In this document: piece by piece, positions 1 to 64,000 of the stretch | Position numbering within the stretch: position 1 is the stretch's first letter | How the letters are laid out: the number at the start of each line of letters is the position of its first letter | Source: a virus | Strand: one strand, 5' to 3' | IMG/VR virus record: IMGVR_UViG_3300020159_003728 | Coordinates: 2,396 to 66,395 of that record | Length of the DNA stretch: 64,000 bases | Program-made: the position numbers and the translations under genes | The notes under the pieces: generated by a model | Seen by the model: only the letters and a program-made list of their open reading frames with translations | What the model was told of the DNA's origin: nothing | Databases searched by the model: none

Positions 1-243
1 GCCAAGTGGGCGGTCGAGAACAACATAGTTGACTCCCGGGCAGAGGGAATTACTCTCCATGAAGAAATTATGGATGGTTGGGATCAATTAGGCGCCGATC
101 AACAAGAACTCGCAGAAATGTTAAGTGTAATCGAAGATGAAATTGACAGGCTTAAAAAACAGTGGAATGACAAGCATGCCCGAAGTGTTCCAGGATTTGA
201 AGAGTCTTTTGACGAATGGCAAAAGAGCCATCCCTGGATGTAA
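1..243 (+). CDS. 3' end of an upstream gene (partial), acidic hypothetical protein
   Basis: Frame 1 is open from base 1 to TAA at 241-243 (AKWAVENNIVDS...QKSHPWM*) and is co-oriented with the head module. Confidence 0.6.
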   Translation, partial: AKWAVENNIVDSRAEGITLHEEIMDGWDQLGADQQELAEMLSVIEDEIDRLKKQWNDKHARSVPGFEESFDEWQKSHPWM

Positions 244-292
244 GTTCCGTCAAGTACATTAACGATCGTCTAAACTTTGTGAGGAGACTGTC

Positions 293-1816
293 TTGAGAAA
301 CGAAAAATCTCTGACTAAGATTACAAACAAATATCACTGCATGGTTTCGGGTGAAAAACTAATGAAACCGTGCAGCGATTGCGATAACCCCAAAGGCTGT
401 CTTTCTAGAGGCATGCAATACAAGGAGACTGAAGAAAAAATGGACGAACAAGCAGCTCTTAAGGTTTCTTCCGACGGAAGTGTCGTTTCATGCGCCAAGG
501 GCGATGTCTCCGCATGTGGATATAAAGGCGGATCTGTCTGCGGCGCCTGTGGTGCACCTGCCCTCAAGTTAAAGGGACAGGCCATGATGGAAGACGGCGA
601 AGAAGAGATGATGGAAGATGGCGAAGAAGAAATGATGTCGCCAGTCAAGAAGTCATCACGCAAAAAGGGCGGCATGATGATGGATGCCGAAATGTCTGAA
701 GATGAAGATGAGGATGAGGAATACATGCCATCCAAGTCAAAGAAGCGCAGTATGCCGATGGTCGCTGCAGCTGACGACGAAGAAGACATGGAAGACGAAG
801 ACGAAATGGACGAAGAAGACGAGGATGAGGCCGAAGAAGAGGCCATGACATCCGAGCGTCTCCGCATGCGTAATCGTCGTATGGCCACAATGGGCATCAA
901 GTCAGCTGACTATGACGAAGAAGCTTTTGTTTGCTCATTTGAACGCAAGGTATACCCCGGTGCTTCCGGAGTGTGCGAAAACTGCCCTGGTGGCTGTGCG
1001 CCAGAAGGAAATCTCCCCGGTCTCCTGGAAGTAGAAGGAATTGCCGAAGACATGTTCTTGGGTAAGGTTCTTGACTCCGGTTACTCGGACGAGGCTGATC
1101 TTTATGTGATCGATGTTGAGCGCAAGGACGGTCGAGTAATTGAAGCATTCTTTGAAGGAACTTCAGCAGACTGCCTTGGCTGGCATCTCCTGGAAAATGA
1201 CCCAATGGCTCAAAAATCAATTGAAGATCATTCAAATGAGATTGTGACATTCAGCGAAGCTGCAGAAATTGCGGTTAAGGCAATTAACGGAAATGTTATT
1301 GGCGTTGACCCGGATATTTTTGAAGGCTTTGACTCGTATGCAGTTGAAATTGAGGGCAAGGACGGTAAGTCCTACGATGTTTATGTAAGCCTTGATGGCG
1401 AAGTACTTGGTTATGACGAGTACTCGGCTCAAGAAGCTGAAGAGATCGAAGCCGAAGCTGCAGAGATTGCCCTTAAGCGTGCGTACTCAGAAGAAGCACG
1501 AGGCGAATTGGCTAGTAAAGGTATGGCCATGCCCGATGGTTCCTTCCCTATCAAGGATGAAGCAGACTTGCGCAATGCAATCCAAGCCTACGGTCGTGCT
1601 AAGGATAAGGAAGCCGCAAAGGCTCACATTATCAAGCGCGCGATGAAGCTGGGTCGAGAAGATCTAATTCCGATGAATTGGGTACCCAAGAAAGTTCAAG
1701 AAGAATTCTCTGAAGGCATGAAAAAGGATGCATCTGATGAATTCCTCGCTAATTTGATGGAGTTTGAACTGTTTACCGTAGAAGAAGACTCTCGCGAACT
1801 ATTCAATAAAGACTGA
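293..1816 (+). CDS. Acidic head-associated or scaffold-like protein with Cys clusters, two PepSY-like repeats and a C-terminal PDGSFPI domain
   Basis: GAGGAG lies upstream of the TTG start. E/D/M-rich linker. PepSY-like segment VTFSEAAEIAVKAINGNV..YAVEIEGKDGKSYDVYVSLDGEVLG. The GMAMPDGSFPIKDEADLRNAIQAYGR module resembles one I recall from phage head proteins. Confidence 0.65.
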   Translation: MRNEKSLTKITNKYHCMVSGEKLMKPCSDCDNPKGCLSRGMQYKETEEKMDEQAALKVSSDGSVVSCAKGDVSACGYKGGSVCGACGAPALKLKGQAMMEDGEEEMMEDGEEEMMSPVKKSSRKKGGMMMDAEMSEDEDEDEEYMPSKSKKRSMPMVAAADDEEDMEDEDEMDEEDEDEAEEEAMTSERLRMRNRRMATMGIKSADYDEEAFVCSFERKVYPGASGVCENCPGGCAPEGNLPGLLEVEGIAEDMFLGKVLDSGYSDEADLYVIDVERKDGRVIEAFFEGTSADCLGWHLLENDPMAQKSIEDHSNEIVTFSEAAEIAVKAINGNVIGVDPDIFEGFDSYAVEIEGKDGKSYDVYVSLDGEVLGYDEYSAQEAEEIEAEAAEIALKRAYSEEARGELASKGMAMPDGSFPIKDEADLRNAIQAYGRAKDKEAAKAHIIKRAMKLGREDLIPMNWVPKKVQEEFSEGMKKDASDEFLANLMEFELFTVEEDSRELFNKD

Positions 1817-1818
1817 AT

Positions 1819-4800
1819 TTGGGGGTTCAGGTGAGCCCTGATCAGCAAGAGGTAAAACCTCTCAAACTAAACGACATCCTTGGAAATAGATCAATCGTTC
1901 TATGCCCAGGTCTAGGTAGCGATCAAGACTCCAAGATCAGAACAGGCTTAGTTGATTCTGATTATGTAAGTCGGCTACTCGTAGATGACGACGATCAACA
2001 GTTTGGATATAAAGGATTTCTCGGAAGAACAATTCGAGAAAACCGTAGTCTCGCGTCAATTGGCGACCGTGTTGCGCGCTCCATGGGCGTTGTCGTTGAT
2101 GATTTAGGTAAGCTTCGCTGCCCACCAGGAACACCTAACGCCAATCAATTTACAGATTTGCAAATGACCGGCTGCATGGACGCTCCATCTGCTGGCCAAA
2201 TTGTTAATGGTGTTGCTGATGCTTCAGATTCGCTAATGAACGGCCTTGCCGGTAGGCGTAATAAGGGTATTGTTGAAAGAACTCAACGGGTTATCGACAA
2301 ATATGGGCCACTCGACACAATCGATCAACAAAAAGAAGCTCTGTCTAAAGCATTCCCGAATGCTCAGGTCTTTTTTAAAGATCGATTCCTGAACAGAATC
2401 ACTCCTACCGGACGAAGAAAAATCACTGAAGCTAGGCGTGCTTTCGCAGTTTCTCTACTAGCTGAAGCTGATGAGTTTCCAGATGTTGCAGAATCAGTTG
2501 GCCTAATAAGTGACCGACTTGGATTTGTAAACGGACAATCATCTATTGCAATGGTTTCATACGAACCCAACCATGCGATAAGTGGAGTTCATATACACAT
2601 GTCTCAGTGGTCCGTTACATCCTTGGGAGAAAGAGTTGCGCGTCGTGCCGCAGATTCTACTTCCAAAAGAGAAGGACTCCCTAGCATTTCTTCTAATGGC
2701 ATAAATAAAGATACTTCTATTAATGATCGAATGCACCACTATGCATCTCATGAGTTTGGTCATGTAGTCGACCTTAACTCTCAAATGAAATCATGGGGAT
2801 TTGATCCTAAGAAATCCAATGGCAGAATAGACTTTGTTAAGACACGCCCAGCAAATGACGCACTTATTGAGGCTGAACTAGCAGGAGCGTTGGACGAACT
2901 ACAAAAAGCAGATCCGAAATCAGCAAAACAAGCTCAAAAACAATTTTCTGACTTCTTTGAAGGGCTTATGAAAAATGAATGGTTTGGGCGCAAATTAGAT
3001 TCTGCAGAATTGGAAATGCTAGACGAGGTGCTCGGAAGCGCCTATGCGTCGGCTCACTTTCAACAAACAGATGATGTTATTGAATACATAGCCGAACTAT
3101 TCGCTCAAATTCGTATTTCAGGATATGGAAGCGAAATACCAAACTCGAGCGGGGATTTAGTCGTTAGACAGCCACGAGAGATTCTTCGTGATTTCCTTAG
3201 TCGAGACATACCTGGTGCTGATGATGCTGCTGGTGGTAGACAAATTGGCGAAATCAAATCATCAATTGGTGGTCATGAAATGATGGAAGAAAAAGGAATG
3301 CGTCGCCGTTTGGCTCGCCGGCTAGAACGATTTATACCGGTAAACATGCGCGAAGATGGTGACGGGGATGGGTTTGTCAACAACCCCCTAACTGGGCGTG
3401 ACGATGTGCCCGTTGCTCGAGGCCAGGCAGCAATAGCAAATACTCGCGCTCAAGCCATATATCGATCTAGAAAGCCAAAAGACACAAACATAGTTCGCAT
3501 GTCATCAATAGATGATGACGATCCAGACGAATTGTTTAGAAGTTTGGGACTACCTATAGGCAAGCCGATAAAAAGAACTGATCGTTGGGGTTCAATTTCT
3601 GCACCCAAGCCAGAGAATAAACCGTCATCTGCTCAAGAACAGGCAGAACAGTCGTTGGGAATTCAAGAACAAAAAGTTCGCCGCGCGACTTTAAAAAATA
3701 TCAACATGTATAAACTCACGCAACTTTCAGATCAGTTGCTTGATCTTAATGAAGATCTCCAAAAGCGCCGAACGGTCACATCAAGCAGCGATGAGGAATC
3801 AGACTCGGATGATGTTGGCGAACGCGCTTTTAAGCGAATTAACAAAATTCACTTGCGTTTACTTCAAATCCTCAAAGAAAAACGAGCCAGAGACATAGAA
3901 TCTGGCATAGAGCTTGATGTCACAGAGGACAACATTAAACGCCTATACAAAGGCCTTGAAAGTCTTCGCAACATACGCGATGATATTGATGATGACTACG
4001 ACATCCTAAAGTCACCATTGATTGATGATCTGTATGCTCAAATAAGGAAACTATATAAAGAGCAATTTGATTCACTGCCAGAAGTTGAGAAAAAATCGTT
4101 TAGCAATGATTTTGAAGTTAAGGCGATTGGAAAGAAACTTGGTCGGCGCGGCAAAAATGCGGTACGCAGGATCTTTAAAAAACCAGACTTTGACGGCGAT
4201 GGTGATGGTTTTGTTACAAACCCAGCAACCGGTCGTGATGATCTTCCATTTGTTCAGGCGCCAAGTGCCCCAGATGTCGCACCAAAAAAACGATCACTAT
4301 TTGCATCAATGGTTCGTAAAGGAAAGAACGAAACTCCCCTTGCAAGAATGGAGTGGACTGAAGCTGACCCAGACCCATCTTCGCCTTCGTCATGGGCTGG
4401 ACGGTTTGCGGTATACAAAGAAATGATGATGGGTCAAAATGTCAAGGCCCGACCATGGGCACCCATTGCTATGCGTGTTGCCGAAATTGAAAGCCTTGTC
4501 GAGGCTCGGTTTGGAAAGCTTGAAACACCTGAGGAAATAAAAAAAGCTCTCAAAAGCGCAGTACCAACAGCTCAGGTAAAGGTCAAATTAAGCAAAGAAA
4601 AACTTAATGATCCGGGAATTAGAGCAGAAATAATCGGATATCTATACATGATGTCGAGACTTCCAGAGCACTTCGGTTCTGCACGAAAAATTGAAATTCA
4701 CGAAAGAGACGCGCGTCCTTTGGTTAGTTCTAGCGCAACAGAAACTGTACTTCAGTCAAAGTGGAGAGAGCATGGTGGAAAATTAATAAATCACCTATCT

Positions 4801-6009
4801 CGTGGGACAAAGCTAGATGTTATGTTTGCGCCAAATCAAATGGTCTTTCGCGATGATGGAACTATTCTTGCGGCCCAAGCAAAAGACACTGTTGGCACTC
4901 AGATAGTAAAATCCTATCTACGCCACCTAGAAGAGACTAATGCAATAGAAGAAGGGATACTCACAGAAGAAGAAGCTTTAAGGACGGCAATCCTGCTCCA
5001 GGGTCTTTCTACTGGGGTTCATGAAGCCGGGCATGCTATTCACCATACAAGGTCGTCAATGTGGACAGGCAAAGAAAATCCACAAGAAATAGTAGAAAAA
5101 ATTAATGACATTCTTACTAATCGACCAGATGATATTAAAACAACCATATTCCGTAGTTGGTTTTCAAAAGATATTCTAAATGGGATCCAGCTATCTTTGA
5201 TGGTACAAGCGGGTTATGGCGGCGACATTAATAACCTCGCCGCAGCAGCACAGAACCAGCAGGACCCCAATTTAAAAAAGATGCTGTCACAACTATTAGA
5301 TGATTGGAAAAATAACCCTTTTACAGACGACGGTTTAATACCTGGCTACTTGTTTAGCGAGTATGAATCAGAAGAAAAAATAGATCTAATGCAACAAATA
5401 GTGACCGGTGGGTTGGACAAAACCGAGTGGGCAAAATTTATTTGGGGCGAGGATGCTCAGTCTGACATCGCTGAACGCCTATTTGATGACATGATGAAAT
5501 TTGCAAATGACGCAGGAATTGAACAAACAACCGCCGACGAAATACGCGAGGAAATGTTTTCTGATCAAGATAGTGCGCTTTCCGCAGCGTTGGGAATTTT
5601 GCTTGCCGGCCGAATGTGGGATGATCTAAGCAGTAAAGAAATTTCTACACTCAGGCGGAGCTGGAAACATATCTCGAGTTACGCAAAAGATAAAAACAGT
5701 TCTTATTCTGAGCGGTATGGATCAAACAGGCCTTCGCTCGAAGGTGTTGCCGAGGCAATAACAGCTCGTATTTTTGGGTTTTCGTTCATCAAAGACAACC
5801 CAGATGCTGAAGCTGCGCTAGATAAATTAATTGCATGGATTTATTCATCGCCAGAACCGTCAATAGCAATTGCATTTGACAAAATTATTGAATTGTTTGG
5901 CGATTTTGATGTTCCCGACGATGAAGATGGAACAAAATCTTTGTATGATGGGCTTGCTGGAGCTAGTAAAGATCTGTACCTACTACTTGGGCTAAAGGAG
6001 CCACAATGA
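1819..6009 (+). CDS. Modular (polyvalent-type) protein with two zincin-like metallopeptidase domains
   Basis: HEFGH..SAYA..EYIAE and HEAGH..SSYA..EGVAE motifs. One RCPxG tag and two DGDGDGF..NPxTGRDDxP tags. Confidence 0.75.
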   Translation: MGVQVSPDQQEVKPLKLNDILGNRSIVLCPGLGSDQDSKIRTGLVDSDYVSRLLVDDDDQQFGYKGFLGRTIRENRSLASIGDRVARSMGVVVDDLGKLRCPPGTPNANQFTDLQMTGCMDAPSAGQIVNGVADASDSLMNGLAGRRNKGIVERTQRVIDKYGPLDTIDQQKEALSKAFPNAQVFFKDRFLNRITPTGRRKITEARRAFAVSLLAEADEFPDVAESVGLISDRLGFVNGQSSIAMVSYEPNHAISGVHIHMSQWSVTSLGERVARRAADSTSKREGLPSISSNGINKDTSINDRMHHYASHEFGHVVDLNSQMKSWGFDPKKSNGRIDFVKTRPANDALIEAELAGALDELQKADPKSAKQAQKQFSDFFEGLMKNEWFGRKLDSAELEMLDEVLGSAYASAHFQQTDDVIEYIAELFAQIRISGYGSEIPNSSGDLVVRQPREILRDFLSRDIPGADDAAGGRQIGEIKSSIGGHEMMEEKGMRRRLARRLERFIPVNMREDGDGDGFVNNPLTGRDDVPVARGQAAIANTRAQAIYRSRKPKDTNIVRMSSIDDDDPDELFRSLGLPIGKPIKRTDRWGSISAPKPENKPSSAQEQAEQSLGIQEQKVRRATLKNINMYKLTQLSDQLLDLNEDLQKRRTVTSSSDEESDSDDVGERAFKRINKIHLRLLQILKEKRARDIESGIELDVTEDNIKRLYKGLESLRNIRDDIDDDYDILKSPLIDDLYAQIRKLYKEQFDSLPEVEKKSFSNDFEVKAIGKKLGRRGKNAVRRIFKKPDFDGDGDGFVTNPATGRDDLPFVQAPSAPDVAPKKRSLFASMVRKGKNETPLARMEWTEADPDPSSPSSWAGRFAVYKEMMMGQNVKARPWAPIAMRVAEIESLVEARFGKLETPEEIKKALKSAVPTAQVKVKLSKEKLNDPGIRAEIIGYLYMMSRLPEHFGSARKIEIHERDARPLVSSSATETVLQSKWREHGGKLINHLSRGTKLDVMFAPNQMVFRDDGTILAAQAKDTVGTQIVKSYLRHLEETNAIEEGILTEEEALRTAILLQGLSTGVHEAGHAIHHTRSSMWTGKENPQEIVEKINDILTNRPDDIKTTIFRSWFSKDILNGIQLSLMVQAGYGGDINNLAAAAQNQQDPNLKKMLSQLLDDWKNNPFTDDGLIPGYLFSEYESEEKIDLMQQIVTGGLDKTEWAKFIWGEDAQSDIAERLFDDMMKFANDAGIEQTTADEIREEMFSDQDSALSAALGILLAGRMWDDLSSKEISTLRRSWKHISSYAKDKNSSYSERYGSNRPSLEGVAEAITARIFGFSFIKDNPDAEAALDKLIAWIYSSPEPSIAIAFDKIIELFGDFDVPDDEDGTKSLYDGLAGASKDLYLLLGLKEPQ

Positions 6010-6344
6010 CAGACAAATCTCAACTTTTATCGGATCAGCTGCACTATCTTGCTAATGAGCGATCTCTGGCCGGAAACACAATCACGGATCGTGCTAGGGA
6101 AATCTTGCTCGACGATCTAAAATATAATCCACCGGCACCAGAAATGATGGATAATCCATTCACAAAAATCGACCCCTCCGTATTTGAGAAACCATCTATA
6201 TCTAGTGATGAGATATCCAAGTTCTGGGTTCTTAAAAACAATCAAATCGAATCATTATCTGATAGTAAAATTACTACCGGCCGGCGTGGAGTGACAAAAC
6301 GGCGTGTAGTAGTTGAGAAAGAGAGCGGCAATGACAACGAATAA
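6006..6344 (+). CDS. Small hypothetical protein coupled to the peptidase polyprotein
   Basis: ATGA overlap with the upstream stop and AAGGAG upstream. Confidence 0.65.
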   Translation: MTDKSQLLSDQLHYLANERSLAGNTITDRAREILLDDLKYNPPAPEMMDNPFTKIDPSVFEKPSISSDEISKFWVLKNNQIESLSDSKITTGRRGVTKRRVVVEKESGNDNE

Positions 6345-6945
6345 CAATGAACAGATTGAGCAAAAAGCACCTGTTCCGGCGGACGCAATCCCTCAAGAAA
6401 GAATTACTGGAGATGTGCTTCGTGGTTATGGCCCGCGCCGGGGAAATCTTGAAAGACTCCTTCGCTACTGGCGACCAATTATGCGCAAAGAGGGCGGTTT
6501 TAGACGCTGTCGAGTGATCCTTGCAGACCATCCTGAACTGTACCCTCTCAACAATATTTGCGCCTGGCTTCATCATGAAACAACTGGGCTTTGGCCCAAC
6601 GAGGGATGCCATCACCCGGGAATGAAGAATTGCCGGAAAAAACTCAAGAATGTTGTCAAAGGCTCACTCTGGAGTGACCGTCAGTTCGATGATCGGATTG
6701 CTAAACTTAGAAGTGCTGGCAAAAAGGCAGATCCAATGGGTATGTCCTCTGGTTATGTAGTGACCGAAGACGACATCAAACACGCTAATTTAGTCTTGCG
6801 TGACTTTGCGGACATGGAGCCAGCTTTCATGCGCGCTATCAGCGATGAGAATAACTGGGTACATGAAGGTCTCGACGAGAATGACGATTGGTCAGAACAT
6901 GAATGGTCTAAGCCGTCAAAAGGATGTAATTGCGGGTGTGGCTGA
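6331..6945 (+). CDS. Conserved-type phage head-region protein
   Basis: GNLERLLRYW..GGFRRC..NICAWLHHETTGLWP resembles a module I recall from actinophage head-region proteins. Start moved to ATG 6331. Confidence 0.65.
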   Translation: MTTNNNEQIEQKAPVPADAIPQERITGDVLRGYGPRRGNLERLLRYWRPIMRKEGGFRRCRVILADHPELYPLNNICAWLHHETTGLWPNEGCHHPGMKNCRKKLKNVVKGSLWSDRQFDDRIAKLRSAGKKADPMGMSSGYVVTEDDIKHANLVLRDFADMEPAFMRAISDENNWVHEGLDENDDWSEHEWSKPSKGCNCGCG

Positions 6946-6946
6946 A

Positions 6947-8938
6947 ATGCGCACGCCCAGACATACTTTTACTCGAGTTGTTCTAACTGCTCGCACCGAA
7001 TCAACTTCTCATTTTGCTCTTCCGTTAAATGGCTCCCCATCTCTTGTATCTTTCAAGGCGTTACTTCGACGATCTAGTAATTTTTATTCAGTCAAAGTTG
7101 GGTTATTTGGATCACAGGGCCGCATTGGCCAGGGCCTCCAGGCCGTAGGTACGGGAGTTATTCCTGGCGATACATCTGGTTTAAGAAGCCCAATTAGATC
7201 TGGTGTCTTCACTGCCCTGACGCCCGGAGGCCTTCTTCCAAGTGGAGGAGTTTCAGCAAGTCGCGAATCTCGTGGTTATCGTTGTCCTGAAGGTTTCCAG
7301 TACGGAGGGCGTTTCACTGACAATCGTTTTTCTACATGTGGACAAATGCTTTTTGACATTTTCCCGCTTGGTGCTGCGCTCGGACAACTACTTAAACCAA
7401 TAAAAGCTCCATTAACTGTCGCTGGAACTGGAGGCTCAGTCTCTCCGATCCCGGGATTGAGCGCACAAGATCAACAAATTGTTATCGCTCGAGCTGCACA
7501 AATTCCTAAAATTGGCGCAGAAAATCCAGCTAAAAAGAAACTTGCCTTAGATAGTGCCCGCACTGCACTCGGCGCCGCAGAAGATGGCGTTACCCTCTTA
7601 GTTCGCCGCGATGGATTTGCACTTCGTCCAGTAGTACCAACTTCTATTCTTCGAACCGTTCCAGATAACCGCAATATGGAAGGCGCAACTTTCTTAGTTT
7701 CTGCCAAATCCCCAAAATCGCTGGGTGGCGAAGAGCTTGGCATGTTGTCAAATACTGGAATTTCTGAACTCAACTATCTTGGTAATAGCGGCACAATGTT
7801 GTCTTTGCGCAAAACTCGCCCTCTTACAGTTGGTGAGCGTCGCCGGCTTGGGCGACTAGTTGCAAAAGTCGCTGGCACAGAATCAGAAACAGATCCAGCA
7901 ATTAAACTACGCCAGGTTGCAGAAAACTCAAATGGCGCAATTGAGTACCGTGAAGATTTTGGGTCTATTAACGACCCCAACGACATGATCTCTGTTGTTA
8001 TTGGCGGAAGCAAGAAGCAAATTAGGCGCTGGGTCTACGAAAACTTCGTACGGCAAAATACTCGCAAGAAACCCGCAGCAGTATTGGAAGAAACGCCGAC
8101 GACCGAGCCGGTTGCAGGTGGCAAAATTGCAAACCTTGCCCAAGCAATTAAGCATCTTGACACAGGTGGGGATCCGTCAAAGATTCTTGCATCTATTCTT
8201 CCGCAGGCACTTCAAAGAGCGCGAGGTTACTCTTTGCAAAAAGAACAGCGAGGAACAAAGCTCTACAGCAGGCGTGGGTCATACAAGGTTAGAGAGTTCT
8301 CTGCGCAAAATGATTTTGAACACTTAAATGCAAAAGTTACATCTGATATCCAAAGATTAATTGGACTGAATCCAGAACCGGTAATTTTTGAAGGTGGCGG
8401 CCGTCGTCAACCATATTTTTCCTATGAAAAACTTGATGCTGATTTTTCAATTACGGCAGCAGACAATCTTGACAACCTTGACCCAGAACAAATTCTTGCG
8501 TTAGCCATGTCGGATTTTGTTCTTGACAATCGGTCACACACTGCGTCAACGACACGCATCGTCACTATTAAAGGCAAGAAATATATTCGTTCTGCCGACA
8601 ACTCCCTAACACTACTGGCCGGAATCTCAAAATCGAAAAATGCATCACGGATGCGGATGTTTGCAGACGAAGCTATTAATTCATCTGCGAGGGAGATGTA
8701 TCGAAAGTACTTCACAGAATTGACGGACCAGCAGCGTCGTCTTGTACTAATTCAGCTTGACAGAATCCTTGGCCGTTTAACTGAATTCTCATGGGACGAG
8801 TACCTACAGCGATTGAATATCGATGGTAAATTAAGTACTTCGGAAAAGACTCACCTGAACATAGTACGGTCAATCATTGACACGCGAGTAAAAGCTCTCA
8901 AAGCCAGTAAAAAATCTTTTGCGGATCTTCTTTTCTAA
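6947..8938 (+). CDS. Modular protein: RCPxG tag, possible degenerate JAB-like region, C-terminal degenerate HipA/PI3K-like kinase fold
   Basis: ATG lies just after the upstream TGA. DFVLDNRSH and SADNS align by eye with the kinase catalytic loop and metal-binding motif, but the catalytic Asp is missing. Confidence 0.65.
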   Translation: MRTPRHTFTRVVLTARTESTSHFALPLNGSPSLVSFKALLRRSSNFYSVKVGLFGSQGRIGQGLQAVGTGVIPGDTSGLRSPIRSGVFTALTPGGLLPSGGVSASRESRGYRCPEGFQYGGRFTDNRFSTCGQMLFDIFPLGAALGQLLKPIKAPLTVAGTGGSVSPIPGLSAQDQQIVIARAAQIPKIGAENPAKKKLALDSARTALGAAEDGVTLLVRRDGFALRPVVPTSILRTVPDNRNMEGATFLVSAKSPKSLGGEELGMLSNTGISELNYLGNSGTMLSLRKTRPLTVGERRRLGRLVAKVAGTESETDPAIKLRQVAENSNGAIEYREDFGSINDPNDMISVVIGGSKKQIRRWVYENFVRQNTRKKPAAVLEETPTTEPVAGGKIANLAQAIKHLDTGGDPSKILASILPQALQRARGYSLQKEQRGTKLYSRRGSYKVREFSAQNDFEHLNAKVTSDIQRLIGLNPEPVIFEGGGRRQPYFSYEKLDADFSITAADNLDNLDPEQILALAMSDFVLDNRSHTASTTRIVTIKGKKYIRSADNSLTLLAGISKSKNASRMRMFADEAINSSAREMYRKYFTELTDQQRRLVLIQLDRILGRLTEFSWDEYLQRLNIDGKLSTSEKTHLNIVRSIIDTRVKALKASKKSFADLLF

Positions 8939-8944
8939 CAAACT

Positions 8945-11900
8945 ATGCAAACCACGGATGCTCATATGATCGAAACAAAGGGATACATTTCCGTACCCGC
9001 AATTACGCATATCGAGATCTCACGCCTTCCAAAAGATAAGCGCGTACAGCTTATTCACTACAAGGCGCTAGCATTTAATGCTGACCGCAAAAATGCTGCA
9101 CTTTCGCGCGATACAACTTTCGTTATTGAAACTAAGGGCCTGAAGCCAGATTGGGATCCAGGTCTTGGACCTGGCGGAGGCTGGCGTTGTCCGCAAGGTT
9201 CTCGTTATGGTGGCTACATTACCGACAAATTTGGTCGCGGTTGTGGTGGCGGAATTCTTCGCCGTTTAGGAGATGCACTAGGTCAACTTAACAATAACTT
9301 GGCTTCGACTACGGGCGCAGGATTGGCCGCTACCGGCGAGCGCAGAGATATGCGACGCCTTGCTCGCGCAGCAGCACGGCAGCGTTACCGTGATGATACA
9401 AACCTTGCTCGAAGTTTGTATCCAAGCCTTGGGTCAAGAGCATTAGATCGACTTGGGTTTGGGTACAGGCGAACAACCTATGGTTTGCCGCCATTTTATG
9501 GACCACCTCAGCCAAAGCGGCGGAATCGCGGAGCAAACCCTAATAAGCCCCCGATTGTTACGCGAGTACTTGATAGAACTGGCGATCGCTATAACGACAT
9601 GCTTGATCGCATTCTTTATGGAAAAAATCGTCCAAAGAAAAAGACTCCCAGCAAGCGAACAGTTGTTACTGGCAAAGTTTCACAAAAACGAAAGAAAAAG
9701 AGCCCCACGGCAAAAAAACCTTCAATTATTACTCGGCTTCTCGACAACACTGGCGATAAATACAACACCTTGATTGACCGCGTTCTATATGGTCGCAATA
9801 AGAAAGGTCGTAGTGGTCGGCGCTCAATTCCGCAAGCTACAAAACAGCCAGTTAAAAAAGTAACAACGCCGCGTGCTAAGAAAAAGAAGGCCGTAGTTAA
9901 AAAAGCTACGCCAAAGCCAGTTCTTCCCAAGAAAAAAATTGGCACAGTTGGAAAATTTGATCCAGTATCACTTTCTCCAAAAAATCGCACTCTTCTGGCA
10001 AAACTAGCTCAAGACGATCTTGATGATCTCGAGACATTCTGGCGCAAAATGCTCAATCTTGGCCCTGCCGATCCGCTTGAACAAACAGAGATTGATGATT
10101 TTATTGAAAACAAAATTAAACAGTACAAACCTGGGGATAAATCTGCAGGGGCGTATATTGGTTTCCTTAAGGCTCAATCAAATGATTATCAGGCTCTTAA
10201 AGCATGGAAAGACGAGTATTCAAACGATGCAAACGGTGACGCTTGGATAGGGGAGCTAAATAAACTTGGGCCCACCCGCCGCAAAAAGTTTCTCGACGCT
10301 CTTAATGCCTCTGCCCCACCCAAGAAGAAGGCACCGGCTAAAAAAGTACCGGCCAAGAAAAAGCCCGCTCCAGCTAAACCTGCAGCGAAAAAGCCCGTTG
10401 CTCCAACACCGCAGGCTCCAGCTCCGCAAGCTCCTACGCCAGCTAAGCCTGCCCCAACGCCTAAGCCTGCACCAGCACCTAAGCCCGTCCCAGTGCCGCA
10501 AGTCCCTACACCTAACATCACTCCAGAAGTAGATGAAATTGAGCCAATTGACGATACTCCAGTAGATGTTGATGAAGACGGCAAGCCAGAAACATTACCC
10601 TCATGGCTAAAGCCAGTCGAAGACGATCCAGAAAAAGAACTTCCGCTTCCTTCTTTCTTGCTTCCGAAACCAGAAGAACCAGAGCCAGAAAAGCCTGAGT
10701 TCCCCGCATGGCTGAAGCCCAAGGAGCCAGAAGCAGAAATTGTTCCAGAAGCAGAAATTATTCCGGAACCTGTATCTCCTCTAGAAGCAGAACTAGAAGA
10801 AATTCCGATAGTCGAACCTGAAGTTGCTCAAGAATCTAATGCTGAGTATCTCGAATGGTTGGCCGAACAACAAAAACTTCTGTCGGAAAGCCCTAAGAAG
10901 TCTCCTGAGTTAGATTCGCTTCTTGGTGCAATTAATGTCAAAAACGACGGCTTCTATACGCTTGGAGAATTTGAAGATACTCCTGACGGCATTAATGATG
11001 CGCTCAAGTTTATACAAGACACATCAAAGATAGCCGATGCCCTTAATTACAAGGGCTGGATTGGCCTCTACAAAAATCAAGATACCGGCAAGTTTATTGC
11101 TCGACCAGTTGAGTACATTAATCCGGATGATGTTGACGGTTCGCTTATTCTTGCCAAGAAAGACGAACTTTACGGAACAGTTGATTTAGATAGCTTTTTG
11201 ATCAAGGATTTAATTGGTACTTCACTTCCGGAACCAAAAATCAAAAAAGATAAACCGGAAAAAATATTTGTTCCAGCATCAGTAACAGAGATAGCAATCA
11301 AAACTGCCGGTATTAGCGGTAAAGATTCACGAGATTTGATCAAAGGTCTAATAGCGAAAGCAGAAGAATCAGGCGAAGACCAGGTTTGGGTTGCTTTAAT
11401 CGATGGAAAAAATGCAACATCTTTTCATGGTCCAGTAAGCGAAATCGAAAAAATTGTCAAGAAGTCTTTAAAGGCTAATTTCAAGCAGCAGATTTATTTT
11501 CTAGGCCATGTTTCAGGAAAAGACGGATTTTCTCAATTTGCCCGCGATAGTTATCATTGGTATCAAGAAATAGGCAAACACAATGGTGTACCTCTTAAGT
11601 ACAGGCCAAATCATACATTTGAAATGGATGCTGGTGAACTTGACGATGATGGACCAGACGCGTGGATTACTGCCTTCTTAAATCCAAATTATGACGGCAT
11701 AAAAGAAATGTTTAAACAGAATCCTTCCGCTACTCCTTACCACCTAAGTGGTAACGACAAAGTGGAAATGACTAACGCAGCACTTCTAAATTATCTAGGT
11801 ACTCTACCTGACGGTCATGAAGCATACAAAATCCGTCGTCGCCCGGCTAGCGCATCTAAAAGCCGAATCGCCTTTGCTGAACTACCATGGTTCGGTCACC

Positions 11901-14900
11901 TCGGCAAACAAACTGGCAAGTCAGTTGGTCAAAGGTACAAAGTACTTAAAGATGGATTCTATGACGATCCAATGTTTGGGCCTGATCAAACAAAACTTAC
12001 GGGAATGTTGCATAGTGCACTAGCTGACGCACGAGCACTTGCATATTCACAAAGTAAAGATATGTTCATCATCGATGTGGCACCATCTGATGGTGATCCG
12101 ATAATGAACATTGTTGACCTTGATCGCTTGCAGTTTCTTATTAGTAATGGAAACAAATTTCGCATAATTGCACAAGTCGAACAAACTGGCGGTACATGGA
12201 ACAAGACATATAACATTAGTATTAACTCTGACTACAAAAAAGTTGCGCCAGATACGCCGCTTAAGTTCAGTTCATGGCTTGGCGCACGAAAGGTCGTATC
12301 CCAGAAGCCTCCTGACGACGATGATGAAACTGATCCCGTAGGTGAGGTAAACAAATTTATCAACGGAGTTCTCGGAACTACACTTCCAGAACCAAAACCA
12401 GTAGCAGCATTTAACTTTGTTATCGAAGCAATTGATTCTGGTGATGATGTAGATTCAACAATTCCAGAAGTTGAACCGATATTTGCCACTAAGACTGATG
12501 AAGAACTTGCTGATGTTTTAAACGGTGTTGACACTATTGACTGGTGGAAGGCTAATTCACCGTTCGAAAAATCTGATCTTGATGAATTTGTAATTCAGGC
12601 AAAGCAATCTGCAAAAAATGCCGCTTCTACCGATGGTATCCCAACTGTAAAGAAAGTTGATTCAGCACTCGGAATAGTTAACGAGCAGATAGCAAAACTT
12701 GAAAAAGGTATTCCACTAAATAAAGGAAATGACGCAAAATGGGATACTCTTCGTTCGCTGTTCATTGCTAGAATTCAGAAAAAGCACCTCGAGTATTTGC
12801 GTAAAATTGCCAAAACAAAAGAAGATCTTGATACCACGGCCGGTCTCGCTGCTGCTGACATCGGCTATAAATCACTGCCGGCTGATGTTGCAGTAACCGT
12901 AGATGTTGATCAGGTTCTCAATGATGAGACGATCACCCTTGGCGAAGCACTTGACTTAATTGGCTCAGCAAAACCAATAAAAGAAGTTCTTGAAGAAAAA
13001 CTAAAAACAGCAACCGGAGTTGTTCAGTTTGGGTCTTTGCCCGAACAGATGGAAACATTGACCGGAATACCAATGTCGAATATTGACAATCTAACTACAT
13101 GGAGTGGAGGAAAAACTTCAGCCACACTCGATTCAATATTGGCAGCTTTGCAAAATAATAAGCCAGTGACAACATCGGCTAACAATGAAATAAAAGAATT
13201 AGAATGGGACCTAAACAATCTCGAGTTTGTTGTTAAGGAATTGACCGTTGAGGCGACAAAGGAACTTGAACTCAGAATCAAGGCACAGCTTCAATTGATG
13301 AATGTAAATCTTTTGAACATATTGGCAGAAAAGGGAATTTCGACACCAGCCAAATTTCTTAATAAAGACATGACTGGTGTAAATGGCGATTATTTAAAGT
13401 CACTATCAAACCTTTTCGAATTATCATATGACACATTGGGGACAAATAGTTACATAAGTTGGGCCGCTGCAAATGATGTTCTTGTGATGGCAAAAGAACT
13501 TAAACGGCTGAAAAAAGCGGATCCAAACAAGACAGCTAAGGGAATCTTGTACGCCATTGCCAGTAAACCAGGAGCTAGTGTCCCTGAAATTATTGACCCA
13601 GCTCCACCCGTAGCTAAAAAAATCAAAATGTCACTCAATGATCAAATATCATTTAGCGACATTGGAGCACTAGACCTTGTGGACACCCTTGGCGTCCTTA
13701 TGGATCAGGCCATGGTGAATAAACAACGAATCATGATCTGGGTAACAAATGATTCAGATGAGAAAATTACTATTGGAACATATAAGAAAATTATTGTTGG
13801 AACATACGAAGAGATGAGTGCCAATTGGTCCAATGTAGGGAGCGTTATTGCTGGCGTTATGCCTAATGGCGCAATTTATGTTTCTGCTTCAAGTACGGCA
13901 AATCAATCTAAATGGCTCTCTAAGGTTGGCAAGTACGGCACTGGTGGGTGGGATGTCCCATTGGGTGCGGCATACAAATTCGAAGGCGAAAGTGAATTTG
14001 AAGTACTAGATAAACTCTATGACGCTAAAGACAATCTAATCATTAGCAAGGATACAAATGATGGCGGATGGTCTATTGGGGCCGCTGCTCCTCCAAAATC
14101 AATGTTCACGCCTTCTAAAGATGCTCCGCCGACAACAAACATGGCCGGCTTTGAGTCACCTGACGCAGCAAATTACATATCGCTGCCTGGACGAATTAAA
14201 AAATCACATTCATTAGTTCTGAATAATCTCCCCGAGGCAGCAGAGGCAAATCTCCAAGGTACCCCAATCAAAAATTCGGATTGGGCCAATATTTATGACA
14301 CTGTTATCTCTCCTGGGGTTGATATTCCGCTCCTGGACAGCGAAGATGCTGATTGGTTCAATGCTGCCTTTTTCACAACGGAGAATTTGCGAGACCTGCT
14401 TAATTCTGTTGCAAAATCGGGTGTTCCCGATGGGGCAGAAGTTCACTTTTATGTTGGACCAGAAGGAAAAATATTAGTTCGTGTTCTCCCATACCAACCA
14501 AGTTGGGCTAGTGAAGATGTTGTAACCAAGAAAAAGGGATACAAACTTATTGCTGTTGCCTCACTAGACACGCCATTTCTCGCAAGTGGCAAAAACTCAG
14601 GCGGAGAGCCAGGCATCAATCAATTCTGGATTGCGTCAAATATTGGAGACACTTCCGATTTAGATTACATACCCAATACTCTAAAGACCAACTCAGCAGC
14701 AGAATTTAAAAAATTAGGATTTAAGAGTTGGTCAGATATTAATGGAGGAAATTTTAAAAAAATTGCCCCACTCCTTGATGCTGCCTTAAAAGAAATACTT
14801 CCGTCAGCAGCGGATATACCTTTTGACGATAATACTTTTGAATCAATGACACCAGATTCTGCTCCTCAATGGATTTCCCCAAGTGCTCCTCTGGACATTG

Positions 14901-17900
14901 AAAATACCGTTTATACAATGTTGGATTTTGCAGCGGCAAAGGTATATCAAAACAATATTGGCGTTCCTGTTGGTTCTGATGTTGATTTTGGTGAATACCT
15001 ATGGCTTGTTCAAAAAGCAAACGGTGAAGTTGGCCTAGTTAAAACTTCTGATTTAATTCCACTTGTCACCAAAGGAGTTAGCAAATCAGAACCAGATATT
15101 TATATCCTTGGAGCAGCCGGCGCCATAAATGACGGAACTTCATCTTATCTAAGTAAACTATGGATGGCTTCAGTCCCCATTAATGCTACGATCGTCACTT
15201 CAAAACTTGGGTCTGGTGTCGACTCTGAAGAGATTGTTGACAATCTATCCGGAGGTAAGCCGTTTTCAGGTTGGAGTGGCAACTTTGCAATAATGCAATT
15301 CCCCGCCTCTCTTCTGGGTGCAGCCGATATTGATGGCCACCGAGGGTATGTGTGGGAAGGTGAATTCGACGAATTCCTTAGTGAGGGAGCTAAAGAAGAC
15401 CTTGATGACACAATAAAACACATAAAGGAAGGCATTGCAGGAGAACACGCGCCTAGTGCTGCCGCGTATGTTGGATTTAAACAACTTTATGACGGGTTCA
15501 TGGAAATCGAGTCTTCTAGTTCACTCAGCACTGCGCTTTCAGACTGGGATGGATTTGAGGCAATTCCAGGACCGCTCGCTATTGCTGCCGTTATGGGTCG
15601 TTTATACAACAAAGAAGAGGGCGACAAGCACCCATGGGTAGTTGATGTTTTGGGTGGTGATCCCGGCAAGACACTCTTCTTAGTTCGCAATACAGAGACT
15701 GGTCGCTATCACTTTATGTGGGCCCCACCTGAGTCCCTTGACGCAGAAGGATGGCTATTCAAGCCACATTTGAGCAATGGCATATTTGATCCAAATAACA
15801 GTGATTTAGCCATAAGTAAAGCTGGTACAACAAATATTCCAAAATTCGAAATCGTTGCTCATCGAGTCGGAAACATGACATATTTTGAGTCAGATTTGGG
15901 TTTTGCGCTGCCAGAAAATTCTGAAGAGTGGCGTCGGATTGTTATTGCTGATCCAACTGGAGGCGGGCCGCGCGATCTGTGGGCTCAGAGGTCCATAACT
16001 GGTTCTGAAACTCAGCCGCCGTTATCTTTATATAAGCTGCCAAACTTTACTGATGCTCAAATTGCAACCGGAGCTCCAGATGTTTCCTTGATGCCATTGC
16101 TGCATAAGTATAAGTTTGGCTACAAACCAACAGACAGTTTGCCGGTTGCGAAAATTCAAACCGCCAAAACAGTTCCTCCTAGCAAGAAAGTTCTTTTATC
16201 GGATATTGCTGATGGTATTAATAGTGGAGAACTTCAGATCGGCGTAGGAGATCCCGTCTCATTTAATGATGTTTCAGATGGATCCCCAATGAGCGAAATT
16301 GCCAAGGTGCTTAATATTGCCCTACGAAGAACTGGTTTTTACAATAGTGTCTCAAAGGACACGAAAATTTTAGTTCCTTCAATGGGTGTATGGGAAAATA
16401 TTTCTGATCATATCACCGTTGCAATTCCGGCAATCTCCGCACTGATGCGTCACATGTTGCAAAATGGAATCAGTGTCACTGATTTAATGCCATCGATTAG
16501 TAATTTGTATCAGCTAGATATAGCCAAGAAAGAAGATAGTTCATTTGGGCTAATGACTCACGGAGTTCTTTCGAAATTAGCAGTCGCTATTGCAAATGAT
16601 CCTGATTTTAAATTTGAATTCACAGACCCAACAAAGTTCACACTTGAAAAGATACTGAGTTATTTTAAACCTACGCAAGATGGTAGCTTTTTTATTGAGT
16701 CTTCAGAGGGCCCGTTTGATACTTCTCCTGCCGGCCTGGTAGTTCTCGCTAAATTACTAGCTAGGGAAATTCATGTTGCTTCTTTTGGGCACGATGTTGA
16801 TTTGTCTCAAATTAAGCAGATGATCGATCCGCCGCTAATTTCGTCTACTGGTGAACCATACCCCAAAAATTCATTTAACTACGACACTGTATTTAGACAT
16901 GGATTTAATGACTTAGATAATGGTTCCATTGACCAAAGTGACACCATAGAAGTGTCAGAGCATATTGATGGACTAATCAGTCATGAGTTTGATTTACTTT
17001 CTACATCACTAAATGAATTTGCAGAGGCTGGATTCCCTACATTGGCTAGTTCGCCAGCATTACAACTTCAGACACTTGGTGCGCGCCGAACATCAATTGC
17101 GATGGTGCGACAGCTCATGGGAATGATCATAGATGCTGAAAACGAGCATGATCATAAGCGCGCTAAGCAACTACGAGCTATTGGTGATCAATACATAAAG
17201 CTTTCTCCAATGATTGGCGCTCTCCCAGAACCAATTCGCGCTCGCTTCAATCAATTTTTTAAAACTGGCGGATTCCCACCAGCGCCAAAACTCGCTAAAG
17301 TTCTCGGCCATAAGTCTGGAAGCATCGTTCCGAAGCATGGTGGTTTCGACGGTACCGCACTTGGCTCGGTATCAGCAAACGGCAAGGCTATTGCTCCTCA
17401 TGTTGGGGCCTCGGCGCTCCTTCAGTCAGTAGAAGATGCAACAGCTCATCTTGCTAATGGCGGCTCTTTGGCGGAAGTGCCAGACATGTTCTTGCTTGCA
17501 GCAATTAAGGAAAACATTCAATCTACTGACGGTGATGGCAAACGCTTCAGGATCGATAAAAGCATCTCAGAAGGATACAATAAGGGCACTTTTGGTGTAA
17601 TTGATACTTTGTCACCGCTCGTTCACAGTGATGGTCCGAATGCCTTTAGGCGTTACATCATCAAAGATGCTCATCGCAATGCGGCAGAACATCTTCAGGA
17701 GATACTCGGTAGTGCCATCGAACATGAATTATCTATTCCTGCACTAGGCCATCGCATTGCCGGTCCAATGAAGATGAAGAAAGACAAGAATGGCGTTTCT
17801 CAAATTCAACGCCCCATTGTCATGGAGCATATTGCAAACCTCTTTGACAAGCCAGGCTGGACGGTTGTGGGCCACACGACAGACTTGCCTGCCGGAACAA

Positions 17901-19933
17901 AATGGAACCCGGAAAGCCTCGCCAAATTTATCGCACTTAACCGTTTTATCAACCACTATGACAGAACTCCACAAAACCTAGTTGTTGTGCTCGATCCGCA
18001 GGGAGAGGCACACTTGGTCCCAATTGATGACGGCAATGCGTTCTACGGATACAAGTTAAAAACGGAAGGGCCTTTGTCTCTTTTGACTGGAGATACAGCT
18101 CAAGAAAGTTTGGATGGATTTAAAACGATTGACGGCGTTGGTCATCAGTGGTTTAAGGAAACACAAAGTTTATCTACAGAAGATAAATTGAAGTTTGCTG
18201 TTGCACTCCGCGAAACAGTTGCTCGCATAAAAGGCCTTGATCTCGACGATGTTCGAATGCAGTTACTTAAAGAATCCGGCTGGTCAGAGGAAGAAATTTC
18301 ACATATTGGAGCAAAACTGACATTACTTGGCAATCGCCGGGAAGCTCTTGAGTGGGAAAAAATGTATCAGCGTGCTGTGAAGGCTATTGGGCTTGAAGTT
18401 GCTGATGTTGAAGCGGAAGTTAAAAAACAAAAAGAGGCAGCTGCCACCAAGAAGGTTGACCTGTCCTCGACGGGTGCACAAACTGCTTACAATGCACTAG
18501 CAAAAATTGGTAAAGGCCGCAATACTGGGGCGAAATTCCTTTGGGACGGTGAAAACATCCTCGAGCGTGAAGTCGTCCTAAGTAATGCACAGATTGCAAA
18601 TAGCACTACTGGAATTGATGGCCAGGCGCTAATTCTTCAATTCCGTGCAACTGGTAATGCCTATGCAGAAGCAAAAAAGAAAGCACAGTCTGGACAAGAT
18701 GGGTGGAAAGCACTTCCAGGACGAGACCAGCCAATGCTTCCACGGTATAGTGCTCCATCAAAAACGGGCGATCAAGTGGGTCCGGGGAATAAGAAAGATC
18801 CGATGGGTAATGGCAAGATCCGTTATTTTGATTTCCATCAATCTGGCCTAGACTCAATCGGTGGGAACGGTCAGCTGTACGAAAAAACATTAGAAGATGG
18901 GACTGTTATCCAAATGTTTGTTGCAGTCTTGTCACAATCTAGTTATGGCAAGCACTCCTATGATGGACATGTTGTTGTAATTAAGCCAACAGAAAATGCA
19001 GACAAAACGGTGTTGAGTATTGCGAATATGGATCAGGTTCTCGATCCCGCACTCACCGAACTTGGGATTACTTCAACCCCACCCCTACAAGAAGAATTAA
19101 ACATGCTCGGAATGCGCAACCTTGCAGTATCGCTTTTTGGCAATGATGCTCGAAGCTGGAACGATCAGAAAGTTATTGACAAGCTAAATGAAAAAGGCGT
19201 TGAGTTGGACGACATTGCGGTATCCGCTACGGCTCATCATCAACCATATATTCACTTAACTCGCGATGTTCGAGATGCCCTTTCGTCACAAATTAAAAGA
19301 ATTGGCATCCTTCATGGATATAAGGCCGGCGACACATTGACCTCATTTGTGCAGGCAATGGAAAATGGTGGGGTAACAGGCGCTTACCGTCGCGTAACTA
19401 ACGGATTCCCGAAGGCGGGTATATCTACATCGGCAGATACGCAGCGCGGAAGTAACGACTGGTCCTATCATGGTTGGGCTGCCGATGGAATGAACACCGC
19501 ACCCAATGAATCAATGTTTACGGCTCCAGATGACAGCCTTGCCACCATGTTGTACCTTGGCGGCGGAAGTATGACTAGCTCAAAAATTCAAACCATAACG
19601 CCATTGGAGTTTGCCCTTGAGCGAGTTGATACTGCATGGACTCAGGCTGACTCTTACGGTGATCCGGATACTCAAACAGGAATTTTATCGATGAGTCTTG
19701 CGAGCAATAATCAACCGTTAATTCGTGGTCAGATGCCACCTTCTCGATCCTTTCATGTATTTCAAAGTAAATCTGACCTAGAGTCAGCAATATCCCAGCT
19801 CAAAGAAAAAGGAATTACAGAATTCGATGGTATTCCGATCGAAAACCTCTTTTTCCACAGAGAAGACCCAAATATTGCTTCTAAAGCTAAACTCCTCATC
19901 GACCTATGGAGAGCTAGAGGGTGGGTAGCATGA
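8945..19933 (+). CDS. Giant (3662 aa) modular protein with an intact HipA/PI3-4K-like kinase domain and a possible C-terminal ART-like domain
   Basis: N-terminal RCPQG tag, then basic and Pro-rich linkers. Kinase motifs YIIK..QEILG..IVMEHI..HYDRTPQN..PIDDGNAF at about 17570-18045. Confidence 0.75.
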   Translation: MQTTDAHMIETKGYISVPAITHIEISRLPKDKRVQLIHYKALAFNADRKNAALSRDTTFVIETKGLKPDWDPGLGPGGGWRCPQGSRYGGYITDKFGRGCGGGILRRLGDALGQLNNNLASTTGAGLAATGERRDMRRLARAAARQRYRDDTNLARSLYPSLGSRALDRLGFGYRRTTYGLPPFYGPPQPKRRNRGANPNKPPIVTRVLDRTGDRYNDMLDRILYGKNRPKKKTPSKRTVVTGKVSQKRKKKSPTAKKPSIITRLLDNTGDKYNTLIDRVLYGRNKKGRSGRRSIPQATKQPVKKVTTPRAKKKKAVVKKATPKPVLPKKKIGTVGKFDPVSLSPKNRTLLAKLAQDDLDDLETFWRKMLNLGPADPLEQTEIDDFIENKIKQYKPGDKSAGAYIGFLKAQSNDYQALKAWKDEYSNDANGDAWIGELNKLGPTRRKKFLDALNASAPPKKKAPAKKVPAKKKPAPAKPAAKKPVAPTPQAPAPQAPTPAKPAPTPKPAPAPKPVPVPQVPTPNITPEVDEIEPIDDTPVDVDEDGKPETLPSWLKPVEDDPEKELPLPSFLLPKPEEPEPEKPEFPAWLKPKEPEAEIVPEAEIIPEPVSPLEAELEEIPIVEPEVAQESNAEYLEWLAEQQKLLSESPKKSPELDSLLGAINVKNDGFYTLGEFEDTPDGINDALKFIQDTSKIADALNYKGWIGLYKNQDTGKFIARPVEYINPDDVDGSLILAKKDELYGTVDLDSFLIKDLIGTSLPEPKIKKDKPEKIFVPASVTEIAIKTAGISGKDSRDLIKGLIAKAEESGEDQVWVALIDGKNATSFHGPVSEIEKIVKKSLKANFKQQIYFLGHVSGKDGFSQFARDSYHWYQEIGKHNGVPLKYRPNHTFEMDAGELDDDGPDAWITAFLNPNYDGIKEMFKQNPSATPYHLSGNDKVEMTNAALLNYLGTLPDGHEAYKIRRRPASASKSRIAFAELPWFGHLGKQTGKSVGQRYKVLKDGFYDDPMFGPDQTKLTGMLHSALADARALAYSQSKDMFIIDVAPSDGDPIMNIVDLDRLQFLISNGNKFRIIAQVEQTGGTWNKTYNISINSDYKKVAPDTPLKFSSWLGARKVVSQKPPDDDDETDPVGEVNKFINGVLGTTLPEPKPVAAFNFVIEAIDSGDDVDSTIPEVEPIFATKTDEELADVLNGVDTIDWWKANSPFEKSDLDEFVIQAKQSAKNAASTDGIPTVKKVDSALGIVNEQIAKLEKGIPLNKGNDAKWDTLRSLFIARIQKKHLEYLRKIAKTKEDLDTTAGLAAADIGYKSLPADVAVTVDVDQVLNDETITLGEALDLIGSAKPIKEVLEEKLKTATGVVQFGSLPEQMETLTGIPMSNIDNLTTWSGGKTSATLDSILAALQNNKPVTTSANNEIKELEWDLNNLEFVVKELTVEATKELELRIKAQLQLMNVNLLNILAEKGISTPAKFLNKDMTGVNGDYLKSLSNLFELSYDTLGTNSYISWAAANDVLVMAKELKRLKKADPNKTAKGILYAIASKPGASVPEIIDPAPPVAKKIKMSLNDQISFSDIGALDLVDTLGVLMDQAMVNKQRIMIWVTNDSDEKITIGTYKKIIVGTYEEMSANWSNVGSVIAGVMPNGAIYVSASSTANQSKWLSKVGKYGTGGWDVPLGAAYKFEGESEFEVLDKLYDAKDNLIISKDTNDGGWSIGAAAPPKSMFTPSKDAPPTTNMAGFESPDAANYISLPGRIKKSHSLVLNNLPEAAEANLQGTPIKNSDWANIYDTVISPGVDIPLLDSEDADWFNAAFFTTENLRDLLNSVAKSGVPDGAEVHFYVGPEGKILVRVLPYQPSWASEDVVTKKKGYKLIAVASLDTPFLASGKNSGGEPGINQFWIASNIGDTSDLDYIPNTLKTNSAAEFKKLGFKSWSDINGGNFKKIAPLLDAALKEILPSAADIPFDDNTFESMTPDSAPQWISPSAPLDIENTVYTMLDFAAAKVYQNNIGVPVGSDVDFGEYLWLVQKANGEVGLVKTSDLIPLVTKGVSKSEPDIYILGAAGAINDGTSSYLSKLWMASVPINATIVTSKLGSGVDSEEIVDNLSGGKPFSGWSGNFAIMQFPASLLGAADIDGHRGYVWEGEFDEFLSEGAKEDLDDTIKHIKEGIAGEHAPSAAAYVGFKQLYDGFMEIESSSSLSTALSDWDGFEAIPGPLAIAAVMGRLYNKEEGDKHPWVVDVLGGDPGKTLFLVRNTETGRYHFMWAPPESLDAEGWLFKPHLSNGIFDPNNSDLAISKAGTTNIPKFEIVAHRVGNMTYFESDLGFALPENSEEWRRIVIADPTGGGPRDLWAQRSITGSETQPPLSLYKLPNFTDAQIATGAPDVSLMPLLHKYKFGYKPTDSLPVAKIQTAKTVPPSKKVLLSDIADGINSGELQIGVGDPVSFNDVSDGSPMSEIAKVLNIALRRTGFYNSVSKDTKILVPSMGVWENISDHITVAIPAISALMRHMLQNGISVTDLMPSISNLYQLDIAKKEDSSFGLMTHGVLSKLAVAIANDPDFKFEFTDPTKFTLEKILSYFKPTQDGSFFIESSEGPFDTSPAGLVVLAKLLAREIHVASFGHDVDLSQIKQMIDPPLISSTGEPYPKNSFNYDTVFRHGFNDLDNGSIDQSDTIEVSEHIDGLISHEFDLLSTSLNEFAEAGFPTLASSPALQLQTLGARRTSIAMVRQLMGMIIDAENEHDHKRAKQLRAIGDQYIKLSPMIGALPEPIRARFNQFFKTGGFPPAPKLAKVLGHKSGSIVPKHGGFDGTALGSVSANGKAIAPHVGASALLQSVEDATAHLANGGSLAEVPDMFLLAAIKENIQSTDGDGKRFRIDKSISEGYNKGTFGVIDTLSPLVHSDGPNAFRRYIIKDAHRNAAEHLQEILGSAIEHELSIPALGHRIAGPMKMKKDKNGVSQIQRPIVMEHIANLFDKPGWTVVGHTTDLPAGTKWNPESLAKFIALNRFINHYDRTPQNLVVVLDPQGEAHLVPIDDGNAFYGYKLKTEGPLSLLTGDTAQESLDGFKTIDGVGHQWFKETQSLSTEDKLKFAVALRETVARIKGLDLDDVRMQLLKESGWSEEEISHIGAKLTLLGNRREALEWEKMYQRAVKAIGLEVADVEAEVKKQKEAAATKKVDLSSTGAQTAYNALAKIGKGRNTGAKFLWDGENILEREVVLSNAQIANSTTGIDGQALILQFRATGNAYAEAKKKAQSGQDGWKALPGRDQPMLPRYSAPSKTGDQVGPGNKKDPMGNGKIRYFDFHQSGLDSIGGNGQLYEKTLEDGTVIQMFVAVLSQSSYGKHSYDGHVVVIKPTENADKTVLSIANMDQVLDPALTELGITSTPPLQEELNMLGMRNLAVSLFGNDARSWNDQKVIDKLNEKGVELDDIAVSATAHHQPYIHLTRDVRDALSSQIKRIGILHGYKAGDTLTSFVQAMENGGVTGAYRRVTNGFPKAGISTSADTQRGSNDWSYHGWAADGMNTAPNESMFTAPDDSLATMLYLGGGSMTSSKIQTITPLEFALERVDTAWTQADSYGDPDTQTGILSMSLASNNQPLIRGQMPPSRSFHVFQSKSDLESAISQLKEKGITEFDGIPIENLFFHREDPNIASKAKLLIDLWRARGWVA

Positions 19934-20382
19934 AACCAGTAATTCCAAAGTGGCTTGGCATAACACAAAAAGAACTTTCAAAACTCGATCTTGGTGCTGC
20001 AATTAAGCCACTAACAAAAGAAGAGGTTGAGGCTGGCATTGTTATTCGAGGACCGGTAATTATGATGTCAACACCTTCAACCCCAAAACAATTTACCAAA
20101 TTGCTTCCGTTGGTGTGCCACGATGTGCGTTTTGCCGAAGAGGGCAAGGATATGTATATGGAGTATTACCTTGGAACGAATGAGCGCCGAATTGAAAAGA
20201 TCTCAAAAGTCACTGTTACCGATATATCAAATCGTCTACTTATTGAGACCGCCAATCGTGGGATGATCAAATTCCGAGCATTCAAAATGGGCGATAAAGG
20301 CTTGTATATGATGGGCCCCAACCAAGATGCAGAAGATATTTCATCATTCATAAAAAGCATCTGGAAGATCGGATTAATTTGA
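19930..20382 (+). CDS. Hypothetical protein coupled to the giant gene
   Basis: ATGA overlap with the stop of the giant ORF. Confidence 0.7.
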   Translation: MKPVIPKWLGITQKELSKLDLGAAIKPLTKEEVEAGIVIRGPVIMMSTPSTPKQFTKLLPLVCHDVRFAEEGKDMYMEYYLGTNERRIEKISKVTVTDISNRLLIETANRGMIKFRAFKMGDKGLYMMGPNQDAEDISSFIKSIWKIGLI

Positions 20383-20738
20383 TGGAAGAAATGGCTTTAG
20401 TAATAAAAGGATATGACGCTAAAAAGAATGCCCTAACACCACGAATGATTGTCGTTTTTACTAACTCTCGAATTGTTGCATTTGGTGACCCGGCAACATT
20501 TGCTGGCCACGAAGCTGACGAAATTACAAAACGCTATGCGATGTTAGAGGCTAGCGAAATACCGGCAATTCTTGACGCGTACAAAGATCGTTACATCGGT
20601 GAAACTTATGCTTATGGGGGTAAGGCCGATATGGTCCCCTATTCGGGCAAAGATAAGAAGAAGATTGATACAATTAAAGACGGCTTCGCAAATACGGAAT
20701 TTAGTCCGACACTTGAGCGCACCCAGGGATCAAAATGA
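20382..20738 (+). CDS. Hypothetical protein
   Basis: TGATG overlap upstream and ATGA overlap downstream. Confidence 0.7.
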   Translation: MEEMALVIKGYDAKKNALTPRMIVVFTNSRIVAFGDPATFAGHEADEITKRYAMLEASEIPAILDAYKDRYIGETYAYGGKADMVPYSGKDKKKIDTIKDGFANTEFSPTLERTQGSK

Positions 20739-23700
20739 AGCGTACGGCAATGACAACAAGAGCAGAAGCGCTCAAAATTGCTCGATATATGGGCTGCAGT
20801 GGCGCTCATGAGACAGAAAATGGCTGGATGCCATGTTCTTCGCATTCCATTTTAATGGATATTTCAAATCGGGCAGAAAAAAGTCTTGCTCGGCAGGTCG
20901 TCAGTAAAAGAAAAAAACGAGCCAAAAAGCCACCAGCTAATCAGTGGGAAGACTTAACCGAAAGCCCTGTTACCAGTATTGATACGCTCTCCGATGGCTC
21001 TTTAGTTTCTGGCGTAGTTGGCACAAAAGCAGCAAAACAGAAATGCCCAGAGGCAACACAAAGCGTTGTCGTCAATTTGAAAAATCGTCAAAAAGCAATT
21101 CGTGACGCAAAATACGGACCCATGAATCCCAATGAGCCAAGCACAGAATATTGGAAAGATATTGCCGATCTCTGGGATGTGTCGATACCCGAAGCTAAAA
21201 AGCAACGCTGCGGTAATTGTGCAGCATTTGTCAAAACTCCAGAAATGCTCAGCTGTATAAATACTGGTATTGGAAATGACAAAGATAGCTGGAGCGTTAT
21301 TGCTGCCGGCGATCTTGGATACTGTGAATTTTTTGACTTTAAATGTGCGTCCAAGCGGACTTGCAAGGCCTGGGTTGTTGGTGGTCCAATCACCGGAAAT
21401 GAAACCAAGCAGTTAAGCGAAAGAACAGTTCGTCGTTCTGATATAGATGTTTTTGGCTCCCCCGAGTCAGCGAGGGCACGAGCTCGACAGATTGGATGTA
21501 TTGGCATTCGCCGCTATTCGTCCGATAATGGCAAGCCAGCATTTATGCCGTGCACAAATGAATCTGATTACCGTCGACGCATGGGAACATCCGAACAGGG
21601 TCGGATTGATATTGCTAAGCGACAAATGCGCGAGATGCGTTTAGCAATAGGCAAAATGCGCTCAAAATCTGCAGCAAGCACGCCAGCTCCCAAGAAAGAC
21701 CAAATCTTTGGGTCTGACAAAAATCAATCTGGCAGTGCTTCATCTCGATCTTCAGCGAGCGGAATTAACCTATCTGAATCGACTGTTGCTGGCCTAAAAC
21801 GCTCACTCCAAGCACATAACCGACGAATGTCGGAACTGAATAAGCCGTCTTGGACAACCGCAAATCTAGACGCATTAAAGGCTGTTTATCGCCGCGGTGC
21901 GGGGGCATACAGCATTTCTCACCGACCCAATGTCACAAGATCACAATGGGCGATGGGCCGAGTTAGGGCATTTCTATGGATGCTCGAACACGGCAAGCCA
22001 AAGAAATTGGCATACATCACAGACAACGATCTATTACCTGAAAAGCACCCCTTTAGGCAGAACAAGAAAACTGTGAATTTAATTTTGCAGGATCTAGATT
22101 TCGATAGTCTCGAATACAAGGGTCTTGGCGGTTGGTTCCGTGGAGTGAAGCCGTCGCGCATAGGGGCCCGTCGCAAGTTACGAAATGCGGCTCCCAAGCG
22201 CCCCAAGTCGTCATACGATGGCGATAGCGATGGGTTTATTTGGAATCCACTTACTGGCCGTGATGATTTGCCGTTTAATGCACCAAAGATCCCAGGTGCT
22301 GGCGGAACCACACCTGGCGCAAAGCCGCAAAAAATGCGTACCGTGCTTGCTCGAATTGCTGGCAAGAAGCGACAAAAACCAAAACGCGAAAACTTATTTG
22401 TAAAGCCGGATATTCGCAAAACGAGCAATACTGTTCGTTCGGATTCATTTGACTTTGACGATGAAGATTTCGCCCTTGATTTTGGTCTTGGTGCAACTAA
22501 ATTCCCGAGTCGCATACCAATAGTCGATACTATTGATTTTCAGGGTTTTGTTCAAAATCCGTACTGGATTCGAGATGAGTTTGCTCAAAAACTAGGTGAC
22601 TACTGGATTGCTGGTCGCGATGTTCGAGGTATCAGACCAGTACCATCAATTATTCCATTCTCGCTTCGTCAATGGAATGGCCTTCACAGCGCAGAACGGC
22701 ATGCAATCCTTGAATTTTACAAAAGGCAAGAGGCCAAAAAAAGATTACTTCAAGGAATATTTGATGCTGAAGAAGCTGAAGAAATAGCAGCTAAACAGCT
22801 TACTAATCTTCCTAAAAACCCGCAGCAAGCGCAAGAATATCTAAATCAACGAACACACAGGAAACTCGCAGCAATATTTCCTCATCTTCGCGATGGCCTA
22901 GACGCTGATGGTAAGCCAATAAGTACCCCCAAGCCCGGGGAGCCTTTAATTGCCTCAATAGATGACACTAAAGAGTTTTTAAAGAATACGCCATCCCCTA
23001 GAAAATTCAGCACTTCGGATAATTTTGATTATGTCCTTGATCTACTTCAACCAATTGATAAATTTGCGATACAGGCTCACTTTTTCCAGAGAGATAGGAA
23101 CTTAGAAAATCCAAATCGGAACCACGGTTATGCTCCATTTCTTTCTGACCGTGAATTTTGGGATTTTGTTTCAATTAACATTGGAAGCATTCTTGGTAGA
23201 GCTGAAGAAGAAAATCCAGGATTGTCCATGGATCGACTAACTCGTGATCAAATTGATAAATATGCAAACCGAGAACTCGAATCTAATGCCGGTCAGTTGC
23301 CAGTAGCAAATGATGTTTTCGCGCTTAGTCGGGCTATTTATTCATTGCTATTCCCGTCCTCTGACAAAGAGACTGAAGATAATATTCGCGATATGGCCGA
23401 ATATAACGGTGATCGAGAAAAGCCTATCGAAGAAAAAATCGCAGAAATTCGCGTAGCTATTGCTAGTGGGTTTAATAAAGATTACGCAGAACTATATATG
23501 GCCACGGCACTCAGCCCTGATGAAAAAGATACAGAAGCAAAGAAAGACCTAAATCCGCTTTATGAGCAGTTCCTTGACGCTGAACCCCCAATGCCGGCCG
23601 ATATGCCAAACGCAACAAATGATCCAGATTTCCGCCCTTATGTTCATCCAATGCAGGCTGAACATACTGGCATATTTGAAGATGAGGAAGATGTTGCTGC

Positions 23701-24154
23701 CCGTAGTGCTTTAACAGCAGCAGAGCGCGCGGCAGGAATGCTTGATAGAAACCCTGATGATGCTGGAATAAATCAGCTGTATGTTCCTGCGGGTCTAGAG
23801 CAAATGTATCCAGCAGACACGATCGGCGATTCTTTTAGAGAAATGGCGACAGATATTGCCGAATGGTACGAACAAATCTTGAATCAATATGAAAACCTCT
23901 TAAAATCTACAGATTCATTGACATCGCTGAGTACTCCAGATCCAACTACTGCTAGTGGAAGAATGACATATTTGCTATCAGCTATCTCATTTATGCCATC
24001 AAAACTTAAATTCTTAGGTCTTGAGGACGCAATCAAAGAAGCAGTCGATGATGATGATCCGTTTTCTGGAGGCAATTTATTGCCAATGATGTTTCAGAAT
24101 ATGCTCGCATCCATGTATTGGGAAGAAGTTAGAAAGCGAGGACTTCTCGACTAG
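20735..24154 (+). CDS. Modular head-region protein: two GCxG..MPC repeats, a HiPIP-like Cys domain, a VYRRG..SHRP..QWAMGRV module, a DGD tag and an acidic C-terminal cargo
   Basis: GCSGAH..WMPC and GCIGIR..FMPC. CGNC..GYC..C..CKAW. DGDSDGFIWNPLTGRDDLP at 22217-22273. Confidence 0.7.
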   Translation: MKRTAMTTRAEALKIARYMGCSGAHETENGWMPCSSHSILMDISNRAEKSLARQVVSKRKKRAKKPPANQWEDLTESPVTSIDTLSDGSLVSGVVGTKAAKQKCPEATQSVVVNLKNRQKAIRDAKYGPMNPNEPSTEYWKDIADLWDVSIPEAKKQRCGNCAAFVKTPEMLSCINTGIGNDKDSWSVIAAGDLGYCEFFDFKCASKRTCKAWVVGGPITGNETKQLSERTVRRSDIDVFGSPESARARARQIGCIGIRRYSSDNGKPAFMPCTNESDYRRRMGTSEQGRIDIAKRQMREMRLAIGKMRSKSAASTPAPKKDQIFGSDKNQSGSASSRSSASGINLSESTVAGLKRSLQAHNRRMSELNKPSWTTANLDALKAVYRRGAGAYSISHRPNVTRSQWAMGRVRAFLWMLEHGKPKKLAYITDNDLLPEKHPFRQNKKTVNLILQDLDFDSLEYKGLGGWFRGVKPSRIGARRKLRNAAPKRPKSSYDGDSDGFIWNPLTGRDDLPFNAPKIPGAGGTTPGAKPQKMRTVLARIAGKKRQKPKRENLFVKPDIRKTSNTVRSDSFDFDDEDFALDFGLGATKFPSRIPIVDTIDFQGFVQNPYWIRDEFAQKLGDYWIAGRDVRGIRPVPSIIPFSLRQWNGLHSAERHAILEFYKRQEAKKRLLQGIFDAEEAEEIAAKQLTNLPKNPQQAQEYLNQRTHRKLAAIFPHLRDGLDADGKPISTPKPGEPLIASIDDTKEFLKNTPSPRKFSTSDNFDYVLDLLQPIDKFAIQAHFFQRDRNLENPNRNHGYAPFLSDREFWDFVSINIGSILGRAEEENPGLSMDRLTRDQIDKYANRELESNAGQLPVANDVFALSRAIYSLLFPSSDKETEDNIRDMAEYNGDREKPIEEKIAEIRVAIASGFNKDYAELYMATALSPDEKDTEAKKDLNPLYEQFLDAEPPMPADMPNATNDPDFRPYVHPMQAEHTGIFEDEEDVAARSALTAAERAAGMLDRNPDDAGINQLYVPAGLEQMYPADTIGDSFREMATDIAEWYEQILNQYENLLKSTDSLTSLSTPDPTTASGRMTYLLSAISFMPSKLKFLGLEDAIKEAVDDDDPFSGGNLLPMMFQNMLASMYWEEVRKRGLLD

Positions 24155-24294
24155 TAAAGATAAATACTTTAAGTAGTTCCACTATAGAAACCCATCCCAT
24201 GTTACATTTAGAATTGACTTTGGGCTGGGTGCTTACCTAAGTGGCCAAATCAAATATCCGCATCCACAACAAAACCAAACTCTTAGGAGATCAA

Positions 24295-25638
24295 ATGTCA
24301 ACCGACGAATCCCGTCTTTCCGAACTTCAGTCAGCACTCCGTACAAAGATGGCTGACAACAAGTCCATTGCCGACTCATTCAAAATTGAAGAAGGCACCG
24401 TAGTTGTTAGCACTGAACAAAAGAGTGCTTTCGACAAGAACATGCGCGACATCAAGGAAATCAAGAGCCTTATCGAAGGCATTGAATCCATGCGCGATGT
24501 TGAGCGCTGGGGAAGTGAACCAACTTCTGATTCACTGGCCGTCAAGGCTCTCGCTGCCGGCGGCACGGTCAATGGTTACTCAGCCAAGTCAATCGGTGAA
24601 CTGTTCCTTGATTCTGAAGAATTCAAGTCACTTGCCGGTGGCCGTAATGGTGCCAACATGCCAAGCCCCTTCGTCCTTCAAAAGAGCGATGTCACCTCAG
24701 GCATGCTTTTCAAGGATGTCTACTCGGCTCTGCCCAGTGGCACTCCCGGTTCATTCGGTCGCATCGATCGTGACGCGATGGTTACCCAGCCCACACGGAC
24801 CCGTCGTGTTCGCGACCTCTTCCCGAGCCGCACCACCACTGCAGCCGTGATTGAGTACTTCCGTATGCTCGGTTTCACAACTCCCGGCACCACCGCCACG
24901 AATGCCGCTTCTTCGGTTGCTGAACGCGCCGCTAACAACGGTAGTTTCGCACAGAAGCCGCAGTCGTCATTCCAGTTCGTTGGTCAACAGGCTCCGGTGC
25001 GCACCCTCGCTCACTGGGAAGCTGCCCACCGCAATGTTTTGGCCGACGAGCCGCAACTCCGTAGCATCATCGACAACGAATTGATGTACGGTCTGCGCCT
25101 CCAGGAAGATGCTCAGATCCTCAACGGTAACGGTCAAGGCGAGAACTTGACTGGAATCTTGAACACTTCAGGCATCCAGAACTACGCATGGTCAGACGGC
25201 CAGAATGGAGCCGGCGACTTCACCGCCGATACCAAGGCTGACGCTCTTCGTCGCGCTGCGACCCTCTCGTTCCTTGCTTACTACGAGCCAACCGGCATCG
25301 TTATGCACCCGAACGACTGGGAAGACATCGAATTGACCAAGGACCTCAACGGTCAGTACTTGGTCGCTGTGAGCGTCGCTATGGGTGGCGAACCCCGCAT
25401 CTGGCGTATCCCGATCGTCGAAACTCCCGCCATTGCAGAAGGCACCGCTCTCGTTGGCGCATTCGGTACCGGCGCTCAGTTGTACGACCGCGAGCAGGCA
25501 AGCATTCGCATCAGCGAACAGCACGCAGACTTCTTCGTGCGCAACGCCATTGTCATCTTGGCTGAACAGCGTCTCGCTCTCGCTGTTAAGCGTCCAGAGG
25601 CATTCGTCGAAGTCACATTCGACAACGCTCCCACCTGA
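24295..25638 (+). CDS. Major capsid protein, HK97 fold, with N-terminal delta (scaffold) domain
   Basis: AGGAG then ATG 24295. Coiled-coil N-terminus. Motifs EDAQILNGNG, IVMHPNDW and ILAEQRLALAVKRPEAF. Strong C-ending codon bias and a terminator immediately downstream. Confidence 0.95.
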   Translation: MSTDESRLSELQSALRTKMADNKSIADSFKIEEGTVVVSTEQKSAFDKNMRDIKEIKSLIEGIESMRDVERWGSEPTSDSLAVKALAAGGTVNGYSAKSIGELFLDSEEFKSLAGGRNGANMPSPFVLQKSDVTSGMLFKDVYSALPSGTPGSFGRIDRDAMVTQPTRTRRVRDLFPSRTTTAAVIEYFRMLGFTTPGTTATNAASSVAERAANNGSFAQKPQSSFQFVGQQAPVRTLAHWEAAHRNVLADEPQLRSIIDNELMYGLRLQEDAQILNGNGQGENLTGILNTSGIQNYAWSDGQNGAGDFTADTKADALRRAATLSFLAYYEPTGIVMHPNDWEDIELTKDLNGQYLVAVSVAMGGEPRIWRIPIVETPAIAEGTALVGAFGTGAQLYDREQASIRISEQHADFFVRNAIVILAEQRLALAVKRPEAFVEVTFDNAPT

Positions 25639-25659
25639 TCCAATACCCGACAAGGTAAT

Positions 25660-25701
25660 AGAAACCCCCCGCTCGTCATTGAGCGGGGGGTTTCTCCTTT
25701 C
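25660..25701 (+). terminator. Rho-independent terminator after the capsid gene
   Basis: AGAAACCCCCCGCTC-gtcatt-GAGCGGGGGGTTTCT followed by CCTTT. Confidence 0.85.
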
Positions 25702-25761
25702 TACGGCTAAAAATGCAACTATTATTACTACAAAACAAGCCTTACATTGCAAGGAGAAACA

Positions 25762-26970
25762 ATGGACCTATTTAGTTTAGGAAATCTACACCTTTCTGAT
25801 TTTTTGGCAGAAGGTGAAGAGCCTCGGTGCGAGCCTGTTGATTTAGGTCTTGAGTGGGACGAGACTCTGGGGTGTGCTCGCCTAAAGCAGGCAGCCGACT
25901 CAGAGTTTATGTATGGCCGTTACTGGTACCGATCAGGAACTAATCAGACGATGAAGGATGAGCTCGCAGGAATTGTTTCATCGGCAATTCATATCAAGGG
26001 CAAGCAGAACATTCATCTATGGCTTGACATCGCATGCAATGACGGAACTTTGCTTTCAAATGTGCCGAAGAATATCTACAGGGTCGGCATTGACCCAGCA
26101 GACGAGACTTTTACCAATGAGGCAAAGCAACACGCAGACAAGGTAGTGCGTGACTATTTCTCTGCCGAGGCATACCCCGCGGGAACACCTAAGGCAGACA
26201 TCATCACATGCATTGCCATGTTTTACGACCTAGATGATCCGCGGCCCTTTTTGAAAGATGCGTACTCTGTCCTTGATGATGATGGTGTATTCATTCTACA
26301 AATGAGTTACACGCCCCTAATGTTGGCCCAGACAGCGTTTGACAACATTTGCCACGAACATATTTATTATTACAGCCTTGAGTCAATTACCAAACTGTTC
26401 AACTCTTGCGGGTTCCAAATCATGGACTGCCAACTGAACGATGTGAATGGCGGAAGTTTCCGAATCTATGCAATGAAGGATGTTGCCGACAAGACGAAGT
26501 TCGGAACCCAGCCCCATCGAGATGTATGTAAATTCAGGGTCGAATCGGTGCTAGCGCACGAGAAGGAAACAGGAGTAAATACACCCGAGGTGTGGAACGA
26601 CTTCTTTGCAAAGATCGAAAACCTAAAGGCACAAACTCTTGAGTTCCTCAAGAACGCCAAAGAAGAGGGTAAGACGGTGTGGGGCTACGGCGCTTCTACA
26701 AAGGGTAACACCCTTCTGCAATACTTTGGTATTGACGAAACCTTAATTGATGCAATTGCTGAGCGTTCGCCATATAAGTTTGGTCTTCGTACAATTGGAA
26801 CCAACATTCCTATTAAGTCGGAAGAGGAAATGCGTGAAGCAAATCCAGATTACCTACTTGTGCTTCCTTGGCATTTCCGCGCCGAGTTCCTTGTCCGTGA
26901 AAAGGCATTTATCGAGAATGGTGGCAGGTTTGTATTCCCTTGTCCAGTATTTGATGTAGTTGGTTCATGA
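25762..26970 (+). CDS. NDP-sugar C-methyltransferase-like SAM-dependent methyltransferase
   Basis: LDIACNDGTLL, FDNICHEHIYYY, WGYGASTKGNTLLQY and PDYLLVLPWHF. AAGGAG precedes ATG 25762. Confidence 0.9.
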   Translation: MDLFSLGNLHLSDFLAEGEEPRCEPVDLGLEWDETLGCARLKQAADSEFMYGRYWYRSGTNQTMKDELAGIVSSAIHIKGKQNIHLWLDIACNDGTLLSNVPKNIYRVGIDPADETFTNEAKQHADKVVRDYFSAEAYPAGTPKADIITCIAMFYDLDDPRPFLKDAYSVLDDDGVFILQMSYTPLMLAQTAFDNICHEHIYYYSLESITKLFNSCGFQIMDCQLNDVNGGSFRIYAMKDVADKTKFGTQPHRDVCKFRVESVLAHEKETGVNTPEVWNDFFAKIENLKAQTLEFLKNAKEEGKTVWGYGASTKGNTLLQYFGIDETLIDAIAERSPYKFGLRTIGTNIPIKSEEEMREANPDYLLVLPWHFRAEFLVREKAFIENGGRFVFPCPVFDVVGS

Positions 26971-27914
26971 GAGTTCTCTATGTAAACCATGGTCTTGGTA
27001 CTCAATGTGGCGTTCATGACTTCGGCAAGAGACAGTTCAGCGAGCTAGCTACGAGTTCACTTTTCGAATCATTTTATGAAGAGTGTAATTCTGCCGAAGA
27101 CTATGCAAGCGCCTATTCACGACATCAGCCAGAAATTGTATTTTTTAACTACATGCCTGTAGTTATGCCGTGGATGTCAGTAGCTGCAGTGGCGCATTTG
27201 CCGGCAAAAAGAATTGTTGTACAACATCTGTTTGATCCAACAACAGTAGTTGCAATCATGAATAGCTATTCAGGGATTTTTGATTACATGATCTGCAATG
27301 ACCCCACACTAAAGGTTTCTGATAAACGAATTTTTCCCGTAGCTAGGACTATTCAAAAATATGAGTTTTTGCACACTGGCCCAAGTCATGAGGAAATCAA
27401 AATAGGTAGTTTTGGATTTGGTCTTCCTCACAAAAATTTCCATCTCATTATGAGAGAAATAAACAAACATTTTGATAATGCGGTATTCAATCTTCATATG
27501 ACTATTGGTTCATTTACCGGCGATTATACAGAGTCGCTAATTCAGTCGATTCGTGCCGAAATTACAAAGCCAAATATTCGCCTAAACCATACCTACGACT
27601 ATCGTTCAGAATACGAAATTATTGAGATGCTCGCGTCAAATGATATAAATGCACTGTTCTATGAGATTCCTCCAAGTAATGCTGGAATCTCTTCATCTGC
27701 TGATTATTTGATTGCATCTGGGAAACCAATGCTTTTAACGGATTGTGCATTATTTAGGCATATCGATTCGAGTGTTCCTCGTTATCCAGAAACTACTTTC
27801 CGGGCAATTATTGATAGTTATGACAGCTACTCACAAAATGCATTAACAACCAGAGACAAATATGCCAATCAGTTTGTATCAGATATTGAAAATATGTTTA
27901 AGGACATAGCATGA
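26967..27914 (+). CDS. Putative GT-B glycosyltransferase
   Basis: MRVLYV N-terminus, IGSFGFGLPHKNF and GISSSADYLIASGKPMLLT. Lies in a sugar-modification cassette. Confidence 0.7.
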   Translation: MRVLYVNHGLGTQCGVHDFGKRQFSELATSSLFESFYEECNSAEDYASAYSRHQPEIVFFNYMPVVMPWMSVAAVAHLPAKRIVVQHLFDPTTVVAIMNSYSGIFDYMICNDPTLKVSDKRIFPVARTIQKYEFLHTGPSHEEIKIGSFGFGLPHKNFHLIMREINKHFDNAVFNLHMTIGSFTGDYTESLIQSIRAEITKPNIRLNHTYDYRSEYEIIEMLASNDINALFYEIPPSNAGISSSADYLIASGKPMLLTDCALFRHIDSSVPRYPETTFRAIIDSYDSYSQNALTTRDKYANQFVSDIENMFKDIA

Positions 27915-28534
27915 ATTTTTATTCTCAGGCAGGCCAAGACAAATGGGTTCTTGATGTTACAAAAAACAAAAAATCCAAAAAGTTTTTTGTTGATATTGGA
28001 GCATACGATGGAATTAATACAAGCAACACAATGGCACTCGAAGAAAGTGGCTGGACTGGCCTATGCGTAGAAGCAAGTCCTGAGGTGTTTATATCTCTGG
28101 CTCAAAATCGGCCAGCAGCTACCAATCTTCATATGGCCGCAGCATCATTTAATGGTCAGCTAAATTTTTCAGGATTCTCATCTACATCTGATAAGTCCGC
28201 ACCGCTTATTCCTTGCGCAACCCTTGATGCAATTCTGGAAATGACTGATTGTCCTCAAGTAATCGACTATTTATCAATGGATATTGAAGGCATGGAGCCA
28301 GATGTTCTGGAAGTATTTGATTTTTCAAAATATCAAATCAATACTGCAACAATTGAACATAATCTATACATGAATGGCTCTGAGAATAAAGACAAGATAT
28401 TTAACATCATGTCAAAAAATGGATTTATTCGTGTCGTAGAAGACGCACCGTGCCTTGACACAAATCCACTGTATTACATGAAGCCATATGAGGATTGGTA
28501 TGTGCGAGAAGAGTTTCTACTTTCCGAAAGTTGA
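27911..28534 (+). CDS. FkbM-family methyltransferase
   Basis: YSQAGQD, FVDIGAYDG..SNT, GWTGLCVE and IDYLSMDIEG. Confidence 0.9.
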   Translation: MNFYSQAGQDKWVLDVTKNKKSKKFFVDIGAYDGINTSNTMALEESGWTGLCVEASPEVFISLAQNRPAATNLHMAAASFNGQLNFSGFSSTSDKSAPLIPCATLDAILEMTDCPQVIDYLSMDIEGMEPDVLEVFDFSKYQINTATIEHNLYMNGSENKDKIFNIMSKNGFIRVVEDAPCLDTNPLYYMKPYEDWYVREEFLLSES

Positions 28535-29251
28535 TACTTTCTGATTATAGGAATCAATATTCCCCATAATCAGATCCTTTGTTCCATGACAATCAAGTGA
28601 TTCGTGGGATACGGAACCAGGCAAATATCCGGCCGTTAAATTATTTGCCATAAGATATGGCTGAATCATTCGCTCTGCCAGGTGACCGGCAAAGACATGC
28701 TCTTTAAACGAATCAAATGCTGGTTCAAACCATCTCATAAAGTTACAAAAATCAGCAGTTCTCCATGCCACCCCCTGTGTGGTCGGCCAGATTTCAAACG
28801 GCACATTGGCCTTTAGGTCTTCCCAGTTCTCGCCACAAGCGCGTATTCCGGCAACCTGATGTTCGTAAAAATTAGGCAGAGCAAGTGTCCAGAGTTCTGG
28901 TCCTGCCGGCGAGTATCCGACCATGTGATTGCTCTGTAGTGCCTCTTGGGTTTTGCCTTCAATGTCCTCAGTAATGATTGAATGATCGTACTGTAGGAAA
29001 ATTGCATTATCTGCATCAATCATCTCATTGACAGCAAGGACAAACCAACCAGTAAAGTCATAAAACTGTGGCAAATGTTCATAATTCGGATGACTATCTT
29101 TGCAAACTATAACCTTTATCCCTGGATCTATATCGAGATTTCGTGGTCCAACAAATAGGTATGTGTGACTGACCAGGTCAAACTTCCCCGATTGTTCGCA
29201 TTCTCGAATTAGTGTTGAGTCATGAACAGTTATGTATGTCTCTATTGACAC
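28517..29251 (-). CDS. Putative glycosyltransferase-like protein
   Basis: FLQYD and GHLAERM motifs. GGAGGT precedes GTG 29251. Cassette context. Confidence 0.55.
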   Translation of the reverse strand: MSIETYITVHDSTLIRECEQSGKFDLVSHTYLFVGPRNLDIDPGIKVIVCKDSHPNYEHLPQFYDFTGWFVLAVNEMIDADNAIFLQYDHSIITEDIEGKTQEALQSNHMVGYSPAGPELWTLALPNFYEHQVAGIRACGENWEDLKANVPFEIWPTTQGVAWRTADFCNFMRWFEPAFDSFKEHVFAGHLAERMIQPYLMANNLTAGYLPGSVSHESLDCHGTKDLIMGNIDSYNQKVSTFGK

Positions 29252-29264
29252 AAGGACCTCCAAA

Positions 29265-29921
29265 TTGAACTTACATCATTTTTATCACATATACGCTGAC
29301 GGGGATTGGATGGAACCAGTCTCTGATCATTTAATCGCACTAACCAGACGGTCGTTCGATAAACAATTATCCTCACTCAATATAGGATTTGTTGGCTCTA
29401 AGGAAAATATTGAATCAGTTAAGATATTTTTGAGCGATAATGGCATTGTTTACAACTCAATTGCCGAAGAAGAATCTGGGTGGGAGCAAGTTACCCTAGA
29501 GTATGTCCACAAATTCTCTAAAGAGAATGATGGGATTGTCATTTATTCACATTCGAAAGGCTCAGCGCACCCTAGTAAAATAAATACTTCCTGGAGACGA
29601 AGTATGGAATATTACAATTTTGTCAAGTGGGAGCGACCGCTAAATGCGCTTATGGATGGAATGTATCTTGCTGGGTGCCACTGGCTGATTGTTAGCCCCA
29701 ACTCGGAAGATGAGGCTCAGTTTTACGGTGGAACATACTGGTGGGCTCGATGTGACGCACTAAGACTTAATCACCCACTGGAGTATGTTAATAGGTACTA
29801 CGCCGAACACTGGATTGGTCAGTTAAGAACAGTTCTCCCATTGACAGTTGGCAAGACAATTCTTGACATGACAGAAGATAGCCCAATAGCCATTGGGTAT
29901 CTGAAGGACGACTGGATTTAG
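29265..29921 (+). CDS. Putative glycosyltransferase-like protein
   Basis: HFYHIY, YSHSKG..WRRSMEY, YGGTYWW and RYYAEHWIG. TTG start after AAGGA; ATG 29232 is an alternative start. Confidence 0.55.
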   Translation: MNLHHFYHIYADGDWMEPVSDHLIALTRRSFDKQLSSLNIGFVGSKENIESVKIFLSDNGIVYNSIAEEESGWEQVTLEYVHKFSKENDGIVIYSHSKGSAHPSKINTSWRRSMEYYNFVKWERPLNALMDGMYLAGCHWLIVSPNSEDEAQFYGGTYWWARCDALRLNHPLEYVNRYYAEHWIGQLRTVLPLTVGKTILDMTEDSPIAIGYLKDDWI

Positions 29922-29929
29922 ATAATGTT

Positions 29930-29963
29930 TAGGTAGTTTTTGACTACTGAGCCAAACTACCTA
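29930..29963. terminator. Inverted repeat, possible terminator
   Basis: TAGGTAGTTT-N14-AAACTACCTA just after the stop codon. Confidence 0.45.
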
Positions 29964-30010
29964 ACTAGATCTTCATATTCCTAGAGTAAAATTGAAGACT
30001 AAGGAGCATT

Positions 30011-31159
30011 ATGAACCGTCGTGTTTTAGCTGGAAAAGCCCTAGGTGAGCGTATCGGTGACATGGGTAAACCCATGCGCGATGGCGACGGCGACGGTAAA
30101 TGCCGTGAGGTTGGCGGTAAGTTCATTCCATGTCCCCCAGGGATTGATGCCGATACAATTCTAGGCAATCTCACTGACCCGATTGACATATTTGACGGCG
30201 TAGATCTTGATCTATTTGATGACGAGTATGAACTCGAGCGCAGCGCGGTAGTTGAAGATTGGCAACAGTGGGAAGAGTGTCGTTCAATTCGACAAGAAGC
30301 TTACAAAATTGTTAGCGGGTCAGAATCTGTCGCTGATCCATACCTTCGTCGATCTGAACCAAATTTCTTTGGTGATCCGACAATTGCAAAAAGCAAACCC
30401 AGTCACAGCCAAGAAGTTTCTAGGTCCGAGGCTAGGTACCTCTTAAACCGGCTTGTAGAGAATGTACAGCAAGGTGAAGTACGAAATTCCCCACTTTATA
30501 GAGCAATGGAATTACCAAGTGACCCAGAAGCTGTGCTATCAAGCCTTGAGGAAGGCAAAATTGTGGACATTCCATTAATGGCAACTGCAACAGAAGCTCG
30601 CCAAGGAACAAATAATTTTTTAGCTAAGTACGGGCAGGATATTTTATTAAAAATAGACGGCCCTAGTGTTGGAATAGGCGGTGATGCTCTGGCCACCCTG
30701 GCATCTGAACAAGATGAAGATGAGCTGCTTAATTACTTAGAGATGTTGGCAAATGACTGGATTAATTTTCCCTCAGATGAGGGTTCTTTGACAGACTCGG
30801 CAGATCAACTACTTGAACTAATACAACAATACGAAGAAGCACGCCGTCTTCAAAATTACAAAAATCTTGCTAAAACCAAGAAAGAACTTCTTGAAATGAT
30901 GGAAGAATACGACTTGCATCCCGTCGGGATGCATTTCGCTGGCGATGAATTGGACGAAAGTCATCCTGACTTTTACGAGCGGATCGAAGATCCATCTACA
31001 AACCCATTACGAGAGGTTATTACTGGTGGTCGATTCAAGGTGTCTAAAGTTGAGGACGACCCCTCTGGGACTTACAAGCGTATTGTGACAATGTCGCATA
31101 TTGGGGTATTTGATCCCCGTCAGCCAGGTTCACTAACACCAATCAAGGGAGCTCGTTAA
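30011..31159 (+). CDS. Putative ADP-ribosyltransferase (R-S-E clade) with an N-terminal DGDGDG tag
   Basis: PLYRAM, PLMATAT (at the STS position) and REVITGGRFKV in the expected order. AAGGAG RBS. Confidence 0.7.
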   Translation: MNRRVLAGKALGERIGDMGKPMRDGDGDGKCREVGGKFIPCPPGIDADTILGNLTDPIDIFDGVDLDLFDDEYELERSAVVEDWQQWEECRSIRQEAYKIVSGSESVADPYLRRSEPNFFGDPTIAKSKPSHSQEVSRSEARYLLNRLVENVQQGEVRNSPLYRAMELPSDPEAVLSSLEEGKIVDIPLMATATEARQGTNNFLAKYGQDILLKIDGPSVGIGGDALATLASEQDEDELLNYLEMLANDWINFPSDEGSLTDSADQLLELIQQYEEARRLQNYKNLAKTKKELLEMMEEYDLHPVGMHFAGDELDESHPDFYERIEDPSTNPLREVITGGRFKVSKVEDDPSGTYKRIVTMSHIGVFDPRQPGSLTPIKGAR

Positions 31160-31338
31160 TGAAATTATTTTTCCTCGATTTTGATGGACTATCAGAACCA
31201 CAAAAGCGTCAAATACCAAGACCGAAGCGACGCCGCAAAGGAAAGCAAACTAAGCGCCGAAACAATAAAGTTCAATCTATTAAGGTTCCGCTAGTTCCAG
31301 CTAAGACGAACTCACGGCAGAAAAAACGACATATTTAA
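31159..31338 (+). CDS. Small basic protein (59 aa), not in the ORF track
   Basis: TAATG overlap with the ART stop; MKLFFLDFDGLSEP..RRRKGK..KKRHI*. Confidence 0.55.
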   Translation: MKLFFLDFDGLSEPQKRQIPRPKRRRKGKQTKRRNNKVQSIKVPLVPAKTNSRQKKRHI

Positions 31339-31409
31339 CCTATTGTCAAGTCAATTTATCCTTATTCTTTATGGGGTAAAATTGATAGAGTTATGGAAGG
31401 TTCCTTTTA

Positions 31410-34400
31410 ATGGACAAGCATTCACTCACATTTAAACTGATTAATCAGATTGTCGACGCAGGCATCAACATCGTCCAATTTGATGTGAATCAAAAAGCCG
31501 CAGACGACCTCCCAAATAAGCCGTCTGTATCCAAAATACGAAGAAAAATAAAATTCCGCCGCCTTGATGGTGATGGCGATCAAATGACCAGTATCTTGTC
31601 TCCAACAGGGGAGGACAATGTGCCGGTGGCAAATGTCGTTGCCCGGTATGCCTCTCTCGGGGTTGAACTGGTCGACCGAGATATTCTCGAGGATCGACTT
31701 AACGGATTAAGCCTTGAGCAGGCGGCCGAAAAATACAAAATGGATCAAGCCGAAATTAGCAAACGCGAAGTGCGTGTTGCGGCGGCAATGCGTCAGCTTG
31801 GTGAAGAGATACCGTCCAGCACTTCACCCGCTCAAAAAATTGGACCAACGATTGGTAGTTCTCGTCGTTCCCGAGTTGGATCATTATCTAAACCAGCATC
31901 ACCCTCAATCACGGCAACCGAAGCACCAAAGAAGCGCGGACGACCTCCTTTGTCAGAAGTTGTCCAGGCCGAGCGTCGTGCCGCTCACCAGGCTGCCAAA
32001 GAAAAAAAGAAGCGCGAACGCAAGCTCTTGTCAGAGGCCGCCCAAGCCGAGCGTCGTGCTGCTCAGGGTCCAGTAAGAGCCAAGCGTGGCCGCAAGAAGC
32101 TTACCGAGGCGGAACGAAATGGCATAATTTCGGACTTGCAGTCGGGCATGCCATTGGCAGAAATCGTCAGTAAATATTCAATATCAGAAACCACCCTTTC
32201 TAAAATCAGCAAAGAGTCTGGCTTGTCTGGAAAAATCAAAAGAGGCCCGGGTAGGCCGATTCCACCACAAACACGAGACGCAATTTTCAAAGATCACGAC
32301 GCCAATCCAAATATGACGGTCATGGAGCTTGCTGCAAAATACTCTGTAGATCCAAAGTCTGTTCTTAGGGCTTTTAAAAACAGTTCCGTTGGCGCAGATG
32401 GTAAAAGAACAAGTACGGATAGTGCCAAGGCAAACGCAATAGCCGACCGGCTCATCAATACAAATGACAATTTGCAAGATATTGCAAAAGATTTTGGCGT
32501 TAGTAGACAGTATGTCGACATGCTCGGTAAAAAACTTGGTTTACGAACAACAAAACGCACACGAAAGCCAATGCCATCGCAGCCGGAGCCAGCCAATTTG
32601 CCGGAAATGCGCGACTTTATTCGTAGCAATCCATCGACCACAATAAGAAAAATACAAAACGAGTTCCCGGGTATCGGGGAAGTGAGAATTAGGAAAGAAC
32701 GAAACGCGATTCTTGGCGTTGATAAAGATACGCGCATGACTTCAACCATAAATCAAGTGACTAAAATTTATGACGAGTTAGCATACGAGGGTATGACAGA
32801 ACAGGATCGCACTGCTCTAGTAGGTGTAATTGCCGAAAAACTCGGAATACCAGTCACTCGTGCAAGTCTGCTTGTTTCACGAATCTCTACTGGCGTCAAA
32901 TCAAAAAGAGGCAATAAGATTTCTAATGCGGTTCGCGCATATGAAACGGCTGTGCGAAAAAATCCATCTGCGAAGAAGGGTCAATTACTTATTGACATTG
33001 CAAAAAAATATGACACCACACCGCAATCTATTTTGGCATCAATTCAAGCTCGCAATTCAGGTGAGGGCAAGGGTCCGGGGGCTGCAATAATTGCAGCTTT
33101 CACCAAGCGGGCCGAGGCAGAGGACTTTTTCATGAGAAGGCGCGCCGATGTATACGAGGAAATCGCCAAAGAACTAGGGCGTTCACCATCGAGTGTTCAG
33201 ACTATCATTTCTCGATATTCTCGAGTGAAGTATCCAGATAAAAAAGCAAGAGCTGATTTTGCAAAAGCTAATATCGTTAAACGAGATTATGAAATGCTCA
33301 AGTCACTTCTTTCAGGTACGGATATTAAAAAGATTGCACAGTCTAATAAATTAACCGAAAAGGAAGTTCTAAAACGAACAGAACTTCTTAAAGGTCTATT
33401 GCGAAAGCATAATAAACCACTGATGCAGTGGTCTGCGCGCGATACTGATGCCCCAACCCCACTGCCGCTCCCACCATCTCGTAGACGCTTCTGGTCAGAA
33501 ATGGGCCGACTGAGAGACGACGAGAACCCAGATGAGGTCATTGCTAAGGGTATTGCTGCGTCTCCGGGAACTGCTGTTGGGAAGGTGTACTTCACTACTG
33601 AAGAGGCGATCACTGCTTCGGAGCGCGGCGAAAAAGTCATCTTAGTGCAAAACGAAACAAGACCTGAAGATGTTCAGGGAATAATGGCGGCCGAAGGTGT
33701 TTTGACGGCCCGCGGTGGTCTTGTGAGTCACGCAGCGATATCTGCTCGCGGCGAAGGAAAGCCAGCAGTTGTAGGAGTAGAAGCCGTCAAGATTGATGGA
33801 AAAAAGTTTACCGTTGGCGACATTGTTGTCAAAGAAGGCGATGTCATTTCGCTTGATGGAACAACTGGCGAAATCTTCCTTGGAAAATTACCATCTCGAT
33901 CTACTTCACCGGGTGAGAGCACTGTTCCTAAAAAATCTAAACCGACGACAACAAGAAAAAAAGTAGGGGGATACCCATTTAAGGGCATGACTCAAAAGGA
34001 TCTTGCGGCTGAGTATGCAATTCAGAAAGAATCTGCACAAAAAATATTAGATGACGAAAGAAGTAAGCGTCTTAAACAGAATCAACCGTTGCAAAACATT
34101 CTTTCATCCCTGCTTGATATTGAGGATTATGAATTGACCGACGACAAAGACAAGGACTCTCTTTCTAGGGATATTCAATTAGTGAAAACATTCGTTGATG
34201 AAAAATTAAAATTTGACAGTACTGACAATCCATTAGTCGTTGGTTACGCCACCCAGTTGGTTGCAATATCAAAATTACTAAAACTTCGGAGCAAGCAGCG
34301 TGCACTAACTGCAGATGAAACGAAGCTAATGAATGATCTTTCTGTTATCTTTGAGGATGATAGTGATTTTCGAGGTGGCAATGATCGCCCCTTGATGATG

Positions 34401-35351
34401 AATCGCATATCGGCAAATGATTTTATTAGCAGCTCTTTTGATTCTGCATGGATTTATCCAGACGGAACAATTTATCCAGTTCGGCTTACACACGAAAATG
34501 AATTTGATTATGACGATGCGTGGGAAGATGGTTTGGTTCGTTTAGCAATGAATCGCGGTCGCCTTTGGAAAAATGTGAACGGTGAATTCGAAATTATTAC
34601 TGGAGACATAAACTTTGAAGTGCGTCGCGACTTAACCGACGAACAGAAGGGAACTCTCAACACGCTCTTTGGCAACATTCCACACGCATCCGTATTTATG
34701 GCCACTGATGCTGATCCGGCAATTACGCCCGGGGGTGGCGGCCGATTCTCTGATGGAAAAACTGCACTAAAAGCGTTGAAGAGTTTTTTCTCTGCTAAAA
34801 AATCCAAGTCGGTTGCACCAAGTGTAAAAATGAATCAGACTCGTATAAAATCCGTATATGGCGCAGTAAGCCCTGAAGGGTCGGGCAACTGTTATGAGGC
34901 TGCGATGACCACTGCTGAAACAATCGGCAAAAGAATAGGTGTTCCGGACAGTTCAATACGGATTGCACATGGTGTGCCACTTGGTACCGGTGGTGATGCT
35001 CAAGGTATTAGATACAACCATGCCTGGGTTGAGGTCGCTCGCAATGGATGGGATGAGTACGATCGTGTAAGTACTGCACTAGACAAACTTGTTGACGAGT
35101 CGAAAAATGTAAAAGATCCCGCACGAGCTGCAGAGCTGCGAAAGCAATACAATGAACTTGTTCAGAAATTGATTCAGATTGAAGTCGAAGATATTCAGGT
35201 ATATGACTATTCCAACGGCAAAAGAATTGTTTTAGATCGCATGCTTTATTATGGAATTGGAAATATTGAGCGTCAGCACGCTTTGTATTACTCAATCGGT
35301 GATGCTCGAAAAGAAATTGTAAATAATAGTCACTTTGGACCGTGGGGCTGA
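31410..35351 (+). CDS. Modular protein: DGD tag, AT-hook-like and multiple HTH repeats, PPDK phospho-His swivel domain, C-terminal transglutaminase/papain-like domain
   Basis: KKRGRPP. HTH-like units such as LQDIAKDFGVSRQYV and IAKELGRSPSSV. ASPG..LTARGGLVSHAA..ISLDGTTGEI at about 33534-33888. GNCYE..HAWVE..YDYS. Confidence 0.8.
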   Translation: MDKHSLTFKLINQIVDAGINIVQFDVNQKAADDLPNKPSVSKIRRKIKFRRLDGDGDQMTSILSPTGEDNVPVANVVARYASLGVELVDRDILEDRLNGLSLEQAAEKYKMDQAEISKREVRVAAAMRQLGEEIPSSTSPAQKIGPTIGSSRRSRVGSLSKPASPSITATEAPKKRGRPPLSEVVQAERRAAHQAAKEKKKRERKLLSEAAQAERRAAQGPVRAKRGRKKLTEAERNGIISDLQSGMPLAEIVSKYSISETTLSKISKESGLSGKIKRGPGRPIPPQTRDAIFKDHDANPNMTVMELAAKYSVDPKSVLRAFKNSSVGADGKRTSTDSAKANAIADRLINTNDNLQDIAKDFGVSRQYVDMLGKKLGLRTTKRTRKPMPSQPEPANLPEMRDFIRSNPSTTIRKIQNEFPGIGEVRIRKERNAILGVDKDTRMTSTINQVTKIYDELAYEGMTEQDRTALVGVIAEKLGIPVTRASLLVSRISTGVKSKRGNKISNAVRAYETAVRKNPSAKKGQLLIDIAKKYDTTPQSILASIQARNSGEGKGPGAAIIAAFTKRAEAEDFFMRRRADVYEEIAKELGRSPSSVQTIISRYSRVKYPDKKARADFAKANIVKRDYEMLKSLLSGTDIKKIAQSNKLTEKEVLKRTELLKGLLRKHNKPLMQWSARDTDAPTPLPLPPSRRRFWSEMGRLRDDENPDEVIAKGIAASPGTAVGKVYFTTEEAITASERGEKVILVQNETRPEDVQGIMAAEGVLTARGGLVSHAAISARGEGKPAVVGVEAVKIDGKKFTVGDIVVKEGDVISLDGTTGEIFLGKLPSRSTSPGESTVPKKSKPTTTRKKVGGYPFKGMTQKDLAAEYAIQKESAQKILDDERSKRLKQNQPLQNILSSLLDIEDYELTDDKDKDSLSRDIQLVKTFVDEKLKFDSTDNPLVVGYATQLVAISKLLKLRSKQRALTADETKLMNDLSVIFEDDSDFRGGNDRPLMMNRISANDFISSSFDSAWIYPDGTIYPVRLTHENEFDYDDAWEDGLVRLAMNRGRLWKNVNGEFEIITGDINFEVRRDLTDEQKGTLNTLFGNIPHASVFMATDADPAITPGGGGRFSDGKTALKALKSFFSAKKSKSVAPSVKMNQTRIKSVYGAVSPEGSGNCYEAAMTTAETIGKRIGVPDSSIRIAHGVPLGTGGDAQGIRYNHAWVEVARNGWDEYDRVSTALDKLVDESKNVKDPARAAELRKQYNELVQKLIQIEVEDIQVYDYSNGKRIVLDRMLYYGIGNIERQHALYYSIGDARKEIVNNSHFGPWG

Positions 35352-35353
35352 TT

Positions 35354-35503
35354 ATGAAAAAAGAAGACAATGATATCTTTTCGATTTCGTTTGATGAAAT
35401 TGGCAAGACCGCGGTTCCGGCAACGGACTATATCAAGAGCAGCGATAATGTTGTTAAATCCAAAAACTCAAGAACTAAAATTGGCGCAAAAAAGAAGAAC
35501 TAA
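35354..35503 (+). CDS. Small protein (49 aa), not in the ORF track
   Basis: ATG 2 nt after the upstream stop; MKKEDNDIFSISFDEIG..GAKKKN*. Confidence 0.5.
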   Translation: MKKEDNDIFSISFDEIGKTAVPATDYIKSSDNVVKSKNSRTKIGAKKKN

Positions 35504-36216
35504 TTATTTAACACAGCTTCTTCAATAGAGGAAACCATTGTTCTTACTGGTTTCATATTCTTTGATATTCCGCAAATTTTACGCACAGGTTTTCCCCAAG
35601 TTTCATGCCAGGCCTGTTCTGTAAATGTTAGTAATCCTGGATTTGCAAGTGACGCAAAAAAGAATGCCGGCTGCTGTAGGGATATTCCAAGGATATAAGA
35701 ATTAGAGGATTCTCCGCTGTTTATTTTGCTGTAGCGCATATCGCATGTATTAGTTCGTGACCAATAGTTTGAATAGTCGGTAACTACTTCTAGACCTATT
35801 GCGTGTTCGCCGGTCGAAACAACAATGTCCTGATCTGTTGTTATTTTATCAGCCGCTAGAAAATCACGAAACTTATCACTGCCGGCGAGGTGTGCCGAGG
35901 TTGTTTCATTGCTCAAGGCGAAACACAAAGCATCTTCAACAATCCATCCAAGCATCAGCTCAGTTGCGTATTGTTCTGCCGATCTATTATCTCTAAAGGA
36001 AGACAATTTTGAGTCGGCACACATTGTGCCCAGTTCTGTAATTACCTCATCGCTGACCGAGTCATTGATTAGGAAATCGCGAAATGCGACCTGTTTGGAT
36101 AGGCCAGAAAAAAACAATTGACCGACATATTGATCATGAATGTCGAGTGGATCAACATTTAGATGTCGGAGAAATCGCCGTACTAGGAATACCCGTGTAG
36201 CAATTGTTTCGTTCAT
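35500..36216 (-). CDS. Hypothetical protein, possibly a PD-(D/E)XK restriction-like nuclease
   Basis: ATG just after the RNR stop; the ORF-track N-terminus overlaps RNR and is rejected. GWIVED..DQDIVV..LEVVTDY spacing is only suggestive. Confidence 0.45.
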   Translation of the reverse strand: MNETIATRVFLVRRFLRHLNVDPLDIHDQYVGQLFFSGLSKQVAFRDFLINDSVSDEVITELGTMCADSKLSSFRDNRSAEQYATELMLGWIVEDALCFALSNETTSAHLAGSDKFRDFLAADKITTDQDIVVSTGEHAIGLEVVTDYSNYWSRTNTCDMRYSKINSGESSNSYILGISLQQPAFFFASLANPGLLTFTEQAWHETWGKPVRKICGISKNMKPVRTMVSSIEEAVLNN

Positions 36217-36217
36217 G

Positions 36218-38146
36218 TTATTTAATCGGGCAGGCTCCAGTAGCGCATGACGGGTCGTCAAAATCATCACCGAGTACATTGGGCGCAATTTCAACTGCCA
36301 TGTCGATCTTTGAGAGCAACTTGCCATAGACCTCTGCCGAAATCTCTTCGTATGGAGGTAGCGGGAAGTTGTGGTCTGAGTGCAACAAGAACGAGACAGA
36401 CTTGATGTTCTTATCGTAATTGCTTGCAAGCCAATCCTTGATCTGCTGCAGTTCTTCCTTGCGGTAGTACACCGTTACGGAAACAGCATTGTCGGCCCAG
36501 TCTGCCTGCATGCGCTTGACCCATTCAAGCTGTTCGATTGCAGTCATATCAGCTGCGAGAACTGCATTGTCTGGTGACTTGCATGGAAATTCAACAACCC
36601 ACTTGGTATGGTCTTCCCGACCATCAATCAGGATTTCTGGGACAACTCGATAACCACGCTTGCGGCATGAGTCAACCAATGGATCTGCACTACTAAAACG
36701 CACACGACGAATGTAGTAGCGAGCATACGCTGGGTGGATGCCGGGCGTTACTCCAGGAAGAAGTGACAAAGTTCCGGATGGTTGAACGGTAGTCAATCGA
36801 ACCGAACGAGGAATGTTATTTTTTTCTGAGAACTCACGGTCAAATGCGTCAAGATACTCGTATCCATCGCGAAGCCAGCTGAGTTGCTCTTCGGAAGACT
36901 GAAGGACTCCGGTAATCGACTGGCCAAGACGACGATTTTTACGCACAATCGTGGTTGTCTTTTCGTACGGATAATCGAGATTTGTAATCTGCTTCTGAAT
37001 TAAGTAAAGCAAACGCGATATCTCTTTGAACTGCTCAAACGATTCAATATTTGGTAGGAAAAGTGTGGCTAAATTGCATGACTCACCGTCACCAAGGCCA
37101 ATCTCGGCGCATGGGTTAAAACCCTCAATCGATGGATCTGCACGGCGCTCGCCAACTCGACCCATGGTACGCGCAAGCTTTCGGTTCAATAGGCCGTACG
37201 GCTCTCCGGAGCCATCGTAACCCTTCCACAACTCTGGCATAATTTCATCAAAAGCATCCGCATAGATGCTGTTGTTTGAATTAGCGCGCCATCCTGGAAC
37301 ATTTCCGGATCCCCAGTTTTTTGCCCGCAAGAATAAGATGTCATCAGGGTCACCAATTGCAATTTGAGCAGAACGACGAGATGAGCCAGAAACAACAATC
37401 CGGCCAATGATATTACAAATATCAAGAACATCAATCGAGCGCAATTTTTTGCCGATTCGGTTATCCATTACTTTGCAGATGTCCGCGACACCTTCGATTA
37501 GTGCACCAGGACCAGAGGCCGTTCCGCCAAAACTATTAAGGGGAGCACCAAATTCACGAACTAAAATTGTCGAATAAGAGAACGACTTCCCGGTCTCGAA
37601 GTATGACTTTAAAACTGCATGAAGAAGACGACGCCACCCTTGACGACTGTCCGGAACGATGATGTCTGCATCATTCGATCGATCATGTGTGATGTGAGCG
37701 CCACCCTTTATTTTTGGCAATTCATGAATCTTTGATCGCTCAACAGAGAATCCAACTCCTCCACCAAGCATCAAGTAGTCAAAAAGAAACTCGAAGTCTT
37801 CAATTGTTTCGATATTAACGAAATAGCAGTTATTCAATGATGCAGCATTGAACTTCTTGACGAGCGGAGTACCGAGCTGCCACAGGGCTCGACCAGAAAA
37901 TGAACAACGCAAATTAAACATGTGATCAAACAGGATCTGCGCTTCTTCTTCTGTGTAATCAACACCAATCTCAACAGCGCCGTTGACTACGCGCTCAAGT
38001 GTCTCGACCCATGTTTCGTTACGGCCTTCTTCTTCAATTCGCCGGCTATATGTACGGAGATAAACAATTTCTCCCAATCCACCAAAGCCCCAAGGAGCAA
38101 CTTTTCCTTTGTAGGAATCAACAAATTCACGGCTAAGAATTGACAC
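36218..38146 (-). CDS. nrdJ: Class II (adenosylcobalamin-dependent) ribonucleotide reductase
   Basis: VYLRTYSR, SGRALW, LNNC, GGGVGF, FNPCAEI, TTVQPSGTLS and C-terminal CATGACPIK. No beta-subunit gene is adjacent. Confidence 0.95.
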   Translation of the reverse strand: MSILSREFVDSYKGKVAPWGFGGLGEIVYLRTYSRRIEEEGRNETWVETLERVVNGAVEIGVDYTEEEAQILFDHMFNLRCSFSGRALWQLGTPLVKKFNAASLNNCYFVNIETIEDFEFLFDYLMLGGGVGFSVERSKIHELPKIKGGAHITHDRSNDADIIVPDSRQGWRRLLHAVLKSYFETGKSFSYSTILVREFGAPLNSFGGTASGPGALIEGVADICKVMDNRIGKKLRSIDVLDICNIIGRIVVSGSSRRSAQIAIGDPDDILFLRAKNWGSGNVPGWRANSNNSIYADAFDEIMPELWKGYDGSGEPYGLLNRKLARTMGRVGERRADPSIEGFNPCAEIGLGDGESCNLATLFLPNIESFEQFKEISRLLYLIQKQITNLDYPYEKTTTIVRKNRRLGQSITGVLQSSEEQLSWLRDGYEYLDAFDREFSEKNNIPRSVRLTTVQPSGTLSLLPGVTPGIHPAYARYYIRRVRFSSADPLVDSCRKRGYRVVPEILIDGREDHTKWVVEFPCKSPDNAVLAADMTAIEQLEWVKRMQADWADNAVSVTVYYRKEELQQIKDWLASNYDKNIKSVSFLLHSDHNFPLPPYEEISAEVYGKLLSKIDMAVEIAPNVLGDDFDDPSCATGACPIK

Positions 38147-38212
38147 GATAAATACCTTTCTAGGTGGGTAGAGGACAAGGATACAGCATCCGAAAATACG
38201 GAAACCGTCTAG

Positions 38213-38563
38213 TTAATCTGTAGTTGGATTTTCTTTGCTCCAAGATCCATCAGGAAGGATACCTAGCTGTTTCGCCTTCTCAAATGAAATCTTTGAGCCT
38301 TTTCTAGCAATCAAAAACCGCGCTTTGGTTAATTCACCAATCTGGCGTTCTTCATAAATATCTTCTTCTACCAGAACCTGTTGCTCGTCTTGTAGTGATG
38401 GGGTTGTGCCATGTAACAAGATTCTACCTATGGGCATTTGTTCTTCACCTTGACAGTCCCCGGTCGGATGTCCACATATCAAACATGGCTCCTGAGTTGA
38501 TCGAATAAGACGAACATTACCAAGGATGTATTGATCTTGTCCATTCGTAGAGTAGAAAGTCAT
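38213..38563 (-). CDS. Hypothetical protein with a CxxC..HxxxxC motif
   Basis: TAACAT lies 6 nt before the ATG. Confidence 0.65.
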   Translation of the reverse strand: MTFYSTNGQDQYILGNVRLIRSTQEPCLICGHPTGDCQGEEQMPIGRILLHGTTPSLQDEQQVLVEEDIYEERQIGELTKARFLIARKGSKISFEKAKQLGILPDGSWSKENPTTD

Positions 38564-38638
38564 GCTCCTATGTTACACCCCTATTTTCCTGGGTATTTAT
38601 GCTAATCTTGTATTAAATCCATTATTTAGGGGGGGGCC

Positions 38639-38881
38639 TTGAAACAGCTTAAAACTGTATGTATGCGAATTATTGCAGTATTCGCCAGAGATGGCCTGAA
38701 AGTTGTTGGCGCCGGCGCTATTGCTGGTGTTTCATTGTGGCTCGCTGTAGTGACAGCTGGAATAGCCGGTGTATTTAAAGTAGTCGAGAAGCTTGCAGAG
38801 GCATATTTGGATGACGGCAAGCTCGATACTGACGAAATTAATGATGCTTTTATTGCACCAACAAATACAACCACCCAATAA
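38639..38881 (+). CDS. Small membrane protein, holin-like
   Basis: Hydrophobic helices followed by DDGKLDTDEINDAF. Confidence 0.5.
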   Translation: MKQLKTVCMRIIAVFARDGLKVVGAGAIAGVSLWLAVVTAGIAGVFKVVEKLAEAYLDDGKLDTDEINDAFIAPTNTTTQ

Positions 38882-38885
38882 GGTT

Positions 38886-39044
38886 TTAGCTTCGTCTTAC
38901 AATATCTAAAGAATTCAAAATAGTGTTGTAGATTTTGATATCTCGCCGTGCTCGCCGTTTTGAACTGTAGTCGCCGCACTTTAATCCGTCTGGGAGCATA
39001 ATCTGCCACGAAAACATGCGGCCCACAATCTTTACTTCATTCAC
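38886..39044 (-). CDS. Small hypothetical protein
   Basis: GTGA overlap with the upstream stop and GGAG upstream. Confidence 0.45.
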   Translation of the reverse strand: MNEVKIVGRMFSWQIMLPDGLKCGDYSSKRRARRDIKIYNTILNSLDIVRRS

Positions 39045-39346
39045 CAGGCTACTCCTTGCGCTGCTTCTTTGCAATTTGCGTACTCTGCATTTGCGTACTC
39101 TTTTTTGCCAAGTTCGCCAGCTAAGTTTTCTGCTGTTTCTTTCCACAAATCGCGGTCGGATCGCATTTTTATAAACATAGCGTAGAGCGTATTAAAATCT
39201 TGGTTGCAGTCCTTGAGTAAATCCTCAAGACGCTCAAATTTGTCAAGAGCGTCACGATCAAGTATGCAGTTTGTGCAGGGATTGGGATTGTCACTACAAC
39301 ATTGCCCAATTCGCTCCCGTAGTTCTGTTTCAGTAGTGTCAGTCAT
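39041..39346 (-). CDS. Hypothetical coiled-coil protein
   Basis: 101-aa ORF with GAGG upstream. Confidence 0.65.
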   Translation of the reverse strand: MTDTTETELRERIGQCCSDNPNPCTNCILDRDALDKFERLEDLLKDCNQDFNTLYAMFIKMRSDRDLWKETAENLAGELGKKEYANAEYANCKEAAQGVAW

Positions 39347-39366
39347 TAAGCCTCATTAAATCAAGC

Positions 39367-39503
39367 AAGCAGTTTGGCGACATGCTTAGGTCGTTGAGTT
39401 GGCAACCTTCACTCCCCACCCACACAGGAGATACGCAGGCGTTGCCTACCGGACATGCTTCACCAGCATGCTAAGCGAGTAGTTTGACGACATGCTCAGG
39501 TCG
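39367..39503 (-). ncRNA. Candidate structured RNA bounded by two 27-nt pseudoknot-like repeats
   Basis: CGACCTRAGCATGTCGYCAAACTRCTY at 39477-39503 and 39367-39393, with internal hairpins between them. Confidence 0.45.
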
Positions 39504-39508
39504 GCGGA

Positions 39509-39769
39509 TCAGAATCCGAACTTCAGGAGCTCTTCCTTAAGAAGCTCGTTGAACTCATTATCGTGCCGGGCCGAAAGAATCGACAATGCGCGACGACGGG
39601 CATCTTGCTTCTTGCGGTTTGTGGCAGCCTGGGCAGCACGACGCTCGGTCCGGACAGCCTCAGGGAGTGGCTTACGGCCGCGCTTCTTTGGTGCTTCGGT
39701 TGCCGTAATTTCCGTATTGATGTTATGGGTAGCCTCCGCCTGAGCGGTCGGCATTTCGGTGTTTAGCAT
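39509..39769 (-). CDS. Small basic DNA-binding protein (AT-hook-like KKRGRKP)
   Basis: TATATT lies 7 nt before the ATG. Basic helix. Confidence 0.7.
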   Translation of the reverse strand: MLNTEMPTAQAEATHNINTEITATEAPKKRGRKPLPEAVRTERRAAQAATNRKKQDARRRALSILSARHDNEFNELLKEELLKFGF

Positions 39770-39917
39770 GTCGGTGAATATAAGACACTCCTGCTTTTAT
39801 TGCAACCCGAATAGCAAAATTTTTCAAAATATATTCACTAGCAGGGATTTTGCAATTTTGATATATATCATTGGCCTTCGATTTTGATGACTAAACTAGC
39901 CATGGCAAGGAGGACTA

Positions 39918-40730
39918 ATGAGTTTGACTAAAATACGGCACTACACACTAGATTCGCAGCATGCGAGGTCTATCTGGGCAATACTCAGAGACATAGATAC
40001 GCCCTCCTCAATGGCCGAATTAGACGATGCATATCGCGATAAGTTCGGTATGAATTTTCTTGACCATGTAGCAATAGATGAAGCCCTTAATTTTGGTACT
40101 CCATTTAGTTTTACTTTCGAACAAAACGGCGCACTCGTACAGAATATTTTTCCTATACAAAAACTCGAGGGTGAACAAATCTCTTCTTCATCAAAAGCAG
40201 AGTTAGCGTTACATACAGAAGCCGCCTTCTACGAAAATAGGCCTGACATCCTTTTACTATTTTGTGTTCGTGCTGACGAAAATGCCGGAACAACATATTC
40301 AGAAATGCATGAAATTTTACGATCTCTTCCCCGATGGGCAATCGAGCAGCTCAAGCAGCCAAACTTTTTATTTCATCCTGATTTAAGCTTTACGATGAAT
40401 GGTGCATCAAAAGAACCACGGCTTCAGGCAATCTTTACTGAGAATCTTTCAGAAATGACATATGACATGACTGCAGTAAAAGCAATAACTGACGATGCTG
40501 CAACAGCACTTGATTTTCTAGAGACAGCAATTGAATACTGTAAAAAAACTATTTATCTGCGTCCCGGAGATTTTTTGGCAATTCCAAATCGCCGTACAGT
40601 TCATGGCCGTACTCACTTCTCCCCTCGCTTCGACGGCAGGGATAGGTGGCTAAAACGAATTATCTGTCGTGACAATTCTCGCCCGGCATATAATGACCCG
40701 TTAGTAAATGAATTTTCCCCGTCGCTGTAG
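39918..40730 (+). CDS. TauD/TfdA-family Fe(II)/2-oxoglutarate dioxygenase, clavaminate-synthase/AsnO-like
   Basis: LALHTEAAF (HxE) and NRRTVHGR..FDGRDRWLKR. AGGAGG RBS. Confidence 0.9.
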   Translation: MSLTKIRHYTLDSQHARSIWAILRDIDTPSSMAELDDAYRDKFGMNFLDHVAIDEALNFGTPFSFTFEQNGALVQNIFPIQKLEGEQISSSSKAELALHTEAAFYENRPDILLLFCVRADENAGTTYSEMHEILRSLPRWAIEQLKQPNFLFHPDLSFTMNGASKEPRLQAIFTENLSEMTYDMTAVKAITDDAATALDFLETAIEYCKKTIYLRPGDFLAIPNRRTVHGRTHFSPRFDGRDRWLKRIICRDNSRPAYNDPLVNEFSPSL

Positions 40731-40740
40731 TTAGGAAATT

Positions 40741-41139
40741 ATGCCCACTCGAAATGATCTATACGCCCTACTTGAAAGTCACTGGACTAAAGGGTGGCCA
40801 TTAAGTATTGATTTCAATAATGGATGGGTTGAAATTGCCTTTAATGGTGTTGAACGCATGATTAAAGTGGATCCCGATATTAAATTTGAACAGGTGAAAG
40901 AAAAATTTGGAGTTATGCGTATTTATTACGCCACAAGCAAACCAAAATATGCAAAAAAGTTGCGGGCGATTATGGATGAGGTTGAAAAACAGTCAGCTAC
41001 AACTTGTGAAGAAACGGGCCAGCCAGGTGTCCTGATGCGTCGAAGCGGAGCTTATAGAACTCTGAATTCCTCATTTGTTAATGATGGCTGGGTTCCGGTA
41101 CAAAATGGCCCCTTCACAACTTTTATTACGCAATACTAG
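40741..41139 (+). CDS. Phage hypothetical protein (QVKEKFG motif)
   Basis: GW..QVKEKFGVMRIY..S..TCEETG motif. Confidence 0.75.
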   Translation: MPTRNDLYALLESHWTKGWPLSIDFNNGWVEIAFNGVERMIKVDPDIKFEQVKEKFGVMRIYYATSKPKYAKKLRAIMDEVEKQSATTCEETGQPGVLMRRSGAYRTLNSSFVNDGWVPVQNGPFTTFITQY

Positions 41140-41196
41140 ACAGAAGGATTTTTTCTGTGTATCGTTATGGCAACTTAACGATTGGAGCTAAATAAA

Positions 41197-41403
41197 ATGA
41201 CCAATAGAGACACTTACGACATTCTGGCCTACGAAGAAGAACAGAAACAATCAAAAAATGGAATCAACATTCAGGTCAACACACTGATTGACGCGATGAT
41301 GGATGCGGAACGGTGTTTATTTCGTAACTCCAAGTCAAACTTAATGCCCGTCACTCATTTGAATATCAAAGACATTACTTGCTCTGAGGTCGATAAAAAA
41401 TGA
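41197..41403 (+). CDS. Hypothetical protein
   Basis: GGAG RBS and ATGA overlap with the next gene. Confidence 0.55.
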   Translation: MTNRDTYDILAYEEEQKQSKNGINIQVNTLIDAMMDAERCLFRNSKSNLMPVTHLNIKDITCSEVDKK

Positions 41404-41831
41404 AACTTATTACTAAGCTTGTGCTATTGGCTCCATTACTTACCGCGTGTAGTTCAACTATGAGCAGCGAGATAACAACTCTTCAGCCGCTACCAACAAC
41501 TACTAACATCCCTAGTATCAATATAATTCCGTCATTAGACGGGGAGCCATATACCGACGAAGAGTTTGCATTTTTTGATGATGTGACTTACTTCTACGGA
41601 AGCGGCACTGACTTAAGTGATGAGGATCTTCTTGAGTTTGGTGTTTTATGGTGTCAATTAATGATCGGTGGAATGACCGACACTGATGTGGTGGCTCGTA
41701 TCAACGAGGGAGCGAGCGACAACGCTGATGCCAAGATGCATTTTGCTGTTGTTCTCGCCGGCATTGATAACTTGTGCCCGTCACAGGCCGAAAAGTCAGA
41801 ATACATCGCGCTCAATACACCGCTGCCATAA
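41400..41831 (+). CDS. Lipoprotein, DUF732-like
   Basis: Signal peptide with an LTAC lipobox, Thr/Pro linker, and G..WC...LCP pattern. Confidence 0.7.
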   Translation: MKLITKLVLLAPLLTACSSTMSSEITTLQPLPTTTNIPSINIIPSLDGEPYTDEEFAFFDDVTYFYGSGTDLSDEDLLEFGVLWCQLMIGGMTDTDVVARINEGASDNADAKMHFAVVLAGIDNLCPSQAEKSEYIALNTPLP

Positions 41832-41894
41832 ACCAAGCGCAATACAGATAAATTTACCCGGACATTTACTCAGCATGTATAAATAGTAGGTGGA

Positions 41895-42158
41895 ATGAAT
41901 ACACGAGAAATAACCGTTTATGGCATTGCGATCAAATCATTCGATGATGCAATGAAAGCAATCCTTGAAAATGCAAAGAATGAACTTGGATTTACGGATC
42001 CGCGATACATCTCCTATGATGACAAGCATCAAGTAATCAAGTTCGTAGTCCAGGCCGGCGGCCTCAGCTTGCGCAATGCAGTTAACGAGATGGCGGCATA
42101 TCTAAAAATGTCACGAACAGCTGTCTATAAAATAGTTAATCAGGAACTCAACGGATAG
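41895..42158 (+). CDS. Small HTH protein
   Basis: C-terminal AVNEMAAYLKMSRTAVYK. Confidence 0.65.
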   Translation: MNTREITVYGIAIKSFDDAMKAILENAKNELGFTDPRYISYDDKHQVIKFVVQAGGLSLRNAVNEMAAYLKMSRTAVYKIVNQELNG

Positions 42159-42240
42159 ATGTACCTCTATAGAATCTCTAAGGTTCTGCTAAATTTAACC
42201 GACAAGTAGCTAAATCGCTTATTTTTTTTGGAGCCCCGAT

Positions 42241-42474
42241 ATGGATCATTATGGAATGCGAGCTGCAATGAACAGAGCACTGGGTCTTCCCGAGCCAACT
42301 GAAACTGTTGGGATGCCGGCTCAAATTACAATTCGATCGAGCCGCGATTACTATCTCCACGATCTAATCCAGCGTTTAAATGACCGCCATGCCACTAACT
42401 ATGATCCGCTATGCAAAGAGGCAGCAGATGTAATTGCGGAGCTCACAACGCCTCCTGGACAGACATATGCTTGA
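42241..42474 (+). CDS. Hypothetical protein
   Basis: GGAG RBS; first gene of a chain of overlapping small ORFs. Confidence 0.6.
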   Translation: MDHYGMRAAMNRALGLPEPTETVGMPAQITIRSSRDYYLHDLIQRLNDRHATNYDPLCKEAADVIAELTTPPGQTYA

Positions 42475-42622
42475 CGGTAGACCAACGATGTGCGATCACT
42501 GCGGAGAAATGACAGCAACGCTTACAGTATGGTCTAAAGAGGTCATAAATGCATGCTCCTGCTGGTGTCACACTCGACGAAAAGAAGGTAATGAAGTGAA
42601 AAAGAAAAAGGGCCGTAAATGA
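42467..42622 (+). CDS. Small Cys-rich protein
   Basis: CDHC..CSCWCH; overlaps both neighbours. Confidence 0.5.
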   Translation: MLDGRPTMCDHCGEMTATLTVWSKEVINACSCWCHTRRKEGNEVKKKKGRK

Positions 42623-42786
42623 TCACTCCACAAACAAATCCGATGGTGTGCATAGAACATCTAGAATTCGTTCCCTGCCCACAATGCGAAAAACCACATC
42701 CGGAGTGGTATAGCAGCGATCTCGTTGCCTGGGGTATCGTCAACACTTATCGAACAAACAAAAATGAGGAAGAGGAAACAAAATGA
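42619..42786 (+). CDS. Small hypothetical protein (55 aa)
   Basis: ATGA overlaps at both ends; MITPQTNPMVCIEHLEFVPCPQC. Confidence 0.5.
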   Translation: MITPQTNPMVCIEHLEFVPCPQCEKPHPEWYSSDLVAWGIVNTYRTNKNEEEETK

Positions 42787-42950
42787 CCACACATCAAACA
42801 CGAACCTGGTATCCGTTGCCACAGTCCTTCAAGATTGAGAACAAAAAGACCATCTATACCGTCGTCGCATTTGCCTTCGAACGAGATGGGGTTCTCTGGC
42901 TGACGATGGAAGGCGCAATCTTCGCAGCAGAAGCCGTCGAGGCCAACTGA
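42783..42950 (+). CDS. Small hypothetical protein (55 aa)
   Basis: ATGA overlap and GAGGA upstream; MTTHQTRTWYPLP. Confidence 0.5.
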   Translation: MTTHQTRTWYPLPQSFKIENKKTIYTVVAFAFERDGVLWLTMEGAIFAAEAVEAN

Positions 42951-43110
42951 GGTCGGAAGCCCGTGTGAGAGAGCTGTCGGCTAAATCTATCTGAGAAGTG
43001 GCCTATAGCAGTGTCTTACAGGTGCCCCCCACCCCCAGAATGGGCAAAAAAAAAGCAAAACAGCCCCGCCCGATAGGGCGAACAAACATAACAAGCGATG
43101 ACCAGACAAA

Positions 43111-43146
43111 GAAAAAACCCCACGCTTGTCAGGCGTGGGGTCTCTC
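43111..43146 (-). terminator. Rho-independent terminator
   Basis: On - strand, ACCCCACGCC-tgac-AAGCGTGGGGT followed by a T run. Confidence 0.7.
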
Positions 43147-43163
43147 GTTCTCTTTGCGATTGT

Positions 43164-43310
43164 CTAGCGTCGTCTTGCCTTGACGATGAGCATAGTGACG
43201 ATAGCAACGATGCCCACGACAGCACCTATGGCGTATGAGTCCCATTCAGTGACCTTTTCACACCAACCCTCAGCACAACGATAGGCATTGCCCTCAGCGA
43301 TAAGCCTCAT
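43164..43310 (-). CDS. Small membrane protein (48 aa)
   Basis: MRLIAEG..AIGAVVGIVAIVTMLIVKARRR*; ATGA overlap with the upstream micro-ORF. Confidence 0.5.
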   Translation of the reverse strand: MRLIAEGNAYRCAEGWCEKVTEWDSYAIGAVVGIVAIVTMLIVKARRR

Positions 43311-43378
43311 CGTGTCACCATCGCCATAAGAACCATCGGCAGAACGATTACTGCGATTACCCCAATAATGCTTAGCAT
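43307..43378 (-). CDS. Hydrophobic micro-ORF (23 aa)
   Basis: AAGGAG RBS; MLSIIGVIAVIVLPMVLMAMVTR*. Confidence 0.45.
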   Translation of the reverse strand: MLSIIGVIAVIVLPMVLMAMVTR

Positions 43379-43420
43379 TTTCACTCCTTGTGTTTCTCAG
43401 GCTTGTTCCTGATAGAGATA

Positions 43421-43449
43421 AGCCTATAGACCTACTAGACCAGTGTCAA
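43421..43449 (-). promoter_or_regulatory. SigA-type promoter
   Basis: TTGACA-17 bp-TAGGCT. Confidence 0.7.
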
Positions 43450-43459
43450 GTGTTTCCGT

Positions 43460-43475
43460 GTTACGGTATTGTTAC
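43460..43475. promoter_or_regulatory. GTTAC-N6-GTTAC direct repeat (MtrA/GlnR-type box)
   Basis: GTTACggtattGTTAC. Confidence 0.4.
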
Positions 43476-43494
43476 AACATTTGACATGCCATAC

Positions 43495-43534
43495 CGAACG
43501 AATGTTCGCCATAGATAGACCGAACGAGTGTTCG
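43495..43534. promoter_or_regulatory. Two LexA (SOS) boxes, Gram-positive/actinobacterial type
   Basis: CGAACgaatGTTCG at 43495-43508 and CGAACgagtGTTCG at 43521-43534. Confidence 0.75.
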
Positions 43535-43554
43535 ATTGTGTCCCCCCAATAGAC

Positions 43555-43634
43555 TTATCCACACCCTGTGTATAAACCTGTGGATAACCTCAATGGTTAC
43601 CTGTGGATAACACTGTGTAAAAACCTGTGGATAA
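43555..43634. promoter_or_regulatory. Cluster of six DnaA boxes
   Basis: TTATCCACA 43555, TGTGTATAA 43567, TGTGGATAA 43579, 43602 and 43626, TGTGTAAAA 43614. All fit TTWTNCACA. Confidence 0.85.
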
Positions 43635-43737
43635 CCTCATTACTCAAATAGTCCCGTAGAAAGAGAATGACCAATACTGCTCACGGGTGGCTTACGGGTG
43701 ATTACTCAGGGTGAATAGCAGGACTAGACTCTCACCT

Positions 43738-43950
43738 ATGAACGACACAACCATCACCTCACTAGACGGGGCTATGAAGGACTTGGAAACAATACTGCTC
43801 ACGGGGTATGTCCTGGGTGTTCCAGGCTGCGCGGAGTTTCGAGAGAAGCACTATCCAACCCTCAACAGAATCCGGGACTTACTGGAAGAGGTCGATGACC
43901 TTCGAACGGAGAAAGAACGACTCGAGCGCGTAGCTGGCTGGTCGTACTAA
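43738..43950 (+). CDS. Hypothetical protein (leaderless)
   Basis: TAGACT lies 7 nt before the ATG. Confidence 0.55.
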   Translation: MNDTTITSLDGAMKDLETILLTGYVLGVPGCAEFREKHYPTLNRIRDLLEEVDDLRTEKERLERVAGWSY

Positions 43951-44108
43951 CGCTTACGGGAGTCGCATCTCCAAGCAGCGACACCAATAGCAGTCATCCC
44001 AAGAGCCCCGACAATGTACCCGAAGGTCGCAGCACCAACGGCCATGGGTATAACAATCAGTACCTTACCAAGGACCCCAGCATTTTCCCAAGCGTTATTC
44101 AGTTTCAC
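43947..44108 (-). CDS. Small membrane protein (53 aa)
   Basis: GTG-start ORF with a long hydrophobic stretch (VLIVIPMAVGAATFGYIVGALG). Confidence 0.4.
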   Translation of the reverse strand: MKLNNAWENAGVLGKVLIVIPMAVGAATFGYIVGALGMTAIGVAAWRCDSRKR

Positions 44109-44292
44109 GGGACTGCCTGCCCTTTAAGACTGGACCACGGAGGTCATGCGTACGCAATGGGTGACCTGGAGGCAGCATCTGGCGATTCTTGCCAGCCTTC
44201 GTACCGGATCGATCCTCGCTCAGCCCCGTGAGTGGGTTGACGATCGTACGACCAATGCCTTTCGACTGAGATCCCTTGTTCTTTTTGCCCAT
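44095..44292 (-). CDS. Small basic hypothetical protein
   Basis: TAAAAT lies 5 nt before the ATG. Confidence 0.55.
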   Translation of the reverse strand: MGKKNKGSQSKGIGRTIVNPLTGLSEDRSGTKAGKNRQMLPPGHPLRTHDLRGPVLKGRQSRETE

Positions 44293-44330
44293 TCTTTATT
44301 TTACACGAGCATGATTTGGCTCTGTGTTAA

Positions 44331-44711
44331 CTAACGGGACTCCCAGGGTGCTACCGGATTACCGGCACTGCTTACCGGAGCCTGGCCGCGGGTATCGCCA
44401 TCGCCACCGAGGAGACCCTGAGTCTTTCGAGCATTGAGCTTGGAGAGGTTCATAGCCCCGATATCGTTTAGGTCGTAGCCAATCTCCGCCGCTAGTCGTG
44501 CGCAGTACCAGAGGACATCACCGATCTCGTGAGCTAGGGCTTCTCTACGCTCGGGGCTGATGACGCCGCCTTCATCACGGATGGCTTTCTTGACCTTGCC
44601 AGCTACCTCGCCTGCTTCGGAAGCAAGACCTAACGCGGTGTACACCAAGCCTTGCTCGGGGGGATAGATCGCAGTCGGGGCTGTTGCTGCCTGATAAATA
44701 GACAGATCCAC
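44331..44711 (-). CDS. MazG-like nucleotide pyrophosphohydrolase
   Basis: LGLASEAGEVAGKVKK, EIGDVLWY and NLSKL..R. Start set at GTG 44711. Confidence 0.9.
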   Translation of the reverse strand: MDLSIYQAATAPTAIYPPEQGLVYTALGLASEAGEVAGKVKKAIRDEGGVISPERREALAHEIGDVLWYCARLAAEIGYDLNDIGAMNLSKLNARKTQGLLGGDGDTRGQAPVSSAGNPVAPWESR

Positions 44712-44715
44712 TGGT

Positions 44716-45027
44716 TTACTCTTTCTCCTGCTCGGGGGCAGTTTCTTCGATCTCTTTTTGGAGTCGATCAAACGCTTCACCTGCTTCGGGCGGGGTCTGG
44801 AAGACTTGCGGGGCTCCCTCTGCCTCCCATTTGTTGATCGGACACGAGGAGTGTGGGAGCATTACCTTCGCCGGCATGAAGCATCCGCATAACGCGCATC
44901 GCTCGAGCCCAGTGAAGTATTGGCAATCCTTGCAAATGTCTAAACGGGACTTACGGACCATCCTGGCCACACGAGGAATCGTTGGGTTGAGCAAGTCGTA
45001 AGGTTTTGCTTCGCGTTCTGGAATCAC
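44716..45027 (-). CDS. Cys-rich protein, DUF6171-like
   Basis: RLDICKDC..RCALCGCFM..K..CPINKW. AAGGAG RBS. Confidence 0.7.
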   Translation of the reverse strand: MIPEREAKPYDLLNPTIPRVARMVRKSRLDICKDCQYFTGLERCALCGCFMPAKVMLPHSSCPINKWEAEGAPQVFQTPPEAGEAFDRLQKEIEETAPEQEKE

Positions 45028-45043
45028 TTTTGTCTCCTTTTCA

Positions 45044-45163
45044 GTGGTGGCGGGCGACCATCAAGGTGGGTCTATGAGTCCCGTTTTGTTAACGCCCTCG
45101 AGGGGACAGGACCCTCGACGGACGCTGATCGCCCTTCACTGGGAAAGGATCCAGCTAGCCACC
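45044..45163 (-). ncRNA. Candidate structured RNA or 5' leader
   Basis: Nested stems GGTGGC/GCCACC, GGGCGA/TCGCCC and TCGAGGG/CCCTCGA. A TATGCT -10 element lies about 6 nt upstream on -. Confidence 0.45.
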
Positions 45164-45180
45164 GTGTTCAGCATAGCAAA

Positions 45181-45804
45181 TCAATCAAAGTCCCATTGAG
45201 TTCCGAAGCCCTCTTTCTCTAGCCCCGCAGCGAGTGTCTTGAAGTAGATATCCTTGTGACTCTCTGGTTCGACCTCTTTTGGCATCTCGAGGGCCTTCTG
45301 GATTACTGCTGGGTACGCAGCATCACGAAGGCTGGAAGAGTCCCGTGTTCTCATCAGGGAGCCCCATTCCACGACCCTCCCCAGTCCAACATGGTACGGA
45401 GCAGTGACGACCTCGTAGTCAGTTGGGGTAACAAAAGTCAAGGTCAAACACTCTGATACGGGGCTGTCTTCTTCGATAAAAAGCTCACGAAGATCCCTCC
45501 CTGCGCTGCGTTCGCTGTCCACGGATACAAATCCCTCCGCCATGAATACAAACTCGTCGATACCCCAGCCTCGACGCAAGATCGATGCTGCCTGCGCCAC
45601 CCGCTTGATTCGTCGGGGCTGCGAGTCGTTCATAAAGGCTGATCCCATAGTCGCAATGACCGCTAGTCGGTCGCCGCGCCAACCAAACAGAGAGAAGGTG
45701 AGATCCTCACCAACGCCATATTCCTTAATGCCCTCGACTTTGGCGGTTTTTCCTGACTCAAGACATAGTGCCAGCTTGTAGTCCCGGGTTGGGTATTCTT
45801 CCAT
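45181..45804 (-). CDS. Hypothetical protein
   Basis: 207-aa ORF with normal globular composition. Confidence 0.7.
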   Translation of the reverse strand: MEEYPTRDYKLALCLESGKTAKVEGIKEYGVGEDLTFSLFGWRGDRLAVIATMGSAFMNDSQPRRIKRVAQAASILRRGWGIDEFVFMAEGFVSVDSERSAGRDLRELFIEEDSPVSECLTLTFVTPTDYEVVTAPYHVGLGRVVEWGSLMRTRDSSSLRDAAYPAVIQKALEMPKEVEPESHKDIYFKTLAAGLEKEGFGTQWDFD

Positions 45805-45849
45805 CTCGACAGTCTTTCATACCTGAGTGAACCCCAGGGTATCGTCCGG

Positions 45850-45984
45850 TTACCACTCTTCAGATCGCCAGGCCCGGTTCTCTCGACGCCGGAGAAGCCC
45901 CGACCAAGCACTCGTCTTGCTGCGACGAAGGGTTCGACAGCAGCCGTACGGGCACTGACGCTCAGCTCGCTTGTTGTGAAGCAC
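45850..45984 (-). CDS. Small basic Cys protein (44 aa)
   Basis: AGGAGG then GTG; CPYGCC..RRRENRAW. Confidence 0.5.
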   Translation of the reverse strand: MLHNKRAERQCPYGCCRTLRRSKTSAWSGLLRRRENRAWRSEEW

Positions 45985-46049
45985 CTTGTACCTCCTGTGG
46001 TAGCCCCGTGGTTCCGCCACGAACGCTTTTTTTAGGGTAGCCTGCGGGT

Positions 46050-46391
46050 ATGAGCAACTCTAACCCATCACCCAAAAAGAAGGCTGCAGCCAAGAAGCCT
46101 GTTGCCAAGAAGACTGCGCCGAAGAAGGCCTCTTCCGGGGCTAAGAAAGAACCCGCCAAGCGTGGTCGACCCCCAAAGAAGAAGGTCGAGCAAGCTCGCG
46201 TTTACGATCCCCTTGCGGATACGGTCGAGGACATCACCAATGCGGTCGAAGCAATGTTCGAGGAAGTTAAAGACGGGGCTGCTGAAGTGGCTGAGACAAT
46301 CAAGGAAACGGTCGACAATGTGATCCGTGCCAGTGATGTCATCAAGCCCAGTCTCCGCAAGAGAATGCTCGCCTGGTTCAAACGCAAGTAA
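46050..46391 (+). CDS. Histone-like Lys/Ala-rich protein
   Basis: KKAAAKKPVAKK and KRGRPP. TAGCCT lies 6 nt before the ATG. Confidence 0.7.
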   Translation: MSNSNPSPKKKAAAKKPVAKKTAPKKASSGAKKEPAKRGRPPKKKVEQARVYDPLADTVEDITNAVEAMFEEVKDGAAEVAETIKETVDNVIRASDVIKPSLRKRMLAWFKRK

Positions 46392-46410
46392 TCGGGGCTA
46401 TTATGGTCGT

Positions 46411-46548
46411 ATGAAACGACCTAAATGGAATGAAGAAGATCGCTTCCTCTTTACTACTCAGCGTCTACGCGCGCATACCAGCATCAATCGTCAGAAAGAA
46501 GGCCGTCGACGAGCTTGTCGTCAGCGTTTTATCGCGGATGAGTACTAA
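46411..46548 (+). CDS. Small basic protein (leaderless)
   Basis: TATTAT lies 6 nt before the ATG. Confidence 0.5.
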   Translation: MKRPKWNEEDRFLFTTQRLRAHTSINRQKEGRRRACRQRFIADEY

Positions 46549-46898
46549 CGGGGCTTCTTGGTCTTTGGAAGCGGTTGACTGCGAAGTCGCTGCCCACACG
46601 CCAGACACATCTCTGACCACGGATACCACCGGCGCTGATTTAGCGGGTGCGAACAGTCGAGTAGTTCTGTAGCTTTGGCGTTGAGACAGTCCCGTATGAA
46701 TTCCGAAAGAGATACGCCCTGACTCTGAGCTGCTTGTTTCCAACGCTCGTGGTCGGCAACGCTTGCGCGGATCAGAACTTGTCTTCCAGCAGGCTCGCCA
46801 GGGTCACTCCCCGTGTTCTTCGAACGACCGGTTGAGGTCGTCTCCGCCACCTTCTCCATTGCTGCTTCCAAATTGTCCGGGACTTCTTCTGTCGACAT
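46545..46898 (-). CDS. Ribbon-helix-helix DNA-binding protein
   Basis: QVLIRASVADHERWKQAAQSQGVSLSEFIR plus a C-terminal Cys/His motif. Confidence 0.7.
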   Translation of the reverse strand: MSTEEVPDNLEAAMEKVAETTSTGRSKNTGSDPGEPAGRQVLIRASVADHERWKQAAQSQGVSLSEFIRDCLNAKATELLDCSHPLNQRRWYPWSEMCLACGQRLRSQPLPKTKKPR

Positions 46899-47508
46899 CT
46901 AGGATCACCTCTTCCTCTACCGTAGCAGAGGAAGGAAGGGCTAATTGGATACCCAGCATCTCGTTCACCGTTGCTTGTGGCAAAACCCCAGATCGACCCA
47001 TCAGTTCGAGTAGCTTGCGTGCCTCTGCTTCTGGATCGAATGTCTCCTTCGGGGAAGCCCCGGCTGCCGTGCCAGCAAGAACAGCGCGCGGCTCGTGACC
47101 TATTCCGACCTGCTCGACCGTCATATTGAGGTTGTTTTGCTCCATTCCAAGGAGCTTTGACCGTTGGTTCATTATCGCTAAGACCGACTGAATTGCCTTG
47201 AGATCAGGCTCAACATTGACTTCAGTCCCGTCATCAAGGGTGATCTTGCGATGTTGAGTCATTGGCCAAATCGCTTGCTGAAGTGCGTCAAGTCGCTCAA
47301 GCTCGAGACGAAGCACCTCTGGGTAGCTCGATACAGCTTCGGAATTCATTCGAGAAAGCTGCCGACCAAGGGCGGAGTTCACTGCTCGAGTGGTCATCTG
47401 GAAGCGTCGAGCTATGTCTCCGGGGGAGACGCCAGCTTTACGCATAGCAAAGATGCGTAAGTCCCGTTCAGCAAGGAACTCCTTGGTTAATCCTTCTCGT
47501 GATGCCAT
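46804..47508 (-). CDS. HTH protein, probable terminase small subunit
   Basis: N-terminal HTH, then LELERLDAL..W..DLKAI..RSKLLG, a pattern typical of phage small terminases. Confidence 0.6.
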   Translation of the reverse strand: MASREGLTKEFLAERDLRIFAMRKAGVSPGDIARRFQMTTRAVNSALGRQLSRMNSEAVSSYPEVLRLELERLDALQQAIWPMTQHRKITLDDGTEVNVEPDLKAIQSVLAIMNQRSKLLGMEQNNLNMTVEQVGIGHEPRAVLAGTAAGASPKETFDPEAEARKLLELMGRSGVLPQATVNEMLGIQLALPSSATVEEEVILDVDRRSPGQFGSSNGEGGGDDLNRSFEEHGE

Positions 47509-49223
47509 TATTCGACCTTTCGGAACTCCAGGACCTCGAATGGAAAGGTCGTGCCCCTCTTCATTTTAGTCGGAAATTCACGAACATCTCGCTCACCTCG
47601 GAAATGCTTTACCTGATAAACGAACCCCTCTGTACTTAGTGGATCAGGCATCAGGGCCAGACCGAACTCTGGCCATCGTGACCAGACAGCCGAACCGAAT
47701 GGTCGTAAGTCCCGTTGACCGGCAGTCCCAAGTGGAGCGTGGTGTTCCAGCCAGAGAGCGCAGTTGTAGACATCGCGAAGCATATCAAGGTACTTTGCTA
47801 CCTCGACAGCTAGTGCTTCACTAGTGCGGCCACCTGGATCAACGAATGCCTTGTACAAAGGACCAATACAGATCAAATCGGGGCTCACTGATTCGATTGC
47901 CTTTTCGATGAACTGCCTATCAGATGCCTTGAGGAGATCGATACCCGAGGGTTGGATCAGGATATGGGCATTAATCTTTTCCGTATGTCCGTACTTCTGG
48001 GCATTAAGCATGATCGAGCGGCTGGTGCGTCGAATGATCCGCTCTGGGTTCTCAAGGTCAATAGTCAATGTTGTGAGCGGCTTCATGTGGGTCATCTTAA
48101 ATGGATGTAGTCCCGCAGCAGAACAGATAGCGACTTGGCGTGCGAGCATCGTCTTTCCGACGCCTTCGGAGGCAACGACAATGACTCGTTCTTGCCGCTC
48201 GAGCACTCCTGGGATAACCCAATCGTAGGAGTCGTCATACTCTTGAGTTACAAATTCTTGCCAATCTAATAGACGGCCATTCGGGACTACCTGAGGGTTG
48301 CCAAAGCTTCCAATGAGCATTGATGCTCGACTGAGCTTCTGTGTATCGGTCAGGTCATCTCGAGTCAGGACTTCGTTGATCTCATCTGCGAGTTCACCAA
48401 GCGGATCTGCTTCTTTGATGTTCTCAATGACCACGGGGGTCATTTCATCGGCAACCTCAAGTGCGACTACTTCTTTAGGGCTGCCACCGTCGTGGAGAAA
48501 ATCAGCAATGTCTTTGCCTCGTGGGGTGCGCCAAGCTCGCACGGGTATGCCAGCTTCCTCAAGTACCCCAACCACCTTCCAAGCGTGCTGACGACCGGGC
48601 TCGTCATTGTCTGCGATGATCTCGACCTTTGCCCCAACAAGGGCATCAGTGTGAATTTGTAACCACTTACCAGCCCCGCCCGGCATTGTCGTGGCAACAT
48701 ACCCAAGTCCGATCAAGACATCTGCGTCTTTCTCGCCCTCGACCAGATACACCTTCTGACCAGAAATGGCTGCCTGTCTAACGGCGGGCAGGTTGTAGAG
48801 AACCTTTGGAGTATCACCAAGTTTGTAGTCCCAACCCCCGTTGCCGTCTGGCTTGCGCTGTCGGAAAGTCTTGCGCCCAGACTCATCAAGAAATCGTTGC
48901 TTCTGGAAAAGAAGAGTGCCATCTTCGTCGCAATACTTGTATGTAGCGACCAGCGTAAGTTTTTCTTTCTCGTGCTTTGGTTGCTTCGGGAATAGATCAT
49001 TCATCTGTAATCCCACTGCTTCGCAAATCTCACCTACACCGCACCCACCACCGCGATGACAAGTCACTAAAACGCGCCCATCTATACCCTGACTAATAGA
49101 GAGTGATGGATTGTCGTCGTCGTTACGGCAAGGGCAAGATGCTGTCCACCCCTCACCACTCGACTTGACGCGGTTGAGTCGACCTAGGAAGTTATCTATT
49201 TCTGGTGAAGTCGCTTTCGTCAC
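47508..49223 (-). CDS. Primase-helicase (Zn finger, TOPRIM, RepA-like ATPase)
   Basis: CPC..D..PSLS..C..GC, VEGEKD, ADND and ASEGVGKT Walker A. Confidence 0.9.
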   Translation of the reverse strand: MTKATSPEIDNFLGRLNRVKSSGEGWTASCPCRNDDDNPSLSISQGIDGRVLVTCHRGGGCGVGEICEAVGLQMNDLFPKQPKHEKEKLTLVATYKYCDEDGTLLFQKQRFLDESGRKTFRQRKPDGNGGWDYKLGDTPKVLYNLPAVRQAAISGQKVYLVEGEKDADVLIGLGYVATTMPGGAGKWLQIHTDALVGAKVEIIADNDEPGRQHAWKVVGVLEEAGIPVRAWRTPRGKDIADFLHDGGSPKEVVALEVADEMTPVVIENIKEADPLGELADEINEVLTRDDLTDTQKLSRASMLIGSFGNPQVVPNGRLLDWQEFVTQEYDDSYDWVIPGVLERQERVIVVASEGVGKTMLARQVAICSAAGLHPFKMTHMKPLTTLTIDLENPERIIRRTSRSIMLNAQKYGHTEKINAHILIQPSGIDLLKASDRQFIEKAIESVSPDLICIGPLYKAFVDPGGRTSEALAVEVAKYLDMLRDVYNCALWLEHHAPLGTAGQRDLRPFGSAVWSRWPEFGLALMPDPLSTEGFVYQVKHFRGERDVREFPTKMKRGTTFPFEVLEFRKVE

Positions 49224-49897
49224 GGGGCAACTCTACCCGCACTGATCCACGCTTCGTAAGTCACGGGCATCACCGCTGCGAATACTTCCTCAACCTTCTG
49301 CGCCAACACACGGATCTCGTATTGTGCTGCGGGGTGATTTCGCAAACCTAAGAAGTTCATCAAGCTGCGAGCGTTTACTGTCCAATAAAACTCAGTGAAT
49401 GTCGCAAGTGGAATTACCGTGCGAGCAAGCTCTTTGGCTACTCCGAGTTCTATTAGTTGGTGGTAAACATCAAACGAATGATAAACGGCTTCGCTTATGA
49501 AGTTCTGTGCTGTTTCAGCATCTTCGGCATTCATCTGTTCGAATGTGTAAGCACCTGGCTTACCAACCTGTGTTCGAACTGCGTCTTCCGACGGAACATA
49601 GAGGCGCTCCTCAATTACGGAGTACCGGCCGGAGTACTCGTTAAATGATCCGATGCGATGCCGGAACCACTCACGCGCAACAAACAACGGGGCTTCGACT
49701 TTAAAGATGAAGCAGTTATGTTCGAATGGCGTTCCGTGATGTTCGCGCATCAAGAACTTGATGAGTCCTTTATCAGCATCAGCAAGTGTCTCTGACATTC
49801 GACCGAATGATACGCGGGCAGCGTTGACAACCATTAGGTCGTCAGCAAGAGAGTCAATTAGTGTTACTCGGCCTGGTTCATTAGAAAACTTAGTCAT
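49220..49897 (-). CDS. thyX: Flavin-dependent thymidylate synthase
   Basis: VNAARVS, HGTPFEH, RHRIGSFNEYSGRY and ELAR. Confidence 0.97.
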   Translation of the reverse strand: MTKFSNEPGRVTLIDSLADDLMVVNAARVSFGRMSETLADADKGLIKFLMREHHGTPFEHNCFIFKVEAPLFVAREWFRHRIGSFNEYSGRYSVIEERLYVPSEDAVRTQVGKPGAYTFEQMNAEDAETAQNFISEAVYHSFDVYHQLIELGVAKELARTVIPLATFTEFYWTVNARSLMNFLGLRNHPAAQYEIRVLAQKVEEVFAAVMPVTYEAWISAGRVAP

Positions 49898-50222
49898 TTT
49901 GCTTCACCTTCATTGACTTGATTGCGAATGTTGCTTTGCGTAACTTGATGCGCTCCTGCTCGATGATTACTTTCTCTGGTCGTTGTACGACAATGTTCAT
50001 ATCTCGTCTCAAGTATGATCGTTGCTTCTCTGAAGTGCCACCCCAGATGCCATAGTCCTCGTGAGCAAGTGCGTAGTCCCGGCATTCAGTTAGGTGAGGA
50101 CAAATCAAACAGAGCTGCTTGGCTAGCTTCTCTTTCGTTCGTTCCTCTGCCGTGTATGGCAAGTTGATAAAGAACAACTCAGCGTGACCAATACACGCAG
50201 CGTTCGGCATTTCTGGTTTCAT
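49890..50222 (-). CDS. whiB: WhiB-family transcription factor
   Basis: Four Cys (C..CLIC-x5-C) and GIWGG. Confidence 0.9.
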   Translation of the reverse strand: MKPEMPNAACIGHAELFFINLPYTAEERTKEKLAKQLCLICPHLTECRDYALAHEDYGIWGGTSEKQRSYLRRDMNIVVQRPEKVIIEQERIKLRKATFAIKSMKVKQND

Positions 50223-50232
50223 AGCATTCCTT

Positions 50233-50709
50233 TCAGGATCGTGATTCTGTTAGATCTCGCACTCGCCAAGTTCCACGCTTGACTTGCTCAAAGATCAAAG
50301 ATGTAGTTAGGTACTTCAGCATTGTTGATGTAGAAAATCCAGTCACCTCTACGAGTTGCGAGGTAGTAAACAGCTCATTCTGATGTGTCCTTGCCCACAA
50401 CTCAAATGTCGCATAGCGAGAAGCGCGGGTTGCCTTCTCGGTATTCTCCTCGTCAAGCACTGCGGTCGGTCGCCAGCCCGGGAGATGACATCGCTCAATA
50501 CGGAAGTTGCGCCACGACTCGTGACCTTTCGTTCCGCCCCAACAGGTGAGTGAACCGTCTGGACCTATGTAGCGAAAGAAGTATGACCCTTCTTCTTTTT
50601 CGACGACTATCTGTTGGCCGACATCGATTACCGTGCCATCAACTTCTGATTTAGTAAACACGGGAACTTCTGATTTAGTAGAGGCGGAAACTTTTGATTT
50701 AGTAGGCAC
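50233..50709 (-). CDS. Hypothetical protein with a C-terminal winged helix
   Basis: FTTSQLVEVTGFSTSTMLKYL..RGTWRV. Confidence 0.65.
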   Translation of the reverse strand: MPTKSKVSASTKSEVPVFTKSEVDGTVIDVGQQIVVEKEEGSYFFRYIGPDGSLTCWGGTKGHESWRNFRIERCHLPGWRPTAVLDEENTEKATRASRYATFELWARTHQNELFTTSQLVEVTGFSTSTMLKYLTTSLIFEQVKRGTWRVRDLTESRS

Positions 50710-50718
50710 GGGGCTAAC

Positions 50719-51213
50719 TTACTCACTTTCGATAGTGATATCAATGATTGATGGAAGATTTTTTGTTGTTATTCGTTTTGCATCTGCTGCGCTAAGAAAA
50801 ACAAGAGCATACGCAACTGTGAGCGTGCCGTCAACATCTTCGAGCACAACATCAATAGAATCACTTGGAATTTTTAGTGCAGACGCAAGCGAGCCCTGAA
50901 GTCGCATTGCATCTTGATCACTCTGAAGGTCGTCGTTAGCATCATCAATAAAATCTGCAACATCTACGAATACTTGCTGTGTTGGTCGAGTGCCTATTAG
51001 CGAACGGAGATCAGCTCCCTTTTCTTCGGCAACCACACACCAAGTACACGCCATTTGTCCGGCCGGCGCAATACGCTTTCGCGACTCAGTATGGCCGCAC
51101 GATAGACGGTGCAGATACTTGATGCCGTCACCCTGGCCCCACTGACCAATTTTGATCACCTCGAGAACATCACGCTTCGGGGCTTTCTTCCTACTGATCC
51201 CATCGTTTGCCAC
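50719..51213 (-). CDS. Hypothetical protein with an LSCGH..CTWC motif
   Basis: 164-aa ORF with a Zn-ribbon-like motif. Confidence 0.65.
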   Translation of the reverse strand: MANDGISRKKAPKRDVLEVIKIGQWGQGDGIKYLHRLSCGHTESRKRIAPAGQMACTWCVVAEEKGADLRSLIGTRPTQQVFVDVADFIDDANDDLQSDQDAMRLQGSLASALKIPSDSIDVVLEDVDGTLTVAYALVFLSAADAKRITTKNLPSIIDITIESE

Positions 51214-51275
51214 AAAGCTCGCCTATTCCCCTGATGTACTGTGTGTTGCTCTAACACTACAAGGTTCGTGGAACT

Positions 51276-51545
51276 TTACGCGTTCAGTGACCTGACGATG
51301 ATTGGGGTTCGCTCACCTATCCACGCACCGACGCAGTTGTACTCAATAAATTCCATTGCTTCTTCGTCATCCATACCATCGCGAGTCATAAGGACTTCGA
51401 CCATCTTGTCGTATGAGTAAACAGCAAGGACTGGTTCGTTGATGCGTTGTGAGTGACCGATACAGGCTTCGTCAAAACCATCCATAAGGAGTATGTCCTC
51501 GTCTATCTCTTCGAGGTATCCGGTGAGTTCTTCTCTAGTAATCAT
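51276..51545 (-). CDS. Phage hypothetical protein
   Basis: DGFDEACIG..VYS..EAMEFIEYN..GAWIGERTP motif. Confidence 0.8.
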   Translation of the reverse strand: MITREELTGYLEEIDEDILLMDGFDEACIGHSQRINEPVLAVYSYDKMVEVLMTRDGMDDEEAMEFIEYNCVGAWIGERTPIIVRSLNA

Positions 51546-51802
51546 TGTAGACCCGTGACTTCTTCTTTCTTGGTTTCGACAGTTAGATCGGTTTCGATCC
51601 AGACCTGAGCTCCACAGGAAAGTGGAGTCTCCGGCTGGTACACAATGCGAGCGACAACAGATCCGTCATCGCCAATAATGTTCACTTCGTAGGCATACTC
51701 GGCTTTGCTTGATCGCGTACGGCGAACGCTAAGCGGCGGATCCTGACGATCGTGCTTACGGTTTGACCGAATGGTGTTGCTGTTTACATGAATGATTGTC
51801 AT
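51542..51802 (-). CDS. Phage hypothetical protein
   Basis: IIHVN..IRSN..PLSCGAQVWIET motif. Confidence 0.75.
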   Translation of the reverse strand: MTIIHVNSNTIRSNRKHDRQDPPLSVRRTRSSKAEYAYEVNIIGDDGSVVARIVYQPETPLSCGAQVWIETDLTVETKKEEVTGLQ

Positions 51803-51909
51803 TGTTGGGGAGTTTCGCAGCGTCGACTACTTGCGACGATTTGTTATTCCCCACACAACGAGCCCTGTCACCGCAAAGTAGAGCAGGAACAGCTTCATGT
51901 CTTCGGCCA

Positions 51910-52368
51910 TCAGAACGGTTCTGTGTCTTCTTGCACGGTCGGCACCGTTGCACGGGGCTTAGCAGCTTGCTTAGGCTGCTGGTTTGAACGCTGAGCGGTT
52001 CCGCCATTAGCGGCGCGCTCCTTGCGCTGAACCGAGGAGATACCACGAGCCGACGGGCCAACATCTTCGACAACAATCTCGATGATCTGACGATCTTTGC
52101 CTTCTTTGTCCTGGTATGTGCGCTGCTCGAGGCGGCCGCTAACAATAACGCGCATTCCCTTTTCGAGAACGGCAGCTGCGTCTTCGGCAATCTGCTTCCA
52201 AGCTACGCAGTTGAAGAATGAAGTGCGCTCTTGACGAGCCCCGTCTTGATCATTCCAGAAGTAATTGACAGCAACTCCGAACGACAGCTTTGCTGCTCCG
52301 GCACCTGTGAAGGTGAGCTGCGGATCGGCAGTAAGATTGCCGATTGCGGTAATACCTGATTGGGACAT
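51910..52368 (-). CDS. ssb: Single-stranded DNA-binding protein
   Basis: GNLTADP, KGMRVIVSGRLEQR and C-terminal EPF. AAGGAG RBS. Confidence 0.95.
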   Translation of the reverse strand: MSQSGITAIGNLTADPQLTFTGAGAAKLSFGVAVNYFWNDQDGARQERTSFFNCVAWKQIAEDAAAVLEKGMRVIVSGRLEQRTYQDKEGKDRQIIEIVVEDVGPSARGISSVQRKERAANGGTAQRSNQQPKQAAKPRATVPTVQEDTEPF

Positions 52369-52444
52369 TTTGGTTTCTCCTTTACGCCGACTAAGTCGGG
52401 ATGTTTCACTAGATCCTACACCGCGTCGGCTACTATCGTCAAGT

Positions 52445-52705
52445 ATGACCAAAGAATTTTCTCTCGACCTGTCCGGACCGAACGATCATTTTGATACTTA
52501 TCTGCGTGTTGTAACAACTATTGCTGATTTATTGATCGATAGCGCAGATGCTGACAAGCTTGACGAAGCAGAACGAGAACTTCTTAGAGGCTCGATGGAT
52601 GAGATTGCCACGATTATTCTTGCTGAGATCGGCCTAACAATTGTTAGCGTCGAGAATGACGGGACTATCAATGCAACTCTCGACCTAGGGGAGTTTAGTG
52701 AGTAA
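52445..52705 (+). CDS. Acidic hypothetical protein (leaderless)
   Basis: TATCGT lies 5 nt before ATG 52445. Confidence 0.6.
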   Translation: MTKEFSLDLSGPNDHFDTYLRVVTTIADLLIDSADADKLDEAERELLRGSMDEIATIILAEIGLTIVSVENDGTINATLDLGEFSE

Positions 52706-52794
52706 AGGAACACGCGTTCGCTGCCAATACTGCAGCCAAATGTATGACGCAAACCGAGAAGAACATGAGCCCGTCGAGGATTTTTCTGAAGGAT

Positions 52795-53202
52795 TTACTG
52801 AGTGTCTAGTAGTTCCTCATGAACAACCTCGTCTACGGCTGCAGCGAGATACCTTCTAGTCATCTTGTAGACTTGCCGGTGCATTTTTGCCCACGCCTTA
52901 GTGTCTTGGACCTTGACCCAAATGTGTTGATCAAAAGATCCATGGTTCTCTAATAACAGATCGTCTACTTCGTGCCGATTGGCAAGGATCTCCGAGGACC
53001 AACCCATGTTTCGGTCAATGGCGAATAGCAAATCCATAATCGCATCATCGCCAAAATCTTCGATCAATTTTTTAACGATGTAATTACAAAAAGCGATGCC
53101 GAACATCACCTCTCGATCCATCGCCGGCAGGTCTTCTAATGAGAGATCGTCCTCGTCAAATTCGAAGTCGTCATCATCGTGATCATCATTAGTCCCGCTC
53201 AT
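52795..53202 (-). CDS. Acidic hypothetical protein
   Basis: GGAGG RBS; 135 aa. Confidence 0.7.
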   Translation of the reverse strand: MSGTNDDHDDDDFEFDEDDLSLEDLPAMDREVMFGIAFCNYIVKKLIEDFGDDAIMDLLFAIDRNMGWSSEILANRHEVDDLLLENHGSFDQHIWVKVQDTKAWAKMHRQVYKMTRRYLAAAVDEVVHEELLDTQ

Positions 53203-53245
53203 TCGACCTCCCGAATTGCCCTGGCTCTACAAGTGTAGTGCCTAA

Positions 53246-54268
53246 TTAGATAAGTGAGAGAAGGCTGTGATGTGCGGTTACTTTAGTTCGAGTTACCCAT
53301 GAATTCTCATCAAGTGATGCCATGGCCTTGTCGTCATCCGGGGCTTCACGGCCATGATCTAGGTACTCTGTTATCGCATTCAGTAACGACCAGCCGTTGT
53401 AACCGTAGCCACCGGCATTGCGTTCGTTCCCGTATAGTGAGCGGATCGTTCCAACTATTTCTGTGTGGTTTCGCTTTTGTCGATCCGTTGCCATCTTGTC
53501 GAGTGGGAAAACTTGATCCAACACTTTATTGATATTTGGCGATGAGGGTGGCAATGAAATCCGCAGCAGATGTTCAGCTTCTTGTTTAAACTGCTTTGCC
53601 CACGCAGTAGATATTTTTAACACTTCTTGGGCATCTTCGATTGCGGTATCAACATTCCGTGTATGGCGAGCTGTGAATACGCGCTTTGCTTGCTTTACCC
53701 CCATCACAACTGTGTTGTTGCAGACAGCTCTGATTTCGGTGTTCGCATACCGGATCGGCCAAACTCCATCATGGCCGCACGATACAACTAGATAACGCGC
53801 AATCTTGTCGTTGATTCCAGCTGGATCAATAATGAGAGCCCCGAGGTCGATAGTCATGAAGAATCGTCGCCCTTCACGAAGGACTCCACAAGTCTCGATC
53901 ACTGCATCGCCGCCCGATGCACCAACAACAGCTAGTGCCCGCTCGGCAACTTCCCTGTTCTGGCGCACTTCGTACCGGGTTCCAACAGTCGCCAGGTCAT
54001 TAAATGACCCATCCAGGTCCTTGCGGATTGTTGCACGACTGTCCTGAATAATCACGGGGCTGCCGTCGGCATTTCGAATAAGGTTTCCCTCGTCGTCGAT
54101 AGCTGCGACTTTTGTTGCTAACACCTCGTAGTCGGCCGATGCTGCCTGGAGCATTGCGTCGACATTTGCTAGGCCGCCGACTTTTACCCCAAGCCTATGC
54201 CAGGGGATCTCTCTAGCATAGGCAAACCGAGCAGTCCCGTCTTTAGTAAAATCAAGTTCGTGTGCCAT
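53246..54268 (-). CDS. DUF932-family phage/plasmid protein
   Basis: MAHEL..PWHRLG, RYEVRQN, IRAVCNNT, RHT and WSLLNAITEYLDH. Confidence 0.9.
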   Translation of the reverse strand: MAHELDFTKDGTARFAYAREIPWHRLGVKVGGLANVDAMLQAASADYEVLATKVAAIDDEGNLIRNADGSPVIIQDSRATIRKDLDGSFNDLATVGTRYEVRQNREVAERALAVVGASGGDAVIETCGVLREGRRFFMTIDLGALIIDPAGINDKIARYLVVSCGHDGVWPIRYANTEIRAVCNNTVVMGVKQAKRVFTARHTRNVDTAIEDAQEVLKISTAWAKQFKQEAEHLLRISLPPSSPNINKVLDQVFPLDKMATDRQKRNHTEIVGTIRSLYGNERNAGGYGYNGWSLLNAITEYLDHGREAPDDDKAMASLDENSWVTRTKVTAHHSLLSLI

Positions 54269-54299
54269 CTCAACTCCTTTAGTTAGATTTATCTAAACA

Positions 54300-55739
54300 C
54301 TACCCGACAACAAGCGTGTCTGCGTGGAATTCGTCTAAATACCGAACGAAGGCTTTGTTGCGAGGTGAGTAATACTTCCATTTGCTCGTCAGGCTCTCGT
54401 GGGCTTCCTTGTGCGAGTAGCCCATAGCCGACATTAGCCACGCCTTTGCGATTAGCCCTGTTCGGCTCTCGCCTGCGTGACAGTGAACAAGAACATCGCG
54501 ACCATTAAATAGTGCTTCATTTATTTCAGCAATAGCATCACGAACAACGCTGTCTATTGCTGGATTTGCTTCATCTTCTTGTTCGTCAAGCAAATAGAAC
54601 GAACGACGATACTCATAATGCTCGGTGTCATCGAAGGTGCGACAGAACGACATACACGCATAGTTCTCCTCTGCGTTGCGTGCGCCGGCGAGGTTTGTGA
54701 CGAACACCTGCTGTCCATACAAACCACCAATAGCAACCGGCTTTGGTGCGCCGTTATAGTCGGGTGATTTTGGTCGCCACGCTTGTTCTACTAATCGTGT
54801 TGCCAGCGACTCCAAGTCCTCTAGGTCGTATCGCTCCACCTTGCCATTCATCTGAACAAACCCGTGAATAGGTGTTGTCAGGCGAGCGGGAATGTTCTGA
54901 ATACCATACCAAGCACCTGCGAGTGCGCCAGCGACACAAGCAACCGTGTCGGTGTCGTTACCACCATCTATCGCATAGCGAATAGTGTCCTCAAAGTTCG
55001 TATTCTTTCTAATGGCATACACGGCCTCTGCGAGACAAATGTCCCCATAGCCATTGCTCTCACTCAATGGTAAAGAGTCAGTAAATAGCAACTCTTCGAA
55101 GTATGTGCGAAGTTTACTATCGCAATGGTCCTGTACTGCCAAGCGCATTGCGCTATCAAAAGTACGACGCCCACTAACCATCTCAGCAAGTGCGACTGCC
55201 ATAATCACCGCAGCCTCAACTGTTCGTGGATCCGTATGAGTAATCATCGCCTGTTCACGGGCGACACGCTCTGTCCACTGTGCGTCTTTCATTGCGCCTT
55301 TGATACCTACGGGCGCAACTCGCATCACGGCACCATTGCCTCGACCATTGCGAACGCGCCGAGTTAATGACTCTTCGTATGTGCGTGCCACTAATGGTGG
55401 GCGAGTAGTTGTGCCGACATCTTTTGCTGTCTGCACCCACTCTTTCCAAAGCTCCCACTGCGCAACTGGATTCCATCGCGTAATTAGGTTTTCACCAAGC
55501 AACACTGCCATTTGTGTGTCGTCGGTAAATTCGCCAAGACGCCAACCGAATGAACCGCCACCAATATGGCGACACGGCACGCCTTTCGGAAACTGCTTTG
55601 AGATTTCTCCCGGGGGACCAAACTCGTAGCGAGCGCCAAGCGCATCACCAACCGCTTGTCCAACAAGTGCACCAAGTGCACGATTTCTAATCTCAAAGTC
55701 ATCTCTAGTGGAACGGTACTGGCTGTTATCAAACATCAT
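54300..55739 (-). CDS. ADP-ribosylglycohydrolase fused to a dual-specificity/PTP-like phosphatase
   Basis: GDALG, FTDDTQM, GNGAVMR and GNDTDT, followed by VHCHAGESRTG (CX5R). Confidence 0.9.
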   Translation of the reverse strand: MMFDNSQYRSTRDDFEIRNRALGALVGQAVGDALGARYEFGPPGEISKQFPKGVPCRHIGGGSFGWRLGEFTDDTQMAVLLGENLITRWNPVAQWELWKEWVQTAKDVGTTTRPPLVARTYEESLTRRVRNGRGNGAVMRVAPVGIKGAMKDAQWTERVAREQAMITHTDPRTVEAAVIMAVALAEMVSGRRTFDSAMRLAVQDHCDSKLRTYFEELLFTDSLPLSESNGYGDICLAEAVYAIRKNTNFEDTIRYAIDGGNDTDTVACVAGALAGAWYGIQNIPARLTTPIHGFVQMNGKVERYDLEDLESLATRLVEQAWRPKSPDYNGAPKPVAIGGLYGQQVFVTNLAGARNAEENYACMSFCRTFDDTEHYEYRRSFYLLDEQEDEANPAIDSVVRDAIAEINEALFNGRDVLVHCHAGESRTGLIAKAWLMSAMGYSHKEAHESLTSKWKYYSPRNKAFVRYLDEFHADTLVVG

Positions 55740-55816
55740 AACGAGCAAGTCTACCCGTAATCAAGAGATACGCAACTCCCAACTACAGTTTCCTATCGTT
55801 GGGTTAGCGGAAAGAT

Positions 55817-56389
55817 TTATTCGGGAACGGGCCCACTAAAGCGCCACGGCTTCCAGCCAGATGTTTCCCATAGACGGAAAGCAAAAGTCAAGTTCTTCTC
55901 AGCGTCGAACATATCCTCGGGGTGATTCCAGCCCATATCGGATAGCCACTTTCTATGGACCTTGTTGATTTGGGTCAGCCCCGCATCCGCTCCATTCCAG
56001 GCATCGACCTGGCAACGACTTTCACGCCAGATGACTTGACTCAGGAATCCCCATTCCTCTTCGGGCCAGCCAACCTGAATAGCTAGATCATGCCATTCTC
56101 CGCATTTGCCGTAAGTCTCCTGCGCAAGAGCGACCCAATCAACTCCCGAAAGATCAGGCATTGTTGTTGTTGTCGTAGCCGGCAGCGTTGACTCGACCAC
56201 CGGAACAGTTGTTTCTATACTCGGGGTTGGCGCAGTCGTGGTTAGATCCGGAGCAATTATGCCAATGGATGGTTGCTCGCTGGTGTTGCCACTATTCTCT
56301 TGGACTGTGGCTAGGTGGAAGACCCCGATAGATAGCAAGATAAAAACGACAGATAGCACAAAGACGGTATTTTTCATTGTTTTATTCAT
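55817..56389 (-). CDS. Membrane-anchored lysozyme-like (SLT) transglycosylase
   Basis: N-terminal TM segment, Thr-rich linker and RESRC..N..DAGLTQIN..N..A..GWKPW. Confidence 0.8.
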   Translation of the reverse strand: MNKTMKNTVFVLSVVFILLSIGVFHLATVQENSGNTSEQPSIGIIAPDLTTTAPTPSIETTVPVVESTLPATTTTTMPDLSGVDWVALAQETYGKCGEWHDLAIQVGWPEEEWGFLSQVIWRESRCQVDAWNGADAGLTQINKVHRKWLSDMGWNHPEDMFDAEKNLTFAFRLWETSGWKPWRFSGPVPE

Positions 56390-56588
56390 TGAGAATCCTT
56401 CTCTAGATGGATGAGGCTATTGGGCTGAAGGGGTAGATGCCCAAGTACGGCAGTAGGTCATGTTTTTATTTTAGGAGACTCAAACTGCGAAATCTTGCCA
56501 TGACCGTCAATATTGCTTTTTTTCTGTGTTTACTTAAATAACACAGCAGGTTAACGGGCTATTCTTGTTCGTGTGCCATTTGTCACAA

Positions 56589-58553
56589 TTATGTCATTTT
56601 GGCGAATAATAGGACCAGTTCTGCAGCTCCTCGCGCGCTCGAGTCCATGAGTACCCCATCGATAGCGGCGTTTACTACGAGCCGTTTTTCCTCGATCATG
56701 TCTATGATTTGCATGTCTATAGTGTCCTCGGCAAGCATGTATGTTGCAGTGACTGATCCAGTTTGGCCAAGTCGATGGCATCGCGAATATGTCTGGTCGA
56801 CATCGCTTGGGGTCCATGGCAGTTCCACGAATAAAACATTCTGAGCAGCAGTTAAGGTATGTCCTGTCTTCGCTGCTTGGATCGACAAAACTATTGTGGG
56901 TGCATCCTCGACGGATAGCTTCTGGAAAGATTCTTTGTGGGCTTCCACCGTTGAGACATCCATGCCTCCCTGGATCTTTAGCCCGCCATAGAGCATTGCA
57001 AGCTCGTCGACAATCTCTCGATGATGAGCAGCAACAACAACTTTCTGCCCAGCATCTATCCGGGACTGTATCCATTCCTTGATGGCTGGCATTTTTGCCT
57101 GCGCAGCAAGCTTTCGAAGTACTCCGATGCGCACTAGATGCTCACTGGCCTCGGCTTTCATTCGAGCTCGCACGGCCGCCGATCGAGGAGATTGTCCAAG
57201 CTCAAGTGCGATCTGACTGGCTCGATCAGCAAGATATTGGACAATATCGGCCTCAGCTTTTCGATATTCTGCCATTCCTTTTTCGGTGCCTTCCACGATG
57301 ACCCTACTGTGGATAACCGGAGGTAAATCTTTGAGTACTTGATCCTTTGTCCGCCGGATGTAGCACTCACCGCGCAGGCGATCATTGAGCTCATCCAGGT
57401 TTGAATTGCCATCGATGTGCCATTGACCGTACCGATCACGGAAAGCCCCGCAGTATCGTCGATAGAAGCCCCATAGTCCGCCAAATTTATCGAGCTTTCC
57501 AATGATGTCGAGCTGTGGTGCGTACTCCGCTGGCTTGTTTGTGATCGGCGTGCCCGTTAAACACAAAACCATTCCTTCGGACTTGACTGTTCGGGCAATC
57601 TTGATCGCTGCCTTTGTTCGCTGCGCCGTCGGGGTTTTAGCAAAATGGCTCTCATCGAAAATGTACGAACCCATCTTGGTCAATTTGGTTTTCCAGTGAT
57701 CAATGTTTGACCAGCCAACAATCAATACATCGAATGGCTCATCAGGAAAATCTTTTCGATTGGTTACGCAAACAACTTTTTTCTCGGGGAGCCACTTGGA
57801 ATATTCTTTTTGCCAGTTGAGTACAAGTGTGGGTGGGCAAATAACAACTGCTGGATATGTTGCTGATTGCTGATTTCCCATCTCGATTGCAAGCATCGAC
57901 TGAAGTGTTTTGCCGAGACCCATGTCGTCTGCAATAAAACAACGCCGCGCCTGTACTGCATAAGCAATGCCAGCTTTTTGATACGGCATCAAAGTTCCAG
58001 TAAATCCAGGGACATCCATGTCCGCATCAACTGAACGCGAAGAGGAGATGAGCTTCTCGTGTCGTTCGCGTATTTCCTGCGCTTCATCACGCATTACTTC
58101 CGGGACTTGTTCCCCGAACTTATCTGCCCACATAATGGCCTCAAAGATTGATGTCTCTGGAACTCGCCAGGCCTTTGATGGTGCGTGCCAAGTAATCCCC
58201 GGGATCGACTTTACTGAGCGGACCTTGACTGGGTCATAGCGAAATGATAAGTAAATCCACTGATTTTCCCTAGTTACCCCAGTTGTTTCGTTGTCCGGAG
58301 CCGGCAGATCAAAAATCAATACATCATTGTCGACCCAGAAGTCTCGAGCGGCAGCGAAAGCACGAGCTTCTTCGATGCTGGACATTGGAACTCGCCATAC
58401 TCGAGCAAGCTTGTCCCACTTAGCCCCGTTGATCTTCTTTACGGCAGCTACATCTTCCTGGTCGTACGGGAATATGAGTGCGAGATGATCATCAACAAGA
58501 GTTAATGATTTTGACTCGGGGCTTTTGCCATGGATGTAAATGCTGTCGTTCAC
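56589..58553 (-). CDS. SNF2-family helicase with two N-terminal HARP-like repeats
   Basis: ADDMGLGKT, DESH, LTGTP and RCHRLGQ. Duplicated F.YD..VK.I.G..W motif. Confidence 0.92.
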   Translation of the reverse strand: MNDSIYIHGKSPESKSLTLVDDHLALIFPYDQEDVAAVKKINGAKWDKLARVWRVPMSSIEEARAFAAARDFWVDNDVLIFDLPAPDNETTGVTRENQWIYLSFRYDPVKVRSVKSIPGITWHAPSKAWRVPETSIFEAIMWADKFGEQVPEVMRDEAQEIRERHEKLISSSRSVDADMDVPGFTGTLMPYQKAGIAYAVQARRCFIADDMGLGKTLQSMLAIEMGNQQSATYPAVVICPPTLVLNWQKEYSKWLPEKKVVCVTNRKDFPDEPFDVLIVGWSNIDHWKTKLTKMGSYIFDESHFAKTPTAQRTKAAIKIARTVKSEGMVLCLTGTPITNKPAEYAPQLDIIGKLDKFGGLWGFYRRYCGAFRDRYGQWHIDGNSNLDELNDRLRGECYIRRTKDQVLKDLPPVIHSRVIVEGTEKGMAEYRKAEADIVQYLADRASQIALELGQSPRSAAVRARMKAEASEHLVRIGVLRKLAAQAKMPAIKEWIQSRIDAGQKVVVAAHHREIVDELAMLYGGLKIQGGMDVSTVEAHKESFQKLSVEDAPTIVLSIQAAKTGHTLTAAQNVLFVELPWTPSDVDQTYSRCHRLGQTGSVTATYMLAEDTIDMQIIDMIEEKRLVVNAAIDGVLMDSSARGAAELVLLFAKMT

Positions 58554-58589
58554 CTGATCGATCCGTTATTCTCTGCTACTGTTCTGCGA

Positions 58590-59033
58590 ATGGCGGCCTA
58601 CAAAGACCGACAATATAGAACCTACAGGGCCGAGTGGAACACATTTACCTCCAAGAAGGTAAATCTTCCGTTCGGGTTGCCGGCGGCTAAGCGTCTTATT
58701 GCAGAGTACCTTCCAAAATGGGAACTACGATCCAGCAAAAACAATACTACCGCTGTCTGTTATGCCGTAGAAAAGAAGATTGTTCTAAATAAAACGAGCC
58801 CTTTGTGGATTGTTTGCCACGAGATAGCACATGGTCTAGTTGAGGAAAAGTGCCTTCCGCCTGGGCATCACGAAGTATTTCGTCGTTATTACATAGATGT
58901 CTGCGAAGATGCGATGAGTCCGTACTGGGCGCATAAGCTATCGAAGAGTTTTGACGCGGGGAGACTCGACTACAGGTACCCACATGAGCAGCCTTTGAGT
59001 CTTGTTGACAGAATTTACCAAATATTTAGATAA
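58590..59033 (+). CDS. Zincin-like (SprT-type) metallopeptidase
   Basis: CHEIAH..GHHEVF. TACTGT lies 7 nt before the ATG. Confidence 0.7.
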   Translation: MAAYKDRQYRTYRAEWNTFTSKKVNLPFGLPAAKRLIAEYLPKWELRSSKNNTTAVCYAVEKKIVLNKTSPLWIVCHEIAHGLVEEKCLPPGHHEVFRRYYIDVCEDAMSPYWAHKLSKSFDAGRLDYRYPHEQPLSLVDRIYQIFR

Positions 59034-59034
59034 C

Positions 59035-59100
59035 AGCCCCGTAGGGAAAATACACAGCGGGGCTCGCTTGCGTGCTGAGATGAATGACGGTGGCGGATGA
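59035..59100 (+). repeat. Dispersed composite repeat, copy 1
   Basis: AGCCCCG-N16-CGGGGCT-N21-GACGGTGGCGGATGA. Confidence 0.75.
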
Positions 59101-59161
59101 ACTATGCAACTGATCAGCAGCGAACCAGCAGCGAGTACCAGCAGCGAACGCGGCCGACTGA

Positions 59162-59395
59162 TTACCATTCGCGCCAAACACGACCCCATCGTGGGCTGGT
59201 TGATCGCAAATAGCACGCCAGGATGGGCGCACGCCGAAAGATGATCTCAGGGATGACTAGATGAACGATCAAGTCAATTGTGCGCACGAACCGACACGGC
59301 GATCCGAACCAGTATCGAGACACTGCTCGTGCCTCGCAAGACATAAGTCTTTCCCAAATTGTTGGCTCAATTAGTCGGCTTAGTAGTAATTCCAT
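59162..59395 (-). CDS. Possible leaderless hypothetical protein
   Basis: TTGACA-17-TAATGT ends 6 nt before the ATG; the protein itself is unconvincing. Confidence 0.35.
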   Translation of the reverse strand: MELLLSRLIEPTIWERLMSCEARAVSRYWFGSPCRFVRTIDLIVHLVIPEIIFRRAPILACYLRSTSPRWGRVWREW

Positions 59396-59401
59396 ACACG
59401 C

Positions 59402-59466
59402 ACATTATGCCATAGTCCTACCCTTGTCAAGTATTACTTGACTACTGCTACGAATTGCCCTATGCT
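59402..59466. promoter_or_regulatory. Divergent promoter pair with back-to-back -35 boxes
   Basis: GTCAAG-tatta-CTTGAC. TTGACT-17-TATGCT on + and TTGACA-17-TAATGT on -. Confidence 0.65.
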
Positions 59467-59472
59467 CAAGGT

Positions 59473-59685
59473 ATGGAGATGAACCGCAATGACATCGCAC
59501 GAGTATTAGTGGTCGTCGAGAATAGTTACAAGCGTCTAGTCGCTGAGGTTGGCGAAAAGATGACATGGAACGATCCTCGTCGTGCAACAGCGTGGGCGAC
59601 TGCGCTTGCTGAGGCCGAAAAGATTATCGGCCGACCGCTAACTGGAGTTGAGGTCACCAAGGCAACTTTCCTAATCCCACTATGA
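59473..59685 (+). CDS. Hypothetical protein (leaderless)
   Basis: ATG lies 6 nt after TATGCT. Confidence 0.6.
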   Translation: MEMNRNDIARVLVVVENSYKRLVAEVGEKMTWNDPRRATAWATALAEAEKIIGRPLTGVEVTKATFLIPL

Positions 59686-59701
59686 CTGAAAGGTAAAAAT
59701 T

Positions 59702-59959
59702 ATGAACACCATTCCAGCCGAGCGCGCAGCGCAGGCAAATCTAAGTCCAATTGCCGAAGCTATCTTGGATGGTTACTACACTCTCTGTTCGGGTGGAGAA
59801 ACCATCGAGTATGTCATTAGCGACTATCTCTCGCGCACGCCCGAGAGCGGTATGCTCCCTTGGGGTATTGACGGGGAGACGCCAGTTAGTCCGTTGGAAT
59901 TTCTCTCAGCCATCGAGGAACTCATCATGTGGTTTCGAGAGAAGGGCGAGGTTTTGTAA
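59702..59959 (+). CDS. Hypothetical protein
   Basis: GAAAGG RBS. Confidence 0.65.
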   Translation: MNTIPAERAAQANLSPIAEAILDGYYTLCSGGETIEYVISDYLSRTPESGMLPWGIDGETPVSPLEFLSAIEELIMWFREKGEVL

Positions 59960-59963
59960 GCCA

Positions 59964-60377
59964 ATGAAAAAAACATTTACAGACAAAATCGGGAAAAAGT
60001 GGGATGTCACACTCACCACCAAGTTGATCAATGGCCGACAGGAAATCGTATCCGTCAAAATTGAAACAACTGACTCAAAGCCCGTCTCACGAAAAGCACT
60101 ATCCAGCATCTCACTTGAAGAAATCTTACGAGATGAACTAAAAGAAAAGTCGCCAGCCTTATCCCGAATACTGAAACAGCGTGAAAAAACTTCACACCAA
60201 GGGCGAGCACACTCCGATGACGACCTACAAGCAGTCGCAGACATCTATATGGCGGCTCACATGGCACGAGTACCAGTACAGCGGGCAGTGGCAAATGCTC
60301 AAGGGATAAGTGTGTCTACCGCCTCAAAGCGTATTATGGCGGCTCGAAAAGCTGGAATGATCAAGTCTTCGGATTGA
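59964..60377 (+). CDS. HTH DNA-binding protein
   Basis: VQRAVANAQGISVSTASKRIMAARKAG. Start moved to ATG 59964. Confidence 0.7.
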   Translation: MKKTFTDKIGKKWDVTLTTKLINGRQEIVSVKIETTDSKPVSRKALSSISLEEILRDELKEKSPALSRILKQREKTSHQGRAHSDDDLQAVADIYMAAHMARVPVQRAVANAQGISVSTASKRIMAARKAGMIKSSD

Positions 60378-60419
60378 ATAGTTTTATCCGGTTCTATTCC
60401 TCCGTCAGAGAGAGTTGGG

Positions 60420-60451
60420 AGCCCCGTAGGGATCTAGACAAGAACGGGGCT
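60420..60451. repeat. Dispersed repeat, palindrome-only copy
   Basis: AGCCCCG-N18-CGGGGCT. Confidence 0.6.
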
Positions 60452-60669
60452 CGCGAGCCAGGCAATCTTTGTTGACGCTGCCTGGGAGAAGTTTTTGCTT
60501 TACCGGCCCGCGAAGATCCAGAAAACCAGCTTCCAGGGGCCCAGATCTGAACTTTTTTGCTGAATTATCATGCGGCCGCACCGATGTCAAGCTCTCGACG
60601 GGTAAATTTTAGCCATCGAGTCCGCCATCTTTGGCCTTTGAAGGGGGATGCGAGGACATTTCTGGAATT

Positions 60670-60736
60670 AGCCCCGTGGGTTGATTTACCTAGCGGGGCT
60701 TGCGTGCTTACTGAGATGACTGACGGCGGCGGATGA
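60670..60736 (+). repeat. Dispersed composite repeat, copy 2
   Basis: AGCCCCG-N17-CGGGGCT-N21-GACGGCGGCGGATGA. Confidence 0.75.
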
Positions 60737-60795
60737 GTCAAGTCAATGATCTGCTCGAGCGGCGGATGAGTCAAGTCAATGATCTGCTCGAGCGG
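60726..60795. repeat. Perfect 33-bp tandem duplication
   Basis: GCGGCGGATGAGTCAAGTCAATGATCTGCTCGA twice. Confidence 0.9.
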
Positions 60796-60856
60796 AACCT
60801 GCATCCGCACATTGACGGCCGATCTTGATCTAGACGACCAAACTTATCGTTTACTA

Positions 60857-60901
60857 CTTGTCAAGCATTACTTGACTATTGCCATAGAGCTGGCCTATCA
60901 T
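60857..60901 (+). promoter_or_regulatory. SigA-type promoter sharing the CTTGTCAAGYATTACTTGACTAYTGC core with 59423
   Basis: TTGACT-18-TATCAT. Confidence 0.6.
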
Positions 60902-60943
60902 CGGGATAGTGAAGTTATCACTATCAACATCAAAGGAGTATCG

Positions 60944-61207
60944 ATGAGTATCGGATATAAGGTATGTGCAGAAATGAATTACCCGTCGGGTCTAAGGATC
61001 CACGAATGGAATTACTACTTAGTCAATGACGCAACACTCTTACCGTTGGCCTGGGTAACAATGTCAGACGACGAGAAGGCTACTTATCTCAATGAGGACT
61101 CTAACTGTCATTGGGTCAAAGGTTGGATCACCGGTGACGATCTCGAAGTTACTGACGACGAGGCTGGCCTTCAGGATTACAATGTCGTAGAAGTGGGAGA
61201 GTGGTAG
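60944..61207 (+). CDS. Hypothetical protein
   Basis: AAGGAG precedes ATG 60944. Confidence 0.65.
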   Translation: MSIGYKVCAEMNYPSGLRIHEWNYYLVNDATLLPLAWVTMSDDEKATYLNEDSNCHWVKGWITGDDLEVTDDEAGLQDYNVVEVGEW

Positions 61208-61355
61208 TCCATCCGATGAGGACCTGCTCATCGTGGCTGTCGTAGATGCGGAGATTCGCAATCGAGTGGGGCAAGATCACCCCGTCGGTTTGGCGAGTCT
61301 TCTCGCCCCCCGCCCCTGATGCAATTAGAGGTGATGCAGGAACATTTCTGGAATT

Positions 61356-61421
61356 AGCCCCGTGGGTAAATTTCCTAGTCGGGGCTCACCTCAAGTATCA
61401 CTCATCGACGGTGGCGTATGA
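61356..61421 (+). repeat. Dispersed composite repeat, copy 3
   Basis: AGCCCCG-N17-CGGGGCT-N20-GACGGTGGCGTATGA. Confidence 0.75.
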
Positions 61422-61477
61422 GTCGAGTGAATGGAGCGAGTTAGTGCGCCGGCCACCCTGACCAGCGCACCATCTTC

Positions 61478-61696
61478 TCAGTCAAATACTTTTACCCCGT
61501 ACAACTTGGTGATGTCCTTGCGGAGCGGAGTCAAGCCCTTCAGCGTTCCGTGAGTGTGGTACTTCTGCTGGCACGAGTTGCTTTTTGGGGGAACGATCAC
61601 CCAACCGCCATTCGCCTTGCGGAGTACCTCGAAACCTAGGCGTTCAAGTTCTTTGAAGAACCCGATCACTAACTTGTTTCCATGTTGTCTTGCCAT
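61478..61696 (-). CDS. Small basic protein, HicA-like fold
   Basis: LERLGFEVLRKANGGW..HGT..LRKDI. AAGGAAAGG RBS. Confidence 0.5.
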   Translation of the reverse strand: MARQHGNKLVIGFFKELERLGFEVLRKANGGWVIVPPKSNSCQQKYHTHGTLKGLTPLRKDITKLYGVKVFD

Positions 61697-61837
61697 TGCC
61701 TTGCCTTTCCTTAGTAGGTATAAGGGATACTATGCCGGCCATGTTCCGTTGTCAATTATTTCCCGAAATTGTTGATGCTTGACATTCGACTTACGATTTC
61801 ATACCTTGTCTATACCTACTAGTGACAGGAGACAGAA

Positions 61838-62023
61838 ATGAAACTAAGTTCAAAAAAGCGCATCGGTGCGCTGGCCTTATTGAGTGTCAATGTCGGGTTG
61901 CTTCGGTGGCAGGGCTATTACGGCCTCATGCCGGTTATGCCTTGGCCTCAGGCGATCATTGGTGCTGTGTTGATGACCGGTGTGAGTCTGCGAATTTTTG
62001 TTCTCATCAACAAGTATCTGTGA
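61838..62023 (+). CDS. Small membrane protein
   Basis: AGGAG RBS, two hydrophobic segments and TTGACA-17-TACCTT upstream (61779-61807). Confidence 0.6.
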   Translation: MKLSSKKRIGALALLSVNVGLLRWQGYYGLMPVMPWPQAIIGAVLMTGVSLRIFVLINKYL

Positions 62024-62028
62024 AACGC

Positions 62029-62075
62029 AAAAAGGCCGTGTGGGGTATCGCTACCTCACACGGCCTTTTTGTTTT
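62029..62075. terminator. Bidirectional terminator
   Basis: AAAAAGGCCGTGTGGGGT..ACCTCACACGGCCTTTTT between convergent genes. Confidence 0.85.
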
Positions 62076-62081
62076 GGGGGA

Positions 62082-62279
62082 TTAGTCGAAACGGACTTTA
62101 TTCTGCTCGGCCCAGCGGTTGCCAGCACCTCGCACCGGAGTCACCTTGTAGTCCTTGTGCCCATAGCGTTTACGCATGGCGAGTACACGAACCTCAAAGT
62201 CGAGGCCTTCAACCATCATCATTCCGACCCGGCCAATGTTCTCGTCGGTCTCACATAATTCAAGCGGTGGTGTTGTCAT
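62082..62279 (-). CDS. Hypothetical protein
   Basis: GAGGTG RBS; RYGH..Y.V.P..G.G..W motif. Confidence 0.65.
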   Translation of the reverse strand: MTTPPLELCETDENIGRVGMMMVEGLDFEVRVLAMRKRYGHKDYKVTPVRGAGNRWAEQNKVRFD

Positions 62280-62289
62280 TTAGATCACC

Positions 62290-62793
62290 TCAGTACCAAC
62301 AGATAAGGCCGTCGGTGGTCTCTGCGGCCCATCGCAAATACCATTCGGCGTACTGTAGGCCGGCGATGATCTCGGCGGCTTCTTCGGCGGCGGTCTCTTC
62401 GGGCTCGTATGAGTTCCATGCGAGACGACATAGATCTGCCGTTGCGATACAAGACGATGCCGACTTGACCGTTCCATCTTCTTCGTCACCGTAGAACGAC
62501 AAGTTATCGCCCATCAGATCGCTATCTGTCGCCTCTTCCAGCAGGCGGTTGCCGTACTTGCCTCGATACCAGCAGTCTGTGCCGAACATTCCCAGCACAT
62601 GACCTTCTGTGGGTGGGTTGGCGTTCTTCCAGGGGCAACCACCGGCGGCCTGAGTTTGTTCGCAGTCAATCACCGTTACGGCTTCACCGTTCTCGTCATA
62701 GACCGGGTTTTCTTGGTCATCGTGGCGATGAATTAGTACGGCAGTTCCTTGCGTCTTACAGGGGTAATGCTTGGGAATATTGTCGAGTCCCAT
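62290..62793 (-). CDS. Hypothetical protein (MGLD-start type)
   Basis: GAAAGGA precedes ATG 62793; CWYRGK motif and C-terminal WY. Confidence 0.7.
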   Translation of the reverse strand: MGLDNIPKHYPCKTQGTAVLIHRHDDQENPVYDENGEAVTVIDCEQTQAAGGCPWKNANPPTEGHVLGMFGTDCWYRGKYGNRLLEEATDSDLMGDNLSFYGDEEDGTVKSASSCIATADLCRLAWNSYEPEETAAEEAAEIIAGLQYAEWYLRWAAETTDGLICWY

Positions 62794-62987
62794 GAGTTTC
62801 CTTTCGTAGTAGGTATTAGTAATGATAGGGCCACCAAATAAAAAACACAACTTGGAATTATTTATTAGCAGGATCAGGCGCACCTGCGCTCGACGAATGG
62901 GTTGGCCGTGTTCTTGTTGGCGACCTCGGATCAGTTTGAGATCCTCGACTGACCCCAGGCCGGCGGAAACACACACAGCAAAGCCGG

Positions 62988-63056
62988 CGTACATTCATCT
63001 CGGCGTGTCCGCGAGCCCCGTAGGACAAATAATCAAACGGGGCTAATGCCAGATGT
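62988..63056 (-). repeat. Dispersed repeat, inverted copy
   Basis: On -: TCTGGCATTAGCCCCG-N17-CGGGGCT-cgcggacacgcCGAGATGAATG, which matches the flanks of the other copies. Confidence 0.65.
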
Positions 63057-63087
63057 CTGGGCGAAGATCAAAGAATTCCGCATCGCG

Positions 63088-63129
63088 AGCTACTCGACCG
63101 GGTAAAAAAGCTACTCGACCGAGTAAAAA
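63088..63129. repeat. 21-bp tandem repeat
   Basis: AGCTACTCGACCGRGTAAAAA twice. Confidence 0.8.
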
Positions 63130-63220
63130 CCGGACATCGAGATCCGCCGCGAGTAAAATTTTACCGGGAGATTCCCGGCAGCGAAGCATTTTGCGGGAAA
63201 AATGCCGATGAAAACAAATT

Positions 63221-63287
63221 AGCCCCGGGGTGGGAATTCTCAGGCGGGGCCACCTGCCCTGTATCACTCACTGACGGTGGCGGATGA
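63221..63287 (+). repeat. Dispersed composite repeat, copy 4
   Basis: AGCCCCG-N17-CGGGGCC-N21-GACGGTGGCGGATGA. Confidence 0.75.
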
Positions 63288-63402
63288 GTCTCGGCATCTT
63301 CTCGATCACCGCCCCACCCCTGGAAATGTCGAGTCGATCCGCCCCTGGGAACAAAAAATGCCGGGCGGATCATCTGACCCGCCCGGCATTTGGCAACTCT
63401 CA

Positions 63403-63690
63403 TCACTCGAGAATGATCATCCACTCGTCGGTCTCGTCGCCATTCTCCACGAGGCTTTCGAACTCTTCAACACTTTCGCAGTAGTAAAAGATATTCGAAT
63501 CCCACGCCTCTAATTCCGGCGACATCTCGTCGAAGCCGGGATACTCGCACCCGATAGCGATTCGGTAACCACTGGCTGGCTCATCCTCGTCGGCGTACTT
63601 GATCGTGACATCGGCGTAGACCATCACGCCTTCCGGCGTGATGGTCTCGTATAGCTCGAATGTGTGACCGTTCACTGTGATCTGATCCAT
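63403..63690 (-). CDS. Acidic hypothetical protein
   Basis: ATG 1 nt after the upstream stop; D..IFYYC motif. Confidence 0.65.
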   Translation of the reverse strand: MDQITVNGHTFELYETITPEGVMVYADVTIKYADEDEPASGYRIAIGCEYPGFDEMSPELEAWDSNIFYYCESVEEFESLVENGDETDEWMIILE

Positions 63691-63691
63691 C

Positions 63692-64000
63692 TCACTCACC
63701 ACCGGTGACTGTGAACCGTGGCTCAACAAACTGAAGAACCTTGAAGACGATCTTTTCAATAATTGCTACTTGTTCGTCTGTGAGTCCTAGCGTCTCGCCT
63801 TCATCATCTGTGCCACCGGTAAGCACGACATCGCCCAAGATGTAGTCAGTATGTGCGCCGTATGCCTTATCCCACATGAACTGTGCGAACGGGTTATGAG
63901 CTAGTCCGTGGATCTTGCCTTCTTCGTTGAGCCACATGGACAAGTCGTTGGCGAGATCGACTGCCTGCACCCATCCATTGACTGCAGTCTGCAGGGTCTG
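63692..64000 (-). CDS. DUF3846-like protein (5' partial)
   Basis: LQTAVNGWVQAV..MWLNEEGK..N..ILGDVVLTG; the frame is open to the window edge. Confidence 0.8.
   Translation of the reverse strand, partial: QTLQTAVNGWVQAVDLANDLSMWLNEEGKIHGLAHNPFAQFMWDKAYGAHTDYILGDVVLTGGTDDEGETLGLTDEQVAIIEKIVFKVLQFVEPRFTVTGGE

Follow-up and report, generated by a model that had tools for sequence, protein, structure and literature searches.

We find that the tag recurring in the head-region genes of this virus, a DxDxDG loop followed by a conserved tail, forms the center of a module some 45 residues long, in which a likely cut site for the capsid protease is followed by a basic stretch and then a calcium-loop motif. 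Judging from sequence comparison, we see an about even chance that the module is a processing-plus-loading element of polyvalent head proteins, one that would probably mark the proteins loaded into the capsid. Its carriers are a large group of uncultured aquatic phages that encode whiB and have an HK97-type head, probably actinophages with genomes of about 115 to 160 kb. How a phage chooses the proteins that it packages and injects is understood for very few model phages, e.g., T4 and P1. The features discussed here are listed by their position in the window, i.e., the whole 64-kb stretch of DNA that was analyzed; an arrow within a sequence marks a predicted cut.

1..243, plus strand: 3' end of a 715-aa ORF that carries a sixth tag (ORF start at genome base 521, tag core at genome base 635)
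1819..6009, plus strand: P0001, 1396 aa, polyvalent-type; HEFGH N-terminal region, tag 1, helical region, tag 2, HEAGH region
3292..3411, plus strand: tag module 1, K↓GMRRRLARRLERFIPVNMRE-DGDGDG-FVNNPLTGRDDVP
4120..4248, plus strand: tag module 2, K↓AIGKKLGRRGKNAVRRIFKKPDF-DGDGDG-FVTNPATGRDDLP
8945..19933, plus strand: untagged giant ORF of the same head block, 3662 aa, no Pfam family
20735..24154, plus strand: P0002, 1139 aa, immediately 5' of the capsid gene
22118..22273, plus strand: tag module 3, K↓GLGGWFRGVKPSRIGARRKLRNAAPKRPKSSY-DGDSDG-FIWNPLTGRDDLP
24241..25638, plus strand: major capsid protein, HK97 fold (Pfam Phage_capsid, 1e-45; PDB matches to HK97-type capsid proteins)
30011..31159, plus strand: P0003, 382 aa; N-terminal partial tag, cargo possibly ADP-ribosyltransferase-like
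30035-30097, plus strand: partial N-terminal tag of P0003, K↓ALGERIGDMGKPMR-DGDGDG-KCRE
31410..35351, plus strand: P0004, 1313 aa; N-terminal tag, HTH arrays, PEP-utilizers mobile domain (aa 741-820), putatively papain-fold-like C-terminal region
31494..31625, plus strand: tag module 5, K↓AADDLPNKPSVSKIRRKIKFRRL-DGDGDQ-MTSILSPTGEDNVP

Searching all six frames of the window with the expression DGD[GSA]D[GQ] returned exactly five matches, all on the plus strand and in frame in ORFs 1819-6009 (two copies), 20735-24154, 30011-31159 and 31410-35351. Their positions (3355-3411, 4192-4248, 22217-22273, 30080-30097 and 31566-31625) and peptides agree with the original prediction, and the five Lys-Gly/Ala junctions that it had described (EEK-GM, EVK-AI, EYK-GL, AGK-AL and NQK-AA) were likewise borne out. 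The DNA pattern that encodes DGDGD, GAYGGNGAYGGNGAY, was matched four times, whereas 100 shuffles that preserved dinucleotides averaged 0.01 matches and none of them reached four. The three best copies have a common peptide while their third codon positions often differ, which points to selection on the peptide and not to recent duplication of the DNA. A third variant, with a Cys (DGDGDGKCRE...), is the copy present in ORF 30011-31159. A sixth copy, DLEEK↓ALFGRGGKSRRKVRKILKRPKY-DGDADG-FITNPLTGRDEIPW, lies upstream on the same contig at the N terminus of the 715-aa ORF, which starts 1.9 kb before the window and ends at window position 243; the homologue of this ORF in the related record L003 has the same N-terminal tag. 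An iterated tag HMM run over the 66.4-kb contig, including the 3662-aa ORF, gave no copy beyond these six, and the 3662-, 712- and 507-aa ORFs of the same head block were without a match to it. All six copies fall within the block around the major capsid gene.

An alignment of 36 diverse copies (A3) defines the module as [acidic]-x-K↓(G/A/S)-(L/I)-G-x-(R/K)-(I/L), a basic spacer, the DxDxDG loop and a conserved tail. Loop positions D35, D37 and D39 are invariant in these copies and G40 is nearly so. The tail comes in two main forms: variant I, NPxTGRDDxP, which is that of the window's lineage (51 proteins), and variant II, VQ(E/D)GTxFERP, typically VQEGTxFERP, which is found in most other lineages (795 proteins). 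When 1.84 billion representatives were scanned in full, 703 tag proteins were obtained. Among the 384 tags of the proteins collected, 260 have a K junction at most 45 aa upstream, an arrangement that we estimate to occur by chance in about one-fifth of 45-aa windows. The basic spacer, which is probably helical, has a median length of 23 aa (interquartile range, 20 to 28) and a mean net charge of +4.1, and is positive in 92%; the 40 residues after the tag are enriched in Pro (8.8% versus 5.4%; Wilcoxon P = 3e-17). Internal tags are preceded by K, with a junction present in 154 of 259 tags, while 58 N-terminal tags have none and the proteins concerned begin exactly at the post-junction sequence (M-A-I-G-N-R-I-S-R-R..., M-P-I-N-N-R-I...). 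The tag core lies within the first 60 aa in 78 of 258 cases. Conservation across unrelated host proteins extends beyond the Ca ligands to K-x-L-G-x-R-I, FDPNA, TxFERP and NPxTGRDDxP.

The Lys junction resembles the predicted maturation site of the capsid protein itself, K↓S[L/I]G. In the window, this protein has a scaffold-like N-terminal region and a predicted site YSAK↓SIGELF at 24586-24600, and of 81 capsid ORFs, 60 fit, at the boundary between scaffold and mature protein, the strict pattern [KR][STAGN][LIVMF][GAS] with restrictions at the three positions that follow. Within these 60, where the pattern itself restricts the residues, K occupies P1 in 58, P1' is taken by S (49) or T (10), 59 have L or I at P2', and 59 have G at P3'. 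Set side by side, the tags read K↓[GAS][LI]G and the capsid proteins K↓[ST][LI]G, the latter site being itself a prediction. The motif K[GAS][LI][GA] occurs 13 times in 12 head-block ORFs (10,170 aa) and not at all in 17 other ORFs (5,738 aa); 1,000 composition shuffles of the head proteins yielded 4.2 +/- 2.0 occurrences, with a maximum of 12.

We propose that the Lys junction would be cut by the phage's own Peptidase_S78 prohead protease, as at the capsid K↓S(L/I)G site, and that each cargo block would thereby be freed inside the prohead, the module then forming the N terminus of the block. The basic helix and the EF-hand/Excalibur-like Ca2+ loop would then bind a common partner in the head interior, which might be the scaffold domain of the capsid protein, the protease, the portal or a further tag. 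Such binding would recruit the cargo and hold it in the prohead, so that tagged proteins would be packaged and would exit with the DNA at infection.

Alternatively, the module might serve processing only, as a docking and cleavage element for S78 that splits polyproteins whose cargo enters the head otherwise, e.g., within the protease or portal polyprotein. Such a role would fit a K junction that belongs to the module, keeps a rather constant spacing from the loop (median, 23 aa) and is like the capsid maturation site, and it would fit the location of the module between polyprotein domains and 3' of S78 in 43 proteins. We nevertheless regard it as unlikely. For the capsid protein, a cut is predicted although it has no tag, so that the tag would be dispensable for cleavage, and since other EEK↓ sites in protease polyproteins are untagged as well, cutting seems to be independent of the tag. 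Furthermore, the 58 tags at a protein's own N terminus have nothing there to be cut, and small single-domain proteins (P0019, P0114 and L078:3457-4128) are tagged too.

The loading reading draws on what follows and surrounds the module. That a constant module is joined to variable, unrelated cargo, as the original prediction held, was seen across hundreds of proteins: it stands at the N terminus of, or between, blocks as varied as zincin-like domains, HTH arrays, PEP-swivel domains, Zeta-toxin kinases, ADP-ribosyltransferases, NUDIX and RNase T, and in relatives the neighboring cargo includes Zeta_toxin with ADPrib_exo_Tox, RNase_T with DUF3626, and NUDIX. In the window, P0001, which has homologues in P0006 to P0010 and P0013, gave no Pfam or PHROG match; its proposed zincin is visible as a HEAGH motif that is kept in P0013 and has no Pfam match. 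P0002 is composed of DUF3721 (aa 8-38), a Cys-rich domain, DUF5824 (aa 374-426), the tag and an acidic C-terminal region. As to the other cargo labels given earlier, the HTH and PEP-utilizers swivel domains of P0004 are confirmed by Pfam matches, whereas the ADP-ribosyltransferase of P0003 and the transglutaminase, i.e., the papain-fold-like C terminus of P0004, come solely from weak ESM-Atlas leads (0.86 and 0.85, respectively) and may be taken as such; the AlphaFold model of the putative ADP-ribosyltransferase has low confidence (pLDDT, 35.5). The C-terminal domain of P0004 is also present right behind a tag in P0019.

The module is hosted by very long proteins of the "polyvalent protein" kind, the genes of which are located around those for portal, protease and capsid. 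Peptidase_S78 was found in 14 of the 51 variant I matches, and 43 of the 289 collected proteins are HK97-type prohead-protease polyproteins in which S78 precedes a tag located at about aa 390 to 610. Among the best 38 representatives, 6 carry S78, 3 Phage_portal, 3 ART-PolyVal and 4 Zeta_toxin. The window's contig itself starts inside a protease polyprotein, and the genes of the window span the head block from the protease to just past the capsid gene. The whole 573-aa protease ORF is present in L003, the DNA of which is 92.5% identical over the aligned 5.2 kb, so that a cognate S78 protease occurs in the same head module; S78 is present in all five long records, and a fusion of portal and MuF lies upstream in L001. 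In G003, a complete record, the portal gene is followed by the S78 polyprotein with a tag, giant ORFs and the capsid gene, and both tags of this record are in the head block, with none elsewhere in 137.8 kb; the only strong one heads the C-terminal part of the protease polyprotein, without a recognizable enzyme. The association with head genes is not strict, however. In G001, the protease-capsid block is without a tag; the one gene that has a tag, homologous to that of the Zeta-toxin/ART protein P0089, is on the opposite strand at a distance of 47 kb from the capsid gene. In G005, one tag is 76 kb away. Hence, the head-region tie that had been predicted stands as regards the S78 polyproteins and portal proteins but not as confinement. 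Likewise, profile searches bore out the variable domains behind the tag but also produced Excalibur and calmodulin cross-matches. Two tag queries run by tblastn against 50,697 phage records found none, i.e., no cultured relative with the tag among them, and the nearest cultured head module, that of phage Cantare, is without it.

Polyvalent proteins of phages and conjugative elements are described as very long, with zincin-like peptidases, ADP-ribosyltransferases and other effectors, encoded with portal/MuF genes and presumed to enter the head and to be delivered along with the DNA (Iyer et al. 2017, PMC5512222). The proteins studied here share this layout: several unrelated effector domains are combined in one polypeptide (the HTH arrays and PEP-utilizers domain of P0004, and those of relatives), relatives carry the ART-PolyVal Pfam family and portal-MuF fusions, and the genes are associated with the head, G001 and G005 excepted. 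To that extent the system is not wholly undescribed, contrary to what was first supposed. The main text of PMC5512222, supplements aside, contains no occurrence of calcium, EF-hand, Excalibur, DxDxDG or linker, which suggests that a recurring interdomain module is not described in that text, and our literature search found no description of the tag itself. Compared with the proteins in that main text, the domains here are separated by a repeated cassette of cut site and loop, and the protease is of the S78 type.

Other systems show partial likeness. In T4, a short capsid targeting sequence of about 10 residues is common to unrelated internal head proteins and can load foreign cargo; it is N-terminal only and is removed by the prohead protease gp21, which cuts at its C-terminal side after Glu. 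The present module is about 45 residues long, is also found internally, has Lys at P1 and would involve an S78 protease, and its predicted K↓ cut lies on the N-terminal side, so that the tag would remain on the cargo; the parallel with the T4 peptide that had been drawn fails on this point. The HK97 capsid protein is cut at K103↓S104-L-G, and the C-terminal tail of the HK97 protease does the targeting. The N-terminal scaffold domain of this capsid protein, 103 residues long, is removed by the protease (PMC10275583). Our phages resemble HK97 in the capsid fold with an N-terminal scaffold-like domain, Peptidase_S78 and the predicted K↓S(L/I)G site; HK97 has no packaged cargo enzymes and no DxDxDG module, whereas here giant genes occupy 20 to 35 kb between protease and capsid. 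With the propeptide-processed ejection proteins of giant phages such as SPN3US and phiKZ, and with the Dar proteins of P1, many internal head proteins are likewise substrates of the prohead protease and enter the host by ejection, but the protease families and cut motifs are different. To our knowledge, no shared Ca-loop tag has been reported for them. In the MuF polymorphic toxins of temperate phages, an N-terminal MuF domain is joined to a C-terminal toxin; P0001 to P0004 have no Pfam match to Phage_Mu_F, and MuF is here fused to the portal.

Retention of the tag on the mature cargo, as the upstream cut would imply, also fits a role as anchor for DNA or ejection, in which the basic helix and cation loop would bind packaged DNA, the portal channel or, after ejection, the membrane, and the cargo would be dragged out with the genome or led ahead of it, having been loaded by something else. 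A spacer with net charge +4 adjoining an acidic divalent-cation loop and a Pro-rich tether after the tag are in line with such a function. We consider it quite improbable, given that the module matches no nucleic-acid-binding family and that the tag occurs in the protease polyprotein, which is active before DNA entry and fits better with assembly. Similarly doubtful is a specific form of the loading idea, in which the tags would be single EF-hand-like half-sites that pair in a Ca2+-dependent way with each other or with one fixed prohead receptor and so form a self-recognizing loading code. Proteins with the phage's own variant would be coassembled with the tagged protease/portal/scaffold polyprotein, cut at K↓ and injected, and NPxTGRDDxP and VQEGTxFERP would be orthogonal codes against cross-loading by coinfecting phages.

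If the module marks loaded proteins, as we propose, the tag is an easily recognized sequence marker by which the candidate injected proteins of an abundant, uncultured phage group can be listed straight from metagenomes, among them Zeta-toxin-type kinases, ADP-ribosyltransferases, NUDIX hydrolases, nucleases and DNA-binding arrays. Should the tag be sufficient for loading, it would offer a compact handle with which HK97-type capsids could be loaded with foreign proteins. In addition, the concept of polyvalent proteins would gain a concrete processing logic, with an S78 protease and Lys at P1 of the predicted cleavage.

By sequence, the DxDxDG core is a generic EF-hand/Excalibur-like loop, and it may bind Ca2+. 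It has the loop itself, a hydrophobic residue at position 8, an acidic one at position 10 and, as in the EF-hand, a helix before the loop; variant II reads DGDGDGIVQE where Excalibur (PF05901) reads DGDGDGVVCE. Unlike these families, it lacks a Cys pair, a second EF-hand to pair with and a Glu at position 12, and its flanks are specific to the phage group. The tag profile matched EF-hand 3 of calmodulin, incoming helix included (E = 0.004), and cross-matched the Excalibur repeat proteins P0100, P0176, P0186, P0239 and P0288 and the EF-hand protein P0055; P0001 to P0004 gave no Pfam EF-hand or Excalibur match at E <= 0.01. AlphaFold2 modeled the loop-hairpin core with a pLDDT of 76 to 82. These cross-matches, together with a uniformity of variants within genomes that fits copying, would suit a generic Ca2+ loop or recombination joint that stabilizes domain boundaries without a specific partner and is copied within genomes because conserved linkers favor domain shuffling, but we think this very unlikely, as nonligand residues are kept across unrelated host proteins despite synonymous divergence and the identifiable families among the 38 proteins scanned, most matches being unannotated, are head-linked or effector-like (S78, portal, ART-PolyVal and Zeta toxin) once cellular cross-matches are set aside.

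As for the distribution of the two tails, which we count in favor of the loading reading, 17 loci are homogeneous and 2 are mixed, and the homologous family of P0002 carries either variant, depending on the genome. Within-genome uniformity of the tag could reflect intragenomic copying instead of a shared partner.

We believe that the tag, a DxDxDG loop with a conserved tail, is best explained as the core of a module, about 45 residues long and made up of a Lys junction, a basic spacer, the loop and the tail, by which polyvalent head proteins are both processed and loaded. ORF translation and a six-frame regular-expression search of the window reproduced the five tag copies of the original prediction, in coordinates and peptides, with no further match in any frame; translation of the four ORFs concerned likewise reproduced the five Lys-Gly/Ala junctions. 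A sixth copy stands at the head of a 715-aa ORF beginning 1.9 kb before the window, on the same 66,395-bp contig (of which the window is bases 2396-66395), and an iterated tag HMM found six copies on the contig and none besides (estimated completeness of the contig, 45% by CheckV). The DNA pattern encoding DGDGD has 4 matches, where 100 shuffles predict 0.01, and the three best copies keep the peptide while many third codon positions differ.

The tagged ORFs surround an HK97-fold major capsid gene (Pfam Phage_capsid, 1e-45; PDB matches to HK97-type capsids), whose closest cultured relatives are those of Gordonia phage GMA6 and Brevibacterium phage Cantare (47% identity). A relative of this capsid protein is encoded in 314 IMG/VR contigs, from which 80 loci were kept (72-97% identical to the window's capsid; many from contigs of 105-160 kb). 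Since the contig start truncates a prohead-protease polyprotein gene downstream of its S78 domain, no protease domain was found on the contig by phmmer with the Cantare protease and the stored protease P0020. Locus L003, 92.5% identical in DNA over the aligned 5.2 kb, has the Peptidase_S78 ORF in full (573 aa) and, after it, the tagged 715-aa gene, and in locus L001 a portal and MuF fusion precedes the protease. The contig start and these two layouts together give the following gene order.

Gene order of the head region, with window coordinates
Portal gene
Protease polyprotein gene
To 243: 715-aa ORF, tagged
507-aa ORF
1819-6009: P0001, two tags
Small ORFs
712-aa ORF
8945-19933 (+): 3662-aa ORF
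Small ORFs
20735-24154: P0002, one tag
24241-25638: major capsid gene
25747-28534 (+): methyltransferases
30011-31159: P0003, partial tag
31410-35351: P0004, one tag
Beyond: replication-type genes, other strand

Pfam and PHROGs gave nothing useful on the 507-aa, 712-aa, 3662-aa and small ORFs. The 3662-aa ORF, between the protease and capsid genes, has no Pfam family and no tag; giants of 2428-3464 aa occupy the same place in relatives. The stretch directly past the capsid gene encodes a C-methyltransferase (Methyltransf_14/23), a 315-aa ORF and an FkbM-type methyltransferase, and may be a sugar- or virion-modification cluster.

Applied iteratively to six-frame ORFs from the window and 83 loci (L001-L003, L005-L084), 84 sources in all, the HMM yielded 67 tag domains in 35 sources; 62 lie on the capsid strand, and four of the other five are in loci without a capsid-gene orientation. 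Across an alignment of 36 diverse copies, K is conserved and is followed by [GAS]-[LI]-G-x-[RK]-[IL] and a basic stretch; D-x-D-x-D is invariant, the G after it nearly so, and each copy ends in either of two tails: F-x-x-N-P-x-T-G-R-D-D-x-P (variant I, the window's form) or x-V-Q-[ED]-G-T-x-F-E-R-P (variant II), often with F-D-P-N-A ahead. An Asp-Pro self-cleavage module, such as that of FrpC, was ruled out, as the D-P of FDPNA varies (FDANA, FDGNA and FNPDA also occur) and variant I lacks it.

Proteins with an N-terminal tag open with the residues that elsewhere follow the junction (M-A-I-G-N-R-I-S-R-R..., M-P-I-N-N-R-I...), while internal tags have [E/D]-x-K directly ahead. The junction matches the motif at the predicted scaffold/mature boundary of the capsid protein, where the strict pattern [KR][STAGN][LIVMF][GAS] plus three restricted positions was found in 60 of 81 capsid ORFs. 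Among these 60, whose residues the pattern itself restricts, K occupies P1 in 58, P1' holds S (49) or T (10), and L or I at P2' and G at P3' were each seen in 59. The predicted site (cut marked by a slash) reads YSAK/SIGELF in the window and MEAK/SLGEAF in Cantare, and the HK97 capsid protein is cut at K/S-L-G. Twelve head-block ORFs of the window contain 13 instances of K[GAS][LI][GA], and 17 other ORFs contain none (shuffles, 4.2 +/- 2.0, maximum 12 in 1000). Because of this enrichment and the likeness to the capsid site, we infer that the junction is a site for the S78 prohead protease. A Lys-specific S78 cut would then free each cargo block inside the prohead, a logic resembling that of HK97 maturation, in which the capsid protein sheds a 103-residue N-terminal scaffold domain (PMC10275583).

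The junction would also suit a less likely rival reading, in which the module is a processing cassette only. The combined reading adds loading, and here the tag variants are relevant: among 19 loci with at least two tags (two near-identical relatives of the window that qualified were left out), 17 carry a single variant and 2 are mixed, and the P0002-like family, which adjoins the capsid gene, differs among genomes in whether its tag is of variant I or II. Such uniformity fits a shared partner or tag-tag recognition and also fits intragenomic copying or shared ancestry.

In the combined processing and loading reading, a basic helix and Ca loop would form the new N-terminus of the freed block and tie it, via a Pro-rich tether, to a common interior partner, so that the cargo might be packaged and injected. 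What the data show directly is the module, where it stands with respect to cargo, its association with protease and portal polyproteins and the likeness of its junction motif to the capsid site; cutting, the interior partner, Ca2+ binding, packaging and injection are proposed. In 384 tags of stored proteins (seven cellular cross-hits left out), a K junction lies at most 45 aa upstream in 260, the spacer to the loop has a median of 23 aa (IQR 20-28) and a mean net charge of +4.1 (positive in 92%), and proline is enriched over the 40 residues behind the tag (8.8% versus 5.4%, p = 3e-17). AlphaFold2 on the alignment gave a low-confidence helix in the spacer, and the loop plus a small hairpin at pLDDT 76-82. 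The charged spacer could also be accommodated by a second rival, that the module is a DNA or ejection anchor. A co-fold of capsid monomer, Ca and tag, run without controls, scored 0.02 against a mark of 0.32, which speaks neither for nor against a contact.

Binding of Ca2+ is suggested by a match of the tag profile to the third EF-hand of calmodulin, incoming helix included (E = 0.004), and by matches of wider profiles to Excalibur repeats of the form DGDGDGVVCE; none of the curated Pfam Ca-binding models gave a match on the window's proteins, and Foldseek with a 60-aa tag model found nothing in the PDB at E <= 0.001. The least satisfactory rival, a generic Ca loop and recombination joint, would suit such matches.

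Variable, unrelated domains behind the tag, as anticipated, were borne out in relatives: behind the tags of seven proteins, hmmscan found Zeta_toxin, ADPrib_exo_Tox, RNase_T, DUF3626, NUDIX, PG_binding_1 and DUF7178. Variant I was found in 51 proteins at E <= 0.01 (8000 candidates scored), 14 of them with hmmscan-confirmed Peptidase_S78 and DUF6321 and one (P0055) an ordinary EF-hand protein; variant II was found in 795 at E <= 0.001 (8000 scored). When 1.84 billion cluster representatives were scanned exhaustively by HMMER with the 36-copy alignment, 703 proteins passed E <= 0.001, of which 117 also passed E <= 1e-10. Pfam on 38 top representatives gave S78 (6), Zeta_toxin (4), DUF3721 (4), ART-PolyVal, Phage_portal and AAA_33 (3 each) and Excalibur (2, cellular), with singles including NUDIX, PI3_PI4_kinase, HipA_2 and a giant adhesin. 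In 43 of 289 stored proteins S78 stands at the start and the tag at about aa 390-610, with up to about 2,900 residues beyond. Tags number one in 97, two in 74, three in 2 and eight in one Excalibur protein (174 tagged among the first 175 stored). DUF6321 recurs in protease polyproteins as a cassette parted by Lys junctions. Likewise, the N-terminal half of P0002 (20735-22100, +) holds DUF3721, a conserved Cys-rich domain (CPxATQ...CGNC...C...C, common to the stored protein P0048) and DUF5824, small cassettes so parted that recur in many relatives.

The P0003 tag copy (30080-30145, +) has the tail DGDGDGKCRE...IPCPPG with two Cys, nearer to the Excalibur signature than either main variant and conserved in the stored proteins P0049, P0050 and P0054. 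The ART label of P0003 is only a lead, from an Atlas score of 0.86 (AlphaFold2 mean pLDDT, 35.5).

The expected confinement to head modules held mostly but not strictly. In G003 (complete, with terminal repeats, 137.8 kb) the order is portal, tagged S78 polyprotein, giant ORFs, a weak second tag and the capsid gene, and no tag was found elsewhere in the genome. G002 and G004 carry a tag on the protease ORF itself, their other tags being co-directional with the capsid gene and at most about 10-35 kb from it. In contrast, G005 has one tag 76 kb away, and the protease-capsid block of G001 yielded none; its two variant-II tags lie in a 1348-aa ORF (locus L093, G001:C1:8812-12855, +) 47 kb off on the opposite strand, a homologue of P0089 (Zeta_toxin plus ADPrib_exo_Tox). 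An obligatory pairing of cargo tags with a protease tag is thereby weakened, as a single cargo protein bears all the tags of G001 and the protease of the window's type bears none. No tag was found in Cantare, the nearest cultured head module, and tblastn of a 52-aa tag and the stored protein P0161 against 50,697 deposited phage records gave no match, although low-complexity filtering by BLAST could mask the motif.

The T4 capsid targeting sequence follows a similar logic, but the tag module differs in length, position, cut side and protease family. The original prediction recognised no described system here. This holds for the tag, as literature searches on the motif and on Excalibur in phage capsids found no paper describing it and the passages found of the COBRA actinophage paper do not mention it, but not for the layout, which corresponds to that of the polyvalent proteins described by Iyer et al. 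(PMC5512222); the main text of that paper contains no mention of calcium, EF-hand, Excalibur, DxDxDG or linker.

A WhiB-family gene further along the window and the Gordonia and Brevibacterium phages nearest in capsid suggest an actinobacterial host.

49890-50222 (-): WhiB-family gene (Pfam Whib, E = 4.4e-14)

A class II (B12-dependent) ribonucleotide reductase is encoded at 36218-38146 (-), and from about 44 kb of the window G+C rises from about 0.45 to 0.50-0.54, which marks a different module.

Follow-up and report, generated by a model that had tools for sequence, protein, structure and literature searches.

The window analysed here is a 64,000-nt stretch (bases 2396–66395) of a 66,395-bp IMG/VR record that is rated 45% complete. 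It is a fragment of the genome of an uncultured freshwater phage, and metagenomes of several studies, from lakes, freshwater and aquaculture, contain the same DNA. To the left of ~35 kb, the plus strand carries very large open reading frames (ORFs) of up to 3,662 aa, which are taken to be structural genes. A single long minus-strand operon runs from 58553 down to ~43950 and encodes an SNF2 helicase, a lytic transglycosylase, a DUF932 protein, SSB, WhiB, ThyX, a primase-helicase and MazG, together with an ADP-ribosylglycohydrolase fused to a phosphatase. The array of sites described below is located where gene orientation switches, as the initial annotation of this DNA had stated. A class II ribonucleotide reductase (RNR) and a TauD-family oxygenase/dioxygenase are encoded to the left of the array, and the primase-helicase, SSB, ThyX, RNR and MazG genes all lie within 10 kb of it. 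A probable small terminase, previously placed ~3 kb upstream, was not found; the ORFs at that position gave a match to a TauD-family dioxygenase or no match. No tRNA gene was detected in the window, and Rfam gave no match near the gathering score between 42500 and 44500. The nearest cultured relatives of the primase belong to phages of Arthrobacter, Gordonia and Microbacterium (~30% identity or less). Together with the WhiB gene, this similarity indicates that the host is probably an actinobacterium, in agreement with the CGAAC-N4-GTTCG type of the SOS boxes in the array.

The array sits in a 326-bp intergenic gap (43385–43710) between diverging genes. On its left the gap is bounded by an ATG of the minus strand at 43376, which is preceded by AAGGAG, and on its right by the start of a plus-strand ORF at 43711 or 43738. 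From left to right, the hexamers of a candidate leftward promoter (P_L) are followed by a GTTAC repeat, a plus-strand TTGACA, two SOS palindromes and six DnaA-type boxes. The features of the locus are as follows.

43164–43384, minus strand: two tiny hydrophobic ORFs (23–25 aa and 48 aa) left of the array, with a strong terminator beyond them (43146–43112)
43421–43449, minus strand: candidate promoter P_L, TTGACA (43449–43444), 17-nt spacer, TAGGCT (43426–43421)
43460–43475, plus strand: GTTAC-N6-GTTAC direct repeat
43481–43486, plus strand: TTGACA, 8 nt before SOS box 1, with no acceptable −10 element at 16–18 nt
43495–43508, palindrome: SOS (LexA) box 1, CGAACGAATGTTCG, with an N4 of the form RNRY
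43521–43534, palindrome: SOS (LexA) box 2, CGAACGAGTGTTCG, 26 bp from box 1
43555–43563, plus strand: DnaA box 1, TTATCCACA, facing left and forming an inverted pair with box 2
43567–43587, minus strand: DnaA boxes 2 (TTATACACA) and 3 (TTATCCACA), at 12-bp pitch
43602–43634, minus strand: DnaA boxes 4 (TTATCCACA), 5 (TTTTACACA) and 6 (TTATCCACA), at 12-bp pitch
43640–43668, plus strand: candidate rightward promoter P_R, TTACTC, 17-nt spacer, GAGAAT, with its geometry taken from relatives
43650–47230, both orientations: lattice of 28 AG[CT]CCCG words, starting 16 bp past DnaA box 6
43672–43700, plus strand: short repeats CAATACTGCTCACGGG and GCTCACGGGTG/GCTTACGGGTG, with a second copy of CAATACTGCTCACGGG at 43790–43805
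43711–43950, plus strand: small ORF right of the array, 79 aa from a GTG or 70 aa from the ATG at 43738

The six boxes of the form TTWTNCACA start at 43555 (plus strand) and at 43567, 43579, 43602, 43614 and 43626 (all minus strand), so that box 1 points leftward and boxes 2–6 rightward; their positions and the 12-bp pitch within each triplet (43555/67/79 and 43602/14/26) are those given initially. Four of the six are perfect TTATCCACA boxes and lie inside 80 bp, and the two triplets are one 30-nt unit repeated with 93% identity. The whole window holds five perfect boxes against 0.51 expected, a number reached in none of 100 shuffles. With the degenerate pattern TTWTNCACA, 11 matches were obtained against 5.9 expected, six of them in the same 80-bp stretch. 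The two perfect CGAAC-N4-GTTCG palindromes reported at 43495 and 43521 are the only copies in 64 kb, far above chance (0.05 expected; two copies in 0 of 100 shuffles). The GTTAC-N6-GTTAC repeat at 43460 was likewise present as described, but is much less striking, since at least one copy appeared in 7 of 100 shuffles. Half-sites of this repeat also occur ~260 bp from the main array of one relative (G001), so that two of the seven arrays examined have it nearby, at a background of 0.044 per 700 bp. The proposal that it is an MtrA/GlnR site is weak, because it depends on this single weak match. The short repeat near 43672 has two exact copies and, at three or fewer mismatches, four matches against 0.35 expected. 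A perfect box at 57308 was considered as a member of a second class of array, syntenic with triplets of the L010 type; it lies inside the SNF2 gene with no boxes nearby, and we regard it as a chance match.

Both flanks of the array offer candidate promoters with weak hexamers. A sigma-70 scan of 42900–44400 listed no promoter. The TTGACA-17-TAGGCT sequence previously seen beside the array is present on the minus strand (P_L), and was missed by the scan because TAGGCT agrees with TATAAT at only three of six positions; it does fit TANNNT, which we take to be the actinobacterial −10 pattern. P_L would drive the small minus-strand ORFs. The coding status of these ORFs is doubtful, because two strains have a 56-bp deletion (43298–43353) across their junction. 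Relative to P_R, which was also unlisted, DnaA box 6 would occupy about −42 to −50. The ORF at 43711–43950 converges with the long minus-strand operon at the latter's end; the ORF matched no Pfam family, and the Atlas gave only unnamed viral clusters. No family could be assigned to any of the small flanking proteins, and no homologues of them were found in 80 related loci at an E value of 1e-5.

Strain variation was compared by using contigs from four runs of four studies over 42800–44400, and the following figures refer to the differences listed. The gap contained 18 differences (16 substitutions and 2 indels), none of which hit an SOS box and one of which hit a DnaA box. A T>C variant at 43573 turns DnaA box 2 into TTGTACACA at the degenerate position 3. 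In two strains, a deletion (43513) is offset by an insertion (43519), so that the 26-bp spacing of the SOS boxes is preserved. In P_L, the listed differences (43427–43439) are confined to the spacer and leave the hexamers intact. A strain-level footprint over the boxes, as judged from these listed differences, is only suggestive.

The position of the array is conspicuous in another respect: exactly here the G+C content climbs from ~44% to 52%, AGYCCCG words start and late genes yield to early genes. A chimeric misjoin was considered as the cause of the change in G+C and word content and was rejected, because the array is spanned by contigs of independent runs (X4, 7.8 kb; X5, 2.6 kb) and the G001 genome is likewise divided into two domains. 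The same transition could suggest that the array marks a physical or functional boundary of the DNA coated with host proteins, such as the end of the genome, the start of packaging or an injection stop like that of T5, whose injection-stop region has been reported to contain DnaA boxes. We consider a boundary of this kind highly improbable. The bridging contigs run through the site, and no pile-up of ends was reported there, although contigs as such cannot show ends. In G001, moreover, the arrays lie within the early domain rather than at its border. The earlier suggestion of a protein-coated genome end is thus unsupported.

A primase search yielded 80 related loci at 48–61% amino-acid identity. 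The module recurs where the primase or the SNF2 helicase is only 57–64% identical, and arrays with conserved boxes were found in L004, L005, L034, L075, L076, L010, L011 and L022, in L100 and L196 (two relatives among the viral loci with an inverted box pair that are described below) and in the related genomes G001–G005, as the initial annotation had proposed to check. In L004, L005, L034, L075 and L076, TTGACA is followed by two to four tandem GTAC-N4-GTTCG palindromes and then by TTATCCACA-N3-TGTGGACAA...TGTGGATAA; this order is kept, while the sequence around the parts is unrelated between the phages. The inverted box pair with a 3-bp spacer also occurs in L004, L005, L034, L076 and L011, and a plus-strand TTGACA ahead of SOS-type boxes in L196 and L004. 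The SNF2 helicases of L100 and L196 are 60% and 64% identical to that of the window phage, respectively; L196/G005 has five perfect SOS boxes adjoining eight DnaA boxes, and L100/G002 has three perfect ones adjoining six.

Each of G001–G005 has one main array of 3–18 DnaA boxes and, in addition, 3–8 boxes of the SOS type or similar to it; in four of the five genomes these directly adjoin the array. In G001, 18 boxes span 340 bp, and eight tandem SOS boxes lie 1.7 kb off, just upstream of the SNF2 operon. In the main array of G004, four SOS boxes stand directly against ~16 DnaA boxes inside an intergenic gap of ~1 kb, and ~400 bp of short repeats follow. The main arrays lie in the longest non-coding stretches. 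Arrays were confined to the early half of the genome, and their position relative to the primase and SNF2 genes differs between relatives, as do the neighbors of the array, in that the genes beside the array in the window are not conserved in relatives. Separate arrays were found at no fewer than eight places in G001 and at four places within 1.5 kb in G002. Perfect boxes numbered 33 in 60 kb of G004 and 31 in 129 kb of G001, and the reversed control word was absent from both. A distant nucleotide search of the phage collection gave no match to 42800–44400, nor to the gamma-type module of L088. Arthrobacter phage BruhMoment, the nearest cultured relative, showed no such array in the 36.5 kb read; this sequence contains a single perfect box, beside which lies a box with one mismatch, and a single GAAC-N4-GTTC.

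The interpretation of the boxes as sites for host DnaA and for LexA of the Gram-positive, actinobacterial type, which had been offered from the sequence alone, is supported by their enrichment, by the WhiB gene and by the comparison with relatives. Box variants in the clade (TTGTCCACA, TTTTCCACA and TTATACACA) differ from TTATCCACA at positions 3 and 5 only, and this variation is confined to positions that DnaA tolerates. Of the 74 close box pairs in the clade, 42 have a pitch of 12 bp. At least 120 bacterial species have the 12-bp-pitch triplet as well; it lies between dnaA and dnaN in one actinobacterial genome and beside parB in a Rhodoluna bin. For the SOS boxes we take CGAAC-N4-GTTCG with RNRY as N4 to be the consensus, and RNRY was present in 14 of the 15 SOS boxes read (window, L100/L196 and G001). 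A scan of viral contigs for the inverted box pair gave at least 120 loci; among the 120 listed, the gamma-proteobacterial SOS motif CTGT-N8-ACAG was found within 200 bp in nine, against 0.77 expected. Since four of the nine are related to each other and one is an artefact of overlap, about four cases are independent. The occurrence of this motif beside an unchanged DnaA pair suggests that the SOS type follows the host group while the DnaA box stays constant. The composite of an SOS box followed by an inverted DnaA pair had no match among 185,579 species represented by one genome each, which argues that the array was not copied from a host module or a prophage in those genomes.

It is also conceivable, though in our view very unlikely, that the sites are operators or iterons for phage-encoded proteins and merely resemble DnaA and LexA sites. 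Every copy of the L004-type palindrome departs from the SOS consensus by one base, and the copies recur at an iteron-like pitch of 15–16 bp. Such a constant offset would suit a phage protein, as co-evolution would give, and over half of the present genome is unseen. On the other hand, the restriction of box variation to DnaA-tolerated positions, the retention of RNRY in the N4 and the exchange of the SOS box for the gamma-proteobacterial type beside the same DnaA box in other phages are all features that speak for the host proteins. In addition, searches of the 66-kb record and of five related ones, including one that is 87% complete, revealed no DnaA domain (domain IV included); the absence of domain IV from these six related records argues against a phage-encoded DnaA-like binder, and the earlier remark that there is no dnaA nearby holds.

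The most informative relative was G004, in which 36.5 kb were read. This stretch contains 29 copies of a promoter-like motif, AAC[TC]A-N14-CCGATA[CGT], with invariant inner spacing, and an ATG follows exactly 6 nt downstream in 21 of them. In 20 of the 29 copies, TGTGNANAA ends exactly 10 nt before AAC, the distance being identical in all 20 cases; the nine copies without a box all have a GAATAAA-type tract at the same place. Conversely, 23 of the 33 perfect boxes in the G004 stretch precede the motif on the same strand, and six of the other ten belong to the main array. DnaA boxes in the relatives point toward the promoter-like motif that they precede, and inverted box pairs lie between diverging copies of the G004 motif, which would account for the head-to-head pair in the window. 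A second promoter type was found in L006 (a box pair), L010 and L022 (a triplet each) and L011 (four boxes), where a run of boxes, mostly at 12-bp pitch, ends 5–6 nt before TTGNNN-17-CATAAT. Here the ATG lies exactly 6 nt past the −10 element, an arrangement that corresponds to a leaderless transcript. The distance from the end of the nearest box to the ATG is 41–42 nt in both promoter types. When this distance is applied to box 6 of the window, it leads to ~43676, just past the weak TTACTC-17-GAGAAT of P_R. The core of the G004 motif, ACCRATAC, has six scattered matches in the window (2.3 expected) and is not repeated as a motif, and for this reason the phasing argument is borrowed from the relatives.

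Replication offers a different explanation of the array. As an origin, it would be a place where host DnaA assembles on the 12-bp-pitch boxes and opens the DNA, the phage primase-helicase and SSB, whose genes are immediately to its right, then take over, and the SOS boxes impose a delay until LexA is cleaved. Plasmid and phage origins with DnaA boxes are known from P1 oriR and RK2 oriV, and origins of the bacterial oriC type have boxes of the TTATCCACA type at similarly close and regular spacing. The phasing of the boxes here equals that of the triplet between dnaA and dnaN in the actinobacterial genome mentioned above, the genes for replication proteins lie within 10 kb, and the array is placed at the switch of gene orientation. 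No initiator gene was recognized among ORFs of at least 100 aa between 35.5 and 64 kb of this 45%-complete record. The single outsized main array in a long non-coding stretch of each relative, with the short repeats that follow it in G004, would also suit an origin, and an unstable 30-bp window (top 0.35–1.8%) lies beside the array in G001, G003, G004 and G005.

Other properties of the array fit an origin less well. The flanks in the window are not notably unstable (the least stable 30-bp windows within 150 bp are in the top 3.4% and 6.1%), those in G002 reach only the top 4.0% (left) and 15% (right), and a run of triplets resembling the DnaA-trio was not seen on reading by eye. Cumulative GC skew, which had been suggested as a check, shows neither a maximum nor a minimum at the array of the window or at that of G001 (115 kb), and tracks the gene strand. 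Relatives differ in where the array lies with respect to conserved replication genes, and, in contrast to oriC-type origins, the array lacks a clear unwinding element and has no recognized initiator or dnaA/dnaN alongside. Furthermore, the relatives have many separate arrays per genome, and most boxes of G004 are tied to promoter-like motifs. This phasing makes a simple origin less favored, and we consider an origin rather unlikely.

A third possibility is that the array acts as a decoy, in which replicating phage DNA, at hundreds of copies, would soak up DnaA and LexA, thereby blocking host initiation and turning on the SOS response without damage. Titration of DnaA by datA and by plasmids carrying DnaA boxes is established, and datA resembles the array in being a cluster of high-affinity DnaA boxes outside an origin; it differs in that it is chromosomal and single and, with IHF, hydrolyses DnaA-ATP. 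The number of sites exceeds what promoters need (up to 18 DnaA boxes per array, the eight tandem SOS boxes of G001 and the 33 perfect boxes of the 60-kb G004), sites for both host regulators are packed together, and arrays are limited to the early half of the genome. A sink, however, needs neither a fixed distance from promoters, yet all 20 phased boxes in G004 keep one, nor a rule of orientation, yet the boxes face the motif that they precede. The record that contains the window has a single array in 66 kb, which would be a modest sink. Titration as the function of the array is therefore quite improbable in our judgement.

As the best explanation we propose, with a probability of roughly 45%, that the array is a control hub of diverging phage promoters run by host DnaA and LexA. 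The hub would be placed between two diverging transcription units, at the border of the late (structural) and early (replication) halves of the genome. Host DnaA would bind the six boxes cooperatively, their 12-bp pitch being also used in an actinobacterial oriC, and host LexA would bind the two SOS boxes. The five right-facing boxes lie just upstream of the weak rightward promoter, with the last one in the −42 to −50 region, and one box faces left. Since occupancy by DnaA would report the replication and growth state of the host, and occupancy by LexA would be lost on DNA damage, the two together could set the activity of the flanking promoters. The proposal builds on the sites as observed, their enrichment, the conservation of the module and the fixed phasing of boxes of this kind to promoter-like motifs in relatives; from these we infer DnaA and LexA as the binders, the exact promoters in the window and the sign of control (activation or repression). 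Among the four functions considered initially, a sensor of host state fits best, because the boxes of the relatives keep a fixed distance from promoter-like motifs, while the protein-coated end is not supported.

Several observations count against the control hub. No convincing promoter is legible in the window, the hexamers of P_L and P_R being weak. The SOS boxes overlap neither of them and lie ~80–120 bp upstream of P_L, an unusual place for repression by LexA. Six boxes here, and 8–18 in the main arrays of relatives, are more than one promoter needs, and the genes that flank the array are tiny and unconserved, one pair being disrupted in two strains. The location of main arrays in the longest non-coding stretches and an unstable flank (four of six main arrays) would also suit an origin. 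The control, origin and decoy functions are compatible with one another.

The AG[CT]CCCG words form a pattern of their own beside the array. All 65 copies of this 7-mer in the window are at or after 42232. The 28 words between 43650 and 47230 are spaced at a mean of 132 bp with a coefficient of variation of 0.17 and a minimum gap of 98 bp, a regularity matched by none of 5,000 random placements; the lattice thins rightward, its spacing widening with distance from the array. The words occur in either orientation and fall in each of the three reading phases of real genes, indicating that the lattice is a signal at the DNA level. In G001, 60 of 62 copies are located in the early third of the genome, but their spacing is irregular. 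A link between lattice and array is suggested by position only.

A more far-reaching version of the control hub, which we consider unlikely, is that a clade of freshwater actinophages has wired host DnaA into early transcription. The boxes would then be a fixed-position element at dozens of promoters, and one SOS-bearing super-array per genome would be the master switch, which in the present phage would also head the ~4-kb lattice of 28 AGYCCCG words.

In phage phi29, multiple sites for a host master regulator, the Spo0A boxes, couple phage transcription and replication to host physiology; this system differs from the present one in both regulator and host. Likeness to the array is also found in E. 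coli, where DnaA and LexA co-regulate uvrB and recN, according to a review (PMC8203912), with sites for both host regulators in one promoter region and integration of replication state and damage. The reference list of the same article cites DnaA stimulation of lambda pR (PMC8203912). However, uvrB and recN belong to the host and have one or two sites for each regulator, whereas the phage studied here carries six DnaA and two SOS boxes, its relatives have as many as 18 and 8, respectively, and DnaA boxes are repeated at many promoters of these phages. A phage example is GIL01/Bam35, which lacks a CI-type repressor and in which tandem host LexA boxes control the phage's own promoters (PMC6199540); GIL01 differs in requiring a phage co-factor, gp7, and in having no DnaA boxes. 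A term search of the COBRA paper on whiB-bearing freshwater actinophages finds neither DnaA nor LexA (PMC10914622). A full-text literature search, with subscription journals and supplements outside its scope, found no DnaA-box arrays described as phage promoter elements or joined to SOS boxes.

The fixed-position DnaA boxes of the relatives suggest that these phages read the replication and damage state of the host directly. To our knowledge, phages that read host regulators directly, such as GIL01 through LexA and phi29 through Spo0A, are textbook rarities. If the proposed control hub is correct, it would add DnaA, combined with LexA, in the form of a promoter grammar shared by a whole clade of abundant, uncultured lake phages, and would offer a testable answer to the question of how such phages judge whether a slow-growing oligotrophic host is worth a productive infection. 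Should the array instead act as an origin or as a sink for the two host proteins, it would be a novel means by which a phage takes over the replication of its host and the SOS response. If the reading as a super-array at the head of the lattice is true, a large nucleoprotein structure would be nucleated at the array, of a kind undescribed for any phage.

Base composition in the window changes at the array of DnaA-type and SOS (LexA)-type boxes, where G+C content steps from ~44% to 52–55% (near position 43000) and remains high rightward. This step coincides with the change from late (structural) to early (replication) genes and with the start of a domain marked by the 7-mer AG[CT]CCCG, which occurs 65 times in the window, with all copies at or after position 42232 and none before it. 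Word counts in the window delimited the following lattice:

43650–47230, both orientations: lattice of AG[CT]CCCG words, thinning out to ~48700 and scattered to 63221

The lattice comprises 28 copies and begins 16 bp past the last DnaA box. Its mean spacing was 132 bp (coefficient of variation 0.17, minimum 98), a regularity matched by none of 5,000 random placements. Within coding genes, the lattice words occurred in both orientations and in all three phases, and the gaps between AG[CT]CCCG words in the window grew with distance. The two-domain layout was also observed in the related phage genome G001, in which the early third of the genome holds 60 of the 62 AG[CT]CCCG copies; when tested for regular spacing, however, the G001 copies were not regular, unlike the lattice of the window.

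At the right end of the window, a unit of ~75 nt is repeated in six copies:

59035–59100, 60420–60451, 60670–60740, 61356–61420, 63014–63044 and 63221–63290: copies of the ~75-nt repeat unit

Each unit contains a hairpin of the form AGCCCCG-N16-18-CGGGGCT; in four copies out of six, this hairpin precedes ACGG[TC]GGCGGATGA, which is possibly a ribosome-binding site with a start codon. Both AGCCCCG and CCGCCACCGT recur as words next to DnaA arrays in relatives.

Reading of the G001 sequence revealed an array of SOS boxes, the largest among those examined here, immediately upstream of the SNF2 helicase operon:

G001 117478–117641 (L205 17000–17150): eight tandem CGAAC-N4-GTTC boxes

The pitch is 15–17 bp, except for one 50-bp gap following the sixth box. 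In unrelated viral contigs, drawn from a scan that yielded at least 120 loci (L082–L201), arrays of 3–11 DnaA boxes were common, often at 11–12 bp pitch, and among the matches listed a gamma-type LexA box adjoined the DnaA array in L088, L092, L096, L117, L132, L173, L183 and L185.

Two further ORFs of the window were recorded:

8945–19933, plus strand: single ORF of 3,662 aa in the presumably structural left portion of the window
54300–55748, minus strand: one ORF of the early operon in which an ADP-ribosylglycohydrolase domain and a dual-specificity phosphatase domain are fused

Two tiny hydrophobic ORFs left of the array may not be genes, because two strains (sequencing runs X9 and X11) lack 56 bp (43298–43353) spanning their junction.

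In another relative, G004, a promoter-like motif, AAC[TC]A-N14-CCGATA[CGT], was found 29 times between positions 11000 and 47500 (L203 and L204), and in 21 of these copies an ATG lies 6 nt past the motif. Its upstream elements fall into two classes, a DnaA box (20 of 29) and a GAATAAA tract (9 of 29). The AAC/CG cores resemble ECF-sigma promoters. This pattern suggests leaderless mRNAs and a sigma factor that is specific to the phage or to its host.
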